From contig JBBTTO010000002.1 of the NCBI GenBank assembly GCA_038064195.1, positions 630,615 through 694,614 of the forward strand: a stretch of 64,000 nucleotides of DNA. Direction: 5' to 3'. This DNA comes from Patescibacteria group bacterium. GTDB taxonomy: Bacteria; Patescibacteriota; Microgenomatia; Levybacterales; UBA12049. A program made the translations under genes and the position numbers. This document shows, piece by piece, positions 1 to 64,000 of this stretch. Positions within the stretch are counted from its first letter, which is position 1; each line of letters begins with the position of its first letter. The notes beneath the pieces were generated by a model. It ran no database searches. It saw only the letters and a list, made by a program, of their open reading frames with translations, and had not been told where the DNA came from.

Positions 1-266
1 TTCTCGACGATATGGTAAAGCTGGGGGTTGTCTTTCTCCTCGATTTTTTGGGCGCCGGTTGTGGCCAGGACAAGCTTATCTGAAAAGAAAAAACTGCCGA
101 CTGAACTGAAAGTAGCAAAGATGAGCGCTATGATTGCGTAAGAACCAGCTTCATTTCCTGATGCCTTGCCATATATATAGCCAATTGTAGTAATAAAAAG
201 CACAAACAAGACCATGATAACCACAGTCTTACGTTTGTTACTTCCGACAGCATTATAGATATTCAT
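1..266 (-). CDS. HtpX-like (M48) zinc metalloprotease, N-terminal fragment; gene continues beyond window start
   Basis: Reverse-strand ATG at ~266 (not in supplied ORF track; hand-counted) translates to MNIYNAVGSNKRKTVVIMVLFVLFITTIGYIYG...LYHIVE, TM segments followed by an HtpX-like N-terminal region. Lies directly downstream of lemA, a common lemA–htpX-like pairing. Confidence 0.4.
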   Translation of the reverse strand, partial: MNIYNAVGSNKRKTVVIMVLFVLFITTIGYIYGKASGNEAGSYAIIALIFATFSSVGSFFFSDKLVLATTGAQKIEEKDNPQLYHIVE

Positions 267-423
267 AGGAGAAATTATTTCATTGTTAAATTGTTGCATT
301 GTCGAGCTACGCCTAACTCTCTCCTGAAAAGAGAGAGAACAATTTAGCAATATAACAATCAAACAATGACCACCACTAAAATTTAACTAGAAAACCTAGC
401 CAGGTAAGTGTAAGTCTTTTACA

Positions 424-975
424 CTAGAATGAAACTTTTACTGCTTTTTTCTCTTCTTCTGTAGCAGCAAAGAAGTCTGCTGGCTTGAAGCCGAATAATG
501 ACCCGATAATGTTACTTGGGAATATGTTCAGCTTGGTGTTAAAGTCCAGTACTGTTGAATTCAAGAACTGTCGCGAGTAGGCAATTTTGTTCTCTGTATC
601 AGTCAGTTCATCCTGCAATTTGCCAAAATTTTCGTTGGCTTTTAACTGGGGATAATTTTCCGCAACTGCAAAAAGAGTCTTAAGCGTACCGCTGAGTTCG
701 TTATTTGCCTCGGCTTTTTCCTTAGTGGAATGGGCCTGCATTAAGCTGGTTCGTGCTTTCGTAATGTTCTCAAGAAGTTCTTTTTCATGCTTGGCATAGC
801 CTTTGACTGTCTCGATCAGGTTAGGGATAAGATCAGTCCGTCTTTTGAGCTGAACGTCAATTTGAGAGAGTGCTTCTGAAATACGTAGCTTTGACCGCAC
901 CAGTCCGTTATAGGTGAACCACAGATAAAGGATTATAACTCCGGCTAGCAGCGTAATAATCATTGAAATATTCAT
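424..975 (-). CDS. lemA: LemA family protein
   Basis: 183 aa. N-terminal TM, then a LemA-type region (…[22 protein letters not shown]…[48 protein letters not shown]…). Confidence 0.8.
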
Positions 976-987
976 TCTGTCACCTCC

Positions 988-2751
988 TCAGAGTATAAAC
1001 CACTCATGTAACTTATTATACTCTGTAGCGTTCCAAATGTCATCTTTTGTAGCCCAACCCCGTCTGGCGACAGACACGCCGTACTGCATAAGATCCATTT
1101 GTGATACCGCGTGACTGTCCGTGTTGATAAACAATTTGACTCCATGATTAATGGCCTCTCTGACCATTTTGTCTGAGAGGTCGAGGCGCGAAGGGTAAGC
1201 GTTGATCTCCAGAGCTTTATTTTCAGATTTACAAAAGTCAAAAATCTCCTTCCAGTCCAGATCATAGCCTGGTCTTTCATTAATAAGTCTCCCTGTCGGA
1301 TGGGAGAGTATTTTGGCTTTCGGGTGACTCAGACCTTTAAGAACTCTTTTAGTCATCTCTGCTTTGGACATTGAAAAGACACTGTGAATTGAAACGAGTG
1401 TCCCGTCCAGTAGTTCAAGTGCATCATTTGGCACTGCCAGAGCACCATTAGGCAATATATCCGTTTCGAGTAAAGAAAATATACGAACACTTCTAGTACT
1501 CCTTAGTTGATCAATTTTCTTACTCCGTTGAAGCAAAATTTTATATATTTCTTGCTGAGTATGCTTAGACTGGCTCGGATTATGCTCGGAAAATCCGAGA
1601 TAGTCATAGCCTAAATCGTTAGCCTTTTTTATCATTGTCTCCATTGTGTCTGCACCCATATCGTGACTCGGTTCGATAGGATAGCTGGAGTGGAGATGAA
1701 AATCTCCTTTTATGTCTGATAGCTCGATTAGCTTTGGCAGTTCGTGTTTTTGCGCGAGTTCAATTTCACCGCTGTCTTCACGAAGCTCAGGCGGGATCCA
1801 CTCTAGACCAAGTGCGTGATAAAACTTCTTCTCATCACCGTATTGAATTAGCTTTGAGGGGTTATCTTTCTTTCTGATCCCATACTCTGAGAGTGAGAGT
1901 CCTTTTTTAAGAGCGTATTCACGGAGGTGCACATTGTGTTCCTTACTGCCGGTGAAATGCTGGAGGAGGGAACCGAATGCCTCAGGTGGCTGTACCATGA
2001 GGTCGATATGCTTGCCACCCGAGATCAAAATTGAAGCTGATGCGTCGCCTTTTTCGATAATACGTTCTTTATAGGGGTATTTCGTGAAATACTCGAGTAC
2101 TTTTTGAGGCTCGTTAGTTGCAACAGCGATGTCGACATCGCCGATAGTTTCTTTCCTTCGTCTGAGGCTACCAAGTGGATAGACTTCCTTTACGTCCTTA
2201 CTCATTTTCATGTACTGGACGAGCTTGTCTGCTATCTCACCCGCAAAGGGGAGCGCCATGCGGGTAACTTTATCAACTCCCTGGCCGAATTCCTCAAGAG
2301 CTCGGAGAATATCACTTTGTGACTTCTCGCCGAACCCCTCTAAATCGGCAATTTTGTCTGTCCGGGCCAGTTTTTTTACGTCTGCGATGACGGTTTTGGG
2401 GTCTGTGAGCTTGAAGTGAGATACCAGACGATAGGCTTTCTTAGGGCCAAAGGAGGGAATATCCATAAGCGGGAACAGAGAGAGGGGTATATCCTTCATC
2501 ACGTCATCAAAATGCCTGACTTTGCCGCTCTCCATAAGCTCGGTTAAATGTGCCCTTATAGAGGGGCCTACGCCCGGGAAGCTTTTGAGCCGGTCTTCCT
2601 TGATCAGATCTTTAACTTCTGATGTAGATTGCTCTATTGCGTCTGCTGCCTTTTGATAAGCTATAATTTGGAAGCGGTATTTTTTTTCATCCTTTATGGA
2701 ATAGGCGGCTGCTACGTGACGGAGCAACCTGGCGATATCGTGATTAGTCAT
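988..2751 (-). CDS. polX: DNA polymerase X family protein with C-terminal PHP phosphoesterase domain
   Basis: 587 aa. N-terminal Pol-beta-like HhH/nucleotidyltransferase region (IGDVDIAV motif), C-terminal PHP domain with His-rich motifs (HLHSSY…, FSEHNP…, TDSHAV). Confidence 0.8.
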   Translation of the reverse strand: MTNHDIARLLRHVAAAYSIKDEKKYRFQIIAYQKAADAIEQSTSEVKDLIKEDRLKSFPGVGPSIRAHLTELMESGKVRHFDDVMKDIPLSLFPLMDIPSFGPKKAYRLVSHFKLTDPKTVIADVKKLARTDKIADLEGFGEKSQSDILRALEEFGQGVDKVTRMALPFAGEIADKLVQYMKMSKDVKEVYPLGSLRRRKETIGDVDIAVATNEPQKVLEYFTKYPYKERIIEKGDASASILISGGKHIDLMVQPPEAFGSLLQHFTGSKEHNVHLREYALKKGLSLSEYGIRKKDNPSKLIQYGDEKKFYHALGLEWIPPELREDSGEIELAQKHELPKLIELSDIKGDFHLHSSYPIEPSHDMGADTMETMIKKANDLGYDYLGFSEHNPSQSKHTQQEIYKILLQRSKKIDQLRSTRSVRIFSLLETDILPNGALAVPNDALELLDGTLVSIHSVFSMSKAEMTKRVLKGLSHPKAKILSHPTGRLINERPGYDLDWKEIFDFCKSENKALEINAYPSRLDLSDKMVREAINHGVKLFINTDSHAVSQMDLMQYGVSVARRGWATKDDIWNATEYNKLHEWFIL

Positions 2752-2771
2752 GGGTCAAGTGTAACAAAACG

Positions 2772-2832
2772 TTGACTCCCTAGCAATTATCTGTTAGGAT
2801 ACACCCGTGCTTGGATAAGCACAATTTTTTTT
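2772..2832 (+). promoter_or_regulatory. candidate sigma70-type promoter (TTGACT-17-TAGGAT), then a GTGCTT/AAGCAC hairpin plus T8 tract immediately 5' of tRNA-Asp
   Basis: Hexamers and spacing read directly. The hairpin (2807..2822) plus TTTTTTTT (2825..2832) sits between the putative promoter and the tRNA. No plus-strand gene lies upstream. Confidence 0.3.
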
Positions 2833-2906
2833 GGGGTCGTAGCTCAGTTGGTTAGAGCGCTTCCCTGTCACGGAAGAGGTCGCGGGTTCGAGTCCCGTCG
2901 GCCCCG
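2833..2906 (+). tRNA. tRNA-Asp(GTC)
   Basis: Cloverleaf folds by hand: acceptor GGGGTCG/CGGCCCC (one G·U), D-arm AGCTCAGTTGGTTAGAGC, anticodon loop CTGTCAC (anticodon GTC), T-arm GCGGGTTCGAGTCCCGT. CCA not encoded. Confidence 0.9.
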
Positions 2907-2936
2907 CAACAAAATCTGCCCACCCGAACTAAAGGT

Positions 2937-3701
2937 ATGGCAGCAACTAAAAAGACAACAAAACAAACTGAAAATAAAGAAACGACTCGTCGGAGTCTTG
3001 GAATTAACAATCCGGTGACAGGTGCAGGATTGAATGACTATTTTAAGCTTGGCGAGTCGTATACCAGTTTGGTTCTCGGTATAGTCGTCGTCATCATTGC
3101 CTCCATCCTCTTAGTCTCACTCTTTAAGACACGCCCTACTCCCAAGAAAGATGCTCAGCAGGGGACATCCTCCATCAGTACGGTAGCCAATGCGCCTGTG
3201 ACGCTCAATCCTACTGTGTTAGTTACAGCCACGCCAACACCGACTGTAGCTCAAACAAAGCCCACGCTTACTCCCAAAGTTACTTCTGTTCCTGAAAAGC
3301 CTCGGGCAGGGTCTGAGACCTATACTATCAAGCCAGGTGATGATCTTTGGCATATCGCTGAAAGTAAATATCATGACGGTTATAAGTGGACGTTGATTGC
3401 GCAGGCAAATAAGCTCGACAATCCGGGCCTTATCAATGCGGGGAACAAGCTTGTTCTGCCTGTCGTATCCCAAACAGAAAAGCCGTCAACTCAGCTGGGC
3501 GGCCCGACTGCCACCGCACCGCCAGGTGGATCTTCGATTACTGCCAAGACATATACAGTCGTTCATGGAGATACTCTTTGGGATATTGCGGTACGGGCGT
3601 ATGGTAACGGCTACCGCTGGGTAGAAATCGCAAAAGCTAACAAGCTAAGCAATCCTGAACTGATCCACTCAGGTAATATCCTCTCAATCCCCCGGAAATG
3701 A
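2937..3701 (+). CDS. LysM domain protein (two LysM repeats, N-terminal membrane anchor, Thr/Pro-rich linker)
   Basis: 254 aa. Two LysM motifs: YTIKPGDDLWHIAESKY…LINAGNKLVLP and YTVVHGDTLWDIAVRAYGNGYRW…LIHSGNILSIP. Confidence 0.8.
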   Translation: MAATKKTTKQTENKETTRRSLGINNPVTGAGLNDYFKLGESYTSLVLGIVVVIIASILLVSLFKTRPTPKKDAQQGTSSISTVANAPVTLNPTVLVTATPTPTVAQTKPTLTPKVTSVPEKPRAGSETYTIKPGDDLWHIAESKYHDGYKWTLIAQANKLDNPGLINAGNKLVLPVVSQTEKPSTQLGGPTATAPPGGSSITAKTYTVVHGDTLWDIAVRAYGNGYRWVEIAKANKLSNPELIHSGNILSIPRK

Positions 3702-4132
3702 TAGCTCCAGAGTCCCTCAGACAAATGCTTCCTCAGATGCGCGAAGTAGCGAGACTTGTTAATGAAGATTTACCAATTCTTCTAGGAGATCAATTAGGAG
3801 AGGGAATTACTGTTGATGAAATAGATGATATTGCCGGGTTGGAAAGGGCGGTGTTTTGTCTCGAGCAGATGCGATTAGTTGGGACGTATTGTGGGGAGCG
3901 TTTGGGTGTTATGAATGAGAAAGCAAGTCAGAATCTCTTAGGGAAATTCCATCCCGGAGAAGTTATCATCTTTGAAGATCCTGAAAAAGGGAAAACAGTT
4001 GTATATCAGCCGTATCAGCAAGACTATATTAGAGAGCGCCGTTCAGGCTACATATTTTCCTCGATTACAGTCAACGTCGAAGCCGGATTAGTCCGTCCAG
4101 TAGTTATAGAAGCAGTTAGTGAGGCCCGCTGA
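3698..4132 (+). CDS. hypothetical protein
   Basis: 144-aa ORF overlapping the LysM gene stop by 4 nt (ATGA). No recognisable motif. Confidence 0.45.
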   Translation: MIAPESLRQMLPQMREVARLVNEDLPILLGDQLGEGITVDEIDDIAGLERAVFCLEQMRLVGTYCGERLGVMNEKASQNLLGKFHPGEVIIFEDPEKGKTVVYQPYQQDYIRERRSGYIFSSITVNVEAGLVRPVVIEAVSEAR

Positions 4133-4176
4133 TTATTCCGAGAGTCTGATTTCTATGATATTATTGCAGTAATTCC

Positions 4177-4250
4177 CGCGGGGTTAGTACACCGGTAGTA
4201 TGCTACCTTCCCAAGGTAGAGAAGCGAGTTCGATTCTCGTACCCCGCTCC
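4177..4250 (+). tRNA. tRNA-Gly(CCC), CCA encoded
   Basis: Acceptor GCGGGGT/ACCCCGC, anticodon stem CTACC/GGTAG with loop TTCCCAA (anticodon CCC), T-arm GCGAGTTCGATTCTCGT, 3' TCCA. The first 100 nt of the supplied ORF 4200..4967 overlap it and are probably not coding. Confidence 0.85.
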
Positions 4251-4301
4251 AAATGTACGGAAGTAACCATAAACTCACATAGAGTTACTCTCAAACTACT
4301 T

Positions 4302-4967
4302 ATGACATTACTCATAGCACATCGGGGGAATACAAATTCATTCCGCGAGAATACCCTCGAAGCATTTTTATCAGCTTTTAAGATGGGGGCTGATGGAATT
4401 GAGCTCGATATTCATCTGTTTAATGGCGAAATTGTTGTCGTTCATGATTTTTTATTCAATCAAAATAATAAATACCCAAAACTTAAGGACGTTTTAAGAG
4501 AAATTTATTCAAAAGGAAGAATTGAGATAGAAATAAAGGAGTTTGATTCTAAGATTCTTCAGCCATTGAAAGAAGTACTAAACAAGTTTCCCCGGGCTGA
4601 TTTTGAATTAACAACAAGCGAAATTCCCTTGGCACCATATATCAAGGAAAGTTTTCCTGAAATCCCATTAGGACTGATTTTTCATGACTCACTTTTTCAC
4701 GAATGGATGACGCAAGAACTGGTCAAACAAAAGCTGATTGGTTGGGGCAAATTGGCCAAGGCTGACAGATTACATGTTTCACTCAAAACGTTAAAGCAAT
4801 TCGGACAAGGTGTTCTTGTAGATGAATTGCACAAATCGGGCTTTATTGTTCATTCACATATTTTTAATACTGGAGATCAAAGCAATGACTTTGCAAAAAT
4901 TTCTGAATGGAGTGTCGATCAATGTACTTTTGATAATATCGATATTCTTAAACTAAGGAATACTTAA
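4302..4967 (+). CDS. glycerophosphodiester phosphodiesterase (GP-PDE) family protein
   Basis: Internal ATG at 4302 (MTLLIAHRGNTNSFRENTLEAF…GADGIELDIHL…VVVHD), the typical GP-PDE N-terminal H-R…E-D-H motif pattern. Upstream part of the track ORF overlaps tRNA-Gly. Confidence 0.7.
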   Translation: MTLLIAHRGNTNSFRENTLEAFLSAFKMGADGIELDIHLFNGEIVVVHDFLFNQNNKYPKLKDVLREIYSKGRIEIEIKEFDSKILQPLKEVLNKFPRADFELTTSEIPLAPYIKESFPEIPLGLIFHDSLFHEWMTQELVKQKLIGWGKLAKADRLHVSLKTLKQFGQGVLVDELHKSGFIVHSHIFNTGDQSNDFAKISEWSVDQCTFDNIDILKLRNT

Positions 4968-5015
4968 AGCTTGTATCTGATATAGAATTTCCCAATTGAC
5001 TTACTTGTTTTATTT

Positions 5016-6713
5016 TTGCTAAGATTAATCGTGCCCCGTAGTAAATCAAAGACACACAAAACAAAATTTATCTTCGTCTCAGGTGGAGTCATTTCCGGCA
5101 TCGGAAAAGGCCTAACGGCATCATCCATAGGGTTTCTTCTTAAATCCGCAGGTTATAGCGTCGCCCCGATTAAATTTGAAAATTACCTTAACTTAGACGC
5201 CGGTACTATCAATCCTATAGAACATGGCGATCCTTTCTTGTGTGAAGACGGCACTGAGGCAGATATGGATATAGGGTCATATGAGAAATTTATCGGTGAG
5301 GACATGGGGACAGCGAATTTCGTCACCATGGGCAAAATCTACCAGACGGTAATTGATAAAGAACGCCGATTTGAGTACAACGGTGAAGATGTCGAGGCTA
5401 TACCCCATATAACAGATGAAATAGCCAGGCGGATTCAGCTTCTTGCCAAAAAACGTCAGGCTGACATCGTCCTCATCGAACTCGGTGGTACGGCAGGTGA
5501 GTACCAGAATGTTTTTTATTATGAAGCCTCACGCATCATGACACTGCGTAATCCGGGAGACGTGATTCACGTCCATGTCAGTTATGTGCCGACTCCTGCG
5601 CATTTGGGTGAGCCTAAGACCAAACCCACCCAGCTTTCAGTCCGCACACTTAACTCACTTGGTATCCAACCGGACTTTATCATTGCCCGCTCTGAGAAGT
5701 ATTTGGATAAAAGACGACGGGATCGTTTTGCGCTTTTCTGCAATATGCACCCTGAGGATATTATTTCCAATCCCGATTTGGAAAGTGTTTATGAAATTCC
5801 GCTCACTCTCCATGAGCAGGGACTTGATAGAAGGATCTTAGAAAAACTCGGTTTACCGGTCCATCCGCCCAAACTTGATAAATGGAAGAAATTAGTTGCC
5901 GCGATAAAGGCGCCGAAGAAGCGCACCGTCGAAATTGCCATCATCGGTAAATATTTCGGGACAGGCGAGTACCAGCTGCGTGATTCATACGCTGCACTTT
6001 TTGATGCTATCGACCACGCGGCAACCTACGAGGGAGTTGCGGTTAAGACTCGCTGGGTAGATGCTGAGAAAGTAACGCCTGAGACGGTGGCTGAGGTTGT
6101 CGGTAAGCCGGATGGCATCATCGTGCCGATCGGTTGGGGAGTCAGGGGAGCTGAGGGAATGATAGCTGCTGCCAATTATGCCAGGGAGAAAAAGGTCCCT
6201 TACCTCGGACTCTGTTATGGTATGCAGTTAGCAGTTGTTGCCTATTCCCGCCATATCCTCGGACTTGATAAAGCTAACACTGAAGAGAATGATCCTGAGG
6301 CTGTTGATAAGGTAATTCACTTTATCCCTCACCAAAAAGAGCTTGTGAGACAGCGTGCCTATGGCGGCACGATGCGCCTTGGTGGCTGGGAGGCAATTGT
6401 CAAAAAAGGGACGATCGCTTACGAGGCTTACGCAAAATACGGCGGGCTGCTTGATAAAAAGACAGGACTTACCAGTGAGCGTCATCGTCACCGTTATGAA
6501 TTCAATGATGACTATGCCATAGACTTGGAGAAAGCAGGGCTGGTGATAGCAGCGCGTTCGGTCAAAGAAAATTTAGTTGAGATTGTTGAGCTTCCCCGTG
6601 ACAAACATCCTTTTTACCTGGGGACACAGGGTCATCCGGAGTATAAAAGTCGACCGCTTCATCCTCATCCTCTTTTTATTACTTTTATTCAGGCCTGCGC
6701 CAAACAAAAATAG
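5016..6713 (+). CDS. pyrG: CTP synthase
   Basis: 565 aa. N-terminal synthetase domain (KFIFVSGGVISGIGKGLTASSIG…), C-terminal class I glutamine amidotransferase (GLCYGMQ). Start uncertain: TTG at 5016 or GTG at 5031; a TTGACT-18-TAAGAT promoter-like motif at 4996..5025 would make the mRNA nearly leaderless. Confidence 0.9.
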   Translation: MLRLIVPRSKSKTHKTKFIFVSGGVISGIGKGLTASSIGFLLKSAGYSVAPIKFENYLNLDAGTINPIEHGDPFLCEDGTEADMDIGSYEKFIGEDMGTANFVTMGKIYQTVIDKERRFEYNGEDVEAIPHITDEIARRIQLLAKKRQADIVLIELGGTAGEYQNVFYYEASRIMTLRNPGDVIHVHVSYVPTPAHLGEPKTKPTQLSVRTLNSLGIQPDFIIARSEKYLDKRRRDRFALFCNMHPEDIISNPDLESVYEIPLTLHEQGLDRRILEKLGLPVHPPKLDKWKKLVAAIKAPKKRTVEIAIIGKYFGTGEYQLRDSYAALFDAIDHAATYEGVAVKTRWVDAEKVTPETVAEVVGKPDGIIVPIGWGVRGAEGMIAAANYAREKKVPYLGLCYGMQLAVVAYSRHILGLDKANTEENDPEAVDKVIHFIPHQKELVRQRAYGGTMRLGGWEAIVKKGTIAYEAYAKYGGLLDKKTGLTSERHRHRYEFNDDYAIDLEKAGLVIAARSVKENLVEIVELPRDKHPFYLGTQGHPEYKSRPLHPHPLFITFIQACAKQK

Positions 6714-6811
6714 GAGATCCTCACGATCGCTAATGCGATCTCAGGACAATAGCTTGGGCTAATTACGGAGTTTTGCTTGTAAATTACAGACATTTTCAGT
6801 ATAATCCAAGT

Positions 6812-7096
6812 ATGATTCAAACTATTGATTTTGTACCGGGCGATGTAGTTCGTGTTCATCAGAAAATTCAGGAAGGCGAAAAATTCCGTATTCAGGTATT
6901 TCAGGGTACGGTTCTGCAGATCCGCGGTCGGGGAGAGAGTAAGACTTTTACTGTCCGTAAAGAGGTACAAGGTGTAGCTGTTGAGAAAATTTGGCAAATC
7001 GGTTCACCCCTTCTTGAGAAAGTTGAAGTGAAAGAAAAGCCGAAAGATAAGCCCCGCAGAGCCCGCCTCACCTATCTTCATACCGCCAAACGTTAA
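6812..7096 (+). CDS. rplS: 50S ribosomal protein L19
   Basis: MIQTIDFVPGDVVRVHQKIQEGEKFRIQVFQGTVLQIRGRG…, the classic L19. Internal ATG at 6812 preferred over the track start 6773. TTGTAA-17-TATAAT (6777..6805) ends 6 nt before this ATG. Confidence 0.85.
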   Translation: MIQTIDFVPGDVVRVHQKIQEGEKFRIQVFQGTVLQIRGRGESKTFTVRKEVQGVAVEKIWQIGSPLLEKVEVKEKPKDKPRRARLTYLHTAKR

Positions 7097-7140
7097 ATCT
7101 TCTTTTTTCTTCTCAAATTTGTCATACTCCTTATTGGAGC

Positions 7141-7530
7141 GTGGTTCCTTTTATGTTACGTGGATATAAGAAGCAGTTCGGAGAAAAAGGGGAAAATGAG
7201 GCTTGCGATTACCTTAGCCGTCATGGATATCAGATAGTTGAGCGTAACTTCAGAACTCGTAATGGCGAAATAGATATCATCGCGATTGACAAAGCTGAGA
7301 AACCACCTGCGCTATGTTTTATTGAGGTTAAGAGCCGTTTTTCTGACGAATATGGAGATCCTTTGGAAGCAATTACGTATTTCAAACTGCGGGCTCTTAT
7401 CAGGACAGCTCAGTTCTACATTCTCAGCCATCCCAAATTGCCTCAATTGCTCAGACTTGACGCAATCGCTGTGACTATGGATCATATGGGTAACCTCCGT
7501 GATTTAAAGCTTGTAAAAAATCTTAATTAG
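7141..7530 (+). CDS. YraN family endonuclease (UPF0102)
   Basis: 129 aa. GEKGENEACDYLSRHGYQIVERNFRTRNGEIDIIA…FIEVKSR is the conserved YraN core. Confidence 0.75.
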   Translation: MVPFMLRGYKKQFGEKGENEACDYLSRHGYQIVERNFRTRNGEIDIIAIDKAEKPPALCFIEVKSRFSDEYGDPLEAITYFKLRALIRTAQFYILSHPKLPQLLRLDAIAVTMDHMGNLRDLKLVKNLN

Positions 7531-7546
7531 TGCTATCTTTACGGCC

Positions 7547-8947
7547 ATGTACGATAAAAAAGTAAAAATTGTAGCAACAATCGGTCCTGCGAGTAATTCT
7601 TTTAATACACTTCTAGCACTCGCTAAAGAAGGTGTTGATGTTTTTCGTATCAACCTCTCACATCAACCTCAAGAAGAAATAATAACCTTAGTCAAAAATA
7701 TGCGGGCCGTTGAGGATCGTCTGGGGAGACCGTTAACTATCATGGGTGATTTAGCGGGTCCCAAAATTCGTATCGGTAAAGTGGAGACCGGAACTGTTCT
7801 CAAAAACAATGACGAGGTGGAGATCGTACAAAAGGCAGTTGTCGGGACAGCGCGCAAATTATCGGTTAACTATCCGACCATTATCACGCAACTTAAAAAA
7901 GGAGCAGAAATCTATGTTGATGACGGGAAGATAAGGATGGTAGTTATCCAGGAAGGCAAAGAAAAAGCTGTCGCCAAAGTAGTTGTCGGGGGACCGCTTA
8001 TCTCCTACAAAGGCTTTTACGCTCAGGGACTCTCACTTGAAAATCACGGCCTGACCAAAAAAGATAAAGACGATATCGCATTAATGGTAGAACAGGGAGT
8101 GGATGCGCTGGCTATATCTTTTGTGCAATCAGAAAAAGACGTAGAAGCAGTTCGGCGTTTGTTGCCCCATGACTCAAAGATCGCGCTCATTGCCAAGATT
8201 GAGACAGCCAAGGCAATTGAAAATGTCACTAAAATTATTACAGTATCTGACGGGTTGATGGTCGCCAGAGGTGATCTCGGACTGGCTGTCCCTATGGCTG
8301 AGGTTCCGCATCTGCAAAAGAGACTCATTGATCTATGTCTCCAGCATGCCAAGCCTGTTATTACTGCAACACAAATGCTTGAGTCTATGACTAATAATCC
8401 GCTGCCTACAAGAGCGGAAGTAACGGATGTGGCAAACGCAATTTTAGATGGGACTGACGCAGTTATGCTTTCAGGCGAATCGGCCATGGGTAAATTTCCG
8501 GTTGAGACTGTCAGGATGATGGCACAGATCATAACAAGTGCCGTGCCTCATGTAGTACAGCGGGAATTTGACCATGAGCATGCTGTTGGCAACGCGGTTA
8601 GTGCCAATGTCGGACATGTGGCCAATCAGATCAACGCCCGCCTGGTCGTCGCCTTTACCCACCATGGCAAGTCGGCTCAGCGTATCTCCAGGCACCGCTC
8701 TCAACAGGCAATTATTGCTCTCACACCAGTTAAAGAGACTCTAAGACGCCTTAATTTTAGTTGGGGAGTATTTCCATTCGCTATTGAGCCAACAAAAGGC
8801 TTTACGGATATGACTGAACAGGCCAAAGCAATAGCTTCTAACAATCCGGTCATCAAGCTACATAAAGGCGAGCATTTTGTGATAGCAGCCGGTATGCCCT
8901 TCGGCCAGACCGGAACAACCAACATGATCCTGGTAGAACGAGTATGA
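7547..8947 (+). CDS. pyk: pyruvate kinase
   Basis: 466 aa. KVKIVATIGPAS…FRINLSHQ…, MVARGDLG, and a C-terminal regulatory domain. Confidence 0.9.
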   Translation: MYDKKVKIVATIGPASNSFNTLLALAKEGVDVFRINLSHQPQEEIITLVKNMRAVEDRLGRPLTIMGDLAGPKIRIGKVETGTVLKNNDEVEIVQKAVVGTARKLSVNYPTIITQLKKGAEIYVDDGKIRMVVIQEGKEKAVAKVVVGGPLISYKGFYAQGLSLENHGLTKKDKDDIALMVEQGVDALAISFVQSEKDVEAVRRLLPHDSKIALIAKIETAKAIENVTKIITVSDGLMVARGDLGLAVPMAEVPHLQKRLIDLCLQHAKPVITATQMLESMTNNPLPTRAEVTDVANAILDGTDAVMLSGESAMGKFPVETVRMMAQIITSAVPHVVQREFDHEHAVGNAVSANVGHVANQINARLVVAFTHHGKSAQRISRHRSQQAIIALTPVKETLRRLNFSWGVFPFAIEPTKGFTDMTEQAKAIASNNPVIKLHKGEHFVIAAGMPFGQTGTTNMILVERV

Positions 8948-9231
8948 GTATTGATAATGATCGCCGACCATCAGTTGTTGATAGAATAAAAGCGAAAGGG
9001 GATTTTTTAGTTCCATGGAGACCAGAAGAAGCAGTTGAGCATCCAACTTCTGATGGTGGAAGAGTTGTTTTTCATCCCAGGCTGGATAGAGCGAGTACTG
9101 CGCAATTCAGAGATGTGGAGACGTTCCGCCCTGTATTATTAAGACCTTCGGATGTAGTTCACCTGTATAATGGAGACAACAAATTAGTTAAGCGCTCGCG
9201 GGCACGTAATTTGCCCGTCTCAGAGAGATAA
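8944..9231 (+). CDS. hypothetical small protein (uncertain)
   Basis: 95-aa ORF overlapping the pyk stop by 4 nt and ending where convergent uvrB ends. No motif. A weak CGGGCA/TGCCCG hairpin lies near its 3' end. Confidence 0.25.
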   Translation: MSIDNDRRPSVVDRIKAKGDFLVPWRPEEAVEHPTSDGGRVVFHPRLDRASTAQFRDVETFRPVLLRPSDVVHLYNGDNKLVKRSRARNLPVSER

Positions 9232-11232
9232 TTACTTCCCCTGGAGGCGGCGCACTTGGTCGCGAAGGAGCATCGCAGTCTCAAAATCCAGTCCCTCTGC
9301 TGCAGATTTCATTTCTTTTCTCAGTTGTTTAATTAACTTTTCTTTTTCATCCGGCAGGAGGACATCTTTCTTACCCATCTTGAGGAGAAAATCAACAGAG
9401 GGCTTGCCTTCTTCTTTTTCTTTTTGCTGCTCGATGAGACGGGCGCGGATAGCCTTATCAATGGTGATCGGCGTAATCCCGTGTTTTTCGTTATACGCCA
9501 GCTGGATTTCACGACGCCTTTCGACCTCATCAATTGCCGCTTTCATAGATTTAGTCATATTATCGGCATACATAATGACCTCACTGTCGATATTTCGTGC
9601 GGCTCGCCCCATTGTTTGAATCAGCGATGTACGGCTGCGTAAAAAGCCTTCTTTATCCGCATCAAGTATGGCTACAAGTGTTACTTCCGGGAGATCAAGT
9701 CCTTCACGAAGGAGGTTAATTCCGACCAGGACGTCTACTTCTCCTAGTCTTAATTGGTCGAGGATATCCTGGCGTTCAAGTGTAATAATATCTGAATGAA
9801 GATAGGTTACTTTGATCTGATGTTCCTGGAGGTATGACGAAAGTTCCTCAGCCATACGTTTGGTGAGGGTTGTCACCAGCACACGTTGGTTTTTAGCCGT
9901 CCGTTTTTTGATTTCCTCAAGCAGGTCTTTAATTTGTCCATCAGTCGGCTTGACGATGACTTTCGGATCGACAATACCGGTAGGGCGGATAAGCTGTTCG
10001 GCCACACCACCTGACTCGGAAGCCAAAGATAACTCATACTCTTCAGGAGTGGCTGACACATACACGGCGCGATTGACATGCCGCATGAATTCTTCAAACC
10101 TGAGCGGGCGGTTATCAAGTGCTGAGGGGAGGCGAAAGCCGTAGTCAATGAGTGTTTCTTTACGCGATCTGTCGCCGTTGTACATGCCTCTGATCTGGGG
10201 GAGAGTGATATGAGATTCGTCAACAACAAGCAGCCAGTCTTTAGTACTGTGATCAAAATAGTCAATAAGGGTATAAGGCGGATCTCCCGGCTTGCGTCCG
10301 TCAAAATAAATAGAATAGTTTTCAATCCCGTTGACGTAGCCGACCTCCCGAATCATCTCAAGATCATATTTAGTTCGCTGTTGGATGCGTTGGGCTTCGA
10401 CCAATTTGCCTTGCGACTTAAGGAATTCAACTTGCTTTTCTGTGTCTCTTGTAATGTTTTTAAAAGCCTCGTCATATGTCTTAGGATCAGTCATGTAGTG
10501 TTTGGCAGGATAGATCATAGCTTTGTTCATAACCTGGAGAGTTTCTCCTGTTAAGGGGTCAAATTCCACGATGCTTGTGATCGAATCGGTACCTAGTTCA
10601 ATCCGTATGCCTGTGTCTATGTAGGCCGGGAGGAGCTCTATCGTGCCTCCGCGTACCCTGAACGTACTCCGACGGAACTCATAATCATTACGATCATATT
10701 GCAAGTCAGCAAGACGTACCAGAATGTCACGTTGGGTTATTTTCATTCCCGGTACAAGCTCGAGCACAAATTTCCCGTACTCAACAGGCGAGCCTAGGTT
10801 ATAAATACATGAGACTGATGCGACAACTATCACGTCTTTACGGCTAAGCAAATTGGTGGTCGCAGACAGGCGGAGCTTATCGATTTCTTCATTGATCTCA
10901 GCTTCTTTTTCGATATAGGTATCGCTGCTCGGGACATACGCTTCAGGCTGATAGTAGTCATAGTAAGACACGAAGTAAGAGACAGCGTTATTCGGGAAAA
11001 AGTCCCTGAATTCCTGATAGAGCTGGGCGGCCAGAGTCTTATTATGTGAGATAACCAGTGTCGGCTTTTGGATTTGTTGGATAACATTTGCCATGGTGAA
11101 CGTTTTGCCACTGCCTGTCACGCCGAGGAGAACCTGGTTTTGTTTTTGTGCCTTGAGGCCTTGCGTCAGCTTGGCTATAGCGTCCGGCTGGTCGCCTGTG
11201 GGTTTGAATTTACTGACTAGCTCAAAATCCAT
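9232..11232 (-). CDS. uvrB: excinuclease ABC subunit B
   Basis: Walker [11 protein letters not shown], beta-hairpin [13 protein letters not shown], helicase motifs, and a C-terminal UVR domain ([14 protein letters not shown]). Start taken at MDFELVSKF (11232) rather than the track start 11280. Confidence 0.9.
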
Positions 11233-11295
11233 GGAGCAATTGTAACATAATATCAACAAAGGTAGGTTTGATATAGACAATAACAGTATGTCTTA

Positions 11296-11325
11296 TTGAC
11301 AAAAATACGCGAAAAGTTCTATGAT
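11296..11325 (+). promoter_or_regulatory. candidate lexA promoter TTGACA-18-TATGAT in the uvrB/lexA divergent spacer
   Basis: Hexamers read directly. No obvious canonical LexA box (CTGT-N8-ACAG or GAAC-N4-GTTC) in 11233..11371. A TTGT-N12-ACAA motif (TTGTAACATAATATCAACAA) is present. Confidence 0.3.
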
Positions 11326-11371
11326 TTTTCTTATACAGTTATTCTGCCCAAATAGATTAACTGCTCACTGT

Positions 11372-12004
11372 ATGCCAGGAGTTTTATACCGCAAAGAAAG
11401 AGAACTACTCACATTTTTAGCCCAATTCCAGTCTAAGAATGGATTTTCCCCGACTCTTCGTGAGATGGCTAATGCCACGGGTCATCGCAGCGTCTCGACC
11501 ATTCATGCTATCATCAGGAATTTAGTTGATAAAGGCTATATCCAAAAAGATGACGGGAACGCCCGTGTGTTGAAGATCAAAGACGAAAATGCTGTGCCGC
11601 TTATCGCTAAGCAAATTCAGCCGTCTGTTGAGTTGCCCCTGATGGGTTTTATAGCTGCCGGACAGCCTTTAGAGCCGCATACGGATCCCAATGCATCGTT
11701 CCAGGTCTCAGCCTCCATGTTATCCGGGAAAAATACGTCGTATGTCCTTCAGGTCAAAGGCGAGTCCATGATAGAGGAGGGAATCTTAGACGGAGACTAT
11801 GTAGTCATCGAAAAAGTCAGCACGGCGACTAACGGCGAGATAGTTGTAGCACTCGTTGATGACAATTTAGCCACGCTTAAGAAATTTTATAAAGAAGATG
11901 GAAGAATAGTACTCAAGCCGGCTAACTCCAAGATGGAGCCTATCTATCCGGGAAGCCTCCGTATTCAAGGCCGAGTCGTCGGCCTCGTCCGCCGTTACCA
12001 ATAA
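11372..12004 (+). CDS. lexA: LexA repressor (S24 peptidase)
   Basis: N-terminal wHTH (RELLTFLAQFQSKNGFSPTLREMANATGHRSVSTIHAIIRNLVDKGYI). C-terminal S24 domain with Ser (VKGESMIEEGI) and Lys (ATLKKFY) catalytic motifs. Divergent from uvrB. Confidence 0.8.
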   Translation: MPGVLYRKERELLTFLAQFQSKNGFSPTLREMANATGHRSVSTIHAIIRNLVDKGYIQKDDGNARVLKIKDENAVPLIAKQIQPSVELPLMGFIAAGQPLEPHTDPNASFQVSASMLSGKNTSYVLQVKGESMIEEGILDGDYVVIEKVSTATNGEIVVALVDDNLATLKKFYKEDGRIVLKPANSKMEPIYPGSLRIQGRVVGLVRRYQ

Positions 12005-12036
12005 TTATTTGTTACCAAACATGCTATAATTTCCCC

Positions 12037-12642
12037 ATGATCAAAGCTGGAATTTTTGATATTGGTGGCGTTCTTTTGAGGTGGACAAATTTACCTCTCT
12101 TTGAAGATATAGATCAGACACTCCTGATTACCGAGGAGCAAAGAAATGAGCACTGGCTCAAATACATGAATCTTCTTGAAGTTGGAAAGATTACGGAGAA
12201 AGAATTTTGGGAAGGATTTATAAAGGATACAGGAGCCAAAGGTGAACTTCCTGAAGAATCCCTGCTTCAAAGACGGTTTAAAGAACGCCTCACCATTGAT
12301 GAGGAGGTACTTAAAATCCCCCATGAGCTGAAGGGAAAAGGACATAAAATTGCCATTATTTCCAATACCATAACTCCTCATGCTGAGGCGATGAAGGCTA
12401 CCACGCTTTTTTCAGGATTTGATGTTGTCGTTCTTTCTAATGAAATAGGTCACCGTAAGCCGGGCAACGAGATATTTGAGCTGACTCTTTCGCGGCTGGG
12501 AGTTGCCCCTGAGGAATCATTTTTTGTTGATGATTTGCCGGTTAATGCGGACGCGGCTTCAGCCTTCGGCATACACGGGATAGTCTTTCATGACAGAGAT
12601 CAGTTGCGCCGGGAAATTACAAAGCTTGGGGTGAAAATCTGA
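12037..12642 (+). CDS. HAD superfamily hydrolase
   Basis: N-terminal DxG motif (GIFDIGGVLL), motif III K…, and a C-terminal DD (FVDDLPVN). Confidence 0.7.
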   Translation: MIKAGIFDIGGVLLRWTNLPLFEDIDQTLLITEEQRNEHWLKYMNLLEVGKITEKEFWEGFIKDTGAKGELPEESLLQRRFKERLTIDEEVLKIPHELKGKGHKIAIISNTITPHAEAMKATTLFSGFDVVVLSNEIGHRKPGNEIFELTLSRLGVAPEESFFVDDLPVNADAASAFGIHGIVFHDRDQLRREITKLGVKI

Positions 12643-13376
12643 TGGGTACATTATTTATTGTAGCGACACCGCTTGGTAACCTTGAGGACATTACGATTCG
12701 CGCTATCAAAACTCTCTTCTCAGTTGACGGTATAGCCTGTGAAGATACCCGAAAGACTGGCCAGCTACTTCGTGAGCTCCAAAAACGTTATCCTGAGTTG
12801 GCTACCCCGCAAAACGGCGAAAAATTCCAGCGCATGCTCTCGTACTATGAAGAGAATGAAAAGCAGCGTATTCCCGAGCTAATCACTGCGCTGAAAAACG
12901 GGCTGAATATCGCCTTGGTCTCAGATGCCGGGACCCCCACAGTCTCAGATCCGGGCTTTCGTCTTGTCCGTGAATGTGTGAAGGAGGGGATCGCAGTTGA
13001 TTCACTTCCGGGGCCGTCATCAGTAATTCTCGCCCTCACACTTTCAGGTCTTCCGACTGATAAATTCACATTTCTTGGCTATCCACCGCGAAAGCCGGGT
13101 CATCGCAAAACGTTTTTTACCAAAGCTAAAAACTCTCAGGAAGATGTTTCAAGTACCATGATATTTTTTGAAGCTCCCCATCGCATGCTGCAGTTTTTGG
13201 AGGAGTTACTTGAGGTTTTCGGTGATATTCACATCGTCATTTGCCGCGAAATGACAAAAATCCATCAGGAAATCAGACGGGAGTTGATCTCACAGTCGCT
13301 GACCCACTTCAAAAAAACATTCCCTAAGGGTGAATTTGTCGTTTTGTTGAATCTTCATGAACAGCCTGAGGCTTAA
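12642..13376 (+). CDS. rsmI: 16S rRNA (cytidine1402-2'-O)-methyltransferase
   Basis: LFIVATPLGNLEDITIRAIKTL…ACEDTRKTGQLL and the tetrapyrrole-methylase fold motifs typical of RsmI. Confidence 0.85.
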   Translation: MGTLFIVATPLGNLEDITIRAIKTLFSVDGIACEDTRKTGQLLRELQKRYPELATPQNGEKFQRMLSYYEENEKQRIPELITALKNGLNIALVSDAGTPTVSDPGFRLVRECVKEGIAVDSLPGPSSVILALTLSGLPTDKFTFLGYPPRKPGHRKTFFTKAKNSQEDVSSTMIFFEAPHRMLQFLEELLEVFGDIHIVICREMTKIHQEIRRELISQSLTHFKKTFPKGEFVVLLNLHEQPEA

Positions 13377-15076
13377 TAATCTTCAAGCGTTGATGTGTCA
13401 CCGATTGGCTGGCCGAGCTCTTTGGCTTTTAAAATTCTCCTCATAATCTTCCCTGATCTGGTTTTTGGCAATGCAGCGATAAATTCTATCTCGCGCGGAT
13501 AGGCGTGATCTGCCAAATGCTTCTTGACGTGTTCCTGAAGTCTGGTTTTCAGATCATCAGATCCTTCAACGCCTTCTTTCAGCACCACAAAAGCTTTGAT
13601 TATCTGACCCCGGACTGCGTCCGGCTTACCGATTACCCCCGCCTCAATTACCCCCGGGTAACTGATGAGCGCTGACTCCACCTCAAAAGGGCCGACGCGC
13701 TCACCGCTGGTGTTGATCACATCGTCTGCTCTCCCGATAAACCAGTAATAACCATCAGTATCTTTCTTAGCGCGATCTCCTGATATATACCAGCCCGCAT
13801 TGGCTACGCCAGAAGCGTTGCTGGCGGGCCAACCGTTGATAAAGTAAGAATCGTATTTTTCCTGATTTTGCCAGACTGTCCGCATAAGTGATGGCCAAGG
13901 GGGTTTGATAGCGAGATTTCCTTCAGAATTGGCGGGAAGTATATTCCCCTGGTCATCTACAATTGCCGCTTCAATCCAGGGCAAAGGCTTGCCCATCGAG
14001 CCCGGCTTGAGAGGGAGATCCGGGGTATTGGCAATCATAATCGAACCTGTCTCTGTCTGCCACCAGGTATCATGAAAATAGTTACCATGGAATACTTTTT
14101 GACTCCAAAGTAACGGTTCAGGATTGAGCGGCTCACCAACTGATGCTAAGTAGCGAAGAGCTGAGAGATCAAATGTAGCGAGAAACTCGTCTCCTTTAGC
14201 CATCAGCATACGAATAGCAGTCGGAGCGGTGTACCAGACGGTGATTTTATGCTTTTGCAGCAGGGAATACCAGATCCGGGGATCGAACTTGCCGTTGTGA
14301 ACAAAGATTGTTGTGCCGATTGACAGGGGGGCTAAGATGCCATAGACAATTCCTGTTACCCAACCGGGATCGGCCGTACACCAATAGATATCCTGAGGCT
14401 CAAGGGTGAGGCAAAGTCTGGCGCTCTCTACTTGCTGAACGAGCCCTGCGTGTGCATGCATGATACCCTTAGGATGGCCGGTCGTACCTGAGGTATAGAG
14501 CATGAAAGCATAGTCCTCCGGTCTGGTGTGAATGACAGAAAACACGTCTGAGGCTCCGGCCAGTTCTTGCTGATAAGCCGGATCGTCCACAATGAAGATA
14601 TACTCAAGATTAGGGAGTTCGTCTTTAACTGCGATAATTCGTTCAGAGAGCTCCTTAGTAGTAAATACTGCTTTTGCTTTAGCATTACCCAGTCTGTCTT
14701 TGAGTGCATCTGAGCCGAAGGCCGAGAACATTGTACCCGCGATAGCACCTGTTTTGACAATTCCGAGGAAGTTAATATATAGCTCAGGGACACGGGGGAG
14801 GAAAAGGAACACCCGGTCACCTTTATTGACAGCCTTGGCTGAAAGCAAATTAGCAATTTTGTTACTGGCCTTGCTCAGATCCTCATACGTATATTCTCTT
14901 ATTTTACCGTTGTCATCTTCAACAATGAGTGCCTTTTTATTTCCGTTCCCCTCTAGCAAATGCTTGTCCAGCACCGCGTGCGCGATATTAAGGTTGCCGT
15001 CGTTAAAAAGGCTTAGTAAATGTGATTTTTCGTCCCAGCTAAACTGAGTCATAATATTAGCCCTACCAAATTGCAA
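13373..15076 (-). CDS. acs: acetyl-CoA synthetase-like AMP-forming ligase
   Basis: YTSGTTGHPKG P-loop, DTWWQTETG, and the C-terminal GKIMRR of the ANL superfamily. Start may be the internal M (MTQFSW…, ~15052). Confidence 0.75.
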   Translation of the reverse strand: MQFGRANIMTQFSWDEKSHLLSLFNDGNLNIAHAVLDKHLLEGNGNKKALIVEDDNGKIREYTYEDLSKASNKIANLLSAKAVNKGDRVFLFLPRVPELYINFLGIVKTGAIAGTMFSAFGSDALKDRLGNAKAKAVFTTKELSERIIAVKDELPNLEYIFIVDDPAYQQELAGASDVFSVIHTRPEDYAFMLYTSGTTGHPKGIMHAHAGLVQQVESARLCLTLEPQDIYWCTADPGWVTGIVYGILAPLSIGTTIFVHNGKFDPRIWYSLLQKHKITVWYTAPTAIRMLMAKGDEFLATFDLSALRYLASVGEPLNPEPLLWSQKVFHGNYFHDTWWQTETGSIMIANTPDLPLKPGSMGKPLPWIEAAIVDDQGNILPANSEGNLAIKPPWPSLMRTVWQNQEKYDSYFINGWPASNASGVANAGWYISGDRAKKDTDGYYWFIGRADDVINTSGERVGPFEVESALISYPGVIEAGVIGKPDAVRGQIIKAFVVLKEGVEGSDDLKTRLQEHVKKHLADHAYPREIEFIAALPKTRSGKIMRRILKAKELGQPIGDTSTLEDY

Positions 15077-15078
15077 TG

Positions 15079-16359
15079 CTAGCGGCCAGCCTCAGGTGTC
15101 CTAGCCTGCTGGAGTTGAGCTTCGATCTGGAGAAGACGATTGTACTTGGTTACCCGCTCACCTCTGGCCGGCCCGCCGAATTTAACGTAATCGGCAGCCA
15201 CAGCGACGGAAAAATCTGCAATAAAATCATCGTTAGTGTCCCCGCTGCGGTGTGAGACGATGATTTTAAGACCCGCATGTCTGGCTATCTCCACAACTGC
15301 TAAGGCCTCAATGACAGTGCCAATCTGGTTTGGCTTGATGACCAGCCCGTTAATAGCTGTTTTGTTGAGTGCCATCTGTAGTCTGACTGGGTTGGTAGCT
15401 GTAAGATCATCCCCGACGACGAGGGAATGCTGGCTGAGTTTTGGCAAAATTTCTGTCCAGCCTTCCCAATCATCTTCGCCTAATGGATCTTCAAGATAGA
15501 GAATATGATATTTTTTTATCATTTCCTCATAGAATGCGATCAGCTCAGACGACTTCATGGCTGAAGGTTTGTCCTTGATTTTATAGAGCTGATCGGCATA
15601 AAAATTTTTAGCGGAGGCATCTACCCCGATGAATATGTCATATCCCAGCCTCCAACTGGCGCTTGAAACTGCTTGCTCTATCAACTCAAAAGCATCTTCA
15701 TTCTTTTCAAATATCGGCGCAAATCCGCCTTCGTCCCCTATAGTTGTTCCCCGATGGTTTTTTGCCAGTACTTTCCTGATATTACGATAAACCGCTACCC
15801 CCATTCCCAGCGACTCGGAAAATGACTGATAGGTAGCAGGAATGACCAAAAATTCCTGAAGATCAATATTATTACCGGCATGAAGCCCTCCATTGATCAA
15901 GCTCATGGCGGGAGTCGGTATTTTCAGAGGGAGATTTTCCTTCGCTATATAATTGCGGAGATACAGAAAAAGTGGAAGAGACTGGCTTTTAGCAGCAGCT
16001 TTAGCCACAGCTTGTGAGACAGCGTAAGTAGTATTACCCCCCAATTTTGATTTTGTAATAGTGCCGTCAAGATCTATCAGTGTCCTGTCGACATACTGCT
16101 GGTTAGACGCGTCCATACCCATGAGTGCGGGAGATATCACCTCCTGAATATTCTGTATGCCCCGCAGAACTCCCATACCCTCGTATTGATTAGGATCTCC
16201 GTCCCGTATTTCAAAAGCCTCATAGGAACTTTTTGAGGTACCGCTGGGAGAGGAAGCGGTGGCGGTCGTTCCGTCACTTAAGCCTGCAGTTACCTCTATA
16301 GTCGGAATACCGCGTGAATCAAGTATTTGTCGAGCCAGGAGTTGTTTAATTGTTGCCAT
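15079..16359 (-). CDS. eno: enolase
   Basis: MATIKQLLARQILDSRGIPTIEVT…, a full-length enolase signature. Confidence 0.9.
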   Translation of the reverse strand: MATIKQLLARQILDSRGIPTIEVTAGLSDGTTATASSPSGTSKSSYEAFEIRDGDPNQYEGMGVLRGIQNIQEVISPALMGMDASNQQYVDRTLIDLDGTITKSKLGGNTTYAVSQAVAKAAAKSQSLPLFLYLRNYIAKENLPLKIPTPAMSLINGGLHAGNNIDLQEFLVIPATYQSFSESLGMGVAVYRNIRKVLAKNHRGTTIGDEGGFAPIFEKNEDAFELIEQAVSSASWRLGYDIFIGVDASAKNFYADQLYKIKDKPSAMKSSELIAFYEEMIKKYHILYLEDPLGEDDWEGWTEILPKLSQHSLVVGDDLTATNPVRLQMALNKTAINGLVIKPNQIGTVIEALAVVEIARHAGLKIIVSHRSGDTNDDFIADFSVAVAADYVKFGGPARGERVTKYNRLLQIEAQLQQARTPEAGR

Positions 16360-16362
16360 AGG

Positions 16363-18627
16363 TTATTTAGTGAGTTTATTTTCAATATCTGCAATAGTCC
16401 TGCGTACCGAGTCGATAGCATCCGGGGAGACTGAGACACTTGTCACACCCCATTCCACAAGTTTCTCCACTAGTTTTGGGTAGAGTGAAGGAGCCTGCCC
16501 ACAAATTGATGAGGTAATATGATATTTGTGGGCAATTTTGATAGCGCGCTCAAGCGCCCAGAGCACCGCCTCATTTTGTTCGTCAAATTCCTGGGCTACT
16601 TCGCTATTATCCCGATCTGTTCCAAGGATGAGCATGGTCAGATCGTTGGAGCCGATTGAGATACCGTCAATGCCTTCTTCAATAAATTTGTCAAGGAGAA
16701 TAATGTTGGAGGGAATCTCAACCATCATCCATAGCTTAAAAGTCGGCGAGCGGTGGAGATCATTTTTAGCCAAAATCTTTTTAACCTCCTGAAGTTCCTT
16801 AACTGTTCTGACAAATGGCAGCATGAGAGACAGATTTTTAAGATTTTTCCTGTTACGCACCAGCTTGATCGCATCGAGTTCAAGTTTGAAAACCTCCGGG
16901 TCGTGAATATAGCGGAACGCTCCCCTGTACCCAAGCATAGGATTAGGCTCCACAGGCTCGTAACTTTTACCGCCGATAAGCCCCCTGTATTCATTGGTTT
17001 TAAAGTCCGATGCCCTATACACAACCGGCCGGGGGCTAAAAGCCGAGCAAAACTTTTCAAGTGCGTCTGCTAAAGTTTGGACAAAGACGTCTTTTTTACC
17101 GTCGTGAATGAGTTTTTTTGGGTGGGTTCCGATATTTGCCATGATGAATTCAGCACGAAGCAATCCGATACCGTCTACCTGCTGGGAAGCTACTTTTTCC
17201 GCCAGATCAGGCTGAGCCAAATTGACGTAGACACGGGTTGCGGTCTTAATGTGCTCTGTCGGGATGATTGACTGGGTGGTAGGTGGGGACTTGGAGAGAC
17301 CGCCTTTATAAACTTCACCTAACGCACCGTTAACGGTGACGACCATGTCTGGTTTTAGTATCTCAGTTGCGTTTTCCGTTCCGACGACAGCCGGTATCCC
17401 GAGCTCACGCGAGACAATGGCGGCATGTGAGGTCCGCCCGCCCTTGTCAGTAACAATTGCCACGGCTTTCTTCATTCCAGGAACAAAGTCAGGGTTGGTT
17501 TGAGGAGCGACCATGATATCCCCGGGCATCATTTTATTTAAGTCTCCTGCGGATCTGATAATTTTGACAGGACCTGATGCTATACCGGGGGAGGCGGGAG
17601 CGCCTTTAGTAAGCAATGGGAGATGCCGTGTCTCCTCGCTATGGCTCTCAACTTTTTTGGTTGAGATAGTAGTAATCGGTCTTGTCTGGACAATAAACGG
17701 CTTATTATCAACAACAGCCCACTCGATGTCCTGGGGGAAATAATAATGCCTTTCAAGTTTTTTGCCTAAAATTGCCAAATCGAGAATAAGATTGTCACTG
17801 ATTTTTTGCTTTTTACCTTCTTTCTTCTGAATTTTGACCTCTTTATTAACTCCTCTGACTTTTACCAGCTTAATGTGTTGCTCAGCGACTTGCTTTTGCA
17901 TGATTGTCATTTTAGCTTTATCAATTTCGTAGTGATCAGGCGTGACTTCTCCCTGTACGATCAATTCCCCCAGACCGTAGATTGCCTCAATAACGAGCTT
18001 GGATTTCTCATTGGTGACAGGGTCGATGGTGAACATGATACCGGAGCGCTCAGACTCAATCATTTTCTGTACAACAATTGCAATTCCGACGCGGAAATGG
18101 TCAAATTTCTGTTCGTGGCGATAGAATATAGCCCGAGCGTCAAAAAGAGAGGCCCAGGCTTCTTTAATTTTAAGAATAAGGTTACTGTCACCAAGGACAT
18201 TAAGAAAAGTCTCCTGTTGTCCGGCAAAGGATGCACCCGGAAGGTCTTCAGCTGTGGCGCTGGAACGGACGGCGACTAATGCGTCTCCCAGTCTGCCGCT
18301 GAGAGTGCCGTAAGCAGTAAATACCTCATGTGTGAGTGTCTCACTGATCTCCTCATGCATAATCATCTTTTTGATATGATCTGAGACTTGCTGGAGGGAT
18401 TCCTGTCTGTCAAAATTAATTGTTCCGAGAAGATGATTTATCTTGGTTGTTAAATTATGATCTTTGAGGAATTGAAAGTAGGCCTGCGCGGTAACGATAA
18501 ATCCCGGGGGGACAGGGAAGCCTGCCTGAGTCATTTCGCCTAAATTGGCACCTTTGCCACCTACACGAGGAATGTCGTCTTTATCGACATCCTTAAACCA
18601 CAACAGTAACGAGCTCTTTTCGGGCAT
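16363..18627 (-). CDS. ppsA: phosphoenolpyruvate synthase (pyruvate, water dikinase)
   Basis: 754 aa. N-terminal ATP-grasp-like domain, central phospho-His domain (GGRTSHAAIVSRELGIPAVVG), C-terminal PEP-utilising TIM barrel. Confidence 0.85.
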   Translation of the reverse strand: MPEKSSLLLWFKDVDKDDIPRVGGKGANLGEMTQAGFPVPPGFIVTAQAYFQFLKDHNLTTKINHLLGTINFDRQESLQQVSDHIKKMIMHEEISETLTHEVFTAYGTLSGRLGDALVAVRSSATAEDLPGASFAGQQETFLNVLGDSNLILKIKEAWASLFDARAIFYRHEQKFDHFRVGIAIVVQKMIESERSGIMFTIDPVTNEKSKLVIEAIYGLGELIVQGEVTPDHYEIDKAKMTIMQKQVAEQHIKLVKVRGVNKEVKIQKKEGKKQKISDNLILDLAILGKKLERHYYFPQDIEWAVVDNKPFIVQTRPITTISTKKVESHSEETRHLPLLTKGAPASPGIASGPVKIIRSAGDLNKMMPGDIMVAPQTNPDFVPGMKKAVAIVTDKGGRTSHAAIVSRELGIPAVVGTENATEILKPDMVVTVNGALGEVYKGGLSKSPPTTQSIIPTEHIKTATRVYVNLAQPDLAEKVASQQVDGIGLLRAEFIMANIGTHPKKLIHDGKKDVFVQTLADALEKFCSAFSPRPVVYRASDFKTNEYRGLIGGKSYEPVEPNPMLGYRGAFRYIHDPEVFKLELDAIKLVRNRKNLKNLSLMLPFVRTVKELQEVKKILAKNDLHRSPTFKLWMMVEIPSNIILLDKFIEEGIDGISIGSNDLTMLILGTDRDNSEVAQEFDEQNEAVLWALERAIKIAHKYHITSSICGQAPSLYPKLVEKLVEWGVTSVSVSPDAIDSVRRTIADIENKLTK

Positions 18628-18676
18628 TAATTACATTATGAGATGAGATCTTTAAAATAGCAAGATATCTGAGAAC

Positions 18677-18709
18677 GAAAAACGCCCCCGAGCTGATAGC
18701 CAGGGGGCG
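18677..18709 (-). terminator. intrinsic terminator (CGCCCCC/GGGGGCG stem, 13-nt loop, T5 on minus strand) downstream of 18735..19151
   Basis: The reverse complement reads CGCCCCCTGGCTATCAGCTCGGGGGCGTTTTT. Confidence 0.5.
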
Positions 18710-18734
18710 TGTGAATTGACGTGAAAGTGGTAGG

Positions 18735-19151
18735 TTAGGCGATGACGTGGACCTTCCTGCTCATGAGCTCGGCGGCGTTGTTGATGAGCTCATCTAAAGA
18801 GCTGGAAACGATTACGTTTTCCGGTTGCTCTTCACCGAGCATTGGATTGTCCGATGGATCGAATACCAGTTGCTTCGTTGAAGCTCTCCTCGAGATGCTT
18901 TCAAAGTCATCAAGGTAAGTTTTCCAGTCGTTGCCGGTGAACCAGCCCCTGATGATCAGGATGGCATTGATTTTGCTTTGTTTTCCCTTCAAGGGAGCAA
19001 CGAGCACACGACCATCCGCATTGGAGACACCTTTTTTTTTGAGGCGAGCCACGACCTCGTCTCGCTGTGAACCTTCCGGATTCATCAGCACAAGGACTCG
19101 ATCCATGTAGCCTTGAGCAACTGGTCCGCTTGGATCAGTTTTCATTGTCAC
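18735..19151 (-). CDS. hypothetical protein (locally GC-rich gene)
   Basis: 138 aa with a GTG start (ATG 6 nt in). No motif recognised. Noticeably higher GC than its neighbours, with a 234-nt non-coding region upstream (19152..19385). Confidence 0.45.
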   Translation of the reverse strand: MTMKTDPSGPVAQGYMDRVLVLMNPEGSQRDEVVARLKKKGVSNADGRVLVAPLKGKQSKINAILIIRGWFTGNDWKTYLDDFESISRRASTKQLVFDPSDNPMLGEEQPENVIVSSSLDELINNAAELMSRKVHVIA

Positions 19152-19385
19152 GGTTTTTCTCCCCCTCGTACTATTACCACTCTCGTGAGCGGCCCTTGCA
19201 AATCCGATGTTCTCGGACCTCTAAGCGCCGCTTACGAGTAAACCACTTTCAACGTGCAAAAACTAAAAACTCCTCATTGTCGTTCTTGAAGCGTATATCA
19301 AGAGGAATAGTGAGAAAGTTGTAGGAGAAGTATAGAGGGTTTGTTAGGGAAATGCAACTATAGGCTGTTGTTGAGCTGATTAGAT

Positions 19386-20429
19386 TTATTCCTTGAGCTT
19401 TTCCTTAAACCAGTCCACCCAGGGGTTGACGGCCGGGTTTTGGTCATAACGGAGTGCCAGGAAGATAGTCATATAGCAACCATATGCCAGGACTTCGAGG
19501 AAATCTTCGTAAATCGTTGACCCGCTGGCCATGAACTCGTGCATCTCATGCCCGTTTTGCTTGATCACATCCATGGTAAGTGTCATACGTTTTTTGATCT
19601 TGGGGGAGTAATTAGGCGAGTTCAGGATGAGAAAATGAAGCGGATGAGCTGTCGGGAATTGAAGTCCTTCCATGAGATGGTGATTAAGATCAGGAACGAG
19701 ATAGTAACAGGAAAAAGTCTTACTGGTCTCATTAAATTGGTTACGGAAAATTTGCGCATTACCCGCCAAGTGTTCACCGGCGATTATGACCGGAATTTTA
19801 TTTTCAAAAACTTCAAATTCACGTAATGCTTGACCTTTAATCTCAGGCAACTTCTCCTCAAGCCTGGTGATGGCATCACTGATTTCTTTGTCCTCAATAT
19901 CAATAATTCTGGCTTTGTTCAGAAGGCCGATAAGTCCCAAGATGCTGTAGCCATTGCCAAGTCGGGGTACACCGGAAGGGTTGTATTTACCGTCGAAAAC
20001 ATAAGCCGGGATATTATTTGCCTTGGCAAATTCTGCTAACTGACCGCCTCTAGTCAGGACGAGCATTTTAGCTTTTTTAGCCTTAGCCTCCTCAGCGCAG
20101 GAAAGAACCTCTTCAGTAGTGCCCGAGTAAGATGTAAGCACTACCAGTGAGTTCTCCCCCACATAAGCCGGGAGGTGGTAGTCAGTTACAACTTCACTTG
20201 GATACTGCATCTGCAGACCCAAGAGTGATTTGGTAACGAGTGCGCCGTAAATTGATGCACCCATGCCGCAAAAAACGATATTCTTTATTCCGTCGCTACT
20301 GAAGTTGACCTCAATCTTATTAACCTCATCCCAGGCGGCTTGGCACTGCTTGACCATGAGGTCTGTCGAACCATACGTATCACGAGGATCAATTTTTTTA
20401 ATGGCTTCAAGATCGTTTACGTTTTGCAT
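19386..20429 (-). CDS. bifunctional phosphoglucose/phosphomannose isomerase (SIS domain, archaeal-type PGI/PMI)
   Basis: 347 aa with two SIS-type segments (FCGMGASIYGALV…; VLTSYSGTTEE…). The PGI/PMI assignment is by family resemblance. Confidence 0.6.
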   Translation of the reverse strand: MQNVNDLEAIKKIDPRDTYGSTDLMVKQCQAAWDEVNKIEVNFSSDGIKNIVFCGMGASIYGALVTKSLLGLQMQYPSEVVTDYHLPAYVGENSLVVLTSYSGTTEEVLSCAEEAKAKKAKMLVLTRGGQLAEFAKANNIPAYVFDGKYNPSGVPRLGNGYSILGLIGLLNKARIIDIEDKEISDAITRLEEKLPEIKGQALREFEVFENKIPVIIAGEHLAGNAQIFRNQFNETSKTFSCYYLVPDLNHHLMEGLQFPTAHPLHFLILNSPNYSPKIKKRMTLTMDVIKQNGHEMHEFMASGSTIYEDFLEVLAYGCYMTIFLALRYDQNPAVNPWVDWFKEKLKE

Positions 20430-20496
20430 ATATGAATGATTTTCCCAGATTTGAAACAGATTAACACAGATATTAATATCTGTGAGAAATTAGTAC

Positions 20497-20940
20497 TTAT
20501 CCGTGTAAATCCTTCCTATCTTTTATTCGCATTTCTTCTGTCTCGTCCGGACGTTTGTAATCATCTTCAAGCCGGAAAGTTGTTCCAATCTCAGGAGTTG
20601 AAACCTCAAAAATATCACAATCAGTAATCCCGATCAGACGATGACGTTGTCCGACCATACTCGTAAACCCCTGATCTGTTACTAACTCTGTCTCGATTAA
20701 CTCCCCCGTGTCATTATCCCACATGACTTTCGCCTTACCTGATTTAAGGATCCAGCTCTCGACTTTTTTGTCATGTACCTGAAGAGAGAGGCGTTTACCT
20801 GCTTCTACATGGATTATTTTCCCCGTATAGGGGAGGTGAGGAGGGGTGAAGATCAGCTCAAATCCCCATGGCTTCTCAACCCTTATCGAGAAAGGATCAT
20901 TTGAGAAAGCATCTTTTTTAAATTGCTTATAATCCGTCAT
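20497..20940 (-). CDS. cupin domain protein (mannose-6-phosphate isomerase type II-like cupin)
   Basis: EKPWGFE…GKIIHVEAGKRLSLQVHDKKVESWIL, the cupin motif pair. Confidence 0.55.
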   Translation of the reverse strand: MTDYKQFKKDAFSNDPFSIRVEKPWGFELIFTPPHLPYTGKIIHVEAGKRLSLQVHDKKVESWILKSGKAKVMWDNDTGELIETELVTDQGFTSMVGQRHRLIGITDCDIFEVSTPEIGTTFRLEDDYKRPDETEEMRIKDRKDLHG

Positions 20941-22347
20941 CTAGTGGTGAGGTGAATTAGCATCTTCTTTGGCTACAGATTTGATAAAAGCTATAAGCTC
21001 GTCACGTCTGAGTTCCATCTCATCTTTTTTATACGATTCCACGTTGAGACGAAGCAGTGGCTCTGTATTGGATGTACGTACATTAAAACGCCACTCAGGG
21101 TACGTGACAGAAACACCGTCAAGTTCTGACAGTTCTCCGTCATTGTATTTTTCTTTCAACGCGCTAAGAATTTCGGGCGCGTTAGTAACTCTGAAGTTGA
21201 ATTCGGTTGACTCATAAGCTCTGGTATATTCTTCAACCAGCTCTGAGAGCTTTTTATTTTCCTGAGACATTACTTTGAGTACCGTCAAAATAGTCATAAG
21301 CTGATTCTCTCCATTCCCTGTATCTTTATAGAAATAATGGGCTGAGGATTCGCCCGCAAAAACAGCACCTGTCTTATGCATTGCTTCAGTTATGAAAGCA
21401 TGTCCCACCTTAGTAATATCCGACTTGCCCCCATTTTCCTCAATAATTTTTCTCGCGGAAAGAATATAACGAATATCAAAAAGGATCGTAGCTCCCGGGT
21501 GTTTTTTTAAAAATTCTTTAGCAATAATAGAGGTGATGATCGATGCCTGAATTACCCGACCGAGATCATCTATGAAAAAGAGTCTGTCTCCATCACCGTC
21601 CGGTGCCAACCCAAAATCCGCTTTTTCTTCCAATACTTTTTTCTGGAGATCTTTTAAATTATCGAAATTGAGAGGATCCGGCTGGTGAGCGGGGAAGGTC
21701 CCGTCAAATTCAAAGTTCATCTTAATTAGCTCAGCAGGAACTTTCTCAAAAAGAGCTTGAATATATTGAGCTCCCATAGCATTGGCTGTATCTGCAACGA
21801 TTTTAAATTTACTGATTGTTGGATTATCTAAAATTTTAAGAGCTGTCGTGACTTCGTCTTGTAAAATACCTTCCTTTTTCTCCTCAACTCCGCCGGGGAC
21901 AGGATCGGCGAATTTGCCTTCAATTGCCATAGTCTTAACATCTTCCATACCCGTACTCTTACCGATTTTGATAAGCCCTTGCGGACTATTGAGAACGAAC
22001 TTAGCTCCGTTATACTCTTTAGGATTATGCGACGCGGTGACTTGAAATCCGGCGTCAAAGCCATAATGAAAAACAGAAAAATAAAATGAGGGAGTCGAGA
22101 TAAGACCAACATCGATTACATGAGCGCCCATTTCTATAAAAGCCTGCTTGGCAGCCGGGAAAAGGGAAGGAGATGAGGTGCGCATGTCGTAACCCATGAC
22201 GACTGTTATTTGGCCGTCTTTTTGAAGTTTGTTCTTGAAGAATGTATAGGCTGCTTTAGCAATAGAGGCAATGGCTTCTTCGTTAATTTGATCTGGATAA
22301 ATACCGCGGATGTCGTAGGCCTTGAAGATCTTTGGATCAATGTCCAT
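20941..22347 (-). CDS. phosphoglucomutase/phosphomannomutase
   Basis: Active-site TASHNPKEYNGAKF and a Mg-binding loop DGDGDR. Confidence 0.85.
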   Translation of the reverse strand: MDIDPKIFKAYDIRGIYPDQINEEAIASIAKAAYTFFKNKLQKDGQITVVMGYDMRTSSPSLFPAAKQAFIEMGAHVIDVGLISTPSFYFSVFHYGFDAGFQVTASHNPKEYNGAKFVLNSPQGLIKIGKSTGMEDVKTMAIEGKFADPVPGGVEEKKEGILQDEVTTALKILDNPTISKFKIVADTANAMGAQYIQALFEKVPAELIKMNFEFDGTFPAHQPDPLNFDNLKDLQKKVLEEKADFGLAPDGDGDRLFFIDDLGRVIQASIITSIIAKEFLKKHPGATILFDIRYILSARKIIEENGGKSDITKVGHAFITEAMHKTGAVFAGESSAHYFYKDTGNGENQLMTILTVLKVMSQENKKLSELVEEYTRAYESTEFNFRVTNAPEILSALKEKYNDGELSELDGVSVTYPEWRFNVRTSNTEPLLRLNVESYKKDEMELRRDELIAFIKSVAKEDANSPHH

Positions 22348-22356
22348 GAAAGCATA

Positions 22357-23049
22357 TTAGATCGACAAAAGCAAAATGTCAATGGTAGTGCTTAACGGCG
22401 TAGAGAGTTCTCCTGTCTTCATATCGCGGTCTATTTCAAACAGTTGGGTGTGGAGATCAATCAGTTGTGAAGGAGTGAATGAAACCGCCTGACGCTGCAA
22501 TTTGTTCAGCTGCCAGGGAGCCAGTCTTTTCACCTCATCAATCTGCTCAGAGCTTTTCTCACTGAGAGCCAGGAGGATTCTTATCTGACGAACCAACATA
22601 AAAAATACCATTTCCGGATCCGTTGTGAGCAAAACTTTATGGAAGAGCTGGACCAATTTTGCTCCTTGTCGGGGTGCGATACTATCCAAAAAAAGGAAGA
22701 GTGTCTGGGGGAGCTTGTATTCTTTAACTGTCGCATGACGAAAGACAGAAAGTGATCTTTTATCCAACTCTTTGTCTTCCCAGAGGATAAGCTCATTTTC
22801 AAGCGTTTTAGTCTGGAGATAGTCGACAAACGCCTCAAACTCCTTAGCTGCTTTTTTACGGGTATACAGTCTTTCGATGATGACTGTCTTTTCATTAGCG
22901 AAGAGACCGCCCCCGTCCAGAATCTGGGTGAGATCGGTAAGCGTGACCGACGCTCCGTCAAGAAGGACTGCTTCAGGGCTCCTGCCTCTCAGCTCGTTAA
23001 GATATGTTCGCGAAGCGGCAGTATCACCTCCATGTATGATAGTTATCAT
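22357..23049 (-). CDS. holA: DNA polymerase III delta subunit-like (short HolA)
   Basis: 230 aa. The N-terminal region resembles HolA (IIHGGDTAASRTYLNEL…LFANEKTVIIERL). Shorter than canonical delta; assignment tentative. Confidence 0.4.
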   Translation of the reverse strand: MITIIHGGDTAASRTYLNELRGRSPEAVLLDGASVTLTDLTQILDGGGLFANEKTVIIERLYTRKKAAKEFEAFVDYLQTKTLENELILWEDKELDKRSLSVFRHATVKEYKLPQTLFLFLDSIAPRQGAKLVQLFHKVLLTTDPEMVFFMLVRQIRILLALSEKSSEQIDEVKRLAPWQLNKLQRQAVSFTPSQLIDLHTQLFEIDRDMKTGELSTPLSTTIDILLLSI

Positions 23050-23138
23050 ATTTCGCTTTGCGCAAAGCGCTTAGCGCTATGCGTGCAGTTGTTGATTTAT
23101 ACTCCTAAAAATATAAAATATAATCTGACAAGTAACTT

Positions 23139-24281
23139 TTATAGTTTCATCATCCAGGCAAAAGTCGCCTGAAGCTGTTGTGAAAGCGTCTTTGTGGGCT
23201 TCTCAACAGTCTCAGTTTTAAATTTTTTTTCAGGCAAGTTGTCATAGGAAGCAGACGCCGCAAGAACTTGTCGTGTAATCATTGGACTACCTTTAACTTT
23301 GGGCGTATTTTTTAGAGCCAGGTATTGATCAGTCTGATTGCCGCTCTGGTCAATGAGTGAAAATTGGGCGAAAGGACCCGCTGCTCTGAGGACAAATGGC
23401 GTTATGGCCACAATATCAGGATCATTCCATATAGAACTGAGTGTCGTACGGTAATACTCTGCCTGTGTTTTAGTGGGAACTTTATCACTTGACCAACCGG
23501 TCTCGGTAATAAAAATAGGCAATTTTTTGCCAGTAAATTGTTTGATCAGGTCACGTTCATAGGCAAAACTCCCGACCCCCTGCGTACCTCTACTTGACGG
23601 CGGTTGAGCAAATCCCGGATTTGGATAGGCATGGCTGGCAATCCCATCTATATGTTCAAAGATACCGGGACTAGCCTGATTCATGGCTCTTAAAAAAGTA
23701 TATTCATTTATGAAATCAGTTCCCTGATCAGGGGCAGCGTTGTCAAGGCCGCTGCTTATGACAAAAAAGTCGGGATTGAGATAGTTAAAGACAGTTGTTG
23801 CATAGCTGAGGAGCTGAGCGTATTCTGTCGGATTGGCACTACCACCCCATTCATCACCTCGGTTGACCTCGTTAAAGACCACTATATACCGGTTGCGAGT
23901 CGGCCAGGTGAGGGAGTTCAGGAAGTTAGCAAAGTCGAGAATATCTGCCTCAGTCGGCCGTCTCCAGACTGTCGTATTGAAATAATCTCCTTCAGTTGCC
24001 AGGCGCACTATAGGTATGAGGTGCTTTTGGGCCGCGTCATCCATAAAGCTCTGCCATTTTTTTAGGTCTTTATCTCCTGACTGGATAGGGATGAGGACAT
24101 AACCCCAGTCTCCATTACTCGTATTAACAAGATTGGCGGCTTCGTTAAGTTCGGAGGTAAAAAGGATGTGAATACCTATTTTGTTATTAGGCATGCTGAG
24201 TGGGTCAGATGCGGCATATGTTACGGGAGTATATTGGAAAAATGTGGCTATAAGATTAAAGATGAGCAGTAATTGTTTCAT
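23139..24281 (-). CDS. secreted glycoside hydrolase, GH5-like TIM barrel
   Basis: Signal peptide, then VVFNEVNRGDEWGG (NE[PV] acid/base-like) and PIFITETGWSS (TE nucleophile-like motif). Confidence 0.5.
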   Translation of the reverse strand: MKQLLLIFNLIATFFQYTPVTYAASDPLSMPNNKIGIHILFTSELNEAANLVNTSNGDWGYVLIPIQSGDKDLKKWQSFMDDAAQKHLIPIVRLATEGDYFNTTVWRRPTEADILDFANFLNSLTWPTRNRYIVVFNEVNRGDEWGGSANPTEYAQLLSYATTVFNYLNPDFFVISSGLDNAAPDQGTDFINEYTFLRAMNQASPGIFEHIDGIASHAYPNPGFAQPPSSRGTQGVGSFAYERDLIKQFTGKKLPIFITETGWSSDKVPTKTQAEYYRTTLSSIWNDPDIVAITPFVLRAAGPFAQFSLIDQSGNQTDQYLALKNTPKVKGSPMITRQVLAASASYDNLPEKKFKTETVEKPTKTLSQQLQATFAWMMKL

Positions 24282-24365
24282 GGCGTTTTATTATAGCAAG
24301 TCTACGCAAGGATTACGTGTGGGTTGGTTCCGGAGCGCGGTTAGGCGCCCCGGAACCTCGGTTGA

Positions 24366-24710
24366 TCATTTCTCCGTAGCAGGGAAGGGGAACTCAGTGA
24401 TCGGGACATCAAGCGCGCTCGCTATTCGCTCCCAGAACTCGTCTGGGATGGCACTTAAGCGCTCAATTCCTGAGACCACCGCACGGAGGACCAACTCATT
24501 TACATTGGCTTGCCGCGCAAGCTCTTGTGTGTCAAGGCCATTCTTGGCCTTTCGAACGAAGTCGCCCAGCGCGACCATCCTCAGATTATGAGTAAGGTTG
24601 TTCCTGGCGACATACTCGGCATGCTGTCTTTCAAGTTGAAACGTACTCAACCCTTGAAAGTTGAGCACATTTTCTCGTGGCGGGGTTGCCGCCGGTTGCC
24701 CAGAACCCAT
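24366..24710 (-). CDS. HTH domain protein (XRE-like), locally GC-rich
   Basis: 114 aa. A helix-turn-helix-like segment, LDTQELARQANVNELVLRAVVSGIER. Confidence 0.4.
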   Translation of the reverse strand: MGSGQPAATPPRENVLNFQGLSTFQLERQHAEYVARNNLTHNLRMVALGDFVRKAKNGLDTQELARQANVNELVLRAVVSGIERLSAIPDEFWERIASALDVPITEFPFPATEK

Positions 24711-24850
24711 TCGCTCCTCCTTTTGCTAGACCAACCAATAGATGTCCTTAGTTGGAAGTTCTCAGTGCGATACATGAGACTTCCTTCCTCAGGCAAGATA
24801 TTGTATCGTTGTTTAGGCTTATAGTCAATAATAAGTGTGTAAGGTATAAT

Positions 24851-25852
24851 ATGATGATGAAAAATATTTGGAATACACTACCTAAGCCTTTTTTTATTCT
24901 CGCACCGATGGAGGATGTGACTGATTCGGTCTTTCGCCGGATTGTCCTGACTTGTGGCCGGCCTGATCTGATGATCACCGAGTTTACCAACGTAGACGGG
25001 ATCTTTTCTCCGGGCCGTGAGCAGGTGATAAAGCGCTTCCACTTTGAACCTGAAGAAAAACCTTTGATTGCCCAAATATGGGGGGAGAGGCCTGAAAATT
25101 ACTTCAAAGCCGCTCAACTGGCCAAGGAGATGGGTTTTGATGGGATTGACATCAACATGGGCTGTCCTGAAAGAAGAGTTATCAAGCAAGGTGTTTGCTC
25201 AGCGCTTATGAAAAACCACTCCTTGGCTGAGGAGATTATCCTGGCTACACAGGAAGGAGCAGAGTCCGCCAGCCGGCGGATACCGATCAGTATAAAGACG
25301 CGGCTGGGCTTTAATACAATCGAAATTGAAGATTGGATTGGCTTTCTTTTAGAACACGATCTGGCAGCACTCACTGTTCATGGCAGGACTGTTAAAGAAA
25401 TGTCTGAAGTAGCGGCACATTGGGACGAGATAGCAAATGTCGTTAAGCTTTGTGATCAGATGAAAAAGGACACGCTTATTATAGGCAATGGCGATGTGAT
25501 GAGTAGGGAAGACGGGCTGCAAAAAATAAAAGATACCGGAGTTGACGGCATCATGATAGGCAGGGGGATTTTTCATGACCCCTGGCTTTTTAACCCCCGG
25601 CATTTCGGAGAAGCAGTCACATTTTCAGAAAAATTGCATACATTAGCAGAGCACAGCCGACTTTTTGAGGCTACCTGGGGTGATACTAAGCCCTTTATCA
25701 TTATGCGTAAATTCGTCAAATGTTATGTCGCGGGGATCCCCGGCGCAGCCGAAATACGGGCCGAGCTGATGACTACACAAAATAACCAGGAGCTACAAGA
25801 AAAAATCAGATTGCTGCTCAGTTCTGGAGAACGGTTACAAGCTAGTGTATAA
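24851..25852 (+). CDS. dus: tRNA-dihydrouridine synthase
   Basis: FILAPMEDVTDSVFRRI…, the FMN-binding TIM barrel of the Dus family. Internal start MMMKNIW preferred over track start 24752. Confidence 0.85.
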   Translation: MMMKNIWNTLPKPFFILAPMEDVTDSVFRRIVLTCGRPDLMITEFTNVDGIFSPGREQVIKRFHFEPEEKPLIAQIWGERPENYFKAAQLAKEMGFDGIDINMGCPERRVIKQGVCSALMKNHSLAEEIILATQEGAESASRRIPISIKTRLGFNTIEIEDWIGFLLEHDLAALTVHGRTVKEMSEVAAHWDEIANVVKLCDQMKKDTLIIGNGDVMSREDGLQKIKDTGVDGIMIGRGIFHDPWLFNPRHFGEAVTFSEKLHTLAEHSRLFEATWGDTKPFIIMRKFVKCYVAGIPGAAEIRAELMTTQNNQELQEKIRLLLSSGERLQASV

Positions 25853-26000
25853 TAATCAAAAGTGTAATGTGAAGGCCCTCCGACGCTCAAATTCGCCTCG
25901 AGGTTTGCAGCCACGCAGTCGAATGTTCGCTATGGCGGGCTTAAGAATCTCTAAGCTTTTTGCTTCACACAAAGCAAGAGCTTCTAAAGGGGGTGAAGAT

Positions 26001-26180
26001 ATGCCAAATATAGATCAGAAAAAACTTATTCAAGCAGCTATTATTGTTGGAGCTTTCGGGATTTTTATCCTCTCCCTTACATATGTCATTCCTTTGCTTG
26101 GAATTTTGGGAGCAGTAGGGATCATCGCAGCCGGCATTTACGCAATTTACCTCTTTCTTACCGGGAAATTAAAACTTTAG
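26001..26180 (+). CDS. small membrane protein (two TM helices), uncertain
   Basis: MPNIDQKKLIQAAIIVGAFGIFILSLTYVIPLLGILGAVGIIAAGIYAIYLF… from the internal ATG of the track ORF 25845..26180. Confidence 0.3.
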   Translation: MPNIDQKKLIQAAIIVGAFGIFILSLTYVIPLLGILGAVGIIAAGIYAIYLFLTGKLKL

Positions 26181-26334
26181 TCAACACGAAGTGGCTTCTT
26201 GTTGAAATGTGACCCTTTCAGTCACGGTTCGGAATCAAGTCATTCCCGATCTTGTCAGATATTTTAAGCTCTTTAGCCCTCAAGTGGGTCAGCTTCGAAT
26301 CCAGTCTCTCTAGTACTCCGTTAAGGTAATTGAA

Positions 26335-27132
26335 TTGATATATAATACAACTATGAACGAAATAGGAGAGGATATTTCTCAAGCAGATATTGACACTGAA
26401 CGACTAGACGGATTTTCATCTGGCAAATATCATCAGTCGTTTGGCAAGCTCGCTGAAAGACCACATCAGAGGAGGTACTTAGAAAATGCCTACAAACGCT
26501 CCCTAGGGCTTGTACAAGAGGCTGGATGGGAGAATCCTATTGCTCAACCAGATGCTGAAGTCTTGCTTTGTGGTACTGGATCAACAGAGACGTCTAGTAC
26601 GTTTGTGCGTACCATTAGGGATCTAAATCATGATGCCAAGATTCATATACTAGACAGAGAACAATTCCCCTTGGACAGATCACGTGAGAGATTAGGTAGA
26701 GAATTAGGCGAGCAGATGGATGGTATTGAGTTCCATCAAGAAGACGCTTTGCATACATCTTTTGCTGATTCCGAGATTTCAGCCATTGAAACAGATCTTT
26801 TCTTACAATTTTTTCCTCCAGATGCTAAAGCTGAGCTTTTGAAAGAGTGGTGGAGAATATTAAAACCAGGGGGCATTGTGACAACAAGAGATTTTGTTCA
26901 GTCGACAGGCGGTCGGTTTGAAAAAAGAATTGCGAATCTCCAGCAAAGAGCGGTTGCAAGAGCTGTTCATGTTCCAGTCTATCCCACAACTAATGACGAG
27001 CTTTCTAAACAATTTGAACAAGCTGGGTTTGATGTAAGAATTATTCGAGGCAAAGTCCCAGTTCTAAAAACACAAGCACCACTATATAGCTATATAATTG
27101 CACACAAACCAGAGGCTTCTCCTATAGAATAG
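26335..27132 (+). CDS. class I SAM-dependent methyltransferase
   Basis: Motif I-like LLCGTGSTE…, and ILKPGGIVTTRDF (post-I/II region). Confidence 0.6.
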   Translation: MIYNTTMNEIGEDISQADIDTERLDGFSSGKYHQSFGKLAERPHQRRYLENAYKRSLGLVQEAGWENPIAQPDAEVLLCGTGSTETSSTFVRTIRDLNHDAKIHILDREQFPLDRSRERLGRELGEQMDGIEFHQEDALHTSFADSEISAIETDLFLQFFPPDAKAELLKEWWRILKPGGIVTTRDFVQSTGGRFEKRIANLQQRAVARAVHVPVYPTTNDELSKQFEQAGFDVRIIRGKVPVLKTQAPLYSYIIAHKPEASPIE

Positions 27133-27146
27133 TACTGCTGAGCTTG

Positions 27147-27220
27147 TGACGCCAAGGGGATTCGAACCCCTGATTCTCTGGCTGAAAACCAGATGTCCTA
27201 GGCCACTAGACGATGGCGCC
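27147..27220 (-). tRNA. tRNA-Glu(TTC)
   Basis: The reverse complement is GGCGCCATCGTCTAGTGGCCTAGGACATCTGGTTTTCAGCCAGAGAATCAGGGGTTCGAATCCCCTTGGCGTCA, with anticodon loop TTTTCAG (anticodon TTC) and a Glu-type D-loop. Confidence 0.85.
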
Positions 27221-27337
27221 TTGTTCAAACTTATGGCGTCGAGTCCCTTGCGGGCGATGGCGCCGTATGCAATACAAATCAGACCATCGGGCATGATGGT
27301 CTGACTTATTATAGCTAAAACCGAGTTTTAAGACAAC

Positions 27338-28000
27338 TTACTTCAACTTCCTTCGTAATGTCTCCAAAATCGCTTTAGCTGTGTCTTGTCCCCCTAGTCC
27401 AAAAGCAATCCCGCCGGCGAGAGCCACCATAGCTACAAAACCGGTGAAAAGAATTCGGATCAAATCTGAGGCAACACCCAGTTGTGTCAAGACAGCCAAG
27501 GCCACAAAGACTGTGATAGCCCACCTGGTAACTGAACTCATCAGGTTGGCTACATCAGGCGATATGCCCCGAGCTGATCCCATGACAACATCACTGGCCA
27601 GTTTTGCGAAAGCAAAACCGACAATACCGATAATTGCCGCAACAAAGACATTAGGCAAATACAACAGGAAGGTATTCAGGACTGTCGTAATTTGAGGCAG
27701 GCCCCAGACATCCGCAGTCGGGATAAGGAAAATAATAATGACGAACCACCGGGCAACTTCTGAGAAGACATTGGCCCAACTGTAATCTTTCTTACCCTCA
27801 GGAATTCCGTATTTGTGAAGGTAGGCTTCTAAGTGCAGGCTCGCGAATACACTCACAACAATACGTTTGACTATAGAGCCGACGATAATACCGATGAGAA
27901 GGATAATAATACCTGCAATAAAGTTAGGAAGAAAAGCAGCTGCCGCGTAAAAGCTTTCGCGGATTGAACCGATCAAAGAGTCTCCAACATTTCCACGCAT
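27338..28000 (-). CDS. polytopic membrane protein with conserved TM-helix repeats (mechanosensitive-channel-associated type)
   Basis: Internal ATG at 28000, preceded by AGGAGG (8-nt spacer), preferred over track start 28045. Repeated hydrophobic helices with charged C-terminal tail. Confidence 0.45.
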   Translation of the reverse strand: MRGNVGDSLIGSIRESFYAAAAFLPNFIAGIIILLIGIIVGSIVKRIVVSVFASLHLEAYLHKYGIPEGKKDYSWANVFSEVARWFVIIIFLIPTADVWGLPQITTVLNTFLLYLPNVFVAAIIGIVGFAFAKLASDVVMGSARGISPDVANLMSSVTRWAITVFVALAVLTQLGVASDLIRILFTGFVAMVALAGGIAFGLGGQDTAKAILETLRRKLK

Positions 28001-28096
28001 AGACTCACCTCCTTTCTGTTCTAAGATGTTAGTTTGGTCGTCCAAACAAGATAAATGACTGAAAGGTTAGACTTAGTCTAAAACGCGTAGTCAAGC

Positions 28097-28126
28097 TTGT
28101 CAAGAAGCAGCTTCGCTTGGTATAAT
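28097..28126 (+). promoter_or_regulatory. candidate promoter TTGTCA-18-TGgTATAAT (extended −10) for tRNA-Lys(TTT)
   Basis: Hexamers read directly, about 90 nt upstream of the tRNA. Confidence 0.35.
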
Positions 28127-28213
28127 TCAGATCTAGTGTTTAGGAGGTAGTTAGTAGTGTGTAGCCTAATTTAGGAGTTATTATCTACCTACTAATTTCT
28201 ACTCACTCACTTT

Positions 28214-28286
28214 GGGCCGGTAGCTCAGCGGTAGAGCAGGAGCCTTTTAAGCTCTTGGTCACAGGTTCGAATCCTGTCCGGCTCAC
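28214..28286 (+). tRNA. tRNA-Lys(TTT)
   Basis: GGGCCGGTAGCTCAGCGGTAGAGCAGGAGCCTTTTAAGCTCTTGGTCACAGGTTCGAATCCTGTCCGGCTCA, anticodon loop CTTTTAA. Confidence 0.9.
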
Positions 28287-28440
28287 CTAGTAGGACACCT
28301 GTTTCAGAAAATGAAAGAATTGCTTGATATAATGGGCTAATCGCGTGGTTCGAATAAGCAAAATAGTTCCAAAACAATATAGAGGAGAATATTGACCGGT
28401 TTGACTTTCATTTATACTTTCTGGAATACTTGAGGTAGAT

Positions 28441-29178
28441 ATGGAAAATAATCAAGCAAAAGCCTCACAACCTTTACAAATTCCTACAACACCTGTTGCT
28501 CCACGAAAACTGAGTACCCTGATAATATGCCTTGGTGGGATTGTACTTTTTGGATTTGGGATATTAGGTGGGTATATTTTATTTGCCAACAAATCTCAAT
28601 CCAAATCTTTAGACAAAGACAATCAGAAAACAACTCAAATATCTCCAGCGATTTCAACTCCAACAAAAACTGTTTTTCCAACAAGTGAGCCAACGGGTAT
28701 ATTGAAAAGCTATGTAAGTTCGTCTCTAGGTTTGTCGTTTCAGTATACAACTCCCTATGGTATTTCCGAAAATATTAAGGATTACACTGAATTAAAAGCA
28801 GATGATGAGATTTGGGTAGCATTGCCAGGCTCTGACAAGATTATTTTGCGGATTTTTTATTATAAAAGTAATTTATCCGTATCTAATTGGTGGGAGACTG
28901 AAGGATATAAAAAAATTCAATCACTGCAAGATGACTATAATTCGGCTATCCAGCCTAAACCTTCGCCTGCACTTCCACCAAAATTTATAACTAAAAATGG
29001 AACATTAGATGGAAAGCCATCTCTCGTGGCAGAGGGTGTTATTAATGCACCTCTAACACCTGGTATACAAACAATTACGTTAGTTAATTACAAAAATGGA
29101 GTATATATGTTTATTCAGCAAGAAGATGATAAAAAGTTAAGCGATAAAATCCTTGCAACGTTAAAATTTATTGAATGA
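28441..29178 (+). CDS. hypothetical membrane-anchored or secreted protein
   Basis: 245 aa with an N-terminal TM (LSTLIICLGGIVLFGFGILGGYILFA) and no recognisable domain. AT-rich gene inside the tRNA-Lys-bounded islet. Confidence 0.45.
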   Translation: MENNQAKASQPLQIPTTPVAPRKLSTLIICLGGIVLFGFGILGGYILFANKSQSKSLDKDNQKTTQISPAISTPTKTVFPTSEPTGILKSYVSSSLGLSFQYTTPYGISENIKDYTELKADDEIWVALPGSDKIILRIFYYKSNLSVSNWWETEGYKKIQSLQDDYNSAIQPKPSPALPPKFITKNGTLDGKPSLVAEGVINAPLTPGIQTITLVNYKNGVYMFIQQEDDKKLSDKILATLKFIE

Positions 29179-29366
29179 GAATGCATCTCAACAGCAAATA
29201 GAGCGACTTCAAGAATATACGAATAAACAAGTCTCCAAGCCCTCTCCAATTACCTTAGCGAGCTTTTCATCCTTCTTTTCCTCCAAGGCTTGAAAGGTAT
29301 TCATTAAGGAGTTAAAATGTGCTAGGAGTGGTTCAAAATAAGAATCGCTGGGCTCACATGAAAAAT

Positions 29367-29395
29367 CCCTTGGACTCCTGTCCAGGGGTTTTTTT
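29367..29395 (+). terminator. intrinsic terminator (CCCTTGGA / TCCAGGGG stem, T7)
   Basis: CCCTTGGACTCCTGTCCAGGGGTTTTTTT. Confidence 0.55.
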
Positions 29396-29457
29396 ATTTG
29401 TCAGCTTTCGGACAGGATGAGAAGCGACCCTTCGCAGAAGGTAGTGCCCTTGTGGTA

Positions 29458-29474
29458 AATCCTGTCCGGCTCAC
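29458..29474. repeat. 17-nt direct repeat of the tRNA-Lys(TTT) 3' end (AATCCTGTCCGGCTCAC); putative att-like islet boundary
   Basis: Identical to 28270..28286, the T-arm 3' half plus acceptor 3' strand. Embedded in a GGACAGGAT…ATCCTGTCC inverted repeat. Confidence 0.6.
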
Positions 29475-30908
29475 TCAAAAAGGCATTTCTTCATCTTCAG
29501 CTATAGGAGCTAAATAGCCATAAACACTTCCTAATATTTGTTCAGAGTTTTCAATATTTCTTGCATACTGTTGAGGCAAATGGATATAACCAATTGCTCC
29601 TTTATGTCTTAGAATCCAGGCGTTATACGCAATTACCTCTTCAATCAATTCAGAGTGACCATAATGATGAAATTCAATTAGTTCTTCGACCATTTTGCGA
29701 AGTTGTATTGGCTGGACACTTCCACGCGAGGCTGTTTGTTGAAGCAACCATGAGGCTTCACGAAAATGCTTAGGACCAAGTGTGGCATGCGCCGTATAAA
29801 GAAGATCTTCTGTATCCAGCATGTTCATCGGGTCAAAGATACGAGCGTAGAGAACTGCTGCACTTTTCTTGCCAAGATGCGCCATTCGCATAAATGAATC
29901 TTTAAATTGTTTAGGAGAAAGAAGTGCCTGTCTATCTGAGGCCTGATAAGCTGGGTAAGCAAAAAATCTAAAACCGATTTCTCCATTTATCACATCCATA
30001 TAATGGCCTTTTTCAGGAAGGTCTGCCGTAAGGCGCTGTGCTTCCCCAAGACTTAGTAGGCCACGGGTGAACCAGCTTGTATATGATGGATCGAGGTTCT
30101 TTCCAACCTCTTCGGCATCTGCCATATATTCATCAGGAGGGTAGTCGCCGAAGGTGCTTAGAAGTTGTATTCCAGGAAAACCCCAGCGAGTTGCATCAAC
30201 TCCAAGACGGTCCAGACTTTCAATAGTTGTCTGCGCTGCTGTTTGGAGGGGAGCATTACTTATTCTGGCGACCTCAGCAGCATGCTGCATGAATGTTCTA
30301 GCCATAGGTAAATTGCTATTTTGGCTCACGCTTGTACTGGCTAGTCTAAAATCATCAATATCTGTGTATTGCAAAACATGGGGGAGATAATAGGCAAAAT
30401 TCTGGGCAAAGGTCTTGCCTCCATGATCCACAGCTTGCTCTACTGAGGTGAAGTACTGATTCGGAGATATGTCTTGAGTAATTACATCAGGATATGATCT
30501 TGCAAATTGGGCTCCAACTTTTCTGCCTAAGTGTTGAAAGGCTCTCTTAGTTAAATCTGTATAGTCTTTTACTCCTAGTAACTCATCGTTTTCATCCCTA
30601 GGCAGTTCAGCCAAGTGCTCGAGAAAACGTTCAACATTGAGCGTACCATGTTGTCTGGCAATATACCCAAGGGCTTCGGTCAGGTTGCTATCCCAAAAAG
30701 ACTCTCCGGAAAAGGAATTAGCATATTCAGCTATACCTTTTAATGCATGACTCTCGTCTATGGGAGTCTTCACCCCTGCCTCACGACGCATTTTATTAGC
30801 GAAGCTTTCTCCAGCTGTTGCAAACAAGATGTCTTCAAACTCGGCTCGCATGCGCAGTATTATACACCCTTTAGTACCTAATACGATTGCTTTCCCGCGT
30901 ATTATCAC
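29475..30908 (-). CDS. hypothetical protein
   Basis: 477 aa with no recognisable motif. Its stop codon abuts the tRNA-Lys repeat. Divergent from uvrA with a ~24-nt spacer, or ~80 nt if it starts at internal M20. Confidence 0.45.
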
Positions 30909-30932
30909 CTATAATCTTTAATTGCCAATTTT

Positions 30933-33836
30933 ATGGAAAAAATAGTCGTTAAGGGTGCCCGTGAGCACAATTTAAAGAATATCGACATGGAAATCCCTAA
31001 GAACAAGCTCGTTGTTCTGACAGGGCTCTCAGGCAGTGGCAAATCCTCCCTCGCCTTTGACACGATCTATGCCGAGGGTCAGCGCCGCTATGTCGAAAGT
31101 CTCTCCTCATACGCGAGGCAGTTTCTGGGCACGATGAAAAAGCCTGACGTAGATCTCATCGAAGGACTGTCTCCTGCAATTTCAATTGACCAAAAGGCAA
31201 GCTCTCACAATCCCCGTTCAACAGTCGGTACAGTCACCGAAATCTATGACTATATGCGTCTGCTTTTTGCAAGAGTCGGACACCCGCACTGTCCTGCATG
31301 CGGACGTGAGATCGCCCGGCAGTCCAAAGAGCAAATTGTCGAGCATGTCCTTACTATGCGTACCACTCAGGCAGATCCCGGTAAAAAATTCGTTCGCGTG
31401 ATGATCCTTTCCCCACTTGTTAAAGATAGAAAAGGAGAATACACCGAGCTCTTTACTTCACTTAAAAAAAGAGGCTACCGCAAAGTACGTATTGACGGAC
31501 GGGTTGTCTCACTTGATGACAAAGTTGTTCTTATCAAAACCAATCGTCATACAATCGACCTGGTCGTAGACGTACTTACTATTGCCGAGGAGACAGACCG
31601 AGTTAGGCTCGCAACAGACGTCGAGCAGGCACTCCAGTTTGGCAACGGCGAGATGATCGTTGCAGTCATTAAAGATGCCTCATTTGATATCCCGGAGTTC
31701 CCAAAGGAGATGGAAGATCATCTTTATTCTGAAAAATTTGCCTGTCCAGTTGATAACATCTCATTATCTGAAGTAGAACCTAGAATATTCTCTTTTAATA
31801 CGCCACATGGCGCCTGCCCTGAATGTTCGGGAATAGGAACAGTGCTTATCATTGATCAGGATCTGGTTTTTAATAAGAACTTAACAATTAACGAGGGTGG
31901 CATCCTGCCATTTTTTAATCTGGGCAATAATGATACCTGGTTCTCACGAACCTTCAAAACATTTTGTGAAGAAAATAAAATCCCGCTTGATATCAAAATC
32001 GAAAAACTTTCTCAGCAACATAAAGACCTTCTTCTTTTTGGGACAGGGGAGAGGGAATACAAAGTCCGGGGCGAGAACAGATGGGGAAGTCAGACCGCCA
32101 TCAGTGAGTCCTTCAAAGGCGTATCATTTGAACTAAAGCGGCGATATGGTGAGTCTGATTCTGCCTATGTCCGGGGACAAATTGAAAAATTCATGAAATA
32201 CGATCTCTGCCCTCTCTGTCATGGTGCCAGACTCAAGCAGGAGGCACTTTCCGTCACCATCAATGATCGGTCAATTGTCCAGGTGAGTGATATGCCGATA
32301 GGGGAGGCGCTTGACTTTTTTGATAAACTGCCCGCGTTACTTTCACCTCGTGAGCAGGAAATAGGCAAGCTCATTTTGCGTGAAATCAAAACCCGCATTG
32401 GTTTTCTGGTCAATGTCGGGCTGGAGTATCTCACTCTCTCACGTACAGCCGCTACTCTGGCGGGAGGAGAAGCACAGCGCATCAGGCTTGCCTCCCAGAT
32501 AGGCAGCGGCCTTACGGGCGTCCTCTATGTATTGGACGAGCCGTCGATTGGCTTGCACCAAAGAGACAATGAAAAGCTCATTGAAACTCTTAAAAAACTG
32601 CGCGACCTCGGAAATACTGTCTTAGTTGTTGAGCATGATGAGGATACTATGCAGGCTTCAGACTATATCTATGATTTCGGTCCGGGAGCAGGCTCTTTCG
32701 GAGGAAGAATAGTAGCCAAAGGGACATTCGCTGAACTCAAAGCCAATCCTGACTCTCTTACCGGACAGTACTTGTCCAAAAAAAAGGTTATCAGGATCAA
32801 AAAAACTGTCGACCCCTCCCTTGTTAAGAAAGAGCCGCAGTTCGTTAAGCTGCTCGGATCCAGCGAGCACAATCTTAAAAATATAGACGTGACATTTCCT
32901 CTCCACCAGCTGATTGTAGTTACCGGTGTTTCGGGAAGCGGCAAGTCCACACTCATCAATGACATTCTCTTTCATGCTTTGATGCAAAAAGAAAATCCAT
33001 TCCATAGACAAAAACCGGGCAAGTTCAAGGAGCTGGTGGGTTTTGAACATATCAAAAATATTTTCCAGATTGACCAGTCGCCGATCGGCCGCACCTCACG
33101 GAGTAATGCGGCCACGTACACAGGCAGCTTTAATTACATCCGGGAGCTTTTCGCCCAGACAAAAGAGGCTAAAGTCAGAGGTTATGGGCCGGGAAGATTT
33201 TCTTTTAATGTCAAAGGAGGCAGATGTGAAGCATGTGAGGGTGAAGGGCAGATCAAAATTGAGATGCAGTTCCTGCCTGATGTGTATATAACCTGTGAGA
33301 TTTGTCAGGGTAAGCAATACAATAATGAAGCCCTTGAAGTGCTCTTCCAGGGTAAAAACATAGCCGACGTGCTGGATATGAGCGTACAGGAAGCAGTCGA
33401 ATTCTTTTCTTTTATTCCGGGCCTTGCTCATAAATTGCAAACCCTTCAGGATGTAGGCCTCTCCTACGTCACGCTCGGTCAACCGGCGCCTACACTATCA
33501 GGCGGAGAGGCACAGCGTGTAAAATTAGCAACCGAGCTGTCCAAGCGGGGCAAGGATGCTCTCTACCTGCTTGATGAGCCTACTACCGGACTTCATTTTG
33601 CCGATCTGGAAAAACTCTTAGTCGTCCTCAGAAAATTAGTTGATCAGGGTAATTCTGTGATTGTCATCGAGCATAATCTGGACGTTATTAAAAATGCCGA
33701 TTATGTCATCGATCTTGGCCCTGAGGGTGGAGCTAAGGGCGGGGAGGTTGTGGCTGTAGGTACTCCTCAGGAAATCGCCAAAAATCCTGCCTCTCATACC
33801 GGCAGATTTCTCAAAAAAGTATTAACGAGCTCATAA
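30933..33836 (+). CDS. uvrA: excinuclease ABC subunit A
   Basis: 967 aa. Two ABC ATPase modules ([23 protein letters not shown]; [13 protein letters not shown]), LSGGEAQR signature motifs, and zinc-finger CxxC pairs. Confidence 0.95.
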
Positions 33837-33853
33837 TCTGCTAAAATAAACCG

Positions 33854-35677
33854 ATGCGTTCTCGTTTTTTCAGTCTTCTTGGGTTTATTTTATTCTTTTT
33901 TACACTATTGACACCCAAGTCCTACGCCTCTAGTTATTTTACCCGTGATTACGCCGTCGTCTATGCAGTGGGTGAGGATAGCCGGACCAAGGTCTCAGTT
34001 ACCGTTACATTGACGAACAAAACAAGCGACTATTACGCCTCAAGTGACACAATCAATGTCGGCTTTGACACACTTGAAGAGCTTACAGCCCGTGATCCCC
34101 AGGGGGCTATCAAGCCGATTGTCACCAAAACCGACTCCGGCAACTCAATTGAACTGCCTTTCAACAAGCATGTGGTAGGTAAAGATAAAGCTCTTGTTTT
34201 TAATGTCAGCTTCTTCTCGCCTGATATCGCCCATCATAGCGGTAAGATCAGGGAGATAAATATCCCGGGAGTTGCAAATCCTGACGACTTTAACCGTTTC
34301 AGCGTTGAAGTCAAAGTTCCTGAGTCATTTGGCAAGCCTAATTTTATAAAGCCTGTGACACCGGACGGGAAATTACTCTTTTCTAAAGAACTCCTCGGCA
34401 AATCGGGAATTTCCGTGGTCTTCGGAGACGAACAGGTCTATGACCTTCGTTTGACCTATCATTTAGGTAATAAAAATCTTTTTCCTATACGAACTGAAGT
34501 CGCCATCCCCCCGACTACTAATTATCAGGAGGCAGCAATAAGCTCAATTGACCCCAAGCCTAAAAATGTGGTGATAGACCAAGACGGTAACTGGCTGGCC
34601 CAGTATGAACTCTCTCCTTCCCAGCAGTTTGATGTCCATGTCACAGAAAAGATACGGGTTCTAAGAACCCCCAAAGAGCAAGAACTGAGTCCTCAAGAGA
34701 TGACTGACGATCTCAAAGACAAACAATTCTGGCAAGTAAGTAATCCCAAAATCAAAGAGCTGGCACAAAAGCTAAAGACTCCTAGGGCAATTTATGAGTA
34801 CGTAGTTAAAAACCTTAAGTATGATTTTAACCGCCTCACCACAGACCAGCCTCGCTTAGGTGCTGTTGGTGCATTGGAACGGAGGAATTCGGCTGTCTGC
34901 TTGGAGTACACCGATCTTTTTATTGCTTTAGCACGTGCCGCCGGAATCCCCTCCAGAGAGGTAAACGGTTTTGCTTATACTCAAAACTCCAAACAGCGTC
35001 CGCTCTCACTGGTGCAGGATATTCTCCATGCCTGGCCTGAGTATTATGATCAGGACCGTAAGACGTGGATCATGGTCGATCCTACCTGGGGAAATACGAC
35101 AGGGGGAACAGATTATTTTAACGTGTTTGATTTCGATCATATCACCTTTATTCAAAAAGGTCAGAATAGTCAATACCCGATCCCGCCCGGTGGCTATAAA
35201 TTCGAGAGCGATCAACATAGTAAAGATATTTCTGTTCAATTCGCGCCTGTTTTCCCGACAAACCTTCCACAAGTTGCAGTGAGTGCAGATTTCCCGGCAG
35301 AAGTTCTATCAGGTTTCTCTTTCAAAGGTAAAGTAAAGGTAACTAATAATGGCTCAGTCCTTTATCCGTCTAATATGGGTGTCATTGAATCAATGACATT
35401 GTACCCCAGGCGTCAGGAGGTGACCATACCTCCTCTTCCGCCCTTCGGGAGTGAGTACCTGACAGTAGGATTTAATAAGACTCCTTTCCTGACCAATAAA
35501 AAATATGATTTTACATTCAATTTGCAAGGTACTATAATCCATAAATCAGTGAAGGTTACGCCGTTTTCTTTTAACCGAAATACGCTGATAGGAGGAGCAT
35601 CAATTGTTATACTCACGATCATCGTATCTTTCTTTGCCGTCAAAGCCTGGGGTTTATTTATATCTCGACAAAAATAA
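33854..35677 (+). CDS. transglutaminase-like (Cys protease fold) domain protein, signal peptide and C-terminal TM
   Basis: Core motif AVCLEYTDLFIALARAAGIPSREVNGFAY…H…DPTWG, the Cys-His-Asp triad context. N-terminal signal and C-terminal hydrophobic helix. Confidence 0.7.
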   Translation: MRSRFFSLLGFILFFFTLLTPKSYASSYFTRDYAVVYAVGEDSRTKVSVTVTLTNKTSDYYASSDTINVGFDTLEELTARDPQGAIKPIVTKTDSGNSIELPFNKHVVGKDKALVFNVSFFSPDIAHHSGKIREINIPGVANPDDFNRFSVEVKVPESFGKPNFIKPVTPDGKLLFSKELLGKSGISVVFGDEQVYDLRLTYHLGNKNLFPIRTEVAIPPTTNYQEAAISSIDPKPKNVVIDQDGNWLAQYELSPSQQFDVHVTEKIRVLRTPKEQELSPQEMTDDLKDKQFWQVSNPKIKELAQKLKTPRAIYEYVVKNLKYDFNRLTTDQPRLGAVGALERRNSAVCLEYTDLFIALARAAGIPSREVNGFAYTQNSKQRPLSLVQDILHAWPEYYDQDRKTWIMVDPTWGNTTGGTDYFNVFDFDHITFIQKGQNSQYPIPPGGYKFESDQHSKDISVQFAPVFPTNLPQVAVSADFPAEVLSGFSFKGKVKVTNNGSVLYPSNMGVIESMTLYPRRQEVTIPPLPPFGSEYLTVGFNKTPFLTNKKYDFTFNLQGTIIHKSVKVTPFSFNRNTLIGGASIVILTIIVSFFAVKAWGLFISRQK

Positions 35678-36995
35678 AACTGTTATCTATGTCGGGAAGG
35701 CCAAAGATCTCAAAGCTCGTGTTTCATCGTATTTCACCTCACCTAAGAGCCTCGGCCCCAAAACCAGTCTACTAGTTAACCAAATACAAAAAATCAAAAC
35801 AGTTATCGTCGAGTCAGAGCTTGAGTCACTCCTTCTGGAAGCATTTTACATCAAAAAATATCGACCCCATTTTAATATCCGTTTGATTGACGACAAGTCA
35901 TACCCCTTAGTAAAAATTGCGATCAAGCAGGATTATCCGGCAGTAATACTTGCAAGAAAGATGGATGACCCCAAAGCTCTCTACTTCGGGCCTTACCCCA
36001 GCGCAGGAAGTGTAAGGCTGGTACTCAAAACCTTACGTAAGGCCTTTCCGTATCAATCAACCAGAAATCACCCGAAGCATATTTGTCTCTACTACCACCT
36101 TGGGCTCTGTCCGTGTCCGCCTGTGTTTGCGGGTCCCAAGCTAAAAAGAACATATCGCAAGAACATCCGGGATATTATCCGGGTTTTGGAAGGGAAGTCC
36201 CACAATGTAGTGAAAGACTTAACTCGCGAGATGGAATTAATGAGTAAAAATGAGCGTTTTGAAGAAGCTGATGCGTTAAAAAAGCGAATTACTGCTCTTA
36301 AAGTCATCACCGAACCCTGGCACAAACCTTTTGAATACGATGTCAATCCTAACCTGCGGTCAGATATACGTTTTCAAGAGCTGGACGGCTTGCGACTTGC
36401 ACTCCTCAACCAGGGCTTACTGATAAAGACACTTAAGCGGATTGAATGTTATGACATCTCAAATATTCAAGGAACAAATGCTACCGGCTCAATGGTAGTC
36501 CTGACGCAAGGTGAAATAGATAAGTCACAATACCGTAAGTTTAAGATTCACCAGAATGGCAAACCTGACGATTTTGCCATGATGCAGGAGATGCTTGAGA
36601 GACGTTTAGGCCATGATGAGTGGCCTTTACCTGACCTGATCATCGCAGACGGAGGGAAAGGGCAGTTGACTTCAGTCCTTGCTGCCATGACAGCAAAAAA
36701 TAAAAGTGTCCCGCTTATTGGCCTGGCTAAGAGAGAGGAGACAATTATCGTTCCGACTACTCAATCATTCTTCGACCGAGCAAAGCGAATGGAGAAGCAA
36801 ATCAACAATGATTCTCGACTTCGCTCGAATAATTATTCTAAACTCTACGGAGGAAATGAAGATCACTTTATTGAACTTTCACTTGCCAAAGACTCACCTT
36901 CACTTCATCTCATTCAACGAATTCGAAATGAAGCTCATCGCTTTGCCATAACGTACCACCGTAAATTGAGAAGCAAATCCGCGATCAGAAATTAG
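35604..36995 (+). CDS. uvrC: excinuclease ABC subunit C (short form, no C-terminal HhH)
   Basis: TTG start preceded by GGAGGAG. GIY-YIG domain (PGVYLYLDKNKTVIYVGKAKDLKARVSSYF), Cys cluster, UvrB-interaction region, the DGGKGQL motif and RNEAHRFAITYHR. Ends right after that motif. Overlaps the 3' 74 nt of the upstream gene. Confidence 0.8.
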   Translation: MLYSRSSYLSLPSKPGVYLYLDKNKTVIYVGKAKDLKARVSSYFTSPKSLGPKTSLLVNQIQKIKTVIVESELESLLLEAFYIKKYRPHFNIRLIDDKSYPLVKIAIKQDYPAVILARKMDDPKALYFGPYPSAGSVRLVLKTLRKAFPYQSTRNHPKHICLYYHLGLCPCPPVFAGPKLKRTYRKNIRDIIRVLEGKSHNVVKDLTREMELMSKNERFEEADALKKRITALKVITEPWHKPFEYDVNPNLRSDIRFQELDGLRLALLNQGLLIKTLKRIECYDISNIQGTNATGSMVVLTQGEIDKSQYRKFKIHQNGKPDDFAMMQEMLERRLGHDEWPLPDLIIADGGKGQLTSVLAAMTAKNKSVPLIGLAKREETIIVPTTQSFFDRAKRMEKQINNDSRLRSNNYSKLYGGNEDHFIELSLAKDSPSLHLIQRIRNEAHRFAITYHRKLRSKSAIRN

Positions 36996-38356
36996 CGTCG
37001 CTTCAAGGTGTAGGTATAGGGAAAATAGAGAAATGACGCGGGCGTGTCAATAACAGCATCATCCAAAAGATATTTTTGAAAATCATCATAGATCCTTTTT
37101 CTCTCTTTAACCGCGACTGTTTTGCGACCATCCTCAAGCAGTTTATCTATGCGGAGGCTTCTGAATTTAGTGATATTACTCTCCTGGTCTGAATGCCAAA
37201 GCATGTACTGATCGGGATCTTTCGGCACCGTAAAGTCTCCGAGGTAGACCTGGAACACGGTTGGCTTGACATCTACATCCGTAATTTTTACTTTCACACC
37301 GAGGCCCTCCCAGATTTTGGCAATCGATGCAGCTACGACGTGGTATTTAGTCAGTGTTGTTATAATTAACTCGGGCCTGGCTGATTCAGAAGCATTAAGA
37401 TAGACAGCGTCAAGCAGTAGCTTCGCGTGCGCCAAATCCTGTGAACGAACAGCTGCTTCTTTACTGAAATAAATTGATCGGGGAGGATAGGGAAGGTGGG
37501 CTCTTTCTCCTTGGGAAAAAGAATCGGGCAGACTATAGCTAAGCGCTTTTCGCAACTTGTTGTCTGATATTACCTGATCTTTTGTATTATAAAAAAGTGT
37601 CACCAGTTGATCATAATTTGTTTGCCTTGAGACAGCAACGTTTTTATGAGTGGCAATATCTGTATTATTTGCTTTGGTGTTGATAATATCATCAATCTCA
37701 GTTGCCTCACCAAGGAGAAAAGCTGTCTTAAGAGCTTCCTGATTAGGATAAAAGACGTAGACGACCTGGTGCTTATCAGCTGTATGACTGAGAGTAAGTG
37801 AAGAAATGAAGTCACCGTTGATTTTGATGTCTGTTATGGTGTATTCTCCCAGTCCCTGGAGGCCTCGCGGGAAAATCGGGCGTGAGATAGTAACTAAGAA
37901 AGGCGCGTACTCATCATGAAGATGAAAAATTATAGTATATTTATCGGGTCTCTCGATCTTAACATCTTTAAAAACATACCCCAGGGTCTTTGAAGTAACT
38001 TCAGTTCCGTTACTGAAGCGAATTCCTCTCTTAATTTTGAAGACATAGGTTTTGCCGCTATCTCTAATTTGCCAGGACTCGGCCAAATCAGGCTTAATCT
38101 CTCCACTGGGAGAAAGTTTTGTTAACCCGCGGGATAATTTTTGCGTAATACGATCCGGTAATTTATCGAGTGAATAAGCTCCGACCATCCCCACCCGTTC
38201 TTTTTGAGGAAAAAGATGAACGAGGTAAGAAGAGAAAAAAATAAGAAAGAAAAAGCCTATGAGACCTCCGAGGAATGAGAGAGCTAAAATTCGCCCCCAT
38301 TTTTTGATATAGGCTTTGATAAGCCAGAGAAAGAGACGTTTGTTGATAACCAGCAT
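36992..38356 (-). CDS. ABC transporter substrate-binding protein, family 5-like (peptide/nickel type), N-terminal TM anchor
   Basis: 454 aa. SBP_bac_5-like segment …KLSPSGEIKPDLAESWQIRDSGKTYVFKIKRGIRFSNGTEVTS…. Confidence 0.6.
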   Translation of the reverse strand: MLVINKRLFLWLIKAYIKKWGRILALSFLGGLIGFFFLIFFSSYLVHLFPQKERVGMVGAYSLDKLPDRITQKLSRGLTKLSPSGEIKPDLAESWQIRDSGKTYVFKIKRGIRFSNGTEVTSKTLGYVFKDVKIERPDKYTIIFHLHDEYAPFLVTISRPIFPRGLQGLGEYTITDIKINGDFISSLTLSHTADKHQVVYVFYPNQEALKTAFLLGEATEIDDIINTKANNTDIATHKNVAVSRQTNYDQLVTLFYNTKDQVISDNKLRKALSYSLPDSFSQGERAHLPYPPRSIYFSKEAAVRSQDLAHAKLLLDAVYLNASESARPELIITTLTKYHVVAASIAKIWEGLGVKVKITDVDVKPTVFQVYLGDFTVPKDPDQYMLWHSDQESNITKFRSLRIDKLLEDGRKTVAVKERKRIYDDFQKYLLDDAVIDTPASFLYFPYTYTLKRR

Positions 38357-38362
38357 ATACTC

Positions 38363-38575
38363 TTAATGAGGGAGAAGAAGTAAAACCGAAACAGCAACCA
38401 GCAAAAAAGCCAGGATAGCTGTCGCAAAGAAAAGGAATTTTTCGATATTTCGTTTGCTCCGGTACATTTCTCCTCCTCCACCAAAAACCGGAGAGATGCC
38501 ACCGCCTTGTGTTTGCAGAAGAACACAGGCAATAAGAAGGACAGACAAGATAATCTGGATTATATTAAAAATCAT
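38363..38575 (-). CDS. secG: preprotein translocase subunit SecG
   Basis: 70 aa. LLQTQGGGISPVFGGGG motif flanked by two TM helices. Confidence 0.75.
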   Translation of the reverse strand: MIFNIIQIILSVLLIACVLLQTQGGGISPVFGGGGEMYRSKRNIEKFLFFATAILAFLLVAVSVLLLLPH

Positions 38576-38584
38576 AGACTCCTA

Positions 38585-39544
38585 TTATACGGCTTTTAAG
38601 ACAGCTTCTGCAAGCTTTGCGCTGTCGTGATAAAGCGGGAAAGATTCTTTAACAATATCTGCCTCAATTATAGAAATGTCATGACGCTTGGCCTGATCGC
38701 TAAAGTCATTTTTGATGTAAGTATAGTTATAATTCTCAGGGATAGGGATTAAGTGATTGTTGTTAGCAATAATGGTATTAAAAGGAAATGAACCTAAGTG
38801 GTCCTCAAAAGCTTTGACAAAGTTACTGATCCGGAAGTCACGGGTTTCAAACGGTTTGTTGGCGATATTGGCGACAAAGATTTTATGAGCGTTGCTCTGT
38901 AATACCGCCTGACCTATCTCAGGCACAACAATTACGGGTAATTGATTGGTGTATAGATCTCCGGGACCGCTAATGATCATATCTGCCTCGATAATGCTTT
39001 TAACAACAGCCGGATTGACCTGAGGATGACCGGGTGTAAGATAGATTTTCTTGAGACCATATGGTTCACTATACTTTGCTAAGTCAAGCGTTGTCTCGGT
39101 ATGCACACGCCTGCCGTCCTGTGTTATAGCCGAAAGCCTCACGTGCTCGTCGGTAGCGGGGTAAAAATCAGCCGTTACCCCAAACATTCTTTTGGTCACC
39201 TCGATTGCTTTGTAGAAGTTACCCGTTCGTTGAATCTCGGCCAGCATGACAAGGTTACCCAGCTTGTGTCCGTCAATTGCCTTATTTGACTGACTATTTC
39301 CGGGGAAGCGGTATAACAAAAGCGACTCGAGTTCTTTTTCCTCATCAGGTATCATCGCGGCAATACAGCTCACAATGTCACCGGGGGGCATGATGTTATA
39401 CGCTTTACGCAGTCTTCCTGATGATCCCCCGTCATCAGCCATAGAAGTCACCACACTCAGATCGAGCGGATATTTTTTCAAACCGCGAAGGAGCATACTG
39501 GTACCTATTCCTCCACCGAGACAAACTATTTTTTTATTAGCCAC
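38585..39544 (-). CDS. gluconeogenesis factor YvcK / CofD-like (UPF0052)
   Basis: IVCLGGGIGTSMLLRGLKKY…VVTSMADDGGSSGRLR…, the family signature. Confidence 0.8.
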   Translation of the reverse strand: MANKKIVCLGGGIGTSMLLRGLKKYPLDLSVVTSMADDGGSSGRLRKAYNIMPPGDIVSCIAAMIPDEEKELESLLLYRFPGNSQSNKAIDGHKLGNLVMLAEIQRTGNFYKAIEVTKRMFGVTADFYPATDEHVRLSAITQDGRRVHTETTLDLAKYSEPYGLKKIYLTPGHPQVNPAVVKSIIEADMIISGPGDLYTNQLPVIVVPEIGQAVLQSNAHKIFVANIANKPFETRDFRISNFVKAFEDHLGSFPFNTIIANNNHLIPIPENYNYTYIKNDFSDQAKRHDISIIEADIVKESFPLYHDSAKLAEAVLKAV

Positions 39545-39551
39545 ATTTTTA

Positions 39552-39953
39552 TTATTCTATAAGCCATTTGATAGCAGTTACGATAAGTGAAAGCATAAAT
39601 GACGCTGCCAGAAAAGCAAAAAGGGTGTTAAATGTAAATGATGGAACTACAAATCCGAATACATTAACACCTGAGAACCTATAATGATGGATGATTATAC
39701 CATTTACAAAAATCGTCAGCAAATAGAGGATAAGGGCGTTGGTAAAAATTGAGAAAAAACCGAGAGTGATCAAGTTAAAAGGAAAGCTGATAACGTTTAA
39801 AACAGGTTTGATAACAGTCATCATAATGGAGAGCATAATTCCTCCAAAAATAAATGTCCAAACTCCCCCCGTGATCTCAACACCTGCAATGAGATGAGGC
39901 AGGACAAAAAGTGCGCCACTATAAAGAGCAATGTTGCGAAGGAGTGTCTTCAT
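39552..39953 (-). CDS. DUF360 / phage-holin-4-like small membrane protein
   Basis: Internal ATG at 39953 (MKTLLRNIALYSGALFVLPHLIAGVEITGGVWTFIFGGIMLSIMMTVIKPVLNVISFPFNLITLGFFSIF…). The 5' extension of track ORF 39552..40232 is antisense to the K/E-rich gene and reads as poly-Phe, so is rejected. Confidence 0.55.
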   Translation of the reverse strand: MKTLLRNIALYSGALFVLPHLIAGVEITGGVWTFIFGGIMLSIMMTVIKPVLNVISFPFNLITLGFFSIFTNALILYLLTIFVNGIIIHHYRFSGVNVFGFVVPSFTFNTLFAFLAASFMLSLIVTAIKWLIE

Positions 39954-40040
39954 CTGAACAAAATCGTACCAGACCGGCTGAAGAGGTGTCAAACCAGTCT
40001 TGCAAAGAACGTGTAGAGAAGCTATTATGAGGTACCTTTT

Positions 40041-41141
40041 ATGAATACCGTTATTTGCCCCCATTGTAAAAAAACGCTGGAAATATCTGAGGCGATTGCT
40101 CACCAGTACAAAGAAGAACTCCGAGCGGAAGAACGTAAACTGCTTCAAGCCGAACACGAGAAAAAGAGAGCCGAAGAAGCCGCTCTCCAGGAGAAAAAAC
40201 TTCGTGAAGAGTTTGAGGAAAAGAACAAACAAAAAGCAAAAGAGCTTGATGAAGTAAAGAAAAATGAAAAGGAGTTAAGAGAAAAGCTAGCTCTTGAAGA
40301 GCTTGAGGCAAAAAAAAGAGAGGCAAAGGTCAAAGAATTAGCAGAGGAAGAGATTACGAGAAAATTTCAACTGAGCTTACTTGAAGAGAAGAAAAAAAAC
40401 GCCGATATGCAAAAAGCGCTCGAAGAAGCACAAAGAAAAGCTAAGCAAAGCTCACAACAGCTTCAGGGGGAAGTACTTGAATTAGATCTGGAGGCAAAGC
40501 TAAAGGAAATGTTTCCATCAGACCTGTTTTCCCCGGTGCCAAAAGGCGTACAGGGAGGAGATATCTGGCAAAAAATTCTTTTTAAAGGCGTGGTGGTAGG
40601 ATCGATTCTCTGGGAAACTAAAAATACTAAAAATTGGAGTAAATCTTGGCTTCTCAAACTCAAAGAGGATGCTGGACGAGTCAATGCAACCGAATCGATT
40701 ATTGTCTCGGAAACGCTCCCTGGGGGAGTCACGCTCTTTGACAGACAGGAAGGGGTTTGGATTACCACTTATCAGTACGCCCTCACAACCTGCCGTTTTA
40801 TCAGATATCTGATTACCACGACTTCAGCCATGAAACTATCAACGTCACAAACTGATGAAGAGTGGGGGAAGGTGCGAGATTACATGCTCAGTGATGCTTT
40901 TAAACACAGAATGCAGACCCAGTTTGACAGTGCCAAGACCCTGCGTGAAGTGTTGGAAGCCGAAAAAAGAACTTCAATCCTGCGCTGGAAAAAGCAGGAA
41001 GCTCAGATAGAGAAATTGGATAATAATATGGTGAGTTTTTACGGAGAACTACGGGAAATTGTGCCTGACATCCCTAAAGTCGATGGAGTTAATTCATTTC
41101 TCCTCGAAGAAGGCTCCGGTGAAACAGAAACCATCTTTTAA
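40041..41141 (+). CDS. DUF2130-like protein: N-terminal CxxC zinc ribbon, ~130-aa K/E-rich coiled coil, C-terminal globular domain
   Basis: MNTVICPHCKK…, a long EEKK-rich heptad region, then GGDIWQKILFKGVVVGSILWETKNTKNWSKSWLLKLKED…. Domain call from memory of the family architecture. Confidence 0.5.
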   Translation: MNTVICPHCKKTLEISEAIAHQYKEELRAEERKLLQAEHEKKRAEEAALQEKKLREEFEEKNKQKAKELDEVKKNEKELREKLALEELEAKKREAKVKELAEEEITRKFQLSLLEEKKKNADMQKALEEAQRKAKQSSQQLQGEVLELDLEAKLKEMFPSDLFSPVPKGVQGGDIWQKILFKGVVVGSILWETKNTKNWSKSWLLKLKEDAGRVNATESIIVSETLPGGVTLFDRQEGVWITTYQYALTTCRFIRYLITTTSAMKLSTSQTDEEWGKVRDYMLSDAFKHRMQTQFDSAKTLREVLEAEKRTSILRWKKQEAQIEKLDNNMVSFYGELREIVPDIPKVDGVNSFLLEEGSGETETIF

Positions 41142-41745
41142 CGAAGAAAAGCTACTTCTTAAAAGTGGCTATCATAGTATAGCCGGTATTGACGAAGTCG
41201 GCAGGGGAGCTTTTGCCGGGCCTTTAGTCACAGCAGCAGTCATTTTTCAAGACAATTATTCCTTCAGAGATCCTGACCTCTATACAATTAACGATTCAAA
41301 AGTTCTTAGTCCCAGACAGCGAGAGAATTTAAGCGAAAAAATTAAAAAGGAAGCGCTTTGTTATAGCATCGCTGAGATCCCTGTTAACTACATTAATCAC
41401 TACGGAATCGGTAAGGCAGCACAACTTGGTTTTTATAAGGCTGCTCAAACTCTTTGCCATCAACCTGACTTCTGTCTTATTGATGCTTTTCCTATCTCTA
41501 GACTCAAAAAGTCAATACAAAAAGCAATAATTCACGGCGACTCTATATCTTATTCAATTGCAGCAGCCTCAATAATCGCCAAAGTGTATAGAGATAGCCT
41601 GATGCGAAAAATTCACTGTGATTATAGAGAGTATGACTTTGCCACCAATAAAGGCTACGGCACTCTCAAGCATCGGCAGCAAATCAAAAAACACGGCTTA
41701 TCTCCTGTGCACAGAACTTCTTTTAGCCTCAACAAATTTCTCTAG
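41083..41745 (+). CDS. rnhB: ribonuclease HII
   Basis: IAGIDEVGRGAFAGPLVTAAV… and the DSK / Y…D active-site motifs. Start uncertain; the track ORF begins at 41059, overlapping the upstream gene. Confidence 0.8.
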   Translation: MELIHFSSKKAPVKQKPSFNEEKLLLKSGYHSIAGIDEVGRGAFAGPLVTAAVIFQDNYSFRDPDLYTINDSKVLSPRQRENLSEKIKKEALCYSIAEIPVNYINHYGIGKAAQLGFYKAAQTLCHQPDFCLIDAFPISRLKKSIQKAIIHGDSISYSIAAASIIAKVYRDSLMRKIHCDYREYDFATNKGYGTLKHRQQIKKHGLSPVHRTSFSLNKFL

Positions 41746-41825
41746 CACGAACCGCTTGACAACCCGGTTGAGCCGGGTCTACGATCAATTTATACGGTAG
41801 CTTGTAGAGAAGGGAGGTGATAGAT

Positions 41826-42227
41826 ATGGATTTTAAAAATATTCTCACTCCTCGCGGATTTTTGACTGTTGGTGGTGTAATCCTCGTTCTTGTCGGTGTT
41901 CTCGGTATGGTCGGAGTTATCGGCCCGACCCCTGATAAAAGTCTTTTCGGTGCTTTCTGGTGGTTTGACAGCGCTGAAAATGTAGCTCATCTTGTTTTGG
42001 GAATTGTCGCTCTCGCGGCAGTTTACCTCATCAAAGATGCAGGGGTACATAAGCTGCTTGTCATTCTTGTCGGGCTTCTCGGTCTTGTTGTCGGTCTCTA
42101 TAACTTAATGGGGGACAACACAATGCTCCTTGGTGCCAGCCTGGAATCTCCGGCAGACTTGGTCCTTCACTTAGCAATAGGTGTATGGGGTCTTTACGCC
42201 GGCCTTATGGGATCAAAAACGGCATAA
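41826..42227 (+). CDS. hypothetical membrane protein (3–4 TM)
   Basis: ATG at 41826, 8 nt after GGGAGG. Hydrophobic helices throughout. Confidence 0.5.
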   Translation: MDFKNILTPRGFLTVGGVILVLVGVLGMVGVIGPTPDKSLFGAFWWFDSAENVAHLVLGIVALAAVYLIKDAGVHKLLVILVGLLGLVVGLYNLMGDNTMLLGASLESPADLVLHLAIGVWGLYAGLMGSKTA

Positions 42228-42247
42228 TGCCGTGATCTCTTTTCATC

Positions 42248-42285
42248 ATGAGTCTCGCCCACCGGTCGAGGCTCATTGATTTTTC
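42248..42285 (+). terminator. intrinsic terminator (10-bp stem ATGAGTCTCG/CGAGGCTCAT, then TGATTTTTCAATTT)
   Basis: Read directly; downstream of 41826..42227. Confidence 0.5.
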
Positions 42286-42355
42286 AATTTCTGAAAGGAT
42301 TTTATAAGGTTAGCATCAAGCTTGTCTCCCCAAGGAATACTAGAATAGCTTTAGT

Positions 42356-42556
42356 ATGAATCATGAATTTTCACCAACCACTATAAGAGAGGATGAATTC
42401 TACAAAAGATTCAGGGGGTTTGTAGAGGTCAAATATGGATGCCGGCAAGTTCCTAACCTACAAGGTGAAATACCTGTTAATTCCTTAGAAAGACTGCCGC
42501 AATCAGACTTTAAAGCTCCAGCTCCCGAAGAAACTTTTTCAGCCTATTATCACTAA
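42356..42556 (+). CDS. hypothetical small protein (doubtful)
   Basis: 66-aa ORF overlapping the 3' end of the convergent HD gene. No motif. Confidence 0.2.
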   Translation: MNHEFSPTTIREDEFYKRFRGFVEVKYGCRQVPNLQGEIPVNSLERLPQSDFKAPAPEETFSAYYH

Positions 42557-43085
42557 TAGACTTCTCCTTTGCATAGCTAAAGAGAATAACCCGCTGCTTC
42601 TCGGCAATAAGCTTAGCCAAAGCCAGTTTTTTTATCTGCAGGATATTGGGGGACACTTGCTTGATTTCATAGAGGAAGGAGATCAGATCACAGATCTTCA
42701 GATCGACCTCACAGTCCTCATTCCATTTAACTCTGAGGGCCTTGATGATCTTACTTTGAATAGCGTCCAGGTCTTTTTTTACTTGAGCTGCTTTAAACAT
42801 CGGCAGTATGTCACCGGTTACTGACTCATGGATATCGTGGAGAAGGGCATGGGTTACCAGCTCATTTGTCCTCTCAGGTGTGAATTTGTTAAAGCGTGCC
42901 CAGTAAAGCGCGATGAAAGCTGTAGCGACAGAGTGCATTCCGACATTCCACCCGCCTCCGAAGCCGCTCACGCCAAACGCGCGGGGGATATTAAAGATAT
43001 TCATCAAAAAATCGAGATTGGGATTTTTCTCAACGTGTGAAAGAAGGCCTTGAGGAGTAAAGATGTCTGAGGATTTGTATTTCAC
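42510..43085 (-). CDS. HD domain phosphohydrolase (YfbR-like 5'-deoxynucleotidase type)
   Basis: H…HD motif (THALLHDIHESVTGDI) and downstream D. 191 aa. Confidence 0.65.
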   Translation of the reverse strand: MKYKSSDIFTPQGLLSHVEKNPNLDFLMNIFNIPRAFGVSGFGGGWNVGMHSVATAFIALYWARFNKFTPERTNELVTHALLHDIHESVTGDILPMFKAAQVKKDLDAIQSKIIKALRVKWNEDCEVDLKICDLISFLYEIKQVSPNILQIKKLALAKLIAEKQRVILFSYAKEKSISDNRLKKFLRELEL

Positions 43086-43150
43086 ATCTGTGATTAAACA
43101 ATAGACTGCTTAAGAATGCAACATGTGTGCTGATTTGCTAAAATCAAGTC

Positions 43151-43696
43151 ATGACTCTAAAACCGTTTGTCATTAAAAACGAAAGAGAAACGGCTACTAA
43201 CAACCCCCATCTTGCAGTTGTCGATGCAACACTCATTACTCCAACCAGTAAAGAAGTTACCTGGAGCTATATCAAGACCAACGTTGCTGTTGGGATTCTT
43301 GCCATGGACTCAGATCAAAATGTCTACCTAAAACGGGAATGGCGACTTAACCAAAAATCATTTGTTTGGGAGTTACCGGCCGGATTTGTAGAAGAGGAGA
43401 ATCCGACAGAAGAACAGATACGATCAGCTGCGAATAGAGAACTGCAAGAAGAAGTTGGTATAAAGGCCAAAACGCTTGAAAAACTAGTGACTTTCTATCC
43501 ATCCAACCATATGTCGATGATTGCGCATATATATCTAGGGACTAATCTTAAAGAATCAACACTTGAACCTGATGAGCACGAGTATTTGGAGGTTAAAAAA
43601 CTTCCGATCCGTGAAGCTTATCAACTTGTTACAACTAACCAGATCCCAACCGCCCTGACCCTACTGGCATTTGAAACGATGCTTAAACTTAGGTGA
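43151..43696 (+). CDS. NUDIX hydrolase
   Basis: Nudix box GFVEEEENPTEEQIRSAANRELQEEVGI (GX5EX7REUXEEXGU). Confidence 0.8.
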   Translation: MTLKPFVIKNERETATNNPHLAVVDATLITPTSKEVTWSYIKTNVAVGILAMDSDQNVYLKREWRLNQKSFVWELPAGFVEEENPTEEQIRSAANRELQEEVGIKAKTLEKLVTFYPSNHMSMIAHIYLGTNLKESTLEPDEHEYLEVKKLPIREAYQLVTTNQIPTALTLLAFETMLKLR

Positions 43697-43765
43697 GCCT
43701 GGAAGGATTTGAACCTTCAACCAATACCTTAAGAGGGTACTGCTCTACCGTTGAGCTACAGGCCC
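43694..43765 (-). tRNA. tRNA-Lys(CTT)
   Basis: Reverse complement GGGCCTGTAGCTCAACGGTAGAGCAGTACCCTCTTAAGGTATTGGTTGAAGGTTCAAATCCTTCCAGGCTCA, anticodon loop CTCTTAA. Confidence 0.85.
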
Positions 43766-43851
43766 GCGTAAAATCACTTGGAACGTTCTACGTTCCTGCG
43801 CTCACACGCGGTGAACCGACAAAACTATTATGCTCGTCACGCGGCAAGCCA

Positions 43852-44118
43852 TTATTTTACATTACTTTTAATATAAATGCTTAGTTGTTTGTTTAAGAAC
43901 CTTCTTCCAGACCCACTTTTTAAAAAGCTTTCTCTTCCTGTGGCATCCTCTCTCAACAGGTATGCCTCGTAGTAAATGACCCTCCATGGCCTATATGGCT
44001 TAGTTGATATAACCAAGCCAGAGTTATGTTTTTCAAGTCTCTTATAAACATCATCTGGTGTATATCCTATATACCATTTCCCAGTATTTATGCTTTCCAG
44101 TAAATAAACAAAATACAT
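43852..44118 (-). CDS. small standalone GIY-YIG nuclease family protein (COG2827/URI-domain type)
   Basis: MYFVYLLESINTGKWYIGYTPDDVYKRLEKHNSG…IYYEA…R, the GIY…YIG, R and E/N motifs. Wedged between tRNA-Arg(TCG) and tRNA-Lys(CTT). Confidence 0.75.
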   Translation of the reverse strand: MYFVYLLESINTGKWYIGYTPDDVYKRLEKHNSGLVISTKPYRPWRVIYYEAYLLREDATGRESFLKSGSGRRFLNKQLSIYIKSNVK

Positions 44119-44175
44119 TTAAACTAGCTTGCAACGTGACCGATCGAACTAAATTTTCTGATCGGTTTTACGTTG

Positions 44176-44249
44176 TACGCCTGGAGGGACTTGAACCCCC
44201 GACCCCTTCGTCCGAAGCGAAGTGCTCTAATCCGCTGAGCTACAGGCGC
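44176..44249 (-). tRNA. tRNA-Arg(TCG)
   Basis: Reverse complement GCGCCTGTAGCTCAGCGGATTAGAGCACTTCGCTTCGGACGAAGGGGTCGGGGGTTCAAGTCCCTCCAGGCGTA, anticodon loop CTTCGGA. Acceptor has a G1·U72 pair. Confidence 0.7.
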
Positions 44250-44379
44250 GCGTGAACTCCTCGCTCATTGTAGCAAACTGAGCCTCGCAGAGCAATTAAT
44301 GCATCCTTTCCTACTGGACAATCGAGCTTTTTTCTTCATATACTTTACGAGGCGTTTGTGCCAATAGAATTTCTTCGTT

Positions 44380-45558
44380 ATGAATAAGATCATTGGTATA
44401 ATTTGTTTAACACTCTTTGGATCAGCTCTACTTTTTTCCTACAATCATAAATTGCAACAACCCAAGCTTATTCCCCTTGAGATTTCACCTCAAACAACCA
44501 CCTCCACACAAAAACCAAGAGGGGGAATACTACCTTTTCCTTTAACTGTCCCTAGTGGTTTTCATATAGGACTTTTTGCTGAGGGATTGGGTACCGCAAG
44601 AGACCTCGAGTTTACATCAGGAGGGACACTTTTGGTCTCAGATCCAAATGCTAACACTATCACCGCCTTAAAAGATAACGATGGAGATGGCCAAGCCGAC
44701 ATCAAGAGGGTTATTATCAGTGGCAGGAACGTTGTTCATGGAGTAGCTTTCCATAATGGACAGCTTTATGTCGCTGAGAAAAACAGCGTTGAGCTTTACT
44801 CCTGGGATGAATCCTCAATGCAAGCCACTCGTAACAAAACTGTAGTGACTTATCCGGGGAGTACTAATCACGTTAACCGAACATTAGTTTTTGGCGCTGA
44901 TAACAGAATGTATATCAACTTGGGCTCAACCTGCAACGTTTGTATTGAGAAAAACGCTGAAGAAGGAGCGATACTTGTTGCAAATACTGACGGCTCAGAC
45001 CTGCATATTTTTGCCAAAGGACAACGCAATGCGCCTTTTTTAGCCATTAACCCAATTACTCACCAACTATGGGCAACAGGGATGGGGGGAGACTATCTGG
45101 GTGATAACATACCCCCTGATGAAATTAATATCATTGAGGAAGGTAAGGATTATGGCTGGCCAATCTGTTATGGAGACAAAATTCATGATACTAGCTTTGA
45201 TAAAAAAGTATATCTCAGTGATCCTTGTCGCACCACTATCCCTCCGATTTACCAAATTGCAGCCCACGCTGCTCCTTTAGGACTGGCTTTTGTCCCGAGT
45301 ACTTTCAATACGAGCTGGACGAATGATTTAGTTGTTGCATATCATGGGTCGTGGAATCGCTCAATTCCGATCGGCTACAAAGTTGTCCTTATGAGAGTCA
45401 AAGGAGAATCAATAGGGGGTGAAGAGGACTTAGTTACAGGTTTTCTCAAAGATTCAGTAACCAGAGGCCGGCCGGTTGACGTAATTTTTGATAAAAATGG
45501 CAATTTGTATATCTCAGACGACAAAAGCGGAAATATTTATATTGTTTCATATAACTGA
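44380..45558 (+). CDS. PQQ-dependent sugar (glucose/sorbosone) dehydrogenase-like beta-propeller, N-terminal TM
   Basis: Six-bladed-propeller motifs (…GQLYVAE…, MYINLGSTCNVC, DEINIIEEGKDYGWPICYG, NLYISDDKSGNIYIV) typical of the soluble quinoprotein dehydrogenase family. Confidence 0.6.
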   Translation: MNKIIGIICLTLFGSALLFSYNHKLQQPKLIPLEISPQTTTSTQKPRGGILPFPLTVPSGFHIGLFAEGLGTARDLEFTSGGTLLVSDPNANTITALKDNDGDGQADIKRVIISGRNVVHGVAFHNGQLYVAEKNSVELYSWDESSMQATRNKTVVTYPGSTNHVNRTLVFGADNRMYINLGSTCNVCIEKNAEEGAILVANTDGSDLHIFAKGQRNAPFLAINPITHQLWATGMGGDYLGDNIPPDEINIIEEGKDYGWPICYGDKIHDTSFDKKVYLSDPCRTTIPPIYQIAAHAAPLGLAFVPSTFNTSWTNDLVVAYHGSWNRSIPIGYKVVLMRVKGESIGGEEDLVTGFLKDSVTRGRPVDVIFDKNGNLYISDDKSGNIYIVSYN

Positions 45559-45637
45559 GTCTCTACCTGTATTTTGCATCTTTTATACCTTTTGATATAC
45601 AATATCTCTATCCCTGGGAGAATCTGTCCTCAATCAT

Positions 45638-46219
45638 ATGGAAAAAGTCAAACTTCTTGTTAAAAAAGCCCGCTATTCATATAGAGGCTTGCCGGATAAA
45701 AAGCAGTACGTTGAGTTCTTTACAGCCGTTCTTACCGTACCTGTTCTGCTGACTGTAATTATCCTTAACTTAAATAACCTTCGCGCTAATAATAAAGCGA
45801 ATCAGCCGACTCCCACGCCAGTTCCTGTCAAAACAATTGTCGTTACCGTACCGGTTGCTAACCCCAGTAATAATTCCGCTACAAACCAAACACAACCCTC
45901 GCCTGAGGCGTGCAAAAAAGACATCGGACCGGTAAGTATTGATTTCCCTGAAGAAAAAGACGTGGTCACAGACAATCCTGTCCAAGTCGATATCAACTAC
46001 CTGCAAGGGACATATTGTGCGGTTGTTTGGGCATATAATGTTAACGGCGGTAAATTTTCGGACTTTGACGATAAGTCGATTGCTTTGTATAACCCTCCTC
46101 AGGGTGCAATTACGCTCCAGCTTAAAGTTAAAAGCATTGTGACTGGTGAACAAAAAGTTTTGACACGAACTTTTACTTACTCGGGATCGGGGAACACCGC
46201 CACATCATCTGCCCAATAA
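45638..46219 (+). CDS. hypothetical membrane-anchored protein
   Basis: 193 aa with a TM near residue 30 and a Thr/Pro-rich linker. No motif. Confidence 0.45.
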   Translation: MEKVKLLVKKARYSYRGLPDKKQYVEFFTAVLTVPVLLTVIILNLNNLRANNKANQPTPTPVPVKTIVVTVPVANPSNNSATNQTQPSPEACKKDIGPVSIDFPEEKDVVTDNPVQVDINYLQGTYCAVVWAYNVNGGKFSDFDDKSIALYNPPQGAITLQLKVKSIVTGEQKVLTRTFTYSGSGNTATSSAQ

Positions 46220-46220
46220 C

Positions 46221-48605
46221 ATGCCTAGAAATCTCCGCTCATTCCTTACATTTATTTTCGGATGGCCGCTTTCTCTCATTGCCCTTTTTTTCCTGGCAAA
46301 ATCTTTTTTACCCCACCTCAGCACACTCTCCCAAACAGTACTCCATCCTAACTGGATCTCGCTCTCTCTAGGATTTTTCTGTTTTGTCGGTTATTTTTAT
46401 GTGAGAAGCTTTATCTGGTACAAGCTGCTTTATCTACGGGGGCACGACCTTGATGCTACTGAATCACTTTTTCAGTGGTCCTTTGCCCAACTGAGAAGAT
46501 ACATCCCGGGGAATATCTGGGGGGTCGTTGGAGTCTCACTCCATTTTGAGAAAAAAAACGTATCCCGTAAAGATATTGCCGCCTCTGTTGTGACCGAGTC
46601 ACAACTGGTACTAATAGCGGCAGCCTTCCTCTCACTTTTTAGCCTTCCGCTTGTCATACAACTTGCTCCACTACCACAAATGCTGCTTACGCCTATTAGT
46701 ATTACCGTAATTATGGGTTCTTTGATTTATTTTTTCTCTAAATCAATACTTAAGAAGATTAGTTTTTCTTCAAAAATCACATCTTTTCTCTTTCCGTCGT
46801 TTTCTTTCGAGAAAATTTTATCTTTATGGCTGCTCATGATCATAGCCTTACTCGCATACGGGATCGGGACTTATTTTATTGTTACCAGCTTTACCTATCT
46901 TACTCCGCTTATGTTCTGGGCCTTTGTCGGCTACTTTGTCCTGAGCTTACTCGCCGGCTTTGTTTCCTTTATTACACCAACCGGACTGGGAGTGCGGGAA
47001 GGTGCAATAGCTCTCGGATTGGGGACCGTTATGTCTTCATCACTTGCAGCTTTTATCGCGATTGCAGCCAGAGGAGTGCTTATACTAAGTGAGCTTTTTG
47101 CCATAGGCATTATGTATTTTTTTCATAGGTTCAAAAGCCGACTCCTCCTGCGATGTATCCATTATTTGACAACGTACTCTCATAAGACAGTTCTGCTCTT
47201 CGCGTATGGTTTATTCGCAGGTTATTTTTCCTGGATCAGCATACTGCGCTTTGACAACTACTATGCCGGGAGATTTGATTTGGGGAATATGGAGCAGACT
47301 ATCTGGAATACGCTTCATGGCCACATTTTCGAATTTACCAACCCGAATGGTACTACCATAGTCTCACGACTTGCTTTTCATGCTGACTTTATCTTAGTAC
47401 TCCTGGCACCAATATACGCTCTCTGGCAGGATCCCCGGCTACTTCTTTTAATACAAACAGCTATTTTAGGACTGGGAGCTTTTTTTGTCTATGGATTGTC
47501 TACCTTAGTAACTAAGAACAAAAACGTCTCATTAGTCATATCTTTACTGTATCTTCTCAATCCGAGCCTTGAAAGAGCTGTCATCTACGATTTCCACGCT
47601 GTAACACTGGCAACGACATTTCTTCTCGGAGCTTTTTACTTCATGTACCAAAAAAAATATATCTGGTTCGTGCTTCTGGCAATTTTGGCAGGAATATGTA
47701 AAGAAGAGATTTGGGCAATAGACGCGCTTTTCGGATTGTATATCCTTGTATTCCAAAAGAAAAAAATGCTTGGGAGTACTGTGTTTGCGGGTTCAGTGTT
47801 AATTCTTTATACTCTCATCTGGAAAATTATACCCCAGGCAGCGGGCAGTCAGCACTTCGCTCTGTCTTACTATTCTAACGGGGAAGTGACTGACAGTCCG
47901 ACCAGCCTTATCAAACTCTTTCTTTTCTCACCCCTTAAGACTCTGTCACTCTTGATGGATTCAGCCCGCCTGATGTATCTTAACCAGCTTCTTTTGCCCA
48001 TCGGCTACCTGGGACTTTTAGCTCCGCTTTTTCTTATCTTTGCTTCACCTGATCTCGTAATCAATCTCTTGAGTTCAAAAGCAGAGCTACACCAGATCTA
48101 CTATCAATACTCATCAGCTATCACGCCCTTTCTTTTCATTTCTACAATTTTCGGAGCTGCTTTCGTACTTAAAAGATTAAAAAAAATCCCTGAAATCGTA
48201 CTCCTTGCCTATTTGGTCTGCGCAGGTTTGTATTCTGCATATCTTTACGGCCCGTTGCCCGGAGCAAAATCACCTAATCTTGATATGATCACTAAGCCCA
48301 TGCCGGATCGAATAACCATCAACAGACTATTAGGAGCTATCCCTTCTCAGTACTCAGTCTCCACCAGTAATAGCCTTGGTTCACACGTCACTCACAGGCA
48401 GTATCTCTTCACTATGCCATATGGCTGGGATAAAGCTGATTATATTATCTTTCTTATGAATGAGACCAATGCTTATCCCTCTCCCCAAGACCACAAAAAG
48501 CAAGCCGAAATTCTCTCCCGTAACCCTGAGTACACCAAGTACTACGACGACGGAAATGTTAAAGCTTTTCGCAAAAAGACCATCACCGCTCCGACCGGCC
48601 TCTGA
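46221..48605 (+). CDS. large polytopic membrane protein (flippase-like / LPG-synthase-type TM region fused to a DUF2079-like membrane domain)
   Basis: 794 aa and hydrophobic throughout. Family assignment by architecture resemblance; tentative. Confidence 0.5.
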   Translation: MPRNLRSFLTFIFGWPLSLIALFFLAKSFLPHLSTLSQTVLHPNWISLSLGFFCFVGYFYVRSFIWYKLLYLRGHDLDATESLFQWSFAQLRRYIPGNIWGVVGVSLHFEKKNVSRKDIAASVVTESQLVLIAAAFLSLFSLPLVIQLAPLPQMLLTPISITVIMGSLIYFFSKSILKKISFSSKITSFLFPSFSFEKILSLWLLMIIALLAYGIGTYFIVTSFTYLTPLMFWAFVGYFVLSLLAGFVSFITPTGLGVREGAIALGLGTVMSSSLAAFIAIAARGVLILSELFAIGIMYFFHRFKSRLLLRCIHYLTTYSHKTVLLFAYGLFAGYFSWISILRFDNYYAGRFDLGNMEQTIWNTLHGHIFEFTNPNGTTIVSRLAFHADFILVLLAPIYALWQDPRLLLLIQTAILGLGAFFVYGLSTLVTKNKNVSLVISLLYLLNPSLERAVIYDFHAVTLATTFLLGAFYFMYQKKYIWFVLLAILAGICKEEIWAIDALFGLYILVFQKKKMLGSTVFAGSVLILYTLIWKIIPQAAGSQHFALSYYSNGEVTDSPTSLIKLFLFSPLKTLSLLMDSARLMYLNQLLLPIGYLGLLAPLFLIFASPDLVINLLSSKAELHQIYYQYSSAITPFLFISTIFGAAFVLKRLKKIPEIVLLAYLVCAGLYSAYLYGPLPGAKSPNLDMITKPMPDRITINRLLGAIPSQYSVSTSNSLGSHVTHRQYLFTMPYGWDKADYIIFLMNETNAYPSPQDHKKQAEILSRNPEYTKYYDDGNVKAFRKKTITAPTGL

Positions 48606-48644
48606 CTCTTGTACATTAAGTCAGATCTTAGGTATGATAGATCT

Positions 48645-49472
48645 ATGCTTAATGTCATAAAAGCAGACGGTACGATTGAACCATATAGTGAGGAAAAGGT
48701 TAAAAACTCTATTAAAAGAGCGGGAGTATCACCTGAACTCCAGACAAAAGTGCTGTCTGACATTAAAGCAAAACTTTACGATAATATCCCGACCTATGAT
48801 ATCTATGGACTGATCACCAGTGCCCTCTCTCACTCCCCGGAGCCGTACAGTAAAGCCCGCTATAGTCTCAAACAAGCCATCATGCTCCTGGGTCCGACAG
48901 GGTATCCATTTGAGGATTTTGTTGCCCGGGTTTTTGAGGAGCACGGGTACCAAACCCAAACCAGACTCATCCTTAACGGACGATGTGTTACCCATGAAAT
49001 CGATGTACTAGCCGAAAAGGACGGTAAAAAAAGCATGGTTGAGGCAAAATTTCATAACAATCCGGGGACGCGTTCAGAAGTCCAGGTTGCTCTCTATGTT
49101 AAAGCACGCTTTGATGATGTGAAAGACAGGTACTCATTTGATGAGGCCTGGATTGTTACCAACACCAAAACGACCATGGATGCCAATTCTTACGCCGAGT
49201 GCAACAATATGAAAGTTATCAGCTGGAATTTTCCTGAAGGAGGAAGCCTGAGAGACCTTATCGAGTCAAGAGAGCTACACCCCGTTACTCTGTTAACAAC
49301 CCTGAACGCCAAACAAAAAGCTCACCTTTTGGCTAATCATACTATTTTGTGCAAAGATCTTAAAAAAAATCCGCAATTACTTGACGTATTAGGCCTGTCT
49401 CATGAGGAAAAGGAGCAGACCACATCTGAAGTGGCCTATATCTGCCAAAACACTCACCACCACGCCCCCTAA
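48645..49472 (+). CDS. ATP-cone domain fused to a Mrr-like PD-(D/E)xK restriction-endonuclease-fold domain
   Basis: N-terminal MLNVIKADGTIEPYSEEKVKNSIKRAG… (ATP-cone). Central …HEIDVLAEKDGKKSMVEAKFHN… (D…ExK nuclease core). Internal start preferred over track start 48609. Confidence 0.55.
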   Translation: MLNVIKADGTIEPYSEEKVKNSIKRAGVSPELQTKVLSDIKAKLYDNIPTYDIYGLITSALSHSPEPYSKARYSLKQAIMLLGPTGYPFEDFVARVFEEHGYQTQTRLILNGRCVTHEIDVLAEKDGKKSMVEAKFHNNPGTRSEVQVALYVKARFDDVKDRYSFDEAWIVTNTKTTMDANSYAECNNMKVISWNFPEGGSLRDLIESRELHPVTLLTTLNAKQKAHLLANHTILCKDLKKNPQLLDVLGLSHEEKEQTTSEVAYICQNTHHHAP

Positions 49473-49521
49473 TCCTACACACTCATGCAGCTTAACGGTA
49501 TTTTTCTTAGCCGGCAAGCTA

Positions 49522-50811
49522 TCAGACTGGATAGCCTGTTTTAGCTAATTTCATTCGCTCGAATTTATCAGCCATCCATCCGTTAGGTGTCGTCGTTAGT
49601 TTAGTCGCATAAACCAGAAAACCATTTCTGACGGTATGGTCACCGAACCTATCGTTAAGCGCGTCGACTACTTTGACAATTTTTTCCTTTTTACGATCTT
49701 CGGGAAGAAGAGTAAGCGGAAGATACTTATTATCCTCCAGTAATCCTGCCCAGACATTCAGCCGTCTGACATAGCCGACCGGTAAGCCTCCGTACTTTTG
49801 CTTAAGGATCTGCATACTCCAGTTAAAAAAGTCCGAGCCGGTATCACTGTATGTTTGCTGGGTAATATGACCATAAGCATTATACGCTCCGAAAATTCCT
49901 ATGCCTATGCTTCTGGCTTTTTTGTTAAGACGGCGCAATTTAAGCCCTATCTCCTCATATAGCTCATAGATGTTTTGCAAGACGATACGTTGATCATGCT
50001 GATTGGTAGCCAAACAATATTGTCTCCCGACAGACTTGACAGTCGGCTCCTGTGTATAAGGGAGGACAGGACGGGGATCGATACCTTGACCGACATCATA
50101 AAGGAAATGCCCTTCTACGTTACCGAACTCTGCTATTAAAAATGTCAAAGGAGCCCGGCGTAACTGCAATAAATTATAAATACCCATAAGCTGTAACCTG
50201 GCTTCAATCCTCGGGCCGATACCGCAGATATCCTGTAATGAGGCCGCGCTGTAGACACTCTCTAGCTGGCTTGGCTTGATAATGACCAGACCGTCAGGTT
50301 TTTTGAGGCCTGAGCCCAATTTAGCCAAAAGCTTGTTATATGAAGCACCTACTGAGACGGTGAGATAGTCACCCAACTCCGCTCGGACTCTTTTTTTAAT
50401 AGCAGCCACAAAATTTTCCACAGTGCCATAGAGATGGATACTGTAGGTAGCATCCATAAATAACTCATCAAGTGAAAAAACCTCGATAAAAGGCGAAAAA
50501 TCTTTGCAAATATCAATAAATTTTTTACTGATCTCCCAGTACTTCCAAAAATCAGCAGGAACAAGCTGAATAGTAGGGCAGATACGCAGCGCATCATACG
50601 TACGGGTAGCTGTGCCTATACCTAACCTCTTAGCTTCACGACTGGAAGCAATGATACAAGTCCTGCCATGAGTAGCAGTCACACCTATAGGTCTGTTACG
50701 AAGAAGGGGATTGCATTGTTGTTCACAGCTTGCAAAAAATGAGTCAAAATCAATATGGAGGATAGTACGTTTGGTTGAATTAGTTGCTTTCTCCATCAAA
50801 AGTATCCTCAA
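49522..50811 (-). CDS. dinB: Y-family DNA polymerase (DinB/UmuC-like)
   Basis: ILHIDFDSFFASCEQ…, SLDELFMD, and GIGPRIEARL HhH motifs. 429 aa. Confidence 0.8.
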   Translation of the reverse strand: MRILLMEKATNSTKRTILHIDFDSFFASCEQQCNPLLRNRPIGVTATHGRTCIIASSREAKRLGIGTATRTYDALRICPTIQLVPADFWKYWEISKKFIDICKDFSPFIEVFSLDELFMDATYSIHLYGTVENFVAAIKKRVRAELGDYLTVSVGASYNKLLAKLGSGLKKPDGLVIIKPSQLESVYSAASLQDICGIGPRIEARLQLMGIYNLLQLRRAPLTFLIAEFGNVEGHFLYDVGQGIDPRPVLPYTQEPTVKSVGRQYCLATNQHDQRIVLQNIYELYEEIGLKLRRLNKKARSIGIGIFGAYNAYGHITQQTYSDTGSDFFNWSMQILKQKYGGLPVGYVRRLNVWAGLLEDNKYLPLTLLPEDRKKEKIVKVVDALNDRFGDHTVRNGFLVYATKLTTTPNGWMADKFERMKLAKTGYPV

Positions 50812-51028
50812 GTATCCAAAAGAGAGTAGTCGTGTTCAGACTCAGACGAAAATACAGATTACCAGCACTAACACTGAAGATATGGTAAAGAGTGCGGCCT
50901 GACTCACGAGTGTGATGATTACCGATCTTCGTAATTGTATAAATTCGGCTTCGCCATTTAAGCCGCCAAGGAAATGCTTTTGACTTTGTATGATCATAGA
51001 TAGTAATAACACTTACTTTTTCATTCAT
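50780..51028 (-). CDS. hypothetical small protein between the lexA-like gene and the Y-family polymerase (uncertain)
   Basis: 82-aa ORF (MNEKVSVITIYDHTKSKAFPWRLKW…) overlapping the polymerase start. Sits where UmuD/YolD-type accessory genes lie in mutagenesis cassettes. No motif recognised. Confidence 0.3.
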   Translation of the reverse strand: MNEKVSVITIYDHTKSKAFPWRLKWRSRIYTITKIGNHHTRESGRTLYHIFSVSAGNLYFRLSLNTTTLFWILEDTFDGESN

Positions 51029-51170
51029 TATTAAAACTCGAATACCAAATATCGAAATCCGAAATAATACTCAAATCAGGATGTTTAAAATTCAAAACGT
51101 TTTTGTCATTTTTATTTAGAAAATTTGGATTTGTTTCGGGTTTCGTATTTCGTGCTTCGAATTTAGCTAG

Positions 51171-51740
51171 CTACCTATACTTTCTGATAACACTGGCGAC
51201 TATCCCTCCGATGACGAGGCTTTCTTTGGGCTCTATGACGGGATAGTCAGGATTGGCGGGGGCGAGATAGATCCTGCCGTTTTGTTTTTGGAAATACTTG
51301 ACCGTCCATTCGCCATCGACATTGGCTGCGACTATATCACCGTTACGGGGGGGTGCGTCTTTTTCTACGATGACGATGTCTCCATCATTGATCCCTTCTC
51401 CGCTCATCGACTCTCCTCTGACGGTCAGTGAGAAAATATCTCCCGGCATATCAAGGAGATATTCATAGAAATCAATGCTATCTCCCAAGGATCCCTCCAC
51501 AGGGGCCGGATAGCCTGCCCTGATCAGACCCAAGTGGGGGATATGAAAGAGTTTCTTGGGAAGGAGCTTACCCTTTTCATCCTTCGCCAAGATATCTACC
51601 TCGACCAATTTATTGACGAGATAAACTGCCGCGTTTTTAGATGAGTAGCCGAACATATCACAGATTTCCTGATATGAAGGCAGGCGACGCTGTACTTTAT
51701 AAAATTTACGGAGTTTTTTAATTGCTTTCTCTAAATCCAT
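51171..51740 (-). CDS. second LexA-like S24 peptidase repressor (LexA/UmuD/CI family paralog)
   Basis: Start taken at MDLEKAIKKL… (51740); the track ORF extends to 51800 across a GC hairpin. wHTH (YQEICDMFGYSSKNAAVYLVNKLVEVDIL), Ser motif GESMSGEGI, Lys motif VKYF. Confidence 0.75.
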   Translation of the reverse strand: MDLEKAIKKLRKFYKVQRRLPSYQEICDMFGYSSKNAAVYLVNKLVEVDILAKDEKGKLLPKKLFHIPHLGLIRAGYPAPVEGSLGDSIDFYEYLLDMPGDIFSLTVRGESMSGEGINDGDIVIVEKDAPPRNGDIVAANVDGEWTVKYFQKQNGRIYLAPANPDYPVIEPKESLVIGGIVASVIRKYR

Positions 51741-51880
51741 AAAATAATTTTCCCTTATAATCCCTCTCCTTGAAGGAGAGGGCAGCCTGCCTGCAGGCAA
51801 CGGGTGAGGTCTGCTTTAAGCCTCACTGTACATTTGTATTGTCTTTCGTCACCCCTGGTGATGCACTCTATTGTACGAAT

Positions 51881-51896
51881 GTACAAGAAGTATAAT
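51881..51896. promoter_or_regulatory. perfect-arm 16-bp palindrome TTGTACGAATGTACAA: candidate operator overlapping the predicted −10/+1 of the lexA-like/polY operon
   Basis: Arms TTGTAC/GTACAA are exact reverse complements. On the minus strand a TTGACG-18-TATACT promoter-like pair lies immediately 5' of it. Confidence 0.4.
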
Positions 51897-52009
51897 GTGT
51901 ACGTTCGTTCAACGTCAAGATGACAAAGTAGATCAATATGGATAAAAAAATGAAGAGAATGAGTAGGCGAGGCGGACCAATAAAGGTCCGCCTCGCCACA
52001 AAAGTTGCT

Positions 52010-52555
52010 CTATGGGATATCGGGCTTCTCATCTGCGATTCTCTGTTCCCGTTCAGAAAGTGCAGACGCTGGTAGCGTCTCTGATGGAGATGTTGATTCC
52101 TCTCTAGGTGCCAGAGGATCACCAACCACTCTCACCACTTGAGCACGAACCTTTTCGAGATTGACTCCGAGTGACTCGAGTACGCCGGCTCCAATTCCTT
52201 CGCCTTCCCGGACAAGTCCGAGCAAGATGTGCTCAGTGCCGATGTAGTGATGGTTGAGCTGACGAGCTTCATCAATTGCAAGCTCGATAATCCTTTTGGA
52301 TCGAGGAGTAAGGCTGATCTCACCAACGACAGCTTCTTCTCCACGCCCAATGATGAACTCAACGGCAGAGCGAACTTTATGTAACCGAACTCCCATGTTT
52401 TCCAGGATGCGTGCTGCCACCCCATCTCTTTCCCGAACGAGTCCGAGGAGGAGATGCTCAGTGCCGATATAACCATGGTTGAAGCGCAACGCCTCTTCCT
52501 GAGCCAACGTGAGCACCTTTCGTGCTCGACGTGTGAATTTATCAAAATCAGACAT
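52010..52555 (-). CDS. standalone Clp N-terminal (Clp_N double-repeat) domain protein
   Basis: Two Clp_N repeats: FTRRARKVLTLAQEEALRFNHGYIGTEHLLLGLV and LTPRSKRIIELAIDEARQLNHHYIGTEHILLGLV. ATG at 52555 preferred over track start 52807. Confidence 0.7.
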   Translation of the reverse strand: MSDFDKFTRRARKVLTLAQEEALRFNHGYIGTEHLLLGLVRERDGVAARILENMGVRLHKVRSAVEFIIGRGEEAVVGEISLTPRSKRIIELAIDEARQLNHHYIGTEHILLGLVREGEGIGAGVLESLGVNLEKVRAQVVRVVGDPLAPREESTSPSETLPASALSEREQRIADEKPDIP

Positions 52556-52833
52556 GAGATTGGTCCTTTCAACGTGAGCGGCTTGCCTTTTCTCCCAATT
52601 GAGCAAAGGTCGCCGTACAAAAACTCTATGCTTGATAAAATTTTTATACAGCAACCCTTGCAAGAGCAACTTGTTAAGGTACGTAATAAGAGAAAGAACG
52701 CAATTGTTCTTTCCTTGGAGGGAGTATAGCAAATATAAGATGCAAAATAAACCTATAGTCAGTATGTTTTGGGTTGATTCGCCTTGTAGCTTATTTGACA
52801 AGCCCAAAAGCCATATCTATACTTCAAAAGACT

Positions 52834-54393
52834 ATGCCTCTTGCAAATGAGACACAACCATCGCCAGCTACTGACTTTTCTGCCCAGGTAGTTGATATAC
52901 CTAAATTGGAGTCTACACTTACGAGTCTTACATCTTTTACCAAGGAAAGACCACAGATTGTTCCAGGAGCTATTGACACAACAGCGAGAGAATTCATTGT
53001 CAAAGCAGCTGAAGAGGCAAATACTTTTAAGACAAACTTTGAGAAGCAAGAAAATATTCTTACTCCTTCTGAAAGAACAAGAATTAGTGAATGGGTGCGT
53101 AAAGATGAAGGCGAGACAGGGATGCATCAATTAGAACAATTGGGTAGAGCCTGCATCCGTCTCTGGAGCAGCGTGGGGAGATCAACAGGCACAGAAACAG
53201 AGAAAAAAATGTCAGGGCTTCCGGGACATGATAAAAGACATTTACTCCAAGACTTAACTGCCGGGTTACAATTTCGAAATGATGTCGTAAGTGCAGAAGC
53301 TGGAAACAAAGATGAATATCAGAAAATCGGACTGATTGGTTCGTTACTTCATGATGTAGGTCGGTTAGCGGAGGAACGGGTTGTCGGAACACCTGTAGGA
53401 GGAGAGCAAGGAGACAAACATACTGAACTTTCATTCTATATCGCTAAGCAATTATTTGATGCTTTCCCTCAACTTGATCAGGCAGTAAGAGATCATATTC
53501 TTTATTCAATTCTAGTACATCAAAAATGGCCAAATAAATCAGAAGAGGAAACAATAGGCTATCAAATGACCATGAATGAACCGCTTAACCGAAGCGTAAT
53601 GGGTTCCGATAGACTTCAACTGGTAGGCCCCGAAGCAATTCTACGCTTTATTGGCTTTGATATTGGAGAATCAGACAAGCCACTGGATTTTGATACCAAA
53701 GTCAAACCAGAACGCAAAGAGGCATTAGATAACAAAGCTGAAACAGATCTGTCAGAACATATTGAATTCTACATGCGTAACCTTCTTCCAGTTGAAGTGC
53801 CGGGCAGTCCGCAAGCAGCCAATAACGCTGTTAATCAGCGTTGTAATCTACTTCGGGCTATTTCAGGTGCGTATCTTTGGTTATCATCAAGTGATGAAAT
53901 CCGTAAGCAAATTTTCGCCCCAGAGCTAGCCCGGGACAGAGGAGAAACAGTTGATGAGGTTAAATTAGCGACCAATAAAAAGCGTATTCTTTCTAAGGAA
54001 ATTTGGGGGGAAATTAAAGGTCAGATAGCTGCCATTGAGTTTCCTGATATTCAAACCGGAATAAAAACGGAAGTTCAACAATTGACGAGCACAAAATCCC
54101 TTGAAGAGATTGTTATGAGTTTTGTTAAGGCCGAAAATGCATCAACTACCCAAAAAGGGATAACAAAAATTAAAGAAAAAGTAGGGAAGATAACTGACCC
54201 AGCAGCTACTGAGCGACTAAAGGTAGGGATCGGATACGCTCTAGCTATGCGTGATCGACTTTCTAGAAATACTTTAAAAACGATCTCTGCGATGAATAAT
54301 GACCTACCCCACTTCCCGGCGCATAGTTTGGAAAAATCATTCTCTCAATTCGTCCTCAATAACTACCCAGTAACTTTACAGCAAGCAACCTGA
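52834..54393 (+). CDS. large HD-domain protein (divergent)
   Basis: H…HD…H…H…D pattern: GHDKRHLL, GSLLHDVGR, DKHTEL, ILVHQK. About 300 aa of C-terminal sequence without recognisable motifs. Start at MPLANE preferred. Confidence 0.5.
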   Translation: MPLANETQPSPATDFSAQVVDIPKLESTLTSLTSFTKERPQIVPGAIDTTAREFIVKAAEEANTFKTNFEKQENILTPSERTRISEWVRKDEGETGMHQLEQLGRACIRLWSSVGRSTGTETEKKMSGLPGHDKRHLLQDLTAGLQFRNDVVSAEAGNKDEYQKIGLIGSLLHDVGRLAEERVVGTPVGGEQGDKHTELSFYIAKQLFDAFPQLDQAVRDHILYSILVHQKWPNKSEEETIGYQMTMNEPLNRSVMGSDRLQLVGPEAILRFIGFDIGESDKPLDFDTKVKPERKEALDNKAETDLSEHIEFYMRNLLPVEVPGSPQAANNAVNQRCNLLRAISGAYLWLSSSDEIRKQIFAPELARDRGETVDEVKLATNKKRILSKEIWGEIKGQIAAIEFPDIQTGIKTEVQQLTSTKSLEEIVMSFVKAENASTTQKGITKIKEKVGKITDPAATERLKVGIGYALAMRDRLSRNTLKTISAMNNDLPHFPAHSLEKSFSQFVLNNYPVTLQQAT

Positions 54394-54394
54394 T

Positions 54395-54775
54395 ATGACC
54401 AAAGGAATTTTATGGATTGTACTGATAGAAGAATCCAAACAAAAATTACTTGAAACCGTTCCTGCCAAATATCCTGTGCTATTTGCAAATCACATCACAC
54501 TTTTCTACGATGTGGAATTGACCGGAGAATGGAAAGGACTGGTAGAGAAGCGAATAGAGCTTAGTTTGAAGACACATTGTTACGACCACCAGATCCAGGC
54601 TGTCACAGTCGATATAGGCGATTTGCCCTGTCAAAATCTTTTTCCTCATATCACAATCTCTGCTCAAGAGGGGATTAAGCCTTTCATATCAAACGCAATG
54701 CTTCAGGGAGTTCATAGTTCACAGTATGTAAAAGAAAGTCTGCAGGGAGTAGTTGAATTTGCAGAGTTTGAGTGA
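54395..54775 (+). CDS. 2H phosphoesterase superfamily protein (LigT / cyclic phosphodiesterase-like)
   Basis: Two H-x-T-x motifs about 60 aa apart (ANHITLFYD and FPHITISAQ) in a 126-aa protein. Starts 1 nt after the HD gene stop. Confidence 0.5.
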   Translation: MTKGILWIVLIEESKQKLLETVPAKYPVLFANHITLFYDVELTGEWKGLVEKRIELSLKTHCYDHQIQAVTVDIGDLPCQNLFPHITISAQEGIKPFISNAMLQGVHSSQYVKESLQGVVEFAEFE

Positions 54776-54776
54776 C

Positions 54777-55328
54777 TTATTGCGTCGGGTCGAGGAGGAC
54801 CCAGTTGCGTGATACTGCGGGTTCACTGCAGAGGTTGCGATTAAAACAACATGGTCTACGCATCCCTTTATTGAGTTTGTCGAGTGCAATCTCAATATGT
54901 TTTTGACGGGTCTCCGGAGTTTTGACAGCACGTATCCATCTGATCCAATCCCAACGCGCTAGTGGAGTTATATCTTTCCAGAGTTCCTCGGCTTTGTGAG
55001 AAGTAGACAACGCTTTTTTTAAATCCTCAGGAACTTCCGGTTCTATCCACTCTTTGGTAGGTGTAAGCGAAACTTGTACAGTATCGCCAGCTCTAGCATG
55101 AGCGTCATCAAGCAACTTTTTATCAGGGGCAAACCAGTGGCTCGGTTTGAACCCTGCTCCATACTTTCCATCGGGTTCAAGCAAGGTCTTGAAAGGAACA
55201 CCGTTGAGGGTACCTACTACCATTGTCATACCACGGGATGGGAGCTTTGCAGAGGCATACTCTGGTAGTCTCAGGATAATCCAGGAGTTGATTTTGAAAA
55301 GCGTAGCTTCAAATTGAATTGGAGGCAT
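54777..55328 (-). CDS. DUF1905 / YdeI-OmpD-associated family protein (locally GC-rich)
   Basis: 183 aa. Family call by resemblance (…GMTMVVGTLNGVPFKTLLEPDGKYG…WIRWIRAVKTPETRQKHIE…). Confidence 0.6.
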   Translation of the reverse strand: MPPIQFEATLFKINSWIILRLPEYASAKLPSRGMTMVVGTLNGVPFKTLLEPDGKYGAGFKPSHWFAPDKKLLDDAHARAGDTVQVSLTPTKEWIEPEVPEDLKKALSTSHKAEELWKDITPLARWDWIRWIRAVKTPETRQKHIEIALDKLNKGMRRPCCFNRNLCSEPAVSRNWVLLDPTQ

Positions 55329-55405
55329 ATGAATACAGTTTAGTTTAAGGACGTCGCGTCAAACGCGACTCCTCGTCAATCTCGGGGGAACCGAGTTTGA
55401 CTCGT

Positions 55406-55444
55406 GGGTAGGGTAGCGAATGATGTCCGGACTTATTATAGCAA
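55406..55444. repeat. 39-nt repeat, copy 1: GGGTAGGGTAGCGAATGATGTCCGGACTTATTATAGCAA; reverse complement carries TTGcTATAAT
   Basis: Identical to 56762..56800. Lies about 80–115 nt upstream (minus sense) of the DUF1905 gene start. Confidence 0.7.
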
Positions 55445-55505
55445 ATTAGGGCTTAAAGAACTTGAGTTTTATAAACAATCTTTTACAGCACTGTAATCCA
55501 AAGAA

Positions 55506-56291
55506 TTAATAATTATTAGAACATTCATGCCCATAAATCTCTTTAGGGATTTTGTATTGCTGAACAGGCTTACAAGAAATTATATTTTGTCCAGTCCACA
55601 CTTCTTGCCATTGTCCATTGACCTTTACTGCATACCAAGCTGCACCTCCAGCATATCCACCCACTCCACCAGTAGCATAGTTTCCTACTAACTTACTTAC
55701 ACTCACCATAGTATTCGGGTCATTTTTAGGATTAATCACGGGAGCTAACTCTTTTCGCCAAGCCAATTCTTGTTCATCAACTGTGCCGCAAAAAAAACTT
55801 CCAAAAGGGTCAGACTGAGGAGACAAGCCAATTAAACACTTAACATCATTAAGTTCATATCCATAATTTGTAGCTAAGGAATTTTTCTTATCGTTTGCCC
55901 TACTAAGATTAAAGCCATTTTTTACAAAGAAATTTTCACCCGTAGACTGGAGTGGCTGTAAGGATGTTTCTGTAATCTCACTGATATCAGAAAAGTTACC
56001 ATATTTGCCCATATAATTGTTTGCAAATGTACCAATTCCAAAGCGATACCCTTTTAAAGGAACAACCTGATTATTTGCATCAATCCAATCAATACTTTTA
56101 GTCTCAATGATTGGAGCTGTAGTCGAAATAGTCCTTTGTAAGGAGGATAGTGTTGACTGTGCTGACGTAGTGGTTGAATTTGAAGCTGTGTTATTGTTTC
56201 GTAGCAAATATATCCCTAATAATCCCAGAAGAACAATTAGAGCTATTCCTAATAATTTTGTGTTTCCTATTTTTGTCTTTTTCTTTCCCAC
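55506..56291 (-). CDS. hypothetical secreted/membrane-anchored protein
   Basis: 261 aa with an N-terminal TM (LLGIALIVLLGLLGIYLL), Ser/Thr-rich linker and Gly/Tyr-rich C-terminus. Confidence 0.45.
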   Translation of the reverse strand: MGKKKTKIGNTKLLGIALIVLLGLLGIYLLRNNNTASNSTTTSAQSTLSSLQRTISTTAPIIETKSIDWIDANNQVVPLKGYRFGIGTFANNYMGKYGNFSDISEITETSLQPLQSTGENFFVKNGFNLSRANDKKNSLATNYGYELNDVKCLIGLSPQSDPFGSFFCGTVDEQELAWRKELAPVINPKNDPNTMVSVSKLVGNYATGGVGGYAGGAAWYAVKVNGQWQEVWTGQNIISCKPVQQYKIPKEIYGHECSNNY

Positions 56292-56375
56292 AAATTCAGT
56301 ATGACATAGAAATAGTAAAAATCAATAGAATTGCCAGGTTCGAGTGCGGTCTTGGGGTGAAGTAGTTTGATATAT

Positions 56376-56672
56376 TTACCTGAGGTTAATTTTACTTTTA
56401 CTTAGAGTTTTAAGTTTTTGTAAGTCGCCATTGATTAGCGCCTCTTTTTTAGCTCTCGACCAGCCTTTAAGCTGAGTTTCTCGATGCATTGCTTCAAGCC
56501 TAGTAGCATATTCCTCACTATAATCAAGCTGGAAACCATGACTATCTTTTGTGAACTTTGCTGCTTTCCAATCTTTTGTTATATGCTGCTTGGTCCGAGC
56601 GTTAATATTATTTGTTTGGCCAACATATAGCTCGTTAGAAGAACTTCGAAGAATGTAGACAAAGTAGGGCAC
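56376..56672 (-). CDS. small standalone GIY-YIG nuclease family protein (GTG start)
   Basis: PYFVYILRSSSNELYVGQTNNINARTKQH…. More divergent than the other two paralogs. AAGGAG lies 14 nt upstream of the GTG. Confidence 0.65.
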   Translation of the reverse strand: MPYFVYILRSSSNELYVGQTNNINARTKQHITKDWKAAKFTKDSHGFQLDYSEEYATRLEAMHRETQLKGWSRAKKEALINGDLQKLKTLSKSKINLR

Positions 56673-56761
56673 AGATAGTTCTTCGACTCCTTTCAGTCGC
56701 TCAGAACATTCGCCTCGCTTTTAAATGGTTGGAAACCATGAGCGAGCAAGGCGAGTCGAAT

Positions 56762-56800
56762 GGGTAGGGTAGCGAATGATGTCCGGACTTATTATAGCAA
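56762..56800. repeat. 39-nt repeat, copy 2 (identical to 55406..55444)
   Basis: Lies about 90–130 nt upstream (minus sense) of the GIY-YIG gene 56376..56672. Confidence 0.7.
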
Positions 56801-56846
56801 TCTCAAAGCACAAGAGTTAGTGTTTTATCAAACGGCATTTCCAAGT

Positions 56847-57500
56847 TTATGAGGACTTTTCGTTGTAAATCTTATATTTGCCGTCACCAATAATGCTTAC
56901 TTTGTTGTCTTGCACTAGGACTGCAGCATAGTCATCAACAGCGTAAATTTGATTTTGTGTTGTTTTACTATATTCCCCAACCGACTCATAGGAAATCATA
57001 TCTGGAACGTGGGGTGAAAACTCAAAATCAACAACACTTAATCCTGTAAAATCTTGCATTCCTATATTATTTACATCTCCAGGCTCAACACCAGCAATTG
57101 CGATAGTTGGAGTCACTACAATCCCACCTGCACTTACACCAATATATAACTTATTCTCTGAAAGAAACTTTTTCAGTGCTCCTTCAAATCCACTTTTTCG
57201 CATCCAATCGAGAAGAAAAAAGGTGTTTCCACCGTTCACAAAAAGCATATCCTTTGAAGAAAGCAATTTCTTAAGCTCATCTTGATTTATGTTTCGTAAG
57301 TCCAGGTTTTCAATATTGGTAATGCCTTGTTGGCTAAGTTGGTCTCTAAATTTCCCAAACCAATCTGGGTTACTCTCGTCACCGTATGCTGCTGTTATGT
57401 CAAAGGCAACAGAATACTCCGACGCTGGTTTCTGAAGAAGGGTAGGAAATATATCAACTATTTTTCCTCTTATACCATTGGATGTAAGAAGAAGCGTCAT
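56847..57500 (-). CDS. peptidase S51 (dipeptidase E-like)
   Basis: FVNGGNTFFLL and GVSAGG motifs. 217 aa. Confidence 0.7.
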   Translation of the reverse strand: MTLLLTSNGIRGKIVDIFPTLLQKPASEYSVAFDITAAYGDESNPDWFGKFRDQLSQQGITNIENLDLRNINQDELKKLLSSKDMLFVNGGNTFFLLDWMRKSGFEGALKKFLSENKLYIGVSAGGIVVTPTIAIAGVEPGDVNNIGMQDFTGLSVVDFEFSPHVPDMISYESVGEYSKTTQNQIYAVDDYAAVLVQDNKVSIIGDGKYKIYNEKSS

Positions 57501-57577
57501 ACTTGAAATTATAGCAGAAGTTCAAATCCCATCTTGGGATGAAATAGTCTGATACACAAACTCGAGGCTAAAAAACT

Positions 57578-57653
57578 TGGGGTGGCTGACGGGGATCGAA
57601 CCCGCGACATTCAGGACCACAACCTGACGCTCTACCACTGAGCTACAGCCACC
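57578..57653 (-). tRNA. tRNA-His(GTG) with genome-encoded G−1 and CCA
   Basis: Reverse complement GGTGGCTGTAGCTCAGTGGTAGAGCGTCAGGTTGTGGTCCTGAATGTCGCGGGTTCGATCCCCGTCAGCCACCCCA. The extra 5' G pairs with C73. Anticodon loop TTGTGGT. Confidence 0.85.
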
Positions 57654-57723
57654 AAGTAACCCTGAAAGTATATCATATCTGAGGCTAAGATGCTGTATTT
57701 AATAACCTAAAATAAGAGGCAAG

Positions 57724-58551
57724 CTAGACTAATGCTCTTCCCATATGTACACTAGCTACAGTAATAGGAATAGGATGTGCTGACAAAGATGCGCCCACTG
57801 TGGCATAGGCCTCATCGGTAAATGCTAACAACCTGTCACTTGGTACCATATCTGTAACACGAGACACAGACGTGTGAAATATGTCATCCCATCCATATGG
57901 AAAACCAAATCCTCCGGGAAAGTCTATTTGCTCTTCTCGCTCAAACACAGTCGCAGCTCTTCCCAAAACATGCTTAGTCTTGCCTGGGTTGTCTGGATCC
58001 GCGAAGTTAGTACCAACAATTGCCTCAATTGCCTTTCGCGCCTTATAAGGGGCTCCTTGCTCATCATCGAATTCACCGGCACAAATATAACTATTTGGCC
58101 CAACCACCAATGTATCCATATGGAAGGTCAAACCAGTAAGATATTTGGATATCAACCCCAGATGAGACCTATTTGACAGGAGATAAGCATCCATTTGTGC
58201 TTGATCCTCTGGAGAAAGATCTTTATACGGACTATTGAATAGAGTTACGTGAGGCATCAAGTCTCCTGCTCCAGCAAAGACTGCAGGAACTTCATAGGTA
58301 GAAGCAAGCTCTTGTAGAGGACCAACCACTTGTTCAATTACTTGTTGCTGGGATGGCGCTTCAAGCTCAAACCCGCCCGCAAAAAGATTCTTAAATGAAT
58401 CAGGAAACCCAGCAAATGGAGTATATTTGCCACTTTCAAATGCTTCTCGCCCTTGCTGACGTCTGAGGTTGATTTTGGCGGTATAAGCTGCCTGCATTGC
58501 ATCCACCACCGCTTCATCTCTTACCGGATAAACTCTCTGCTCTGCTGACAT
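57724..58551 (-). CDS. hypothetical protein with two H-x-T/S-x motifs (possible 2H phosphoesterase fold)
   Basis: PHVTLFNSP near residue 95 and IFHTSVSRV near residue 225. Otherwise no recognisable domain. Divergent from the third GIY-YIG gene. Confidence 0.4.
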   Translation of the reverse strand: MSAEQRVYPVRDEAVVDAMQAAYTAKINLRRQQGREAFESGKYTPFAGFPDSFKNLFAGGFELEAPSQQQVIEQVVGPLQELASTYEVPAVFAGAGDLMPHVTLFNSPYKDLSPEDQAQMDAYLLSNRSHLGLISKYLTGLTFHMDTLVVGPNSYICAGEFDDEQGAPYKARKAIEAIVGTNFADPDNPGKTKHVLGRAATVFEREEQIDFPGGFGFPYGWDDIFHTSVSRVTDMVPSDRLLAFTDEAYATVGASLSAHPIPITVASVHMGRALV

Positions 58552-58637
58552 ACGAGGGGATTATATGAAAGATTGGGTAGAGAAGCAAATTAACAAGAGT
58601 TTGCGAGGCTAAGGCTAACTTGCTACAATACCTATAC

Positions 58638-58701
58638 GCGCCTGTACCCGCCTGCCATCCGGCTGGAGCCGTCAGGCGACTGGCGGGCAGGGCTCAGCGG
58701 A
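58638..58701 (+). repeat. split duplicate of the tRNA-Arg(TCT) 5' end (GCGCCTGTA … GCTCAGCGGA), interrupted by a 45-nt GC-rich imperfect palindrome
   Basis: Removing 58647..58691 (CCCGCCTGCCATCCGGCTGGAGCCGTCAGGCGACTGGCGGGCAGG) leaves 19 nt identical to positions 1–19 of the tRNA at 58946. It ends 1 nt before the GIY-YIG ATG. Confidence 0.6.
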
Positions 58702-58702
58702 C

Positions 58703-58939
58703 ATGTTTTATACATATGTATTAAAGAGTTTATTCGATAATAAGTTATACGTGGGTTTTACTGATAATATAGAACGAAGGTTAGACGAGCATAATAATGG
58801 TCTAGTAACTGCAACAAAATCGAGGAGACCTTTAAAATTAATCTATTATGAAGCTACTCTTAGTCAAGAAAAAGCCATAATGAGAGAGAAATATTTTAAA
58901 TCTGGTTTCGGGAGAAATTTTTTGAAAACAAGAATATAA
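58703..58939 (+). CDS. small standalone GIY-YIG nuclease family protein
   Basis: MFYTYVLKSLFDNKLYVGFTDNIERRLDEHNNGLV…IYYEA…R. Clear paralog of 43852..44118. Stop 6 nt before tRNA-Arg(TCT). Confidence 0.75.
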   Translation: MFYTYVLKSLFDNKLYVGFTDNIERRLDEHNNGLVTATKSRRPLKLIYYEATLSQEKAIMREKYFKSGFGRNFLKTRI

Positions 58940-58945
58940 TTATTT

Positions 58946-59018
58946 GCGCCTGTAGCTCAGCGGATAGAGCATGTCGGTTCTAACGACGGGGTCGGGGGTT
59001 CGAATCCCTCCAGGCGTA
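58946..59018 (+). tRNA. tRNA-Arg(TCT)
   Basis: GCGCCTGTAGCTCAGCGGATAGAGCATGTCGGTTCTAACGACGGGGTCGGGGGTTCGAATCCCTCCAGGCGTA, anticodon loop GTTCTAA. Same G1·U72 acceptor as tRNA-Arg(TCG). Confidence 0.8.
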
Positions 59019-59021
59019 CTC

Positions 59022-59059
59022 AAAAAATCTCTTGAACTGAAGGTTCAGGAGATTTTTTT
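59022..59059. terminator. bidirectional intrinsic terminator (A6 – TCTCTTGAAC/GTTCAGGAGA stem – T7)
   Basis: Read directly, immediately 3' of tRNA-Arg(TCT). Confidence 0.55.
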
Positions 59060-59060
59060 G

Positions 59061-59220
59061 ACTATAATGGGGATTCGAACGGCCGGACTGAACGAGGAAG
59101 TCTCCTGACTGACGAAGTGAGGGAGGCGGGGTCGCGGGGATCGCGAAGCGATAACCTGTGACTCGAATCCTTGACTGCCTACCAGCCAATTCCCAGACGC
59201 GCTAAGCTTCTCAACATCCT
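59061..59220 (+). other. GC-rich ~150-bp non-coding element of unknown nature, preceded by TGacTATAAT
   Basis: Marked GC enrichment versus flanks. Contains a T-arm-like GGGGATTCGAACGGCC on the opposite strand and several short GC hairpins. No ORF with coding character. Does not fold as a tRNA by hand. Confidence 0.3.
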
Positions 59221-59286
59221 TAATTGACAAAAAAAGGTGTTCGATATACTATTGTAAAGGAATAGTGAACCTAGTGCTTTTAAATT

Positions 59287-60279
59287 GTGATTCATCGTTT
59301 TTATAAATATCTTCTCAGTAACCAAGTAATTTTTGCTTTGTTCTTGGTTATTTTTGGCTGGCTACTCTTCCAAACCCGAGGGATTATTACCTCAATTTTT
59401 ATTGCCTATATTATTAACGCTGCGTTGCTTCCGGTTGTACGATATCTTAGGAAGAAAGGCGTGCCACATTTCTTATCTGTTTTTATCCCATTTATTGCCA
59501 TCATTATTGTTATTTTCATGATTATATTTCCCTTAATTCCTTTTATTGTTGACCAAATTAAAGCACTTTTGGCGGGGCTTCCCGGGTATGTCAAACAGGC
59601 AGCTGATATATCCGGCTTATCAGTTGATGCTAATCAAATTCAATCTTATGTTTCTCGAGAAATAGGATCTATTGGCAGTAATGCTTTTAGCGTTACCAGT
59701 AAAGTCTTCGGAGGCTTGTTCTCAACCTTAACAGTCTTGGTGGTTAGCTTTTATTTGATTTTGTACCATGACCGCTTTAAACAAAATATCGCTCAACTAT
59801 TTCATAAAGATGAACGGGAAAGAGTCGTTAACACCTTAAGTCTAGTTGATGACAAATTAGGAGCATGGTTATCAGGTCAAATTGTACTCTCGCTTTTTAT
59901 CGGTATTATTACCTGGATTGCCTTAAGTGCTATTGGGCTGCCATACGCTGTACCACTGGCTATCTTAGCGGGAATTTTGGAGATTGTCCCAACGATTGGA
60001 CCGATTATTTCAGCTATTCCAGCAATTGTTGTTGCCTTGACGGTTTCACCCCCTTTAGCAATTATCGTCGCTCTCATCTACTTTGGAATTCAAATGATAG
60101 AAAATAATCTACTAGTTCCAAAAATTATGCAGCGAGCAGTCGGCTTAAATCCGGTGATTGTTATCCTCGCTGTTATGATTGGGGCCAACTTAATGGGTGT
60201 TATCGGGGCTTTATTGGCAGTACCATTTGTCTCCTTTATTATGGTGTTATTTAGGAGCCTGGCTGAAGACACAAATTAA
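59287..60279 (+). CDS. AI-2E family transporter (PerM / UPF0118)
   Basis: 330 aa with 7–8 TM helices and the conserved family layout. Confidence 0.75.
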   Translation: MIHRFYKYLLSNQVIFALFLVIFGWLLFQTRGIITSIFIAYIINAALLPVVRYLRKKGVPHFLSVFIPFIAIIIVIFMIIFPLIPFIVDQIKALLAGLPGYVKQAADISGLSVDANQIQSYVSREIGSIGSNAFSVTSKVFGGLFSTLTVLVVSFYLILYHDRFKQNIAQLFHKDERERVVNTLSLVDDKLGAWLSGQIVLSLFIGIITWIALSAIGLPYAVPLAILAGILEIVPTIGPIISAIPAIVVALTVSPPLAIIVALIYFGIQMIENNLLVPKIMQRAVGLNPVIVILAVMIGANLMGVIGALLAVPFVSFIMVLFRSLAEDTN

Positions 60280-60304
60280 TATTCTATATCCTTCAAAAAA
60301 TAAG

Positions 60305-60895
60305 CTATTTCTTCTCAGCAATAATAAGCGTCCAGGGAATTGGATGAAGCGCTTTCCTGATTTTCAATTTCTTGCCAACGAATTTTTCAAACTGTAAAAA
60401 TGTCCAGTGATTGATATGCTCAATATCGTTACCAAAGCGGGAAATATTTTTACCCCTTAATAAATTTCCTAACATAAAAAATGGCTCATTAGGCACAGAC
60501 AGGACACAGTATTTTTTAGTCACTCGCACAAGCTCTGCCAGACCTTTCTCCGGATCATCGATGTGTTCAAGCACTTCACTGCAGATGACCACGTCAAATG
60601 AATCAGCCTTATATTGCAGGTCATAAATGCTGCCCTGCTTAAGCGTAAGCTTTGGATGTTCTTTTTTGCCTAATTTGATTGCTAAGTCAAGGAAATCAAC
60701 TCCCTCTAAGTGAGTACCGATCTTCGCTTTACGAAGTTTTTCCAGTGTAAAGCCCTCGCCACAACCTACGTCTAAAATACTTTGCGGATTAAGAACTCGT
60801 ATCTCTTTAAGAAGATTCGCTTCGAAGTTATTGAGTAGTTTTTGCTGCAGTGTACTTGAACTTTTGTGCTTTCTATAATTATCAGTTGTATTCAT
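60305..60895 (-). CDS. class I SAM-dependent methyltransferase
   Basis: Motif I ILDVGCGEGFTLEKL, motif II-like DVVICSEVLEHI. Confidence 0.7.
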   Translation of the reverse strand: MNTTDNYRKHKSSSTLQQKLLNNFEANLLKEIRVLNPQSILDVGCGEGFTLEKLRKAKIGTHLEGVDFLDLAIKLGKKEHPKLTLKQGSIYDLQYKADSFDVVICSEVLEHIDDPEKGLAELVRVTKKYCVLSVPNEPFFMLGNLLRGKNISRFGNDIEHINHWTFLQFEKFVGKKLKIRKALHPIPWTLIIAEKK

Positions 60896-60932
60896 AATTA
60901 GGTATTTATTTTAACAGGTAGGGGAAAGTGCA

Positions 60933-61652
60933 TCAAGAATGAGCTTGTGTGTTATTAGAATTAGTACACACATGAAAAACAGTCGGTTTATGAGTTAAGA
61001 CTTTATCGGAAGGTACTATTTTATTTTCGACTACAAAATTAATACTTTCATTCTTTGCTTGCTCTACCAAAACCTCACGTAAGATTTGTATAACTTGCGG
61101 ATTAAATACCTGCCCAGCCTTATGGACGTTTACGTAAGTGTTCTCACCAGTTAAGACAAAGTATCCATTTGGATCTATGTCAAAGGCAGCTCCAGCAAGA
61201 TGACTACTTTCGCGAGGTGGGGCTGCAAAATACGCCCCTTCTCCTGTAGTTAAAGATGTCTGTAGCTTTTCAGTTCGATACAGACTGGTAATCGCGAGAC
61301 GAATAGTATCAGGATTAAGTCCATATTCTTTCATTTTTTGTGCCCAGAGAAGTGAAATTTCTTCCATCTTTGAAAGCGCTTCAGGTCGCAACTCATCTGG
61401 TTCAGGCTCAAGACCTTTGTCATCTGCTTTTCTTAGTCGCCATATCAACTGATAGTAACTACCTTCATGGGGAACCTTTACAAATGTATTTTCAGGAACT
61501 GATTCTTGGTGTAAGTAACGCTGGTCAGATGGGTACCACTGTCTTTCACGAGCGGTTTCTTTCATAACTCGAAGATATTCTTGATCCCTTGCGTCATTGA
61601 TCTCTTTGACAACCGGAGCAACGGATTGAAAAATTTCTGCGTTATTGTCCAA
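60933..61652 (-). CDS. peptidase M15 (VanY / LAS metallopeptidase)-like protein
   Basis: SSHLAGAAFDI fits the S-x-H-x-x-G-x-A-x-D zinc-binding motif of M15 carboxypeptidases. TTG start, no signal peptide. Tentative. Confidence 0.45.
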   Translation of the reverse strand: MDNNAEIFQSVAPVVKEINDARDQEYLRVMKETARERQWYPSDQRYLHQESVPENTFVKVPHEGSYYQLIWRLRKADDKGLEPEPDELRPEALSKMEEISLLWAQKMKEYGLNPDTIRLAITSLYRTEKLQTSLTTGEGAYFAAPPRESSHLAGAAFDIDPNGYFVLTGENTYVNVHKAGQVFNPQVIQILREVLVEQAKNESINFVVENKIVPSDKVLTHKPTVFHVCTNSNNTQAHS

Positions 61653-61681
61653 AATAAAATAGGTTAGTAAGTCTAGTTATG

Positions 61682-61752
61682 AGCGGGTGAAGGGAATCGA
61701 ACCCTCGTATCAACTTTGGAAAAGTTGTGTTCTACCATTGAACTACACCCGC
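61682..61752 (-). tRNA. tRNA-Gly(TCC)
   Basis: Reverse complement GCGGGTGTAGTTCAATGGTAGAACACAACTTTTCCAAAGTTGATACGAGGGTTCGATTCCCTTCACCCGCT, anticodon loop TTTCCAA. Confidence 0.85.
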
Positions 61753-61839
61753 TAAATGGAACAAACCTCACGGTTGTCTTAACACTTGTCAAGCAAGTGG
61801 ACTCCTTTCAGTCCGTCCCAACGATTTCCCTTTGAGGAT

Positions 61840-61880
61840 AGCAAAATCGACACACGTAAATCAACGATTTTGCTGTTTTT
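61840..61880 (+). terminator. orphan plus-strand intrinsic terminator (10-bp perfect stem AGCAAAATCG/CGATTTTGCT, 15-nt loop, GTTTTT)
   Basis: Read directly. No annotated plus-strand gene upstream; tRNA-Gly(TCC) is on the other strand. Confidence 0.4.
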
Positions 61881-61983
61881 GAAACCTGCTAAAGTCGTCA
61901 GCTTTAAACAATCTCACTGAGTATTATAACATTTTTGTAGCTGAAAATGTCATGAATTTGCCTAAAAGAGGTATAATAAGAGC

Positions 61984-62685
61984 ATGAACATATCTAAATG
62001 GTTTTTTATTCCGCATTCTATCAAACGTAAAGTTTTGCAGCTTTTCCGTTATCAGATACAACCTTTTATGTATGTGGCACTGGGGGACAGTACGGCTGAG
62101 GGGATGGGGGCAAGTAGTCATGACAAAGCATACACCAGTATAATTCACTCATCACTCAAAGAGAGGTATCGCAAGGCAAAATACCATAACTTTGCCAAAA
62201 GTGGAGCAATTCTTAACGACGTCATACACCATCAACTCCCAAGAGCTCTGGCAATAAATCCCAGCCTTATTACTATTTCAGTAGGCGCTAACGACATCAT
62301 CAGACGAACTAAGCCTGAGGAATTTGAAGAAAATCTCTACGAATTACTCAAGACTCTTCAGCAAAAAACAGATGCCACTATCGTTATCTCGACTATCCCT
62401 GATCTCTCACTTACTCCTGCAGTACCGAAGCTACTCAAAACATACAGCCGTTATAAGGCAGGAAAGTTGAATACTATTATCAATAGGGTAGGAAAAGACA
62501 CCAATACCATAACTGTTGATATGTTTGAGGATAGCAGGGCAGTCTTACGGGCTTTTCCTGATGCTATAGCCAGTGACGGCTTCCATCCTTCAGACTTCGG
62601 TTATGCTTTATGGGCAAATACTATTTTGGTAACACTTCATAATGTCCTGGCCCCTGTACCGGAGGAGCCCAAACCGGACGCTTAA
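61984..62685 (+). CDS. SGNH/GDSL hydrolase family protein
   Basis: Block I MYVALGDSTAEG (GDS), and block V DGFHPS (DxxH). Start may be the internal M at ~62071. Confidence 0.65.
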   Translation: MNISKWFFIPHSIKRKVLQLFRYQIQPFMYVALGDSTAEGMGASSHDKAYTSIIHSSLKERYRKAKYHNFAKSGAILNDVIHHQLPRALAINPSLITISVGANDIIRRTKPEEFEENLYELLKTLQQKTDATIVISTIPDLSLTPAVPKLLKTYSRYKAGKLNTIINRVGKDTNTITVDMFEDSRAVLRAFPDAIASDGFHPSDFGYALWANTILVTLHNVLAPVPEEPKPDA

Positions 62686-62734
62686 ATGGAGCCTGTAAGT
62701 TTGAGGGACGATCGATTATACTTAGGGTAGATTC

Positions 62735-64000
62735 ATGAGACGACTACTCAACTTACTAATTTTTCTCCTTTCGGTTTCGTTTTCCCTCCTTACCACAAAT
62801 CAAACAGTTTTCGCGGACTCATCAGTCTCTGTTTTACCAGCTATTACAGTCATTAATATGATCCGGGGTAATGCTCTCGGACGGGAGCGGGTAGATTTAC
62901 TACCACGTCTTCAGGCTCAATGGCAGGATACAAAAGAACATAACATCCAGGCCACCTGGCTCTGGCAGTACGACGCGCTGACCAATCAGAGGCTTACAGA
63001 TTTCGCTAAAACCAATCTTAAAAATCAGGAATTCGGCCTTTTTCTCGAAGTTGACCGGAATCTCACGCAAAAGGCCGGAGTCCTGTATCGGGGTCGGGGA
63101 CCGTGGTATTTCTCAGACGGCTTATTTACTTTCTCATACGATCCCCTTGAAAGAAAACGACTGATCGATACTATATTTGCTCAGTTCAAAACGACATTTG
63201 GCTACTATCCGACAACAGTCGGGGCATGGTGGGTAGATGCAAATGCTCTGAGCTATATGCAGCAAAAATACGGCATTACCGCCTCCTTACGAGCTGCCGA
63301 TCAATACAATTTGGATGTTTATTCGATCTGGGGAACCCTCTGGAGCATTCCCTACCTTGCGTCCATTGATAATGCCGGCATACCTGCCGCAAATCTAACT
63401 ACCAGCTCAAAGGTAGTTATCATGCAATGGGCACCCAGGGATCCGCTGAGAGGGTATGGCTCATTACCTGCTAATGGTACCTATAGCCTGGAGGATTATG
63501 AGCTGAAAAAATATGATAATTCTTACTTTAACTACCTTACCGATATTTATCTTAAAAAGCCGTTGGATCAAGTGGTCATAGGCCTTGAGAACGACCGAGA
63601 TGAGACAACTTTTACTCAGGGAGGTCACTACAATAATCTTCTTGAGGCTGCCACGGCTTTACGTGAAAGCGGCAAAGTAAGTATTAGTCTAGCAAAAGAT
63701 TATGCTCAGGCTTTTTTAGCCAGTAAAAAACTTTTACCCCCCACAAATTATTTCCTCACTACAGATTATAAGGAGGAGGATCAGGCTTTTTGGTATAACA
63801 GTCCAAATTATCGTATCGGGATACAAAAAATCGGGGAGACTATCTCTGTTGTCGACTATCGGGATTATACAAACAAAGCAAAAGAAGATTTTTCTCTCCT
63901 GCCTAATTCTTCGGGAACGCTACGCATTTATACACCGGCAATTATTGACTCTTCTGCTTTCCCTCTGCAAAAAAGAATGTTGGCAACAAGTAAAGAGCCT
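62735..64000 (+). CDS. hypothetical secreted protein, partial (continues past window end)
   Basis: ATG at ~62735 with a signal peptide (MRRLLNLLIFLLSVSFSLLTTNQTVFA). An uninterrupted frame to the last base, so not in the supplied track. No motif recognised. Confidence 0.5.
   Translation, partial: MRRLLNLLIFLLSVSFSLLTTNQTVFADSSVSVLPAITVINMIRGNALGRERVDLLPRLQAQWQDTKEHNIQATWLWQYDALTNQRLTDFAKTNLKNQEFGLFLEVDRNLTQKAGVLYRGRGPWYFSDGLFTFSYDPLERKRLIDTIFAQFKTTFGYYPTTVGAWWVDANALSYMQQKYGITASLRAADQYNLDVYSIWGTLWSIPYLASIDNAGIPAANLTTSSKVVIMQWAPRDPLRGYGSLPANGTYSLEDYELKKYDNSYFNYLTDIYLKKPLDQVVIGLENDRDETTFTQGGHYNNLLEAATALRESGKVSISLAKDYAQAFLASKKLLPPTNYFLTTDYKEEDQAFWYNSPNYRIGIQKIGETISVVDYRDYTNKAKEDFSLLPNSSGTLRIYTPAIIDSSAFPLQKRMLATSKEP

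Follow-up and report, generated by a model that had tools for sequence, protein, structure and literature searches.

The window, a 64,000-nt stretch of a Levybacteria (CPR) genome from Hainich groundwater, carries a tRNA-Lys(UUU) gene followed by a 245-aa gene, several hairpins and a 458-aa gene ahead of uvrA (Table 1). The last 17 nt of the tRNA gene, AATCCTGTCCGGCTCAC, recur exactly beyond the 245-aa gene, within an inverted repeat and near a strong terminator, and these observations of the initial annotation all held up: the two copies are identical, CGGACAGGAT (29409..29418) pairs 10/10 with ATCCTGTCCG (29459..29468) at a distance of 40 nt, and the terminator stem (29367..29388) is followed by a T-run. 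Allowing up to three mismatches, AATCCTGTCCGGCTCAC has one further match, the 3' end of tRNA-Lys(ctt), while shuffled sequence gave a mean of 0.09 matches; the remaining tRNAs of the window have no 3'-end copy of this kind. The direct repeat that bounds the insert is thus identical (17/17) to the 3' part of the target tRNA, as in tRNA-gene islands.

Table 1. Features between the tRNA-Lys promoter-like site and the uvrA promoter spacer (positions of the window)
Feature	Positions	Strand	Remarks
Promoter-like site for tRNA-Lys	28097..28126	+	TTGTCA-18-TATAAT, with TG
tRNA-Lys(UUU)	28214..28287 (ARAGORN), 28214..28285 (Rfam)	+	called ttt by both
Left 17-nt copy	28270..28286	+	last 3 T-loop nt, T-stem 3' strand, acceptor 3' strand, discriminator, C74
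Extended -10-like 20-mer TTGATATAATGGGCTAATCG	28324..28343	+	left end of cargo segment
T-arm-like motif GTGGTTCGAATAAG	28345..28358	+	repeats start of right-end hairpin (29328..)
Cargo ORF, 245 aa	28441..29178	+	N-terminal membrane anchor, beta-rich domain
Promoter-like site TTGAAA-17-TAAAAT	29290..29318	+	immediately upstream of right-end hairpin E'
E' hairpin AGTGGTTC/AAAATAA/GAATCGCT and tail GGGCTCAC	29327..29357	+	T-arm-shaped, 7-nt loop
Bidirectional intrinsic terminator	29367..29396	.	9-bp stem, A-run and T-run at its sides
RtT-like trailer, three-way junction, 65 nt	29409..29474 (65-nt element 29410..29474)	+	tail GGCTCAC unpaired
Trailer closing helix	29410-29418 / 29459-29467
Trailer hairpin 1	29429-29433 / 29437-29441
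Trailer hairpin 2	29446-29449 / 29453-29456
Right 17-nt copy	29458..29474	+	3' strand and tail of the RtT-like element
458-aa ORFan gene	29475..30851	-	477 aa if GTG 30908 start used
Possible third tRNA-end-like copy GATGTCTTCAAACTCGGCTCGCA	30826..30850	+	very degenerate; MAFFT aligns it to the tRNA 3' end of the sister species L014
uvrA promoter spacer	30877..30932	+	homologous to the 77-nt tRNA-Lys-to-uvrA spacer of L014; right limit of variable region

The stretch between the 17-nt copies (28287..29457) is the most AT-rich gene-bearing part of the window and, as had been seen by eye, more AT-rich than its flanks, with a GC content of 0.369 vs. a window mean of 0.437, which places it among the lowest 0.75% of equal-size windows. 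Its single ORF does encode a membrane-anchored protein, of 245 aa, and the comparison of GC and codon usage that the initial annotation had proposed showed this ORF to have the lowest GC (0.348) and GC3 (0.237, z = -2.5) among 48 long ORFs and a codon-usage distance (0.307) second only to 0.320. In a single-sequence AlphaFold model (pLDDT 56, too weak for a fold search), the protein comprises a helix at residues 25-51 and then a beta-rich domain. Pfam, PHROG and PADLOC have no family for it; a search of 1.84 billion representatives gave 58 remote homologues, the nearest of which (P0003) has an unrelated gene context, and all 17 contigs that encode the protein (17/17, from several samples) share an identical context. 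The 20-mer at the left end of this segment occurs elsewhere in 2 Mb of relatives' loci only in an islet of L128, at equal distance after tRNA-Glu. A context similar to that of the promoter-like site at 29290..29318 (TAAAAT..CTAGG) was also seen in L069.

That no integrase is present was borne out for the islet, for the whole window and for all of the relatives' loci. The sole ORF of the islet has no Pfam family, and a box-II recombinase motif was found neither in window ORFs of >=100 aa nor in the loci of the CPR relatives, the sole convincing match lying beside a tRNA in a Dehalococcoidia contig (L075). Searches for an autonomous parent element yielded 0 matches in viral contigs (IR..DR pattern, 20-mer, E' and 18-nt core) and 0 matches to the IR..DR pattern in JGI metagenomes, and the islet matched nothing in phage and plasmid collections by blastn.

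On the other side of the right copy, the stop codon of the 458-aa gene abuts the repeat. The abutment had been recorded for a gene of 477 aa; that length is the less likely one, because most assemblies call the ATG at 30851 and relatives have a uvrA promoter spacer homologous to 30877..30932, making ATG 30851 the likelier start. Among 5.8 billion proteins the 458-aa protein finds only itself; it matches nothing in Pfam, PADLOC or PHROG, has no homologue in the loci of 160 relatives, L014 and L096 included (tblastn E<=1e-3), and its gene has a GC3 z of -1.2. This gene is the hot spot's second variable one, and the limits first given to the islet (28287..29457) were too narrow, the variable region running through this gene to about 30870. 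We looked for an exact third repeat at the distal edge of the gene and set the idea aside, as only a weak likeness lies there (30826..30850); on this weak sequence evidence, GATGTCTTCAAACTCGGCTCGCA is a possible tRNA-end-like copy at the distal edge of the variable region.

A check for presence or absence of the islet in relatives, as the initial annotation had advised, was informative. In L014, a sister species with the same gene order and conserved flanks (UvrA 88%, MscS 88% and tRNA-Lys 100% identical), the orthologous site has no islet: only 77 nt separate tRNA-Lys and uvrA, neither the 245-aa nor the 458-aa gene is there, and the spacer aligns with window positions 30877..30932. The tRNA-Lys(UUU) gene itself is 100% identical in L013-L017, L027, L038, L094 and L096. 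L013 harbors a 678-nt islet with the same 17-nt copy and a different cargo, a 138-aa TM protein with two weak PHROG matches of unknown function and otherwise no Pfam or PADLOC match, and in L096 the space from tRNA-Lys to uvrA is taken up by a 1.5-kb array that includes a 224-aa ORF; the cargo proteins of L096 and L128 matched nothing in Pfam, PADLOC or PHROG. Three genomes of the same gene order thereby hold three unrelated contents between tRNA-Lys and uvrA (77 nt, the 1.5-kb array and 2.6 kb). The relatives have single-gene islets bounded by tRNA 3'-end copies, with different ORFan genes at the tRNA-Lys site, and AT-rich genes lie 3' of several other tRNAs. That the variable DNA 3' of tRNA-Lys is compositionally foreign and sits in an insertion hot spot is supported by these data. 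Contig ends breaking exactly after 28286 and 29474 were dropped as evidence of mobility because co-occurring relatives with an identical tRNA and an identical last 30 nt of the element would give the same breaks.

The right 17-nt copy forms the 3' strand and tail of a 65-nt element, here called the trailer, which is predicted to fold as a three-way junction with two inner hairpins. The covariation set comprised five sequences only, one of them degenerate, in which 92% of cells are paired vs. 28-50% with the partners slid, 7/18 pairs are altered on both sides, and 0/500 shuffles reach the covariation score. Among trailers of Tyr, Lys, Arg, Leu and Val tRNA genes, the MFE fold shows the closing helix, the inner hairpins and the free tail in 13/16. 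In several CPR species, larger units of 120-130 nt occupy orthologous positions behind Leu, Val, Glu and Arg tRNAs, intergenic units in the tRNA clusters of L057/L077 resemble transcribed spacers, and G.T pairs in the tRNA-Arg trailer of the window point to top-strand folding. The terminator sits between the tRNA, or the cargo, and the trailer. In L094 and in unit 1 of L096, the tRNA, the corresponding terminator hairpin directly after it, the 65-nt element and the exact 17-nt copy all lie within 96-97 nt and without cargo; the distal repeat is not merely a displaced fragment, as it would be in a tRNA-gene island. Because trailer-bearing and trailer-free genomes intermingle in the MscS tree, and because the trailer is present in one and absent from the other of L033 and L114, we take it to be gained and lost as a repeat-bounded unit, which could have arrived together with the cargo.

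The initial annotation had named a second degenerate tRNA gene at the repeat as one thing that would overturn its reading. Taken literally, this did not materialize: ARAGORN calls no gene in 29300..29480, the Rfam tRNA model gives nothing there at E <= 10, and no tmRNA or other Rfam family was found at the repeat. In spirit the suspicion was apt, the copy being part of a tRNA-derived structured element. Two other readings of the 17-mer were rejected. For a PBS-like site, with priming on the minus strand by the tRNA 3' end, the complementarity ends at C74 and differs among relatives; for a guide RNA (omega-RNA or homing crRNA), the scaffold is too small, there is no nuclease gene, and half of the "guide" is locked in the closing helix.

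The design of the trailer recalls the RtT element, the 178-bp repeats of tyrT-tyrV in E. coli, whose units read GGGGAAGGATGAGAAGC...AATCCTTCCCCCACCACCA and in whose Rfam consensus (RF00391) an inverted T-arm copy pairs with the tRNA-end copy while the tail stays unpaired. The likeness is evidenced by: 1) in both, a location shortly past the end of a tRNA gene and on its strand; 2) a closing helix whose 5' strand equals the inverted 3' strand of the T-stem plus the start of the acceptor strand; 3) a 3' strand and free tail that repeat the tRNA 3' end exactly over 17-19 nt; 4) two enclosed inner hairpins; and 5) possible tandem units (3+1 in E. coli, about 1.4 or more in L096 and L064). The differences are that the trailer measures 65 nt vs. 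about 130 nt with other inner sequences, its tRNA-end copy lacks CCA, an intrinsic terminator separates it from the tRNA, its host belongs to a CPR phylum far from Enterobacteria, and a protein-coding cargo gene intervenes between tRNA and trailer in the window. The Rfam model of gene rttR (RF00391) gave no match at E <= 10 to the element of the window (28150..29550) or in 58900..59300, and the L057 trailer scored 18.5 bits against a gathering score of 45 bits; what ties it to RtT is therefore its architecture plus one 11-mer, GGATGAGAAGC, found by eye in both the trailer and E. coli RtT, of which only ~7 nt are independent of the tRNA sequence. Judged from sequence, the trailer would be a new RtT-like variant that has the RtT design and lies outside the reach of the Rfam model. 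To our knowledge, RtT repeats, on record since the 1970s, have been reported from no locus other than enterobacterial tyrT, and no role has been established for them.

Between cargo and terminator lies a further hairpin, E', which probably copies the tRNA 3' end in degenerate form and sets the right-hand limit of the cargo segment. Its local score against the tRNA (18, vs. a shuffled maximum of 15.8 +/- 2.1) is by itself not distinguishable from chance, and its status is assigned because of its position and its conservation in L096, L069 and L128: E' is 26/30 identical in L096 and is placed at the cargo/terminator junction there as in the window, its 18-nt core GGTTCAAAATAAGAATCG also occurs in L069, and the L128 islet, which has the left-end 20-mer in common, lacks a trailer and terminates in a hairpin of the E' type that includes 14 nt copied exactly from tRNA-Glu.

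We consider it reasonably probable that the locus is composite and combines a hot spot for accessory genes, next to a tRNA 3' end, with an RtT-like trailer. In the 3' flank of tRNA-Lys(UUU) up to uvrA, the lineage would gain and lose short, AT-rich, mostly single-gene ORFan segments; the window reads, in order, tRNA-Lys, cargo segment (20-mer and 245-aa gene), E', terminator, trailer, 458-aa ORFan and uvrA. We surmise that a recombinase encoded elsewhere inserted the cargo site-specifically within the T-loop and 3' portion of the tRNA gene, and that the former tRNA end (now E'), along with the terminator and trailer already resident there, was thereby displaced. The trailer presumably folds as RNA on the tRNA strand and, by analogy with RtT, may mimic the T-arm and 3' end of its tRNA, the 17-nt copy and the inverted T-stem 3' strand forming the helix that closes the three-way junction, and the acceptor 3' strand being left as the free tail. 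If the composite account is right, as we are inclined to believe, the exact 17-nt copy belongs intrinsically to the trailer and is no scar of cargo insertion. Of the attL/attR integration first proposed, the hot spot, the foreign DNA and the empty site of L014 would be retained, and the exact copy would not be simply the displaced tRNA end; similarly, the "decayed remnant or a small cargo islet" survives as a one-gene foreign segment with no integrase, its right end being better marked by E'. Loss of the cargo only would give a tRNA/terminator junction GGCTCAC+ATGAAAAATCCC, whereas loss of cargo and trailer would give a tRNA/458-aa gene junction GGCTCAC+TCAAAAAGGC.

Alternatively, 28287..29457 might be one integrase-less element that entered in a single integration, with the 17-nt copies as attL/attR and the conserved 48 nt as its right arm; its loss as a single unit, or circularization of 28287..29474, would give the junction GGCTCAC/TCAAAAAGG. 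The exact repeat extends from T-loop to discriminator, as expected of tRNA-targeting tyrosine integrases and as reportedly stated in the sublocation rule of Williams (2002); trailer and repeat act as an indel unit between related species, L013 pairs the same right end with a different cargo, and the islets of L118, L128, L141 and L116 are bounded by plain tRNA-end repeats. We nevertheless think this account unlikely, given that terminator, element and repeat stand cargo-free directly after the tRNA in L094 and L096, where about 100 nt is too small for a plausible circular substrate, that in the related L128 islet the right end is an E'-type site with no trailer, and that no integrase is encoded anywhere nearby. 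Moreover, like units occur after Leu, Val, Glu and Arg tRNAs in CPR and after tRNA-Tyr in E. coli, and one integrase family would therefore not explain them. What the locus shares with tRNA-gene islands (Islander) is a directly repeated tRNA 3' segment from the T-loop onward and an AT-rich ORFan insert, absent in a sister species, at a site reused by different cargos. Unlike those islands, the islet has no integrase or excisionase, the inserts are of 0.4-2.6 kb with one or few genes, and the exact copy is embedded in a structured element also found cargo-free. Partial-tRNA fragments at "attR" are described for tRNA-integrated islands (PMC9897764), and integrative elements have been viewed as a source of ORFans (PMC2718499).

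The composite account also has parallels in archaea. Successive small insertions beside a tRNA, nested decaying copies of its end (the exact copy, E' and possibly E'') and ORFan cargo are likewise features of the "gene capture" at archaeal tRNA genes that is said to go back to She et al. (2001); the archaeal cases, however, still have SSV-type integrase genes, split or decayed, and repeats of 40-60 bp, and nothing alike was found here.

A bolder reading, which we hold to be rather improbable, is that the RtT-like and E'-type hairpins would be folded recombination sites analogous to attC, with the tRNA end acting like attI, and that a recombinase encoded elsewhere would load and exchange single ORFan genes at CPR tRNA 3' ends; the sites would be the 65-nt junction, E' with core GGTTCAAAATAAGAATCG and the 120-130-nt Leu/Val/Glu/Arg units. 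In partial likeness to integron cassettes, single-gene units may end in an imperfect-palindrome hairpin with conserved helices and a varying centre, here one that ends in tRNA-end sequence; such a hairpin closes the single-gene unit in the window, L013 and L096, L096 holds a tandem array, and the G.T pairs of the tRNA-Arg trailer would fit top-strand folding. The trailer locus nonetheless has no IntI, no attI and no R'/R'' cores (RYYYAAC-GTTRRRY), the element ending in GGACAGGAT / ATCCTGTCCGGCTCAC and its repeat being a 17-nt tRNA end rather than a 7-nt core; most units are solitary or lie between tRNAs, the L057/L077 units and E. coli RtT look like transcribed spacers, and the assembled contigs show no sign of excision. 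Were it true, the RtT repeats of E. coli would be remnants of this mechanism or related to it.

Least probable, and in our view hardly tenable, is that nothing moved, the 245-aa and 458-aa genes being fast-evolving and vertically inherited in a long tRNA-to-uvrA spacer from which relatives deleted them, and the AT-richness reflecting weak selection on a secreted protein: both proteins are near-ORFans, the islet is fixed in its 17/17 contigs and deletion between 17-nt repeats would leave clean empty sites, but against this stand the three unrelated contents in same-order genomes, the most deviant GC3 and second-largest codon-usage distance of the cargo, the 20-mer that recurs exactly in a distant relative, in an islet beside another tRNA, and the AT-rich genes 3' of other tRNAs.

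For callers of genomic islands, the composite locus carries a caution, namely that an exact tRNA 3'-end copy downstream of a tRNA is not always an att scar and in these genomes is often part of a conserved trailer element. Elements of the RtT design stand after Lys, Arg, Glu, Leu and Val tRNA genes in CPR, with a helix that co-varies with the neighboring tRNA, which suggests that tRNA-end mimics form a widespread class, and the CPR trailers provide a comparative data set on the role of such mimics. The minimal genomes of CPR bacteria would, on the same account, acquire ORFan surface proteins as one-gene AT-rich segments at tRNA 3' ends, the segments themselves being recombinase-free.

The final 17 nt of tRNA-Lys(UUU) (AATCCTGTCCGGCTCAC), comprising three nucleotides of the T-loop, the 3' strands of the T-stem and acceptor, the discriminator and C74, are repeated without mismatch at 29458..29474. 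Allowing up to 3 mismatches, this 17-mer has a single further match, the end of tRNA-Lys(CUU), vs. a mean of 0.09 matches after shuffling, and none of 8 other window tRNAs (0/8) has a comparable 3'-end copy. The right copy is part of a perfect 10-bp inverted repeat (29409..29418 vs. 29459..29468), with a terminator upstream (Table). The islet between the two copies (28287..29457) has a GC content of 0.369 vs. a window mean of 0.437, within the bottom 0.75% among equal-sized windows, and its sole ORF (28441..29178), encoding a 245-aa membrane-anchored protein, displays the lowest GC and GC3 among 48 long ORFs (GC3 z = -2.5). The tyrosine-recombinase box II motif was found in none of the window ORFs of 100 aa or more. 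These data confirmed what the initial annotation had observed, i.e., an exact tRNA-end copy within an inverted repeat and next to a terminator, AT-rich DNA with a single ORF, and no integrase.

Coordinates and composition of the features discussed
Feature	Position or locus	Detail
tRNA-Lys(UUU)	28214..28287	ARAGORN, Rfam
Terminator upstream of right 17-nt copy	29367..29396	9-bp, with T-run
Trailer, closing helix		9 bp, GGACAGGAT / ATCCTGTCC
Trailer, 5-bp hairpin		CCTTC/GAAGG, GCTAC/GTAGC, GCTTC/GAAGC or CCTAT/ATAGG, varying by genome
Trailer, 4-bp hairpin	29446..29456	around CCCTTG(T/G)GG
Trailer, unpaired tail		GGCTCAC
tRNA-Arg(UCU)	58946..59019	with terminator, then trailer
Terminator after tRNA-Arg(UCU)	59022..59058
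TATAAT box	59061..59066
tRNA-Arg(UCU) RtT-like element	59070..59193	about 125 nt
Low-GC3 gene	4200..4967	3' of tRNA-Gly(CCC)
Low-GC3 gene	26353..27132	3' of tRNA-Glu
Low-GC3 gene	55506..57500	3' of tRNA-His
Low-GC3 gene	59518..60279	3' of tRNA-Arg(UCU)
Low-GC3 gene	60933..61565	3' of tRNA-Gly(UCC)
Repeat-bounded islet	L118	865 nt, after tRNA-Lys
Repeat-bounded islet	L141/L142	367 nt, after tRNA-Glu
Repeat-bounded islet	L128	1177 nt, after tRNA-Glu
Repeat-bounded islet	L116	2.6 kb
Array unit 1	L096	terminator, 65-nt element, exact repeat
Array unit 2	L096	degenerate element ending AATCCTGTATGGATCAC
Array unit 3	L096	224-aa ORF and E' hairpin
Contig L009	28214..29474
Contig L010	28257..29474
Contig L012	starts 29445

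The site was compared in UvrA-anchored loci from GTDB genomes and in MscS-anchored metagenome loci (L093-L172). The UvrA-anchored set assigns the organism to Candidatus Levybacteria/Levyibacteriota (CPR). Seventeen contigs encode the exact 245-aa protein, each in the window context; one of them is a 1,075,823-bp contig from Hainich groundwater (ERZ1292617) that contains the window. Presence or absence of the islet among relatives, which the initial annotation had proposed as a check, does vary. Among the nearest species by UvrA identity (L013, 89%; L014, 88%; L015, 87%; L016, 84%), L014 is without the islet, its uvrA starting 77 nt past a 100% identical tRNA-Lys; the 77-nt spacer (..CCTAATAC..ATTGCTTTC..CCTATAAT..) aligns to window 30877..30932, and the extra DNA of the window runs from 28287 to about 30870, covering the 245-aa gene and a convergent 458-aa gene. 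Three genomes (window, L014 and L096) have the order tRNA-Glu(-), mscS(-), tRNA-Lys(+), uvrA(+) in common and differ in content from tRNA-Lys to uvrA; in L096 this interval is occupied by a 1.5-kb array whose 224-aa ORF is a different one. L013 has the tRNA-Glu-mscS-tRNA-Lys module in inverted orientation, and its identical tRNA-Lys is followed by a 678-nt islet coding for a 138-aa TM protein, again with the exact 17-nt copy at its end. Further islets bounded by tRNA-end copies (L118, L141/L142, L128 and L116) are each 4-8 GC points under their own genome, and no integrase was found in them. The L118 islet encodes, by eye, what we take to be HTH (excisionase-like) and PIN-like proteins, an apparent toxin-antitoxin pair, and the L141/L142 islet presumably an 89-aa GIY-YIG protein, both typical selfish cargo. 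The 3' flank of tRNA-Lys is a hot spot for accessory genes, an ordinary kind of locus.

The module of tRNA-Glu, mscS and tRNA-Lys has two orientations with respect to uvrA: about half of the relatives carry it inverted (L013, L015, L016, L033, L035 and L036), vs. the other orientation in the window, L014, L040 and L096. Both tRNAs are left intact, which places the breakpoints just beyond both tRNA 3' ends. Genes with low GC3 (z from -1.0 to -1.9) are found directly 3' of five other window tRNAs (Table), so that most tRNA 3' flanks in the window hold AT-rich genes, which are probably accessory; the methyltransferase gene among them (given as 26335 to 27132) has no homologue in any relative's locus.

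As for the proteins, no homologue of the 245-aa and 458-aa products was found in 160 relatives' loci (tblastn, E<=1e-3), and among 5.8 billion proteins both had self-matches only; HMMER, run in full against 1.84 billion representatives, detected 58 distant relatives of the 245-aa protein, none of them characterised. The cargo proteins had no match in Pfam, PHROGs or PADLOC except for the L013 138-aa protein, with two weak PHROG matches (function unknown), and no parent element was found in scans of viral contigs and JGI metagenomes or by blastn in phage/plasmid collections. The ORFan gene at 29475..30908 has alternative starts at GTG 30908 (477 aa) and ATG 30851 (458 aa), of which the 458-aa form appears more likely because the longer one would overlap the conserved uvrA promoter spacer. 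Its first codons coincide with a weak tRNA-end-like sequence.

The more interesting part is that the exact 17-nt repeat is explained by a trailer, a 65-nt structured element (29409..29474) downstream of tRNA-Lys that holds the right copy. Between the window and L013, the final 65 nt before the flank are conserved while the cargo is different; in L094 and L096, the same 65 nt directly follow an identical tRNA-Lys with the terminator hairpin alone in between (97 nt and 96 nt, respectively). In an alignment of five copies, the trailer folds as a three-way junction (Table), with 92% of cells paired vs. 28-50% when partners were slid, 7 of 18 pairs changed on both sides, and a covariation score reached by 0 of 500 shuffles. 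The attL/attR reading of the initial annotation is thus partly supported: the variable, foreign hot spot, empty in L014, speaks for it, but the exact copy belongs to the trailer. The CCCTTG(T/G)GG of hairpin 2 in the Lys-type trailer is also the first-hairpin loop after Leu/Val tRNAs (L057, L064 and L077), a sub-motif common to different trailer types.

Of 202 tRNA genes surveyed in the compared loci, 18 are followed, within the next 10 kb, by a non-tRNA copy of the gene's own 3' end, 13 of these at 90-130 nt. They include the Leu(CAG), Val(UAC) and Leu(GAG) tRNAs of a gene cluster that is orthologous among L057, L064 and L077, the tRNA-Glu of L014, and the Lys tRNAs of L033 and L095, where tRNA and copy bear the same lineage-specific substitution. 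Most Lys, Leu and Val units start with an inverted copy of the T-loop/T-stem 3' strand and end with a direct copy. The tRNA-Arg(UCU) trailer of the window starts with GGGGATTCGAAC (inverted T-arm) and ends with CTCGAATCCTTGACTGCCTACC, a tRNA-end-like tail diverged from the tRNA-Arg end; the closing helix is nevertheless maintained via two G.U pairs, which points to folding of the tRNA-sense strand. This trailer has GGCCGGACTGAACG..GGAGGCGGG.TCGCG in common with the L014 tRNA-Glu trailer. In L064 (20219..20382, minus strand), the unit start (about 60 nt, hairpin and inverted T-arm copy) is repeated past the tRNA-Leu(CAG) trailer and then stops. The result is about 1.4 units in tandem, which recalls the 3.14 repeats at E. 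coli tyrT.

One trailer matched Rfam RtT weakly (18.5 bits), and the tyrT-tyrV region of E. coli K-12 was therefore examined. In the RtT unit (..GGGGAAGGATGAGAAGCTTCG..(two hairpins)..GAGTAATCCTTCCCCCACCACCA), both strands derive their sequence from tRNA-Tyr: the 5' strand corresponds to its T-stem 3' strand and acceptor start in inverted form, and the 3' strand plus tail repeats its last 19 nt exactly. In the Rfam consensus structure, these strands are paired with each other and the tail stays single-stranded. The window trailer shares this plan with RtT, and also the 11-mer GGATGAGAAGC, in which about 7 nt are independent of the tRNA. When 16 trailers were folded by MFE, 13 showed a closing helix with inner hairpins and a free tail of 5-9 nt (E. 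coli RtT, four Lys-type, window Arg and seven Leu/Val, counting the L057 Leu-gag trailer with its irregular closing helix), with different folds for those of L095, L033 and L014. Because RF00391 gave no score on the window trailer, which is half the size of RtT, we call the window trailer RtT-like and not an RtT member.

Directly upstream of the terminator, GTGGTTCAAAATAAGAATCGCTGGGCTCAC (29328..29357) together with A 29327 forms a degenerate T-arm-shaped hairpin (E'), with an 8-bp stem (GGTTC/GAATC core), a 7-nt loop and a tail resembling the acceptor 3' strand. In L096, E' (26/30 identical) lies at the same junction, after the unrelated 224-aa cargo and before a repeated terminator and trailer start. 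The L128 islet ends on the right in an E'-type hairpin with an exact 14-nt tRNA-Glu end copy (GCGGTTCAAATAGAGGGACCGCACGGGTCAC), an RtT-like trailer being absent there; its left end has the exact 20-mer TTGATATAATGGGCTAATCG of window 28324..28343 at equal distance from the tRNA, a sequence confined in 2 Mb to the window and L128 loci. The similarity of E' alone to the tRNA is not statistically significant, and the cargo border hence rests on position and cross-genome conservation, by which the cargo segment would span about 28287 to 29357, between the tRNA and a pre-existing terminator and trailer.

The L096 array occupies Ga0138256_10012354, reverse strand, about 2437..3947 (tRNA orientation), from tRNA-Lys to uvrA. 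Past its third unit (Table), the first 57 nt of unit 1 are repeated at 96% identity through the element start (AGACAGGATGAGAAGCGA) and then diverge, a pattern as would be expected from Campbell-type recombination within terminator and trailer. The exact E' 18-mer GGTTCAAAATAAGAATCG also occurs in L069 (11362..11420, minus strand) from Collierbacteria, a distant CPR class, within a 9-bp hairpin ending ..TCCTCCGCAC, 7 nt upstream of tRNA-Val and preceded by a TAAAATG..CTAGG context as in the window. Since fewer than 1e-3 occurrences would be expected by chance in 2 Mb, we take GGTTCAAAATAAGAATCG to be a conserved motif. The promoter-like site, E' hairpin and terminator in 29290..29396 may form a putative sRNA gene of ~70 nt.

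We lean toward a composite explanation, somewhat more likely than not, in which a hot spot at the tRNA 3' end adjoins an RtT-like trailer. The tRNA-end copies are nested (exact within the trailer, degenerate in E', with perhaps one more at 30826..30850), and the variable segments at the tRNA 3' end are single-gene and compositionally foreign, with no recombinase nearby. We surmise that the cargo was inserted into the T-loop and 3' portion of the tRNA gene through site-specific recombination, with a recombinase acting in trans, and that the trailer may be a folded RNA that mimics its tRNA's T-arm and 3' end. In the MscS tree, trailer-bearing and trailer-less genomes interleave, which counts against a purely resident trailer, and between L033 and L114 the trailer and repeat differ as one unit; the trailer itself is therefore subject to gain or loss, deletion between repeats being the simplest route. 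The same data favor the rival in which the trailer arrived together with the cargo, which we nonetheless consider unlikely. Even less probable is a cassette platform with the hairpins as attC-like recombination sites, for which there is no recombinase, core motif or sign of excision.

Contigs carrying window sequence (L003-L012) end exactly after both 17-nt copies (28286 and 29474), with further contig ends at 28257 and 29445. That independent assemblies break at both copies implies assembly-graph branches in two or more samples, which could reflect strain variants or co-occurring relatives; as a sign of mobility the breaks were set aside, since co-occurring relatives with a shared tRNA and element end explain them equally well.

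RtT, as outlined in a preprint (bioRxiv 10.1101/2024.07.17.603846), is released by processing of the tyrT transcript, and a role in modulating the stringent response has been suggested for it. We regard the window trailer as a CPR variant of RtT-type tRNA trailers that had not been described before.

Follow-up and report, generated by a model that had tools for sequence, protein, structure and literature searches.

The presence of three small GIY-YIG genes in a 64,000-nucleotide stretch of Patescibacteria DNA (hereafter, the window), in the neighbourhood of tRNA genes, raises the question of what ties such genes to tRNAs. A first-pass annotation of the window had offered two readings, that is, a family of selfish elements targeting tRNA genes or a tRNA-linked function such as processing or repair. 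The former, and not the latter, is the one supported here by linkage, insertion polymorphism and scars; in our opinion GIY3, GIY1 and, in mirror image, GIY2 are likely the nucleases of small selfish cassettes colonising the tRNA transcription units of Patescibacteria, the mechanism being inferred. The three ORFs, present where the first-pass annotation had placed them, all match the GIY-YIG domain of Pfam (PF01541):

43852-44118, minus strand: GIY1, 88 aa (E = 1.6e-13)
56376-56672, minus strand: GIY2, 98 aa (E = 1.7e-17)
58703-58939, plus strand: GIY3, 78 aa, single-domain (E = 6.3e-16)

No fourth copy was detected by tblastn in the 64-kb window. GIY1 and GIY3 share 47% identity and belong to one strongly conserved family of 78 aa, in agreement with the paralogy already claimed for them; GIY3 retains every family-invariant residue, and GIY1 is a divergent member (long branch, C-terminal extension) in which the invariant residues are also retained. 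GIY2, 33% identical to GIY1, is a UPF0213-type GIY-YIG protein of a distinct subfamily. The catalytic-type residues are invariant among 24 sequences of the GIY3 family, and the AF2 model of GIY3 (pLDDT = 96.8) finds its nearest folds in UPF0213 and in the Slx1 nuclease domain (TM = 0.69-0.74 to Slx1 versus 0.50 to I-TevI). On the basis of these residues and of this confident model the nuclease is predicted to be active, no cleavage activity or specificity being known.

The region surrounding GIY3 is organized as follows:

58601-58629, plus strand: promoter-like site, TTGCGA-17 nt-TACAAT, TG-extended, 5' of a tRNA-Arg fragment
58638-58646, plus strand: tRNA-Arg 5' fragment, nt 1-9, GCGCCTGTA (direct reading and automated parse, b1 = 1-9)
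58647-58691, no strand assigned: GC-rich imperfect palindrome (hp) of 45 nt, CCCGCCTGCCATCCGGCTGGAGCCGTCAGGCGACTGGCGGGCAGG, splitting the tRNA fragment at nt 9/10
58692-58701, plus strand: tRNA-Arg fragment resumed, nt 10-19, GCTCAGCGGA (parse b2 = 10-19)
58946-59019, plus strand: intact tRNA-Arg(tct) (ARAGORN and Rfam)
59022-59058, plus strand: hairpin followed by a T-run, closing the GIY3 unit (inverted repeat I16; terminator-like by eye)

The bases at 58638-58646 repeat exactly the first nine (nt 1-9) of the intact tRNA at 58946, and the start codon of GIY3 lies one base beyond the end of the fragment. The hp folds as DNA with -14.1 kcal/mol (z = -2.3). The TTGCTACAAT motif of the promoter-like site recurs 5' of tRNA-Arg(tcg), at 44267-44276; the site is the presumed promoter of the tRNA, now driving both GIY3 and tRNA-Arg(tct), as inferred from sequence alone. 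A terminator scan made no call at the 59022-59058 hairpin and T-run. The placement of GIY3 directly 5' of tRNA-Arg(TCT) by the first-pass annotation holds (the tRNA starts after a 6-nt gap 3' of the stop codon). The split tRNA fragment and the palindrome, which that annotation had overlooked, are the decisive features of this locus.

Is the proximity to tRNAs more than a coincidence? With nine tRNAs in 64 kb and two of the three GIY genes adjacent to one of them, the window alone is not statistically compelling; each of its GIY genes shares the strand of the neighbouring tRNA, a point that had not been made before. The GIY3-family sample consisted of 80 species-level genomes/loci retrieved by best protein match and thus biased toward intact ORFs; 77 members were assessable and were compared with 1361 control ORFs. 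A same-strand tRNA starts within 25 nt of the stop codon in 46 of the 77 members and in 4 of the controls (Fisher p = 4e-61); within 120 nt downstream, the counts become 58/77 and 15/1361 (p = 3e-72). The tRNAs concerned cover 14 amino-acid identities. As for the GIY2 family, a tRNA ends within 250 nt upstream, on the same strand, in 20/70 cases versus 13/469 controls (p = 2e-11). The linkage is overwhelming when taken over many genomes, not within one window, and the outcome that would have refuted the selfish reading according to the first-pass annotation, i.e., GIY-YIG ORFs no nearer to tRNAs than expected by chance, is found in neither family.

The segment 58601-59019 matches exactly a layout recurring throughout the family, in which a native tRNA promoter is followed by a 5' fragment of a tRNA split by a GC-rich palindrome, by the GIY ORF and by the intact copy of the same tRNA. 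At 34 loci (labelled L hereafter) the fragment starts from nt 1 on the left of the hp and continues on its right, in 29 of them with exact contiguity; among fragment-bearing loci the hp is inserted at points from tRNA nt 3 to nt 21, and the fragment stops between nt 12 and nt 32. The duplicated portion is the 5' part of the tRNA, sometimes with its leader, sometimes the whole tRNA. Of the two copies, the one upstream is cut short and interrupted by the hp, and the one downstream is intact and leaves the host a working tRNA, which is shown as far as the layout is concerned. The layout also places the nuclease gene behind a strong tRNA promoter; its expression from this promoter is an inference.

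Of the 63 tRNA-linked loci, 45 bear homologous hairpins 5' of the ORF, and the hairpin types cluster by protein clade. The hairpins are identical at 42/42 positions between L029 and L079, whose ORFs share 76% of positions (58% at third codon positions), and at 48/49 positions between L032 and L055 (ORF 73.5%, third codon positions 51%). Since hp identity exceeds that of both the ORF and its third codon positions, the hairpin is under selection and is co-inherited with the ORF. Both orientations occur (20 versus 17), which favours a role at the DNA level over a strand-specific RNA role. In the loci examined, hairpins are mostly found beside a GIY gene (58 near one, versus a handful of true solo copies). 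Hairpins nested in hairpins (L068, L061, L044), ORFs within a hairpin loop (L058, L069) and ORFs flanked by short inverted repeats (L060, L070-L077) were also observed. The ORF and palindrome pairing extends to non-tRNA sites and to other phyla; in L021 the target is an epimerase gene, hit at its 5' end and provided with a replacement start, and the same architecture is found inside four-helix-bundle genes.

These data bear on the possibility that the ORF is a passive hitchhiker, tolerated in tRNA leaders for their strong promoter and shuffled among tRNA genes by ordinary recombination, with its own nuclease and hairpin contributing nothing. In a model, host homologous recombination alone can yield all the forms observed, and no target specificity is evident; however, the invariance of the catalytic residues, the co-inheritance of a hairpin conserved well above synonymous sites and the recurrence of the pairing at non-tRNA sites and in other phyla make this idea unlikely.

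A second group of data supporting the selfish-cassette reading comes from the comparison of filled, decayed and empty sites. Close relatives differ at the orthologous tRNA-Arg(tct) locus: the window has an intact GIY gene, L163 only a degenerate remnant (with an internal deletion, the hp arms of the window and position 9/10 being kept) and L162 none; conversely, tRNA-Gly(tcc) carries a GIY gene in L163 and none in the window. Two further sites of the window are informative:

28046-28213, plus strand: empty site with promoter CTTGTCAAG...TGGTATAAT, an 84-nt leader and tRNA-Lys(ttt), without GIY or hp
27245-27264, minus strand: scar-like feature at tRNA-Glu(ttc), with nt 1-10, GGCGCCATCG, duplicated and followed by the mini-hairpin CCCGCAAGGG

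The tRNA-Lys(ttt) site syntenic with the empty one is filled in L002, L024 and L033; tRNA-Lys(ttt) is also filled in L009, L013 and L066, to which the synteny check was not applied. The duplicate at tRNA-Glu(ttc) lies 44 nt upstream of the intact tRNA, and this scar resembles the GIY-less order fragment, hp, fragment, tRNA of L018:667-840. Old hp-bearing tRNA remnants persist behind the functional tRNA in L040, L055 and L037; units are in tandem in L035, L003 and L061 and copies are double-flanked in L006 and L008. Most tRNA types occur both with and without a GIY gene, and a genome may hold several copies from different subfamilies. Split 5' fragments, leftover tRNA copies, tandem units and non-tRNA targets point to insertion events rather than to a housekeeping operon. 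The paralogs are not syntenic everywhere without insertion polymorphism, the other finding that the first-pass annotation would have regarded as a refutation.

On the same grounds, a cellular role for the protein in the processing, repair or quality control of tRNA or pre-tRNA, with co-transcription of enzyme and substrates, is very unlikely. This idea would fit the same-strand position within tRNA transcription units, and one published GIY-YIG/TrmH fusion hints at RNA roles (PMC1564403). Against it, the GIY gene is optional whatever the tRNA type, and close relatives lack it or have it only in decayed form; a like architecture is seen in L021, at a protein-coding gene, and within four-helix-bundle genes; the hairpin is found in both orientations; and the closest characterised relatives act on DNA, SsnA being without RNA binding.

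The GIY1 locus fits the cassette reading less well. Its features are:

44175-44249, minus strand: tRNA-Arg(tcg) (ARAGORN and Rfam), first gene of the Arg-GIY1-Lys unit
44119-44174, minus strand: spacer of 56 nt containing a hairpin richer in AT, ACCGATC...GATCGGT (DNA fold -9.1 kcal/mol, z = -2.9)
43692-43765, minus strand: tRNA-Lys(ctt) (ARAGORN and Rfam)

Read along the minus strand, tRNA-Arg(tcg) is followed by 56 nt, GIY1, 86 nt and tRNA-Lys(ctt); GIY1 had been correctly placed between the two tRNAs, and the spacers claimed (57 and 86 nt) need only a correction of one nucleotide in the former. No GC-rich hp or tRNA fragment is recognisable in the spacer upstream of GIY1, and their absence is a point against the selfish-cassette reading. 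The downstream spacer (43766-43851) folds as two hairpins. The same order Arg(tcg), GIY, Lys(ctt) is found in L005 and L034, which possess a Lys(ctt) fragment and an hp in the place equivalent to 44119-44174.

In the GIY2 family the linkage is to the 3' side of tRNAs, mostly tRNA-Gln. The relevant features are:

56686-56765, minus strand: GIY2-family upstream hairpin module, (CC)ATTCGACTCGCCTTGCTCGCTCATGG...GCGAGGCGAATGTTCTGAGCGA...GGAGTCGAAG (sequence and DNA fold)
57578-57652, minus strand: tRNA-His, 905 nt upstream of GIY2 and separated from it by a peptidase S51 gene

A nearly identical module begins directly behind the 3' end of the tRNA in L099, L102, L082, L090, L091, L097 and L124. The tRNA neighbourhood previously assigned to GIY2 through tRNA-His holds for the distance (about 900 nt claimed) and fails as a direct link; GIY2 belongs to another subfamily (UPF0213), whose tRNA partner is mainly tRNA-Gln.

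How might such cassettes move? A close term of comparison is represented by the Ssn nucleases (cd10448; Chenal et al. 2025, PMC11893778), single-domain GIY-YIG proteins of about 80-100 aa whose genes are flanked by hairpin repeats (NTS/SRM) that they bind, cutting close by in ssDNA. The two systems share a gene with a hairpin-forming inverted repeat of 20-50 nt next to it, on one side or on both, and co-variation of hairpin and protein; the Ssn authors remarked on an IS-like look. Unlike those of Ssn, the cassette hairpins have longer, compound loops in both orientations and split a duplicated tRNA 5' fragment, the unit lies inside a tRNA operon, and there are several copies per genome with few dispersed solo repeats. 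None of the 160 loci examined contains the published SRM consensus, and the Ssn paper mentions neither tRNA nor Patescibacteria.

Stand-alone UPF0213/bacterial Slx1-like proteins (BH0048 1ZG2, EF2693 1YWL; E. coli YhbQ type) share the fold of the GIY3 family, which matches BH0048 with E = 3.7e-10 (E = 1.3e-24 for the GIY2 family profile versus BH0048 1ZG2), and both families are minimal domains without the C-terminal Asn extension. That group was regarded as vertically inherited repair proteins (PMC1564403), whereas both GIY families behave like cassettes that are polymorphic for insertion and linked to the ends of tRNA genes. Phage T4 SegB (PMC2330249) is likewise a GIY-YIG gene among tRNA genes, preferentially co-inherited with flanking tRNA DNA by recombination, but it is a larger, multi-domain, site-specific dsDNA endonuclease with no hairpin module and no duplicated tRNA 5' part. 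Fungal mitochondrial mobile ORFs, or mORFs (Allomyces atp6; Glomus atp6/atp9/cox2/nad3; PMC3630166) are endonuclease ORFs inserted within a gene that bring a replacement gene end, so that function is kept and only a fragment remains of the native end that was displaced; they concern the 3' end of organelle protein-coding genes and LAGLIDADG or large GIY-YIG enzymes, whereas the cassettes are bacterial, involve the tRNA gene 5' end (3' in the GIY2 family) and have a palindrome at the junction. IS200/IS605 and REP/RAYT also pair a nuclease with hairpin DNA recognised single-stranded, which inserts without target-site duplication and has hairpin-only derivatives, but rely on HUH/Y1 transposases with covalent intermediates. 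A GIY-YIG enzyme is a hydrolytic nuclease that cannot perform strand transfer, and host recombination must therefore do the joining.

The cassette itself pairs a palindromic, conserved hairpin with an ORF of 78-98 aa for a one-domain GIY-YIG nuclease, both lying between tRNA promoter and tRNA. According to the mechanism we propose, it would spread via homologous recombination or homing, conserved tRNA sequence serving as homology arms. This might happen through DNA that these bacteria take up or through circular intermediates; Campbell-type integration of a fragment-hp-fragment-ORF circle, by a single crossover, would give the standard, double-flanked and tandem forms. It is probable, by analogy with Ssn, that the hairpin is recognised by the nuclease. 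With its cognate hairpin in single-stranded or extruded form, the enzyme may cut next to it and create recombinogenic ends, as Ssn nucleases do at their repeats and the related Slx1 does on branched DNA. Decay and loss of copies would follow, which would account for relatives with an intact, a degenerate or an empty site. If so, these would be widespread mobile cassettes made of a tiny nuclease gene and a conserved hairpin, recognisable by an intact tRNA beside a broken-off piece. In the literature searched we found no description of hairpin and mini-nuclease cassettes invading tRNA genes.

Some points do not fit easily. A 78-aa catalytic domain alone cannot explain the targeting of at least 20 different tRNA genes, and the founder event, i.e., the first arrival at a new tRNA type, is left unexplained. 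Classical homing immunity, in which the insertion destroys the target, does not apply, because the sequence disrupted in one copy is found again, unbroken, in the tRNA downstream. How often targets were switched is uncertain owing to the poor resolution of the NJ tree (78 residues), and no vector is evident, only one relative occurring in viral contigs. Moreover, GIY3-family proteins retain 65-75% identity between CPR classes at a constant 78 aa, and it is possible that this unusual conservation reflects host-level selection rather than pure selfishness.

The domestication of an Ssn-like system is an unlikely alternative: the host might keep nuclease and hairpin as a means of regulating natural transformation or recombination at its tRNA loci, e.g., by cutting incoming hairpin-bearing ssDNA, the insertion scars being relics of an old mobile origin. 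This possibility is in agreement with the conservation and constant length among CPR classes, with the strong constraint on the hairpin and with the finding that SsnA modulates Neisseria transformation, for which domestication was proposed by the authors (PMC11893778). It is at odds with presence/absence and decay between close relatives, with several copies per genome from different subfamilies, also in tandem, and with hairpins that are mostly beside the GIY gene and not dispersed.

Lastly, a repeat accompanies GIY2:

56761-56800, minus strand: perfect 40-nt direct repeat, copy A, TTGCTATAATAAGTCCGGACATCATTCGCTACCCTACCCA (-10 box and 30 nt of leader)
55405-55444, minus strand: copy B, upstream of an OmdA/DUF1905 gene (54777-55328)

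The repeated 39-nt element reported near GIY2 by the first-pass annotation is confirmed as a perfect 40-mer, and between its two copies lie GIY2 and a 261-aa ORF of no known family.

Read 5' to 3', the locus of GIY3, one of the three small GIY-YIG genes of the window, is made up of a series of elements, which are listed here together with the other two genes.

GIY genes of the window and elements of the GIY3 locus, the latter in order on the plus strand
43852-44118, minus: GIY1, 88 aa, between tRNA-Arg(tcg) and tRNA-Lys(ctt)
56376-56672, minus: GIY2, 98 aa
Upstream of GIY3, plus: promoter-like site, TTGCGA-17 nt-TACAAT
Next 8 nt, plus: gap between the promoter-like site and the tRNA-Arg fragment
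Next, plus: tRNA-Arg nt 1-9, first half of a 5' fragment, GCGCCTGTA
58647-58691: GC-rich palindrome (hairpin), 45 nt
Next, plus: tRNA-Arg nt 10-19, second half of the 5' fragment, GCTCAGCGGA
58703-58939, plus: GIY3, 78 aa, ATG ... TAA, preceded by a single base C
Next, plus: spacer between the GIY3 stop and the tRNA, TTATTT
58946-59019, plus: intact tRNA-Arg(tct)

This order of elements implies that nt 1-19 of tRNA-Arg are duplicated at GIY3 and that the upstream copy is split by the hairpin.

The first-pass annotation had described three small GIY-YIG genes in tRNA neighbourhoods, two of them clearly paralogous. All three ORFs are genuine, each being a bare GIY-YIG domain (PF01541 scores of 51.2, 63.9, and 58.9 bits for GIY1, GIY2, and GIY3, respectively, with a cut-off of 22.6) in which no other Pfam domain was found; the tRNA positions are as described, and the paralogy of GIY1 and GIY3 (47% identity) holds, GIY2 being a more remote paralogue. 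What had been missed is that the GIY genes are all on the same strand as the neighbouring tRNA. No fourth GIY copy exists in the 64-kb window. The surrounding genes (NUDIX, sugar dehydrogenase, peptidase S51, AI-2E transporter, and OmdA) show no functional relation to the GIY genes, and their nearest relatives are found in Levybacteria. Both spacers of GIY1 contain only AT-richer hairpins; a search for polymorphism of the GIY1 site through the adjoining GSDH gene yielded orthologues of 63% identity that lack the entire tRNA cluster.

The 78-aa family to which GIY3 and GIY1 belong shares 65-75% identity between CPR classes and has 23 invariant positions, including catalytic-type Tyr, Tyr, Arg, His, and Glu. 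The linkage of this family to tRNA genes was analyzed in 80 loci, on contigs from one genome per species, with tRNAs called by ARAGORN and with the 1361 other ORFs of at least 100 aa within the same loci as controls. A tRNA on the same strand starts no more than 25 nt past the stop codon in 46 of the 77 assessable loci, compared with 4/1361 controls (p = 4e-61), and within 120 nt in 58/77 compared with 15/1361 (p = 3e-72). These counts show a statistical tie to tRNA genes. The linkage is real and non-random, and the suggestion of a selfish-element family, which had been advanced as one of two readings, is supported. The occupied tRNAs comprise 20 anticodons and 14 amino-acid families, and the order of tRNA-Arg(tcg), GIY, and tRNA-Lys(ctt) observed at GIY1 recurs in other loci, e.g., the comparison loci L005 and L034.

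Inspection of the flanking sequences of the tRNA-linked loci of the GIY3 family, together with their automatic parsing, showed that the layout of the window locus is recurrent. Of the 63 tRNA-linked loci, 45 have a GC-rich palindrome upstream of the ORF, at most 170 nt from its start codon; the consensus is CCCGCCCGCCATCGCAAGCATGAGCTTGCTCAGGCGTTGCGGGCGGG, CCCGCCTGC...GCGGGCAGG being an alternative form. In 34 loci a copy of the 5' portion of whichever tRNA comes after the ORF surrounds the palindrome, and in 29 of these the two halves of the fragment are exactly contiguous in tRNA coordinates. The last tRNA nucleotide before the hairpin ranges from nt 3 to nt 21, nt 9 being the commonest, and the fragment extends as far as nt 12 to nt 32, in no case past the anticodon loop. 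Neither a target-site duplication nor a fixed target motif was seen at the hairpin junctions, which are clean and flanked by varied bases. Both orientations of the palindrome occur (20 vs. 17), which disfavours a role as strand-specific RNA. Loci of the tRNA-Lys(ttt) group have the hairpin between the ORF and the tRNA instead of upstream. The other variants are the following.

Variants of the layout and the comparison loci in which they occur
Fragment and hairpin both before and after the ORF: L006, L008
Tandem units: L035, L003, L061
Duplication that takes in leader sequence: L041, L076
Fragment derived from another tRNA: L017
Unit without ORF: L018
Old hairpin-bearing tRNA remainder behind the functional tRNA: L040 (acceptor stems of the old and new tRNA differ), L055, L037
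Epimerase gene whose 5' end shows the identical layout and whose start codon is a replacement: L021
ORF contained in the hairpin loop (Desulfobacterota): L058, L069
Inverted repeats of 12-20 nt around the ORF, within four-helix-bundle genes: L060, L070-L073, L077
Nested hairpins (hairpin in a hairpin loop): L068, L061, L044

Delimiting the mobile unit from close copies was hampered in that only five pairs reach at least 80% DNA identity, all of them sharing the tRNA type. As a side observation, in the non-CPR loci L060, L070, L072, L073, and L077 the GIY gene has inverted repeats such as ACCCTGTTAAAT/ATTTAACAGGGT, and the four-helix-bundle genes, which resemble the 23S rRNA intervening-sequence protein, are interrupted at a ..SIPSNIAEG.. 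motif.

The hairpin itself is under strong conservation. In pairs of loci occupying the same site it is conserved far above synonymous sites: in L029/L079 it is identical at 42/42 positions, with 76% identity of the ORF and 58% of third codon positions, and in L032/L055 at 48/49 positions, the corresponding values being 73.5% and 51%. The neighbour-joining tree of the proteins (78 residues) is star-like, with only local clustering by tRNA and hairpin type; within it, the hairpin type tracks protein clades. Hits beyond the loci used are numerous, 583 or more in all. Across about 1.1 Mb of loci, hairpin-like matches cluster at the GIY gene (58 near it), while true solo hairpins are few and mostly within tRNA remnants. 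Conservation and co-inheritance are thereby shown and tie the hairpin to the ORF; its function is inferred from sequence.

Presence and absence of the gene were compared at orthologous sites. At tRNA-Lys(ttt) the window has neither ORF nor hairpin, and the same context (a divergent mechanosensitive-channel-like gene followed by a CTTGTCAAG...TATAAT promoter) is filled in L002, L024, and L033. Relatives of the tRNA-Arg(tct) site were located through the AI-2E transporter gene adjoining GIY3, whose identity is given in the following percentages. L163 (81%) shows GCGCCTGTA, a hairpin with the same arms, GCTCAGTGGATAGG, a broken GIY gene, and the intact tRNA, the first five and the last 18 codons (REKYFKTGFGKRYLKTRI) of the broken gene being legible on either side of an internal deletion. 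In L162 (84%) the promoter abuts tRNA-Arg(tct) without a cassette (the tiny GIY-YIG ORF with its hairpin, i.e., the proposed mobile unit), and a frameshifted GIY gene lies 108 nt 3' of the tRNA. The loci closest by AI-2E, L164 and L165 (86%), have no tRNA at the place of GIY3. Moreover, L163 harbors a GIY gene 9 nt past tRNA-Gly(tcc), and the identical tRNA of the window has none. Over all loci, most tRNA types were found both with and without a GIY gene, which is facultative. Polymorphism and decay are shown by these data; a cycle of gain, decay, and loss predicts intact, degenerate, and empty states, and the states observed fit such a cycle. The criterion for a free-standing homing gene, namely polymorphism at orthologous sites together with degenerate copies, is met at tRNA-Arg(tct) and tRNA-Lys(ttt). 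In L164 (2195-2756) and L165 (2216-2756) the place of GIY3 and tRNA-Arg(tct) is filled by a BrnT/CopG toxin-antitoxin pair.

It is possible that the window also retains the scar of a lost cassette, since a feature resembling one is found upstream of tRNA-Glu(ttc), comparable to L018:667-840.

tRNA-Glu(ttc) and the feature upstream of it
27146-27220, minus: tRNA-Glu(ttc)
27245-27264, minus: repeat of tRNA nt 1-10 (GGCGCCATCG) at a distance of 44 nt on the upstream side of the tRNA, with the mini-hairpin CCCGCAAGGG after it

GIY2 belongs to a different family, UPF0213 proper, which matches BH0048/EF2693-type proteins at E = 1.3e-24 (BH0048) and 2.8e-18, whereas UPF0213 is related only distantly to the GIY3 family (E = 3.7e-10 and 7.8e-08). 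We retrieved 80 metagenomic loci of the GIY2 family with a 4-sequence alignment, an 8-sequence one being too diverse for retrieval. A tRNA on the same strand ends no more than 250 nt upstream in 20/70 assessable members vs. 13/469 controls (p = 2e-11), tRNA-Gln accounting for 13 of the 20, and none of the 70 has a tRNA directly downstream. The ORF is preceded by a conserved module, (C)ATTCGACTCGC...GCTCGCTCAYGGCTATAGCC...GTCCTGAGCGA...GAGTCGAAGGA, which often begins right at the 3' end of the tRNA and which the window GIY2 carries as well, and the last ~18 nt of tRNA-Gln reappear after the ORF in L090, L091, L097, L050, and L059. The layout of this family (intact tRNA, hairpin module, ORF, and displaced 3' fragment) mirrors that of GIY3. 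The association of the window GIY2 with tRNA-His proposed earlier did not hold: the two are 905 nt apart with an unrelated gene between them, and no tRNA adjoins GIY2. Upstream of GIY2 there is a long compound hairpin, together with one copy of a perfect 40-nt repeat comprising a -10 box and leader.

Copies of the perfect 40-nt repeat
56761-56800, minus: 88 nt upstream of the GIY2 start
55405-55444, minus: before the next-but-one gene from GIY2

This repeat might be a duplicated promoter-leader target or a promoter type common in the genome rather than specific to the cassette. It begins with GCTATAATAAGTC-G--CATCAT, and the promoter region of tRNA-Glu (~27290-27315, minus) begins likewise (GCTATAATAAGTCAGACCATCAT). 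In L084, L100, L101, L107, L109, L111, and L116 the hairpin module is preceded by GGTCC(T/G)AGACCG-CC-GCTCAGC, which often occurs again after the ORF; it behaves like the 3' terminus of a further RNA gene, as yet unidentified, that the GIY2 family targets.

As regards the protein, an AF2 model (pLDDT 96.8) with strands at residues 2-9, 15-20, and 44-52 meets the criterion for the beta-beta-alpha-alpha-beta-alpha core of GIY-YIG, and none of Y5, Y16, R26, H30, and E62 varies among 24 sequences. Foldseek matched UPF0213, Slx1, and I-TevI, the best structural matches being UPF0213 BH0048 and Slx1 nuclease domains (TM 0.69-0.74, rmsd 1.8-2.1 Å, and 27-32% identity) and the I-TevI catalytic domain a clearly poorer one (TM 0.50). 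Slx1 cuts branched DNA in a structure-specific manner, as PDB entry titles also indicate. The nuclease fold is predicted by the model to be intact; cleavage activity is inferred.

Different identities were considered for these genes and rejected. A group I intron or other known RNA is not supported, since Rfam recovered tRNAs only, whether at gathering cut-offs (entire window) or at E <= 1 (55300-59300). An endonuclease encoded by a group I intron would be at odds with the uninterrupted downstream tRNA and with TIGR01453 scores of ~21-23 bits against a cut-off of 56. As to anti-phage defence, PADLOC left GIY1 and GIY3 without a match and gave GIY2 only partial ones below threshold; a phage-borne element was represented by one match among 2.9 million viral contigs, with only a weak N-terminal match in PHROGs. 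A homing enzyme that cuts the empty allele at one long site, which the insertion destroys, is not among the rejected identities; what was observed, an undamaged copy of the target tRNA beside the cassette and occupation of 20 or more different tRNAs, does not fit a single recognition site of that length.

The closest parallel is offered by the Ssn family, i.e., single-domain GIY-YIG proteins of ~94 aa with hairpin repeats on either side of the gene (PMC11893778). SsnA binds a single-stranded DNA hairpin and cuts just upstream of it, in a strand-specific manner and without activity on dsDNA or RNA (PMC11893778), and the IS-like NTS-ssnA-NTS layout was remarked on by the authors of the same work, in which neither tRNA nor Patescibacteria are mentioned. 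Like Ssn, the window proteins consist of a single domain (78, 88, and 98 aa, meeting an Ssn criterion of ~90-100 aa) and the genes are flanked by a hairpin meeting the 20-50-nt criterion, upstream in 45/63 tRNA-linked loci and on both sides in L006, L008, L058, and L069. Unlike Ssn, no match to the SRM consensus HGTCWYN(0-2)YYVSBRHN(0-5)WNVSBRGN(0-2)RNCYNB was found in the +/-300-nt flanks of the 80 + 80 loci; the only one that the window contains (46597) is unrelated. By analogy, it is likely that the cassettes work like Ssn-hairpin pairs, cleavage of single-stranded DNA being inferred. Since the SRM is absent from the 160 loci and membership in cd10448 was not tested, we liken the cassettes to Ssn and do not claim identity with Ssn/cd10448. 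Other precedents include the mobile ORFs of fungal mitochondria, which carry a replacement gene end so that the host gene stays intact (PMC3630166), T4 SegB, a GIY-YIG homing gene among tRNA genes (PMC2330249), and GIY-YIG ORFs within non-intron insertions of CPR rRNA genes, which were noted and left unexplained (PMC11270868). No description of the tRNA linkage or of the architecture with tRNA fragment, hairpin, ORF, and tRNA was found in the literature searched, whose coverage is incomplete.

In the mechanism that we propose, which is inferred, the tRNA promoter would drive the ORF, RNase P would free the tRNA from the shared transcript, and the cassette would move by homologous recombination, with the tRNA sequence as homology. 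A circle, or DNA taken up by the cell, carrying fragment, hairpin, fragment, and ORF would recombine with a resident tRNA, and a single crossover left of the hairpin would produce the standard form; the same crossover at a site already bearing a hairpin would produce the double-flanked form, and repeated crossovers tandem arrays. The hairpin would always be in the non-functional copy because a crossover to its right would kill the tRNA. The nuclease, in turn, may bind its own hairpin and nick the adjoining single-stranded DNA, thus stimulating recombination, both binding and nicking being inferred. How a naive tRNA is targeted is not explained by this model; as one possibility, the nuclease might cut the non-template strand of highly transcribed tRNA genes, when folded, near the D-arm, the region that the hairpins occupy.

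The elements combined here are of known kinds, that is, single-domain GIY-YIG nucleases associated with hairpins and endonuclease ORFs by which the gene they invade is restored; what is new is an undescribed and widespread target, the tRNA gene ends of CPR bacteria. A bolder reading, which taken as a whole we regard as falling a little short of an even chance, would see in the cassettes an unrecognised class of bacterial mobile elements, in which a minimal hairpin-recognising GIY-YIG nuclease and a palindrome invade essential RNA genes (tRNA 5' and 3' ends) without intron, intein, integrase, or transposase, remain harmless by regenerating the gene end, and spread between species through the conservation of tRNAs as recombination arms, the nuclease attacking structured single-stranded DNA of the tRNA gene. 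The finding itself represents a third way for a mobile gene to reside in an essential gene without death of the host, besides introns/inteins and integrase-mediated 3'-end replacement, and tRNA genes join rRNA genes as sites of invasion in CPR. The cassettes also challenge the view by which bacterial Slx1-like/UPF0213 proteins, formerly held to be vertically inherited repair enzymes (PMC1564403), have that role. They would account for many tiny "GIY-YIG nuclease family" genes in Patescibacteria and for frequent assembly breaks there; pseudo-tRNA fragments split by hairpins, overlooked by annotation pipelines, are now flagged, and hundreds of natural nuclease-hairpin pairs become candidates for sequence- or structure-specific ssDNA nucleases like Ssn.

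Some minor observations remain. Many GIY matches lie less than ~250 nt from a contig end (L001, L003, L009, L016, L020, L031, L037, L047, L051, L056, L072, and L077), which suggests that multi-copy cassettes or their tRNA flanks may break metagenome assemblies. An 82-nt direct repeat with 73% identity (52176-52257 and 52401-52482) falls within a 265-aa ORF (52010-52807, minus) and is likely an internal protein duplication with no bearing on the GIY finding. Between the terminator of tRNA-Arg(tct) and the AI-2E promoter, ~170 nt (59060-59230) are unassigned, GC-richer, and structured, with a hairpin GGGTCGCGGGGATCGCGAAGCGATAACCTGTGACTC and, on the minus strand, a T-arm-like GTTCGAATCCCC; L045, L049, and L051 have comparable hairpins downstream of a tRNA, Rfam gave no match on this segment, and an old tRNA in decay or a small RNA of unknown kind are possibilities. 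Lastly, the tRNA-Arg(tct) unit diverges from the AI-2E gene in L162 (2740-3004) and L163 (2560-3004), whereas in the window (58600-59060) the entire unit of promoter, fragment, hairpin, GIY3, and tRNA has the opposite orientation, from which inversion or re-insertion en bloc follows.

Follow-up and report, generated by a model that had tools for sequence, protein, structure and literature searches.

The DNA considered here, referred to below as the window, is a 64-kb (64,000-nucleotide) stretch from a Patescibacteria group bacterium. On its minus strand, ORF calls, domain searches, and a promoter scan place three genes, lexL (51171..51740), orf82 (50780..51028), and polY (49522..50811), behind one TTGACG-18-TATACT promoter. 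The coordinates of the three ORFs agree with those given in a preliminary description of this DNA. The same description saw in them a second LexA-type repressor that heads a cassette of a small ORF and a Y-family polymerase, a view supported at the level of sequence, and the gene order is kept in all of the close relatives listed. The canonical pair that it also mentioned was located as well, with uvrB at 9232..11280 (minus strand) and lexA1 at 11372..12004 (plus strand). A 13-bp GC-rich hairpin (GGCGAGGCGGACC-tttatt-GGTCCGCCTCGCC, 51966..51997, minus strand, with a T-run further on), the inner arms of which were found in the hairpin search, follows the upstream Clp_N-domain gene and delimits the cassette at its 5' end. 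It was not scored by the terminator scan.

The three cassette proteins

LexL is a 189-aa protein with a Peptidase_S24 domain (2.7e-27 in the domain search). Against the TIGR00498 lexA model it scores 98.1 bits (model positions 22-202 of 203), below the cut-off of 110.95, and thus is a divergent member of the LexA family and not an equivalog; the Pfam domain LexA_DNA_bind (PF01726) is not matched. The AF2 model (pLDDT 80.8 overall, ~90 for residues 20-60) has an N-terminal wHTH domain made up of helices 3-17, 23-30, and 35-47 together with a short wing of two strands, and the wing region is ~13 residues shorter than that of canonical LexA. The best full-length fold matches of the model are the LexA-DNA complex 3jso and the T. 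maritima LexA 3k2z. Sequence alignment extends from residue 9 in the case of 3k2z and from residue 20 in the case of E. coli LexA, and covers helices 2-3. No variation is seen at A75-G76, S111, or K148 among 21-22 aligned sequences, and these residues line up with their canonical LexA counterparts, pointing to a self-cleavage site at Ala75-Gly76 and a Ser111/Lys148 dyad. LexL falls outside UmuD, as a 75-residue wHTH N-domain precedes the S24 domain and the score against the UmuD model NF007621 (92.4 bits; 64 bits for LexA1) is under the cut-off of 110. Sequence and model together indicate a complete LexA-type protein that belongs to a clade of short proteins in which the wing is reduced.

The 429-aa product of polY carries IMS (6e-39), IMS_HHH_1, and IMS_C domains, and the catalytic motifs DFDSFF and SLDE are present in the translation. 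Relatives align from residue 13, and the true start is likely the ATG at 50796, which overlaps the end of orf82. The best scores against NCBIfam Pol IV models are 219 bits (cut-off 381) and 214 bits (cut-off 256), as against 90 bits for UmuC. By these comparisons, polY encodes a predicted DinB-like Y-family DNA polymerase, with far more similarity to Pol IV than to UmuC.

The 82-aa protein encoded by orf82, a gene that lies between lexL and polY in relatives too, has no family in Pfam, NCBIfam, PHROG, or PADLOC, no sequence match in the PDB, and no Foldseek match there (best E 0.66). Its model is all-beta, with seven strands (pLDDT 74), and its family comprises 473 clusters at 50% identity (E <= 1e-3). 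The window protein does not match DUF6504 (PF20114; gathering threshold 24.2 bits). Sub-threshold matches to this profile were obtained for 18 of 39 family members (best E 1.2e-5), and those inspected individually score 21 bits or less and cover only its N-terminal half. None of the 39 members has a YolD-like Pfam match at E <= 1. In the cassettes of other phyla listed, homologues were not found, save weakly in one (L058). Other gene combinations do occur: one locus (L139) consists of lexA, a 59-aa ORF, an orf82-like gene, and radC, with no polymerase, and another (L138) has orf82 and polY without any lexA gene. Taken together, sequence and model suggest that orf82 is one member of a large all-beta family, so far uncharacterised, that occurs at SOS-type loci.

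Promoter, boxes, and leader of the cassette

The promoter that had been predicted for the minus strand was recovered by the consensus scan at 51918..51889, with 10 of 12 consensus matches and an 18-nt spacer between the -35 hexamer TTGACG (51913..51918) and the -10 hexamer TATACT (51889..51894); TTGAC is kept in the ten close-clade promoters listed. The spacer is occupied by putative operator box 1, TTGAACGAACGTACAC on the minus strand (16-mer at 51897..51912, PSSM 20.7; 14-mer TGTACGTTCGTTCA at 51898..51911). Putative operator box 2 (51871..51886, PSSM 22.1), which reads TTGTACATTCGTACAA on the minus strand and is a perfect palindrome, overlaps the expected +1, because the -10 ends at 51889. 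This is the 16-bp palindrome (TTGTACGAATGTACAA) that had already been noticed at +1. Its existence and its overlap with +1 stand, but it had been placed at 51881..51896, 10 bp off its real position. Additional TGTAC half-sites, claimed at 51868 and 51911, are not there. Instead, there is the full second box at 51897..51912 and a third, weak site that resembles a box (minus-strand sequence CAATACAAATGTACAG; 51826..51841, PSSM 11.3). The third site is not conserved in L082 and L085, relatives that likewise have the leader (see below), and is probably not functional. In a PSSM scan of the 64 kb, boxes 1 and 2 are the only strong LexL-type boxes.

Palindrome counts alone were rejected as a measure of significance. 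The window contains 26 perfect 6-4-6 palindromes, compared with 16.5 +/- 4.4 in shuffled sequences (i.e., ~16 expected), and two matches to TGTAC-N4-GTACA with up to one mismatch, compared with 1.0 expected. It is the position of the boxes and their conservation in related loci, and not the palindrome by itself, that makes them significant. As GTAC occurs in three of the four half-sites of boxes 1 and 2, an exact search of the window with GAAC-N4-GTTC is empty; allowing one mismatch gives 13 matches (24 expected), of which box 1 is the sole meaningful one. The search motif was thus widened from GAAC-N4-GTTC to G[AT]AC-N4-GT[AT]C. We view the cassette operator as a predicted variant of the Cheo-box type (GAAC-N4-GTTC) with the form TGWAC-N4-GTWCA. 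The P. putida LexA2 box, reportedly GTAC-N4-GTGC, has the same architecture. A resemblance to CTGT-N8-ACAG, also proposed previously, had to be abandoned: neither the outer TT/AA nor the T in GTAC is constant among relatives, and the varying W position breaks the CTGT-N8-ACAG pattern. The E. coli-type reading is a coincidental match, seen only in GTAC boxes with a C/G flank (e.g., in L086).

Between box 2 and the lexL start codon lies a structured 5' leader of ~140 nt (51741..51881, minus strand; MFE -46.2 kcal/mol, z = -3.15). Its hairpins are at 51762..51782 (10-nt arms), 51785..51798, and 51804..51826, and there is none at 51826..51846, where an 8-bp GC hairpin had been described. The leader is absent in L083, L084, L086, and L141, in which 3-5 nt separate the end of box 2 from the ATG, and by this comparison it appears to be a lineage-specific insertion.

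As a separate observation, the element TGTC[AT]T[AC]TTGAC occurs exactly at both lexA promoters of the window, with a third match (one mismatch, at 41473) inside a coding region. The count of this element in the window is not significant.

Conservation of the boxes and the canonical LexA1

Both boxes are present in 10/10 close relatives listed (LexL identity 69-86%), 25-29 bp apart and with box 1 in the same place; flanks and leader differ, and the operon order and two-box promoter are conserved in all. The 20 sites give the close-clade consensus TTG[A/T]AC-N4-GT[A/T]CA[A/G] (reported also as TTGWAC-N4-GTWCAA), in which each half-site is either GAAC or GTAC and the core G, A, and C are invariant. 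More distant members of the LexL clade have single boxes at the box 1 position, and canonical GAAC-N4-GTTC occurs among more distant members. An exact G[AT]AC-N4-GT[AT]C is found within 120 bp upstream of 48 of the 66 LexL-type loci listed (background 0.007 per 120 bp), including 22 of the 27 with a downstream Y-family polymerase gene, and in only 2 of the 21 listed loci that score better to LexA1. In LexL-type loci the box is usually located between a TTGAC -35 and the -10. The phyla of box-bearing loci include Saccharibacteria, Planctomycetia, Verrucomicrobia, Nitrospirota, and Gallionellales/Sideroxydans, a spread that is read from taxon labels of metagenome bins, which can be wrong. Given that the boxes are kept in close relatives and co-occur with the LexL type across phyla, LexL most likely recognises its own box in its own promoter. 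The earlier suggestion of an operator at the promoter of the second LexA is, on this comparative evidence, upheld in the form of two boxes rather than one.

A patchy distribution over many phyla among the loci listed is also what could be left by a prophage or integrative element, in which case a CI/LexA-like phage repressor and a phage-borne polymerase would stand outside the damage response of the cell. Decayed copies exist (no polY was found in L085 or L001, orf82 is truncated in L085, and the lexL match is in two pieces in L001), and LexL and polY match phage families (phrog_4 repressor, phrog_811 UmuD-like, and phrog_1268 polymerase). We nevertheless consider such a remnant very improbable. 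LexL is of the LexA type (wHTH) and not of the CI type, the flanking proteins scanned show no phage-like Pfam families, and the GC content of the cassette equals that of its surroundings (0.41-0.44). In addition, the convergent ATP-cone/Mrr gene downstream of polY is the same neighbour in a second genome, where LexL and LexA1 are both encoded on one contig, with the same operon. Because this convergent gene comes next, there is no dnaE-like gene after polY (ORF calls and domain search). A foreign-island reading is similarly without support (no GC anomaly, and scanned flanks without phage-like Pfam families), and an anti-phage defence reading was dropped, there being no PADLOC match. An Rfam search over the region returned just a sub-threshold whalefall-1 match on the opposite strand, and recA was not found within the 64-kb window.

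The canonical protein, LexA1, scores 175.3 bits against TIGR00498, above the cut-off, and its orthologues (75-92% identity, some of them named Levybacteria) have both PF01726 and PF00717. It had been remarked that the canonical lexA promoter has no box of the kind seen at the cassette, and this is borne out here and in six orthologues. In the latter (L132-L137), an inverted repeat, (T)ATACGA-N4-TCGTAT(A), lies between -35 and -10 (PSSM 22-25.5). The window has a degenerate remnant of it, TACGCGAAAAGTTCTATG (11306..11323, plus strand, PSSM 7.0). The repeat was not found at the cassette promoter. That ATACGA-N4-TCGTAT represents the operator specificity of LexA1 is moderately supported, as the repeat is known from six orthologues only, its right arm overlaps the -10, and the window copy is degenerate. 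The idea that the two LexA paralogs differ in operator specificity is thereby supported, by comparison only.

These data bear on a quite different assignment, in which the boxes would be operators of LexA1, and LexL, with an N-domain that does not bind DNA, would be only a UmuD-like polymerase accessory. The LexL C-domain scores better than LexA1 against the UmuD model (92 vs. 64 bits) and also matches a phage UmuD-like family, and the lexL gene is positioned directly upstream of a Y-family polymerase, like umuD. Furthermore, the recognition helix of LexA1 (SVSTIHAII) resembles that of B. subtilis LexA, aligned using an approximate query sequence, and the B. subtilis protein binds GAAC-N4-GTTC. 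However, the LexA1 promoter and those of the six orthologues lack a LexL-type box and carry a different repeat, and the box accompanies the LexL clade in phyla where the resident LexA reportedly binds other motifs. In LexL, the N-domain is modelled with confidence as a wHTH, is conserved, and has invariant residues; UmuD lacks a domain of this kind, and LexL does not reach the cut-off of the UmuD model. We judge this assignment to be improbable.

Proposed regulation and comparison with known systems

We think it likely that lexL-orf82-polY is a self-contained, damage-inducible translesion-synthesis operon, self-repressed by LexL. LexL dimers would bind two TGWAC-N4-GTWCA operators, box 1 on the spacer and box 2 at +1, and RNA polymerase would be excluded from sites so placed, with the result that LexL represses its own operon. 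Upon DNA damage, RecA-ssDNA filaments would lead to self-cleavage of LexL at Ala75-Gly76 via Ser111/Lys148, as the conserved residues suggest. This would free the promoter, and the polymerase would be made along with fresh repressor, which would reset the system. A separate LexA1 regulon would operate via the different inverted repeat, so that the cell would have two RecA-responsive repressors with non-overlapping operators; we infer a possible two-tier SOS circuit of two LexAs. The orf82 gene would be translationally coupled to polY, and its product most likely assists or modulates either the polymerase or the SOS state (the least supported step of this scheme).

The UmuDAb protein of Acinetobacter is a self-cleaving S24 protein with a DNA-binding N-domain, a regulon of essentially error-prone polymerases, and a small accessory, DdrR (PMC11332147; PMC8565304). 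LexL is similar in being an S24 protein with a DNA-binding-type N-domain and a small protein alongside. Given the precedent of a UmuD homologue that represses with a small corepressor, DdrR (PMC11332147), LexL could have a dual function, as a repressor and, through its cleaved C-fragment (76-189), as a UmuD'-like polymerase partner, with orf82 as a DdrR-like corepressor. The UmuD-like score of the C-domain would fit, two closely spaced operators suit cooperative or assisted LexL binding, and orf82 relatives also occur beside lexA where there is no polymerase (L139). Even so, we find this dual role unlikely: polY is DinB-like and not UmuC-like, and DinB-type enzymes do not need UmuD'; the presence of orf82 with polY where lexA is missing (L138) argues against an obligate corepressor; and orf82 has no match in Pfam, NCBIfam, PHROGs, or PADLOC. 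Unlike LexL, UmuDAb replaces LexA in a genus without it, its polymerases are of the UmuC type, and it binds at a large, atypical operator with a core of 5 bp, unlike the LexL boxes.

For the operon self-repressed by LexL, the closest parallel in layout is lexA2-imuA-imuB-imuC(dnaE2) of P. putida, in which a second LexA is encoded first in an error-prone polymerase cassette, shares its transcript, and represses this operon via its own operator, and LexA1 runs the main regulon (PMC5261740; PMC3901139). In both, a second LexA (autoregulated, as predicted here) heads a mutagenesis operon. The Patescibacteria cassette differs in that it lacks imuA (RecA-fold), the catalytically dead ImuB, and DnaE2, and has instead one DinB-like polymerase whose catalytic motifs are intact, a second gene for an unrelated beta protein of 82 aa, and two operators.

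In protein type, LexL is like the non-canonical LexA of Sideroxydans lithotrophicus, which is of the same short type and has the same wing gap. Sanchez-Alberola et al. 2015 are said to have shown binding of that protein to GAACGaaCGTTC by EMSA, and the betaproteobacterial non-canonical LexA is reportedly the general SOS regulator of its cell. In the Sideroxydans MAG L037 and in Gallionellales L029-L031, boxes of the GAACG-N2-CGTTC type are situated between the -35 and -10 of the gene's own promoter, often as two. Unlike these proteins, to which it is only ~36% identical, LexL coexists with a canonical LexA. In four of the betaproteobacterial loci listed, a umuD-like gene comes after the short LexA gene, a Y-family polymerase gene comes next, and orf82 is missing.

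More remote are the non-canonical S24 regulators of Bacteroidetes and streptococcal HdiR, which are self-cleaving, are often beside an error-prone polymerase gene, and bind a palindrome in their own promoter, and the paralogues of which evolve new palindromes (PMC8565304). They have a lambda-CI-like multi-helical HTH and, as their motifs, GGA-N5-TTC as well as CTAA-N5-TTAG, whereas LexL has the LexA wHTH. In Bacillus, the yolD-uvrX and yqjX-yqjW operons pair a small YolD-like protein with a LexA-controlled Y-family polymerase encoded downstream of it, with a GAAC-N4-GTTC box. As in these pairs, the Y-family polymerase gene of the cassette is immediately preceded by, and coupled to, the gene of a small non-enzymatic protein. 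Unlike the cassette, the Bacillus operons have no repressor gene, and sequence kinship between YolD and orf82 is undetectable.

A broader and more tentative possibility, to which we give rather less than even weight, is that the short-wing LexA and the Y-family polymerase form a portable module with its own operator, spread horizontally across phyla independently of the host LexA, and that Patescibacteria recruited the orf82 family as a new class of SOS-controlled polymerase accessory. If so, orf82 would fill the role of UmuD', YolD, or ImuA. The genomes of Patescibacteria, most of which are uncultured, are minimal, and two RecA-responsive repressors plus a privately regulated error-prone polymerase in a ~1-Mb genome would imply that controlled mutagenesis is worth its cost. 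Known SOS logic is unchanged by this, and the theme of a second LexA over a mutagenesis cassette is extended to a new lineage and gene set. For the short LexA clade, which is widely dispersed, the analysis gives a well-defined operator consensus; for canonical LexA of the Levybacteria type it gives a different operator as a candidate; and in orf82 it points to a large uncharacterised protein family tied to SOS-type loci.

The box scan of the window covers 64 kb of a ~1.08-Mb genome (6%), and LexL may therefore control more genes. In one relative (L090), a duplicated promoter and box are found ahead of an NYN-domain gene.

The lexL cassette and its products

Three tightly packed ORFs occupy positions 49522..51740 of the minus strand. 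The first, lexL (51740..51171), encodes a short LexA-type protein of 189 aa (Peptidase_S24, E 2.7e-27) with an exact protein match in the database, "MAG: S24 family peptidase [Patescibacteria group bacterium]". It is followed by orf82 (51028..50780; 82 aa, no Pfam family) and by the Y-family polymerase gene polY (50811..49522; 429 aa, Pfam IMS, IMS_HHH_1, and IMS_C). The polY product is closest to DNA polymerase IV models (each below cut-off), with UmuC distant, and the DFDSFF and SLDE catalytic motifs are visible in its translation. Because alignment to relatives begins at residue 13, translation of polY probably initiates at the ATG at 50796, so that the two reading frames overlap at the 3′ end of orf82. 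On the upstream side, a Clp_N-domain gene stops at 52010, and a 13-bp GC hairpin (51997..51966) comes after it; the sole good sigma-70-like promoter of the region is TTGACG-18-TATACT (51918..51889); and the ATP-cone/Mrr gene downstream is convergent. Therefore, the three genes are a single transcription unit. The cassette of LexA-type repressor, small ORF, and Y-family polymerase proposed in the preliminary description is confirmed by the ORFs, the S24 and IMS domains, and the one promoter; the observation was right in substance, with errors in coordinates.

The convergent neighbor (48609..49472, +) is a fusion of an ATP-cone with an Mrr-type restriction endonuclease and adjoins the polymerase side of the cassette. 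In a second genome (locus L141, 6949..7570), the fusion is also on the polymerase side, with a few small genes between. A 539-aa ORF without Pfam or PADLOC family (52774..54393, +) has a start that overlaps a long upstream extension of the opposite-strand Clp_N-domain ORF, the real start of which is probably an internal Met near 52554.

Judged from alignments and a structure model, LexL appears to be a complete repressor. Its sequence can be aligned end to end with Thermotoga maritima LexA (3k2z), and with Escherichia coli LexA structures starting at residue 20; Ala75-Gly76, Ser111, and Lys148 are invariant in the LexL alignment. In the AlphaFold model (pLDDT 80.8), three helices form a wHTH whose wing is short, and the model is closest in fold to 3jso, a LexA-DNA complex, and to T. 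maritima LexA. In a rough neighbor-joining tree, LexL belongs to a group of short LexAs with a common gap of ~13 residues in the wing region, the sister group of which is Sideroxydans-type betaproteobacterial proteins; LexA1, the canonical LexA of the window, groups with E. coli and Bacillus subtilis LexA (approximate reference sequences).

The small ORF, orf82, is a real gene. Its product, where encoded between lexL and polY, is 40%–63% identical in metagenome relatives; database homologs reach 88%, and a profile search yielded 473 clusters at 50% identity. The model is all-beta with seven strands (pLDDT 74) and no PDB match was found, whether by fold or by sequence; similarity to DUF6504 is sub-threshold only. 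At locus L138 (723..1293), an orf82-like gene precedes polY without a lexA gene, with a TTCGG-N6-TTCGG direct repeat upstream (a similar repeat precedes a Magasanikbacteria lexA in L062), and at L139/L140 (2146..3954) a lexA gene carrying a GAAC-N4-GTTT box is followed, in order, by a Cys-rich ORF of 59 aa, an orf82-like gene, and radC. Because these contexts differ, the family seems to be tied to damage-response loci, and not strictly to the polymerase or to LexL. Most likely, orf82 encodes an accessory protein of the polymerase or another SOS effector; by analogy, a DdrR-like corepressor, for which UmuDAb provides the precedent (PMC11332147), would be the lesser alternative.

Paired boxes at the cassette promoter

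The palindrome previously noted at the promoter, TTGTACGAATGTACAA (box 2), does exist, but at 51871..51886, 10 bp from where it had been placed. Given a −10 that ends at 51889, box 2 spans the expected +1, as had been claimed. By itself, a 6-4-6 palindrome is little telling, because the window contains 26 (vs. 16.5 in shuffles). A second full box, overlooked in the preliminary description (box 1, TTGAACGAACGTACAC; minus strand, 51912..51897), fills the entire −35/−10 spacer; the half-sites reported at 51868 and 51911 were not found at those positions. A third, weak box-like site lies at 51826..51841.

A metagenome scan with LexL recovered relatives at 52%–86% identity, and L141 was added through an exact-protein look-up. 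The gene order lexL, orf82, polY is kept in relatives with long enough contigs. At ten close-clade promoters (the window, L081–L087, L089, and L141), both boxes occur at matching places, 25–29 bp apart, and box 2 lies between ~3 and ~130 nt from the ATG. The twenty sites read T-T-G-[A/T]-A-C-[G/A]-A-[A/T]-C-G-T-[A/t]-C-A-[A/G], with the GWAC core invariant except at its second position, which is A or T. From this consensus, the predicted motif is TGWAC-N4-GTWCA, which has the layout of a Cheo-box (GAAC-N4-GTTC) but accepts either A or T at the W position, and the suggested kinship with CTGT-N8-ACAG, the gamma/betaproteobacterial LexA motif, falls away. More distant clade members have one box, between −35 and −10 (TAGTAC-N4-GTACTA in L090 and L001, AGAAC-N4-GTTC in L092 and L093).

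Some relatives depart from this arrangement. L141 has a third strong box inside its orf82 homolog (TTGTACATTCGTTTAA, 4257..4272; score of 18.8 with the box matrix, PSSM), ~60 bp before the polymerase start, for which the window has no equivalent. The cassette is decayed at L085 (3691..3879; orf82 truncated, no polymerase found) and at L001 (4001..4818), where the lexL match is in two pieces, perhaps because of a frameshift, and orf82 is retained but a polymerase gene was likewise not found.

The lexL leader (~140 nt) is strongly structured (z = −3.15) and represents an insertion, missing from several orthologous promoters. Its hairpins lie at 51762..51782, 51785..51798, and 51804..51826; an 8-bp GC hairpin described at 51826..51846 was not found. 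On the opposite strand within the leader (51760..51811, +), there is a sub-threshold Rfam match to whalefall-1 RNA (RF01762; 27 bits, where the gathering score is 37; E 2e-5 over a searched region of 201 bp), consisting of two hairpins and a GGGUGAGG tail. An extended element, TGTC[AT]T[AC]TTGAC, is common to both lexA-type promoters (11289..11300, +; 51914..51925, −), its count in the window not being significant (3 vs. 1.1); relatives have a TTGAT[AC]TAG-like stretch ~10 bp further upstream. The shared element may serve as an UP or extended −35 element typical of the lineage, or as a common-factor site.

Strong LexL-type boxes in the 64-kb window (~6% of the genome) lie only at the cassette promoter, which fits a local, self-contained LexL regulon over that portion; uvrB and uvrA in the window have no such box. 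At L090, the lexL promoter and its TAGTACGATCGTACTA box are duplicated ~730 bp upstream (1..30 and 735..760), before an NYN/LabA-like gene, and for this reason the LexL-type regulon there may hold at least one further gene.

Distribution of the box and comparison with known systems

A scan of species-representative genomes gave LexL-like genes from many phyla among the loci listed, which were sorted by their better score, to LexL or to LexA1. An exact G[AT]AC-N4-GT[AT]C box was present within 120 bp upstream at 48 of the 66 LexL-type loci listed (22/27 of those with a Y-family polymerase gene downstream), vs. two of the 21 listed loci that score better to LexA1; the background in the same loci is 0.007 boxes per 120 bp. 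At LexL-type loci the box is almost always between a TTGAC −35 and the −10. Bin labels in this set include Planctomycetia, Verrucomicrobia, Nitrospirota, Victivallales, Saccharibacteria, and Gallionellales/Sideroxydans. Because some of these groups reportedly use other LexA motifs (as Erill, 2016, is reported to describe, and CTGT-N8-ACAG in gamma/betaproteobacteria), the box appears to go along with the LexL protein clade, and not with the host. In other phyla, unrelated inserts separate the lexA-like gene from the polymerase (L012 1613..2014, L022 2400..2751, and L045 4556..4975); by sequence appearance, these include a PemK/MazF-like toxin, and others resemble four-helix-bundle proteins as in 23S rRNA intervening sequences.

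In protein clade and box type, LexL matches the non-canonical betaproteobacterial LexA that Sanchez-Alberola et al. are said to have described in 2015 (a study cited in PMC8565304), and the 2017 work of Sanchez-Osuna on the Patescibacteria SOS response may already describe part of these findings. The design matches that of Pseudomonas putida lexA2-imuA-imuB-imuC, a mutagenesis operon under the control of the second LexA that it encodes (PMC5261740, PMC3901139), and resembles UmuDAb, HdiR, and the Bacteroidetes regulators, which are S24 regulators dedicated to error-prone polymerases (PMC8565304). Leptospira is another known case of two LexAs in a genome (PMC3789691). The cassette differs from these precedents in gene content (a DinB-like, predicted active polymerase and the orf82 family, without imuA, imuB, or dnaE2), in its paired predicted operators, and in host lineage.

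LexA1 and its own repeat

LexA1 (11372..12004, +) scores 175 bits, above the LexA equivalog cut-off, and has 7,491 relatives at E ≤ 1e-20, the best 120 of which are 75%–92% identical, some named Levybacteria. At six lexA1 ortholog loci (L132–L137, around 1380..1500), an inverted repeat, (T)ATACGA-N4-TCGTAT(A), lies between −35 and −10, with an invariant CGA/TCG core (n = 6 loci) and a right arm that overlaps the −10. These six promoters have no LexL-type box (best PSSM scores 1.5–9.6 vs. 16.6–26.4 for true sites), and no LexA1-type repeat was found at the cassette promoter. In the lexA1 promoter of the window (11285..11330), the site at 11306..11323 (TACGCGAAAAGTTCTATG) has lost its right arm (PSSM 7.0 vs. 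22–25.5), so LexA1 may repress its own gene less strongly in this genome.

One contig from another sample carries both a LexA1 ortholog and a lexL / 87-aa / polY operon with two boxes, so the coexistence of LexL and LexA1 is not peculiar to this genome. The evidence favors two RecA-responsive repressors with different predicted operators, the LexA1 repeat being supported by only six orthologs. The earlier interpretation, that the two paralogs may recognize different operators, is supported by comparative evidence. Upstream of uvrA (30933..33836), a TAATACG-N12-CGTATTA inverted repeat (30875..30905) immediately precedes a TATAAT −10; the arms of this repeat are similar to LexA1-type half-sites, with a different spacing.
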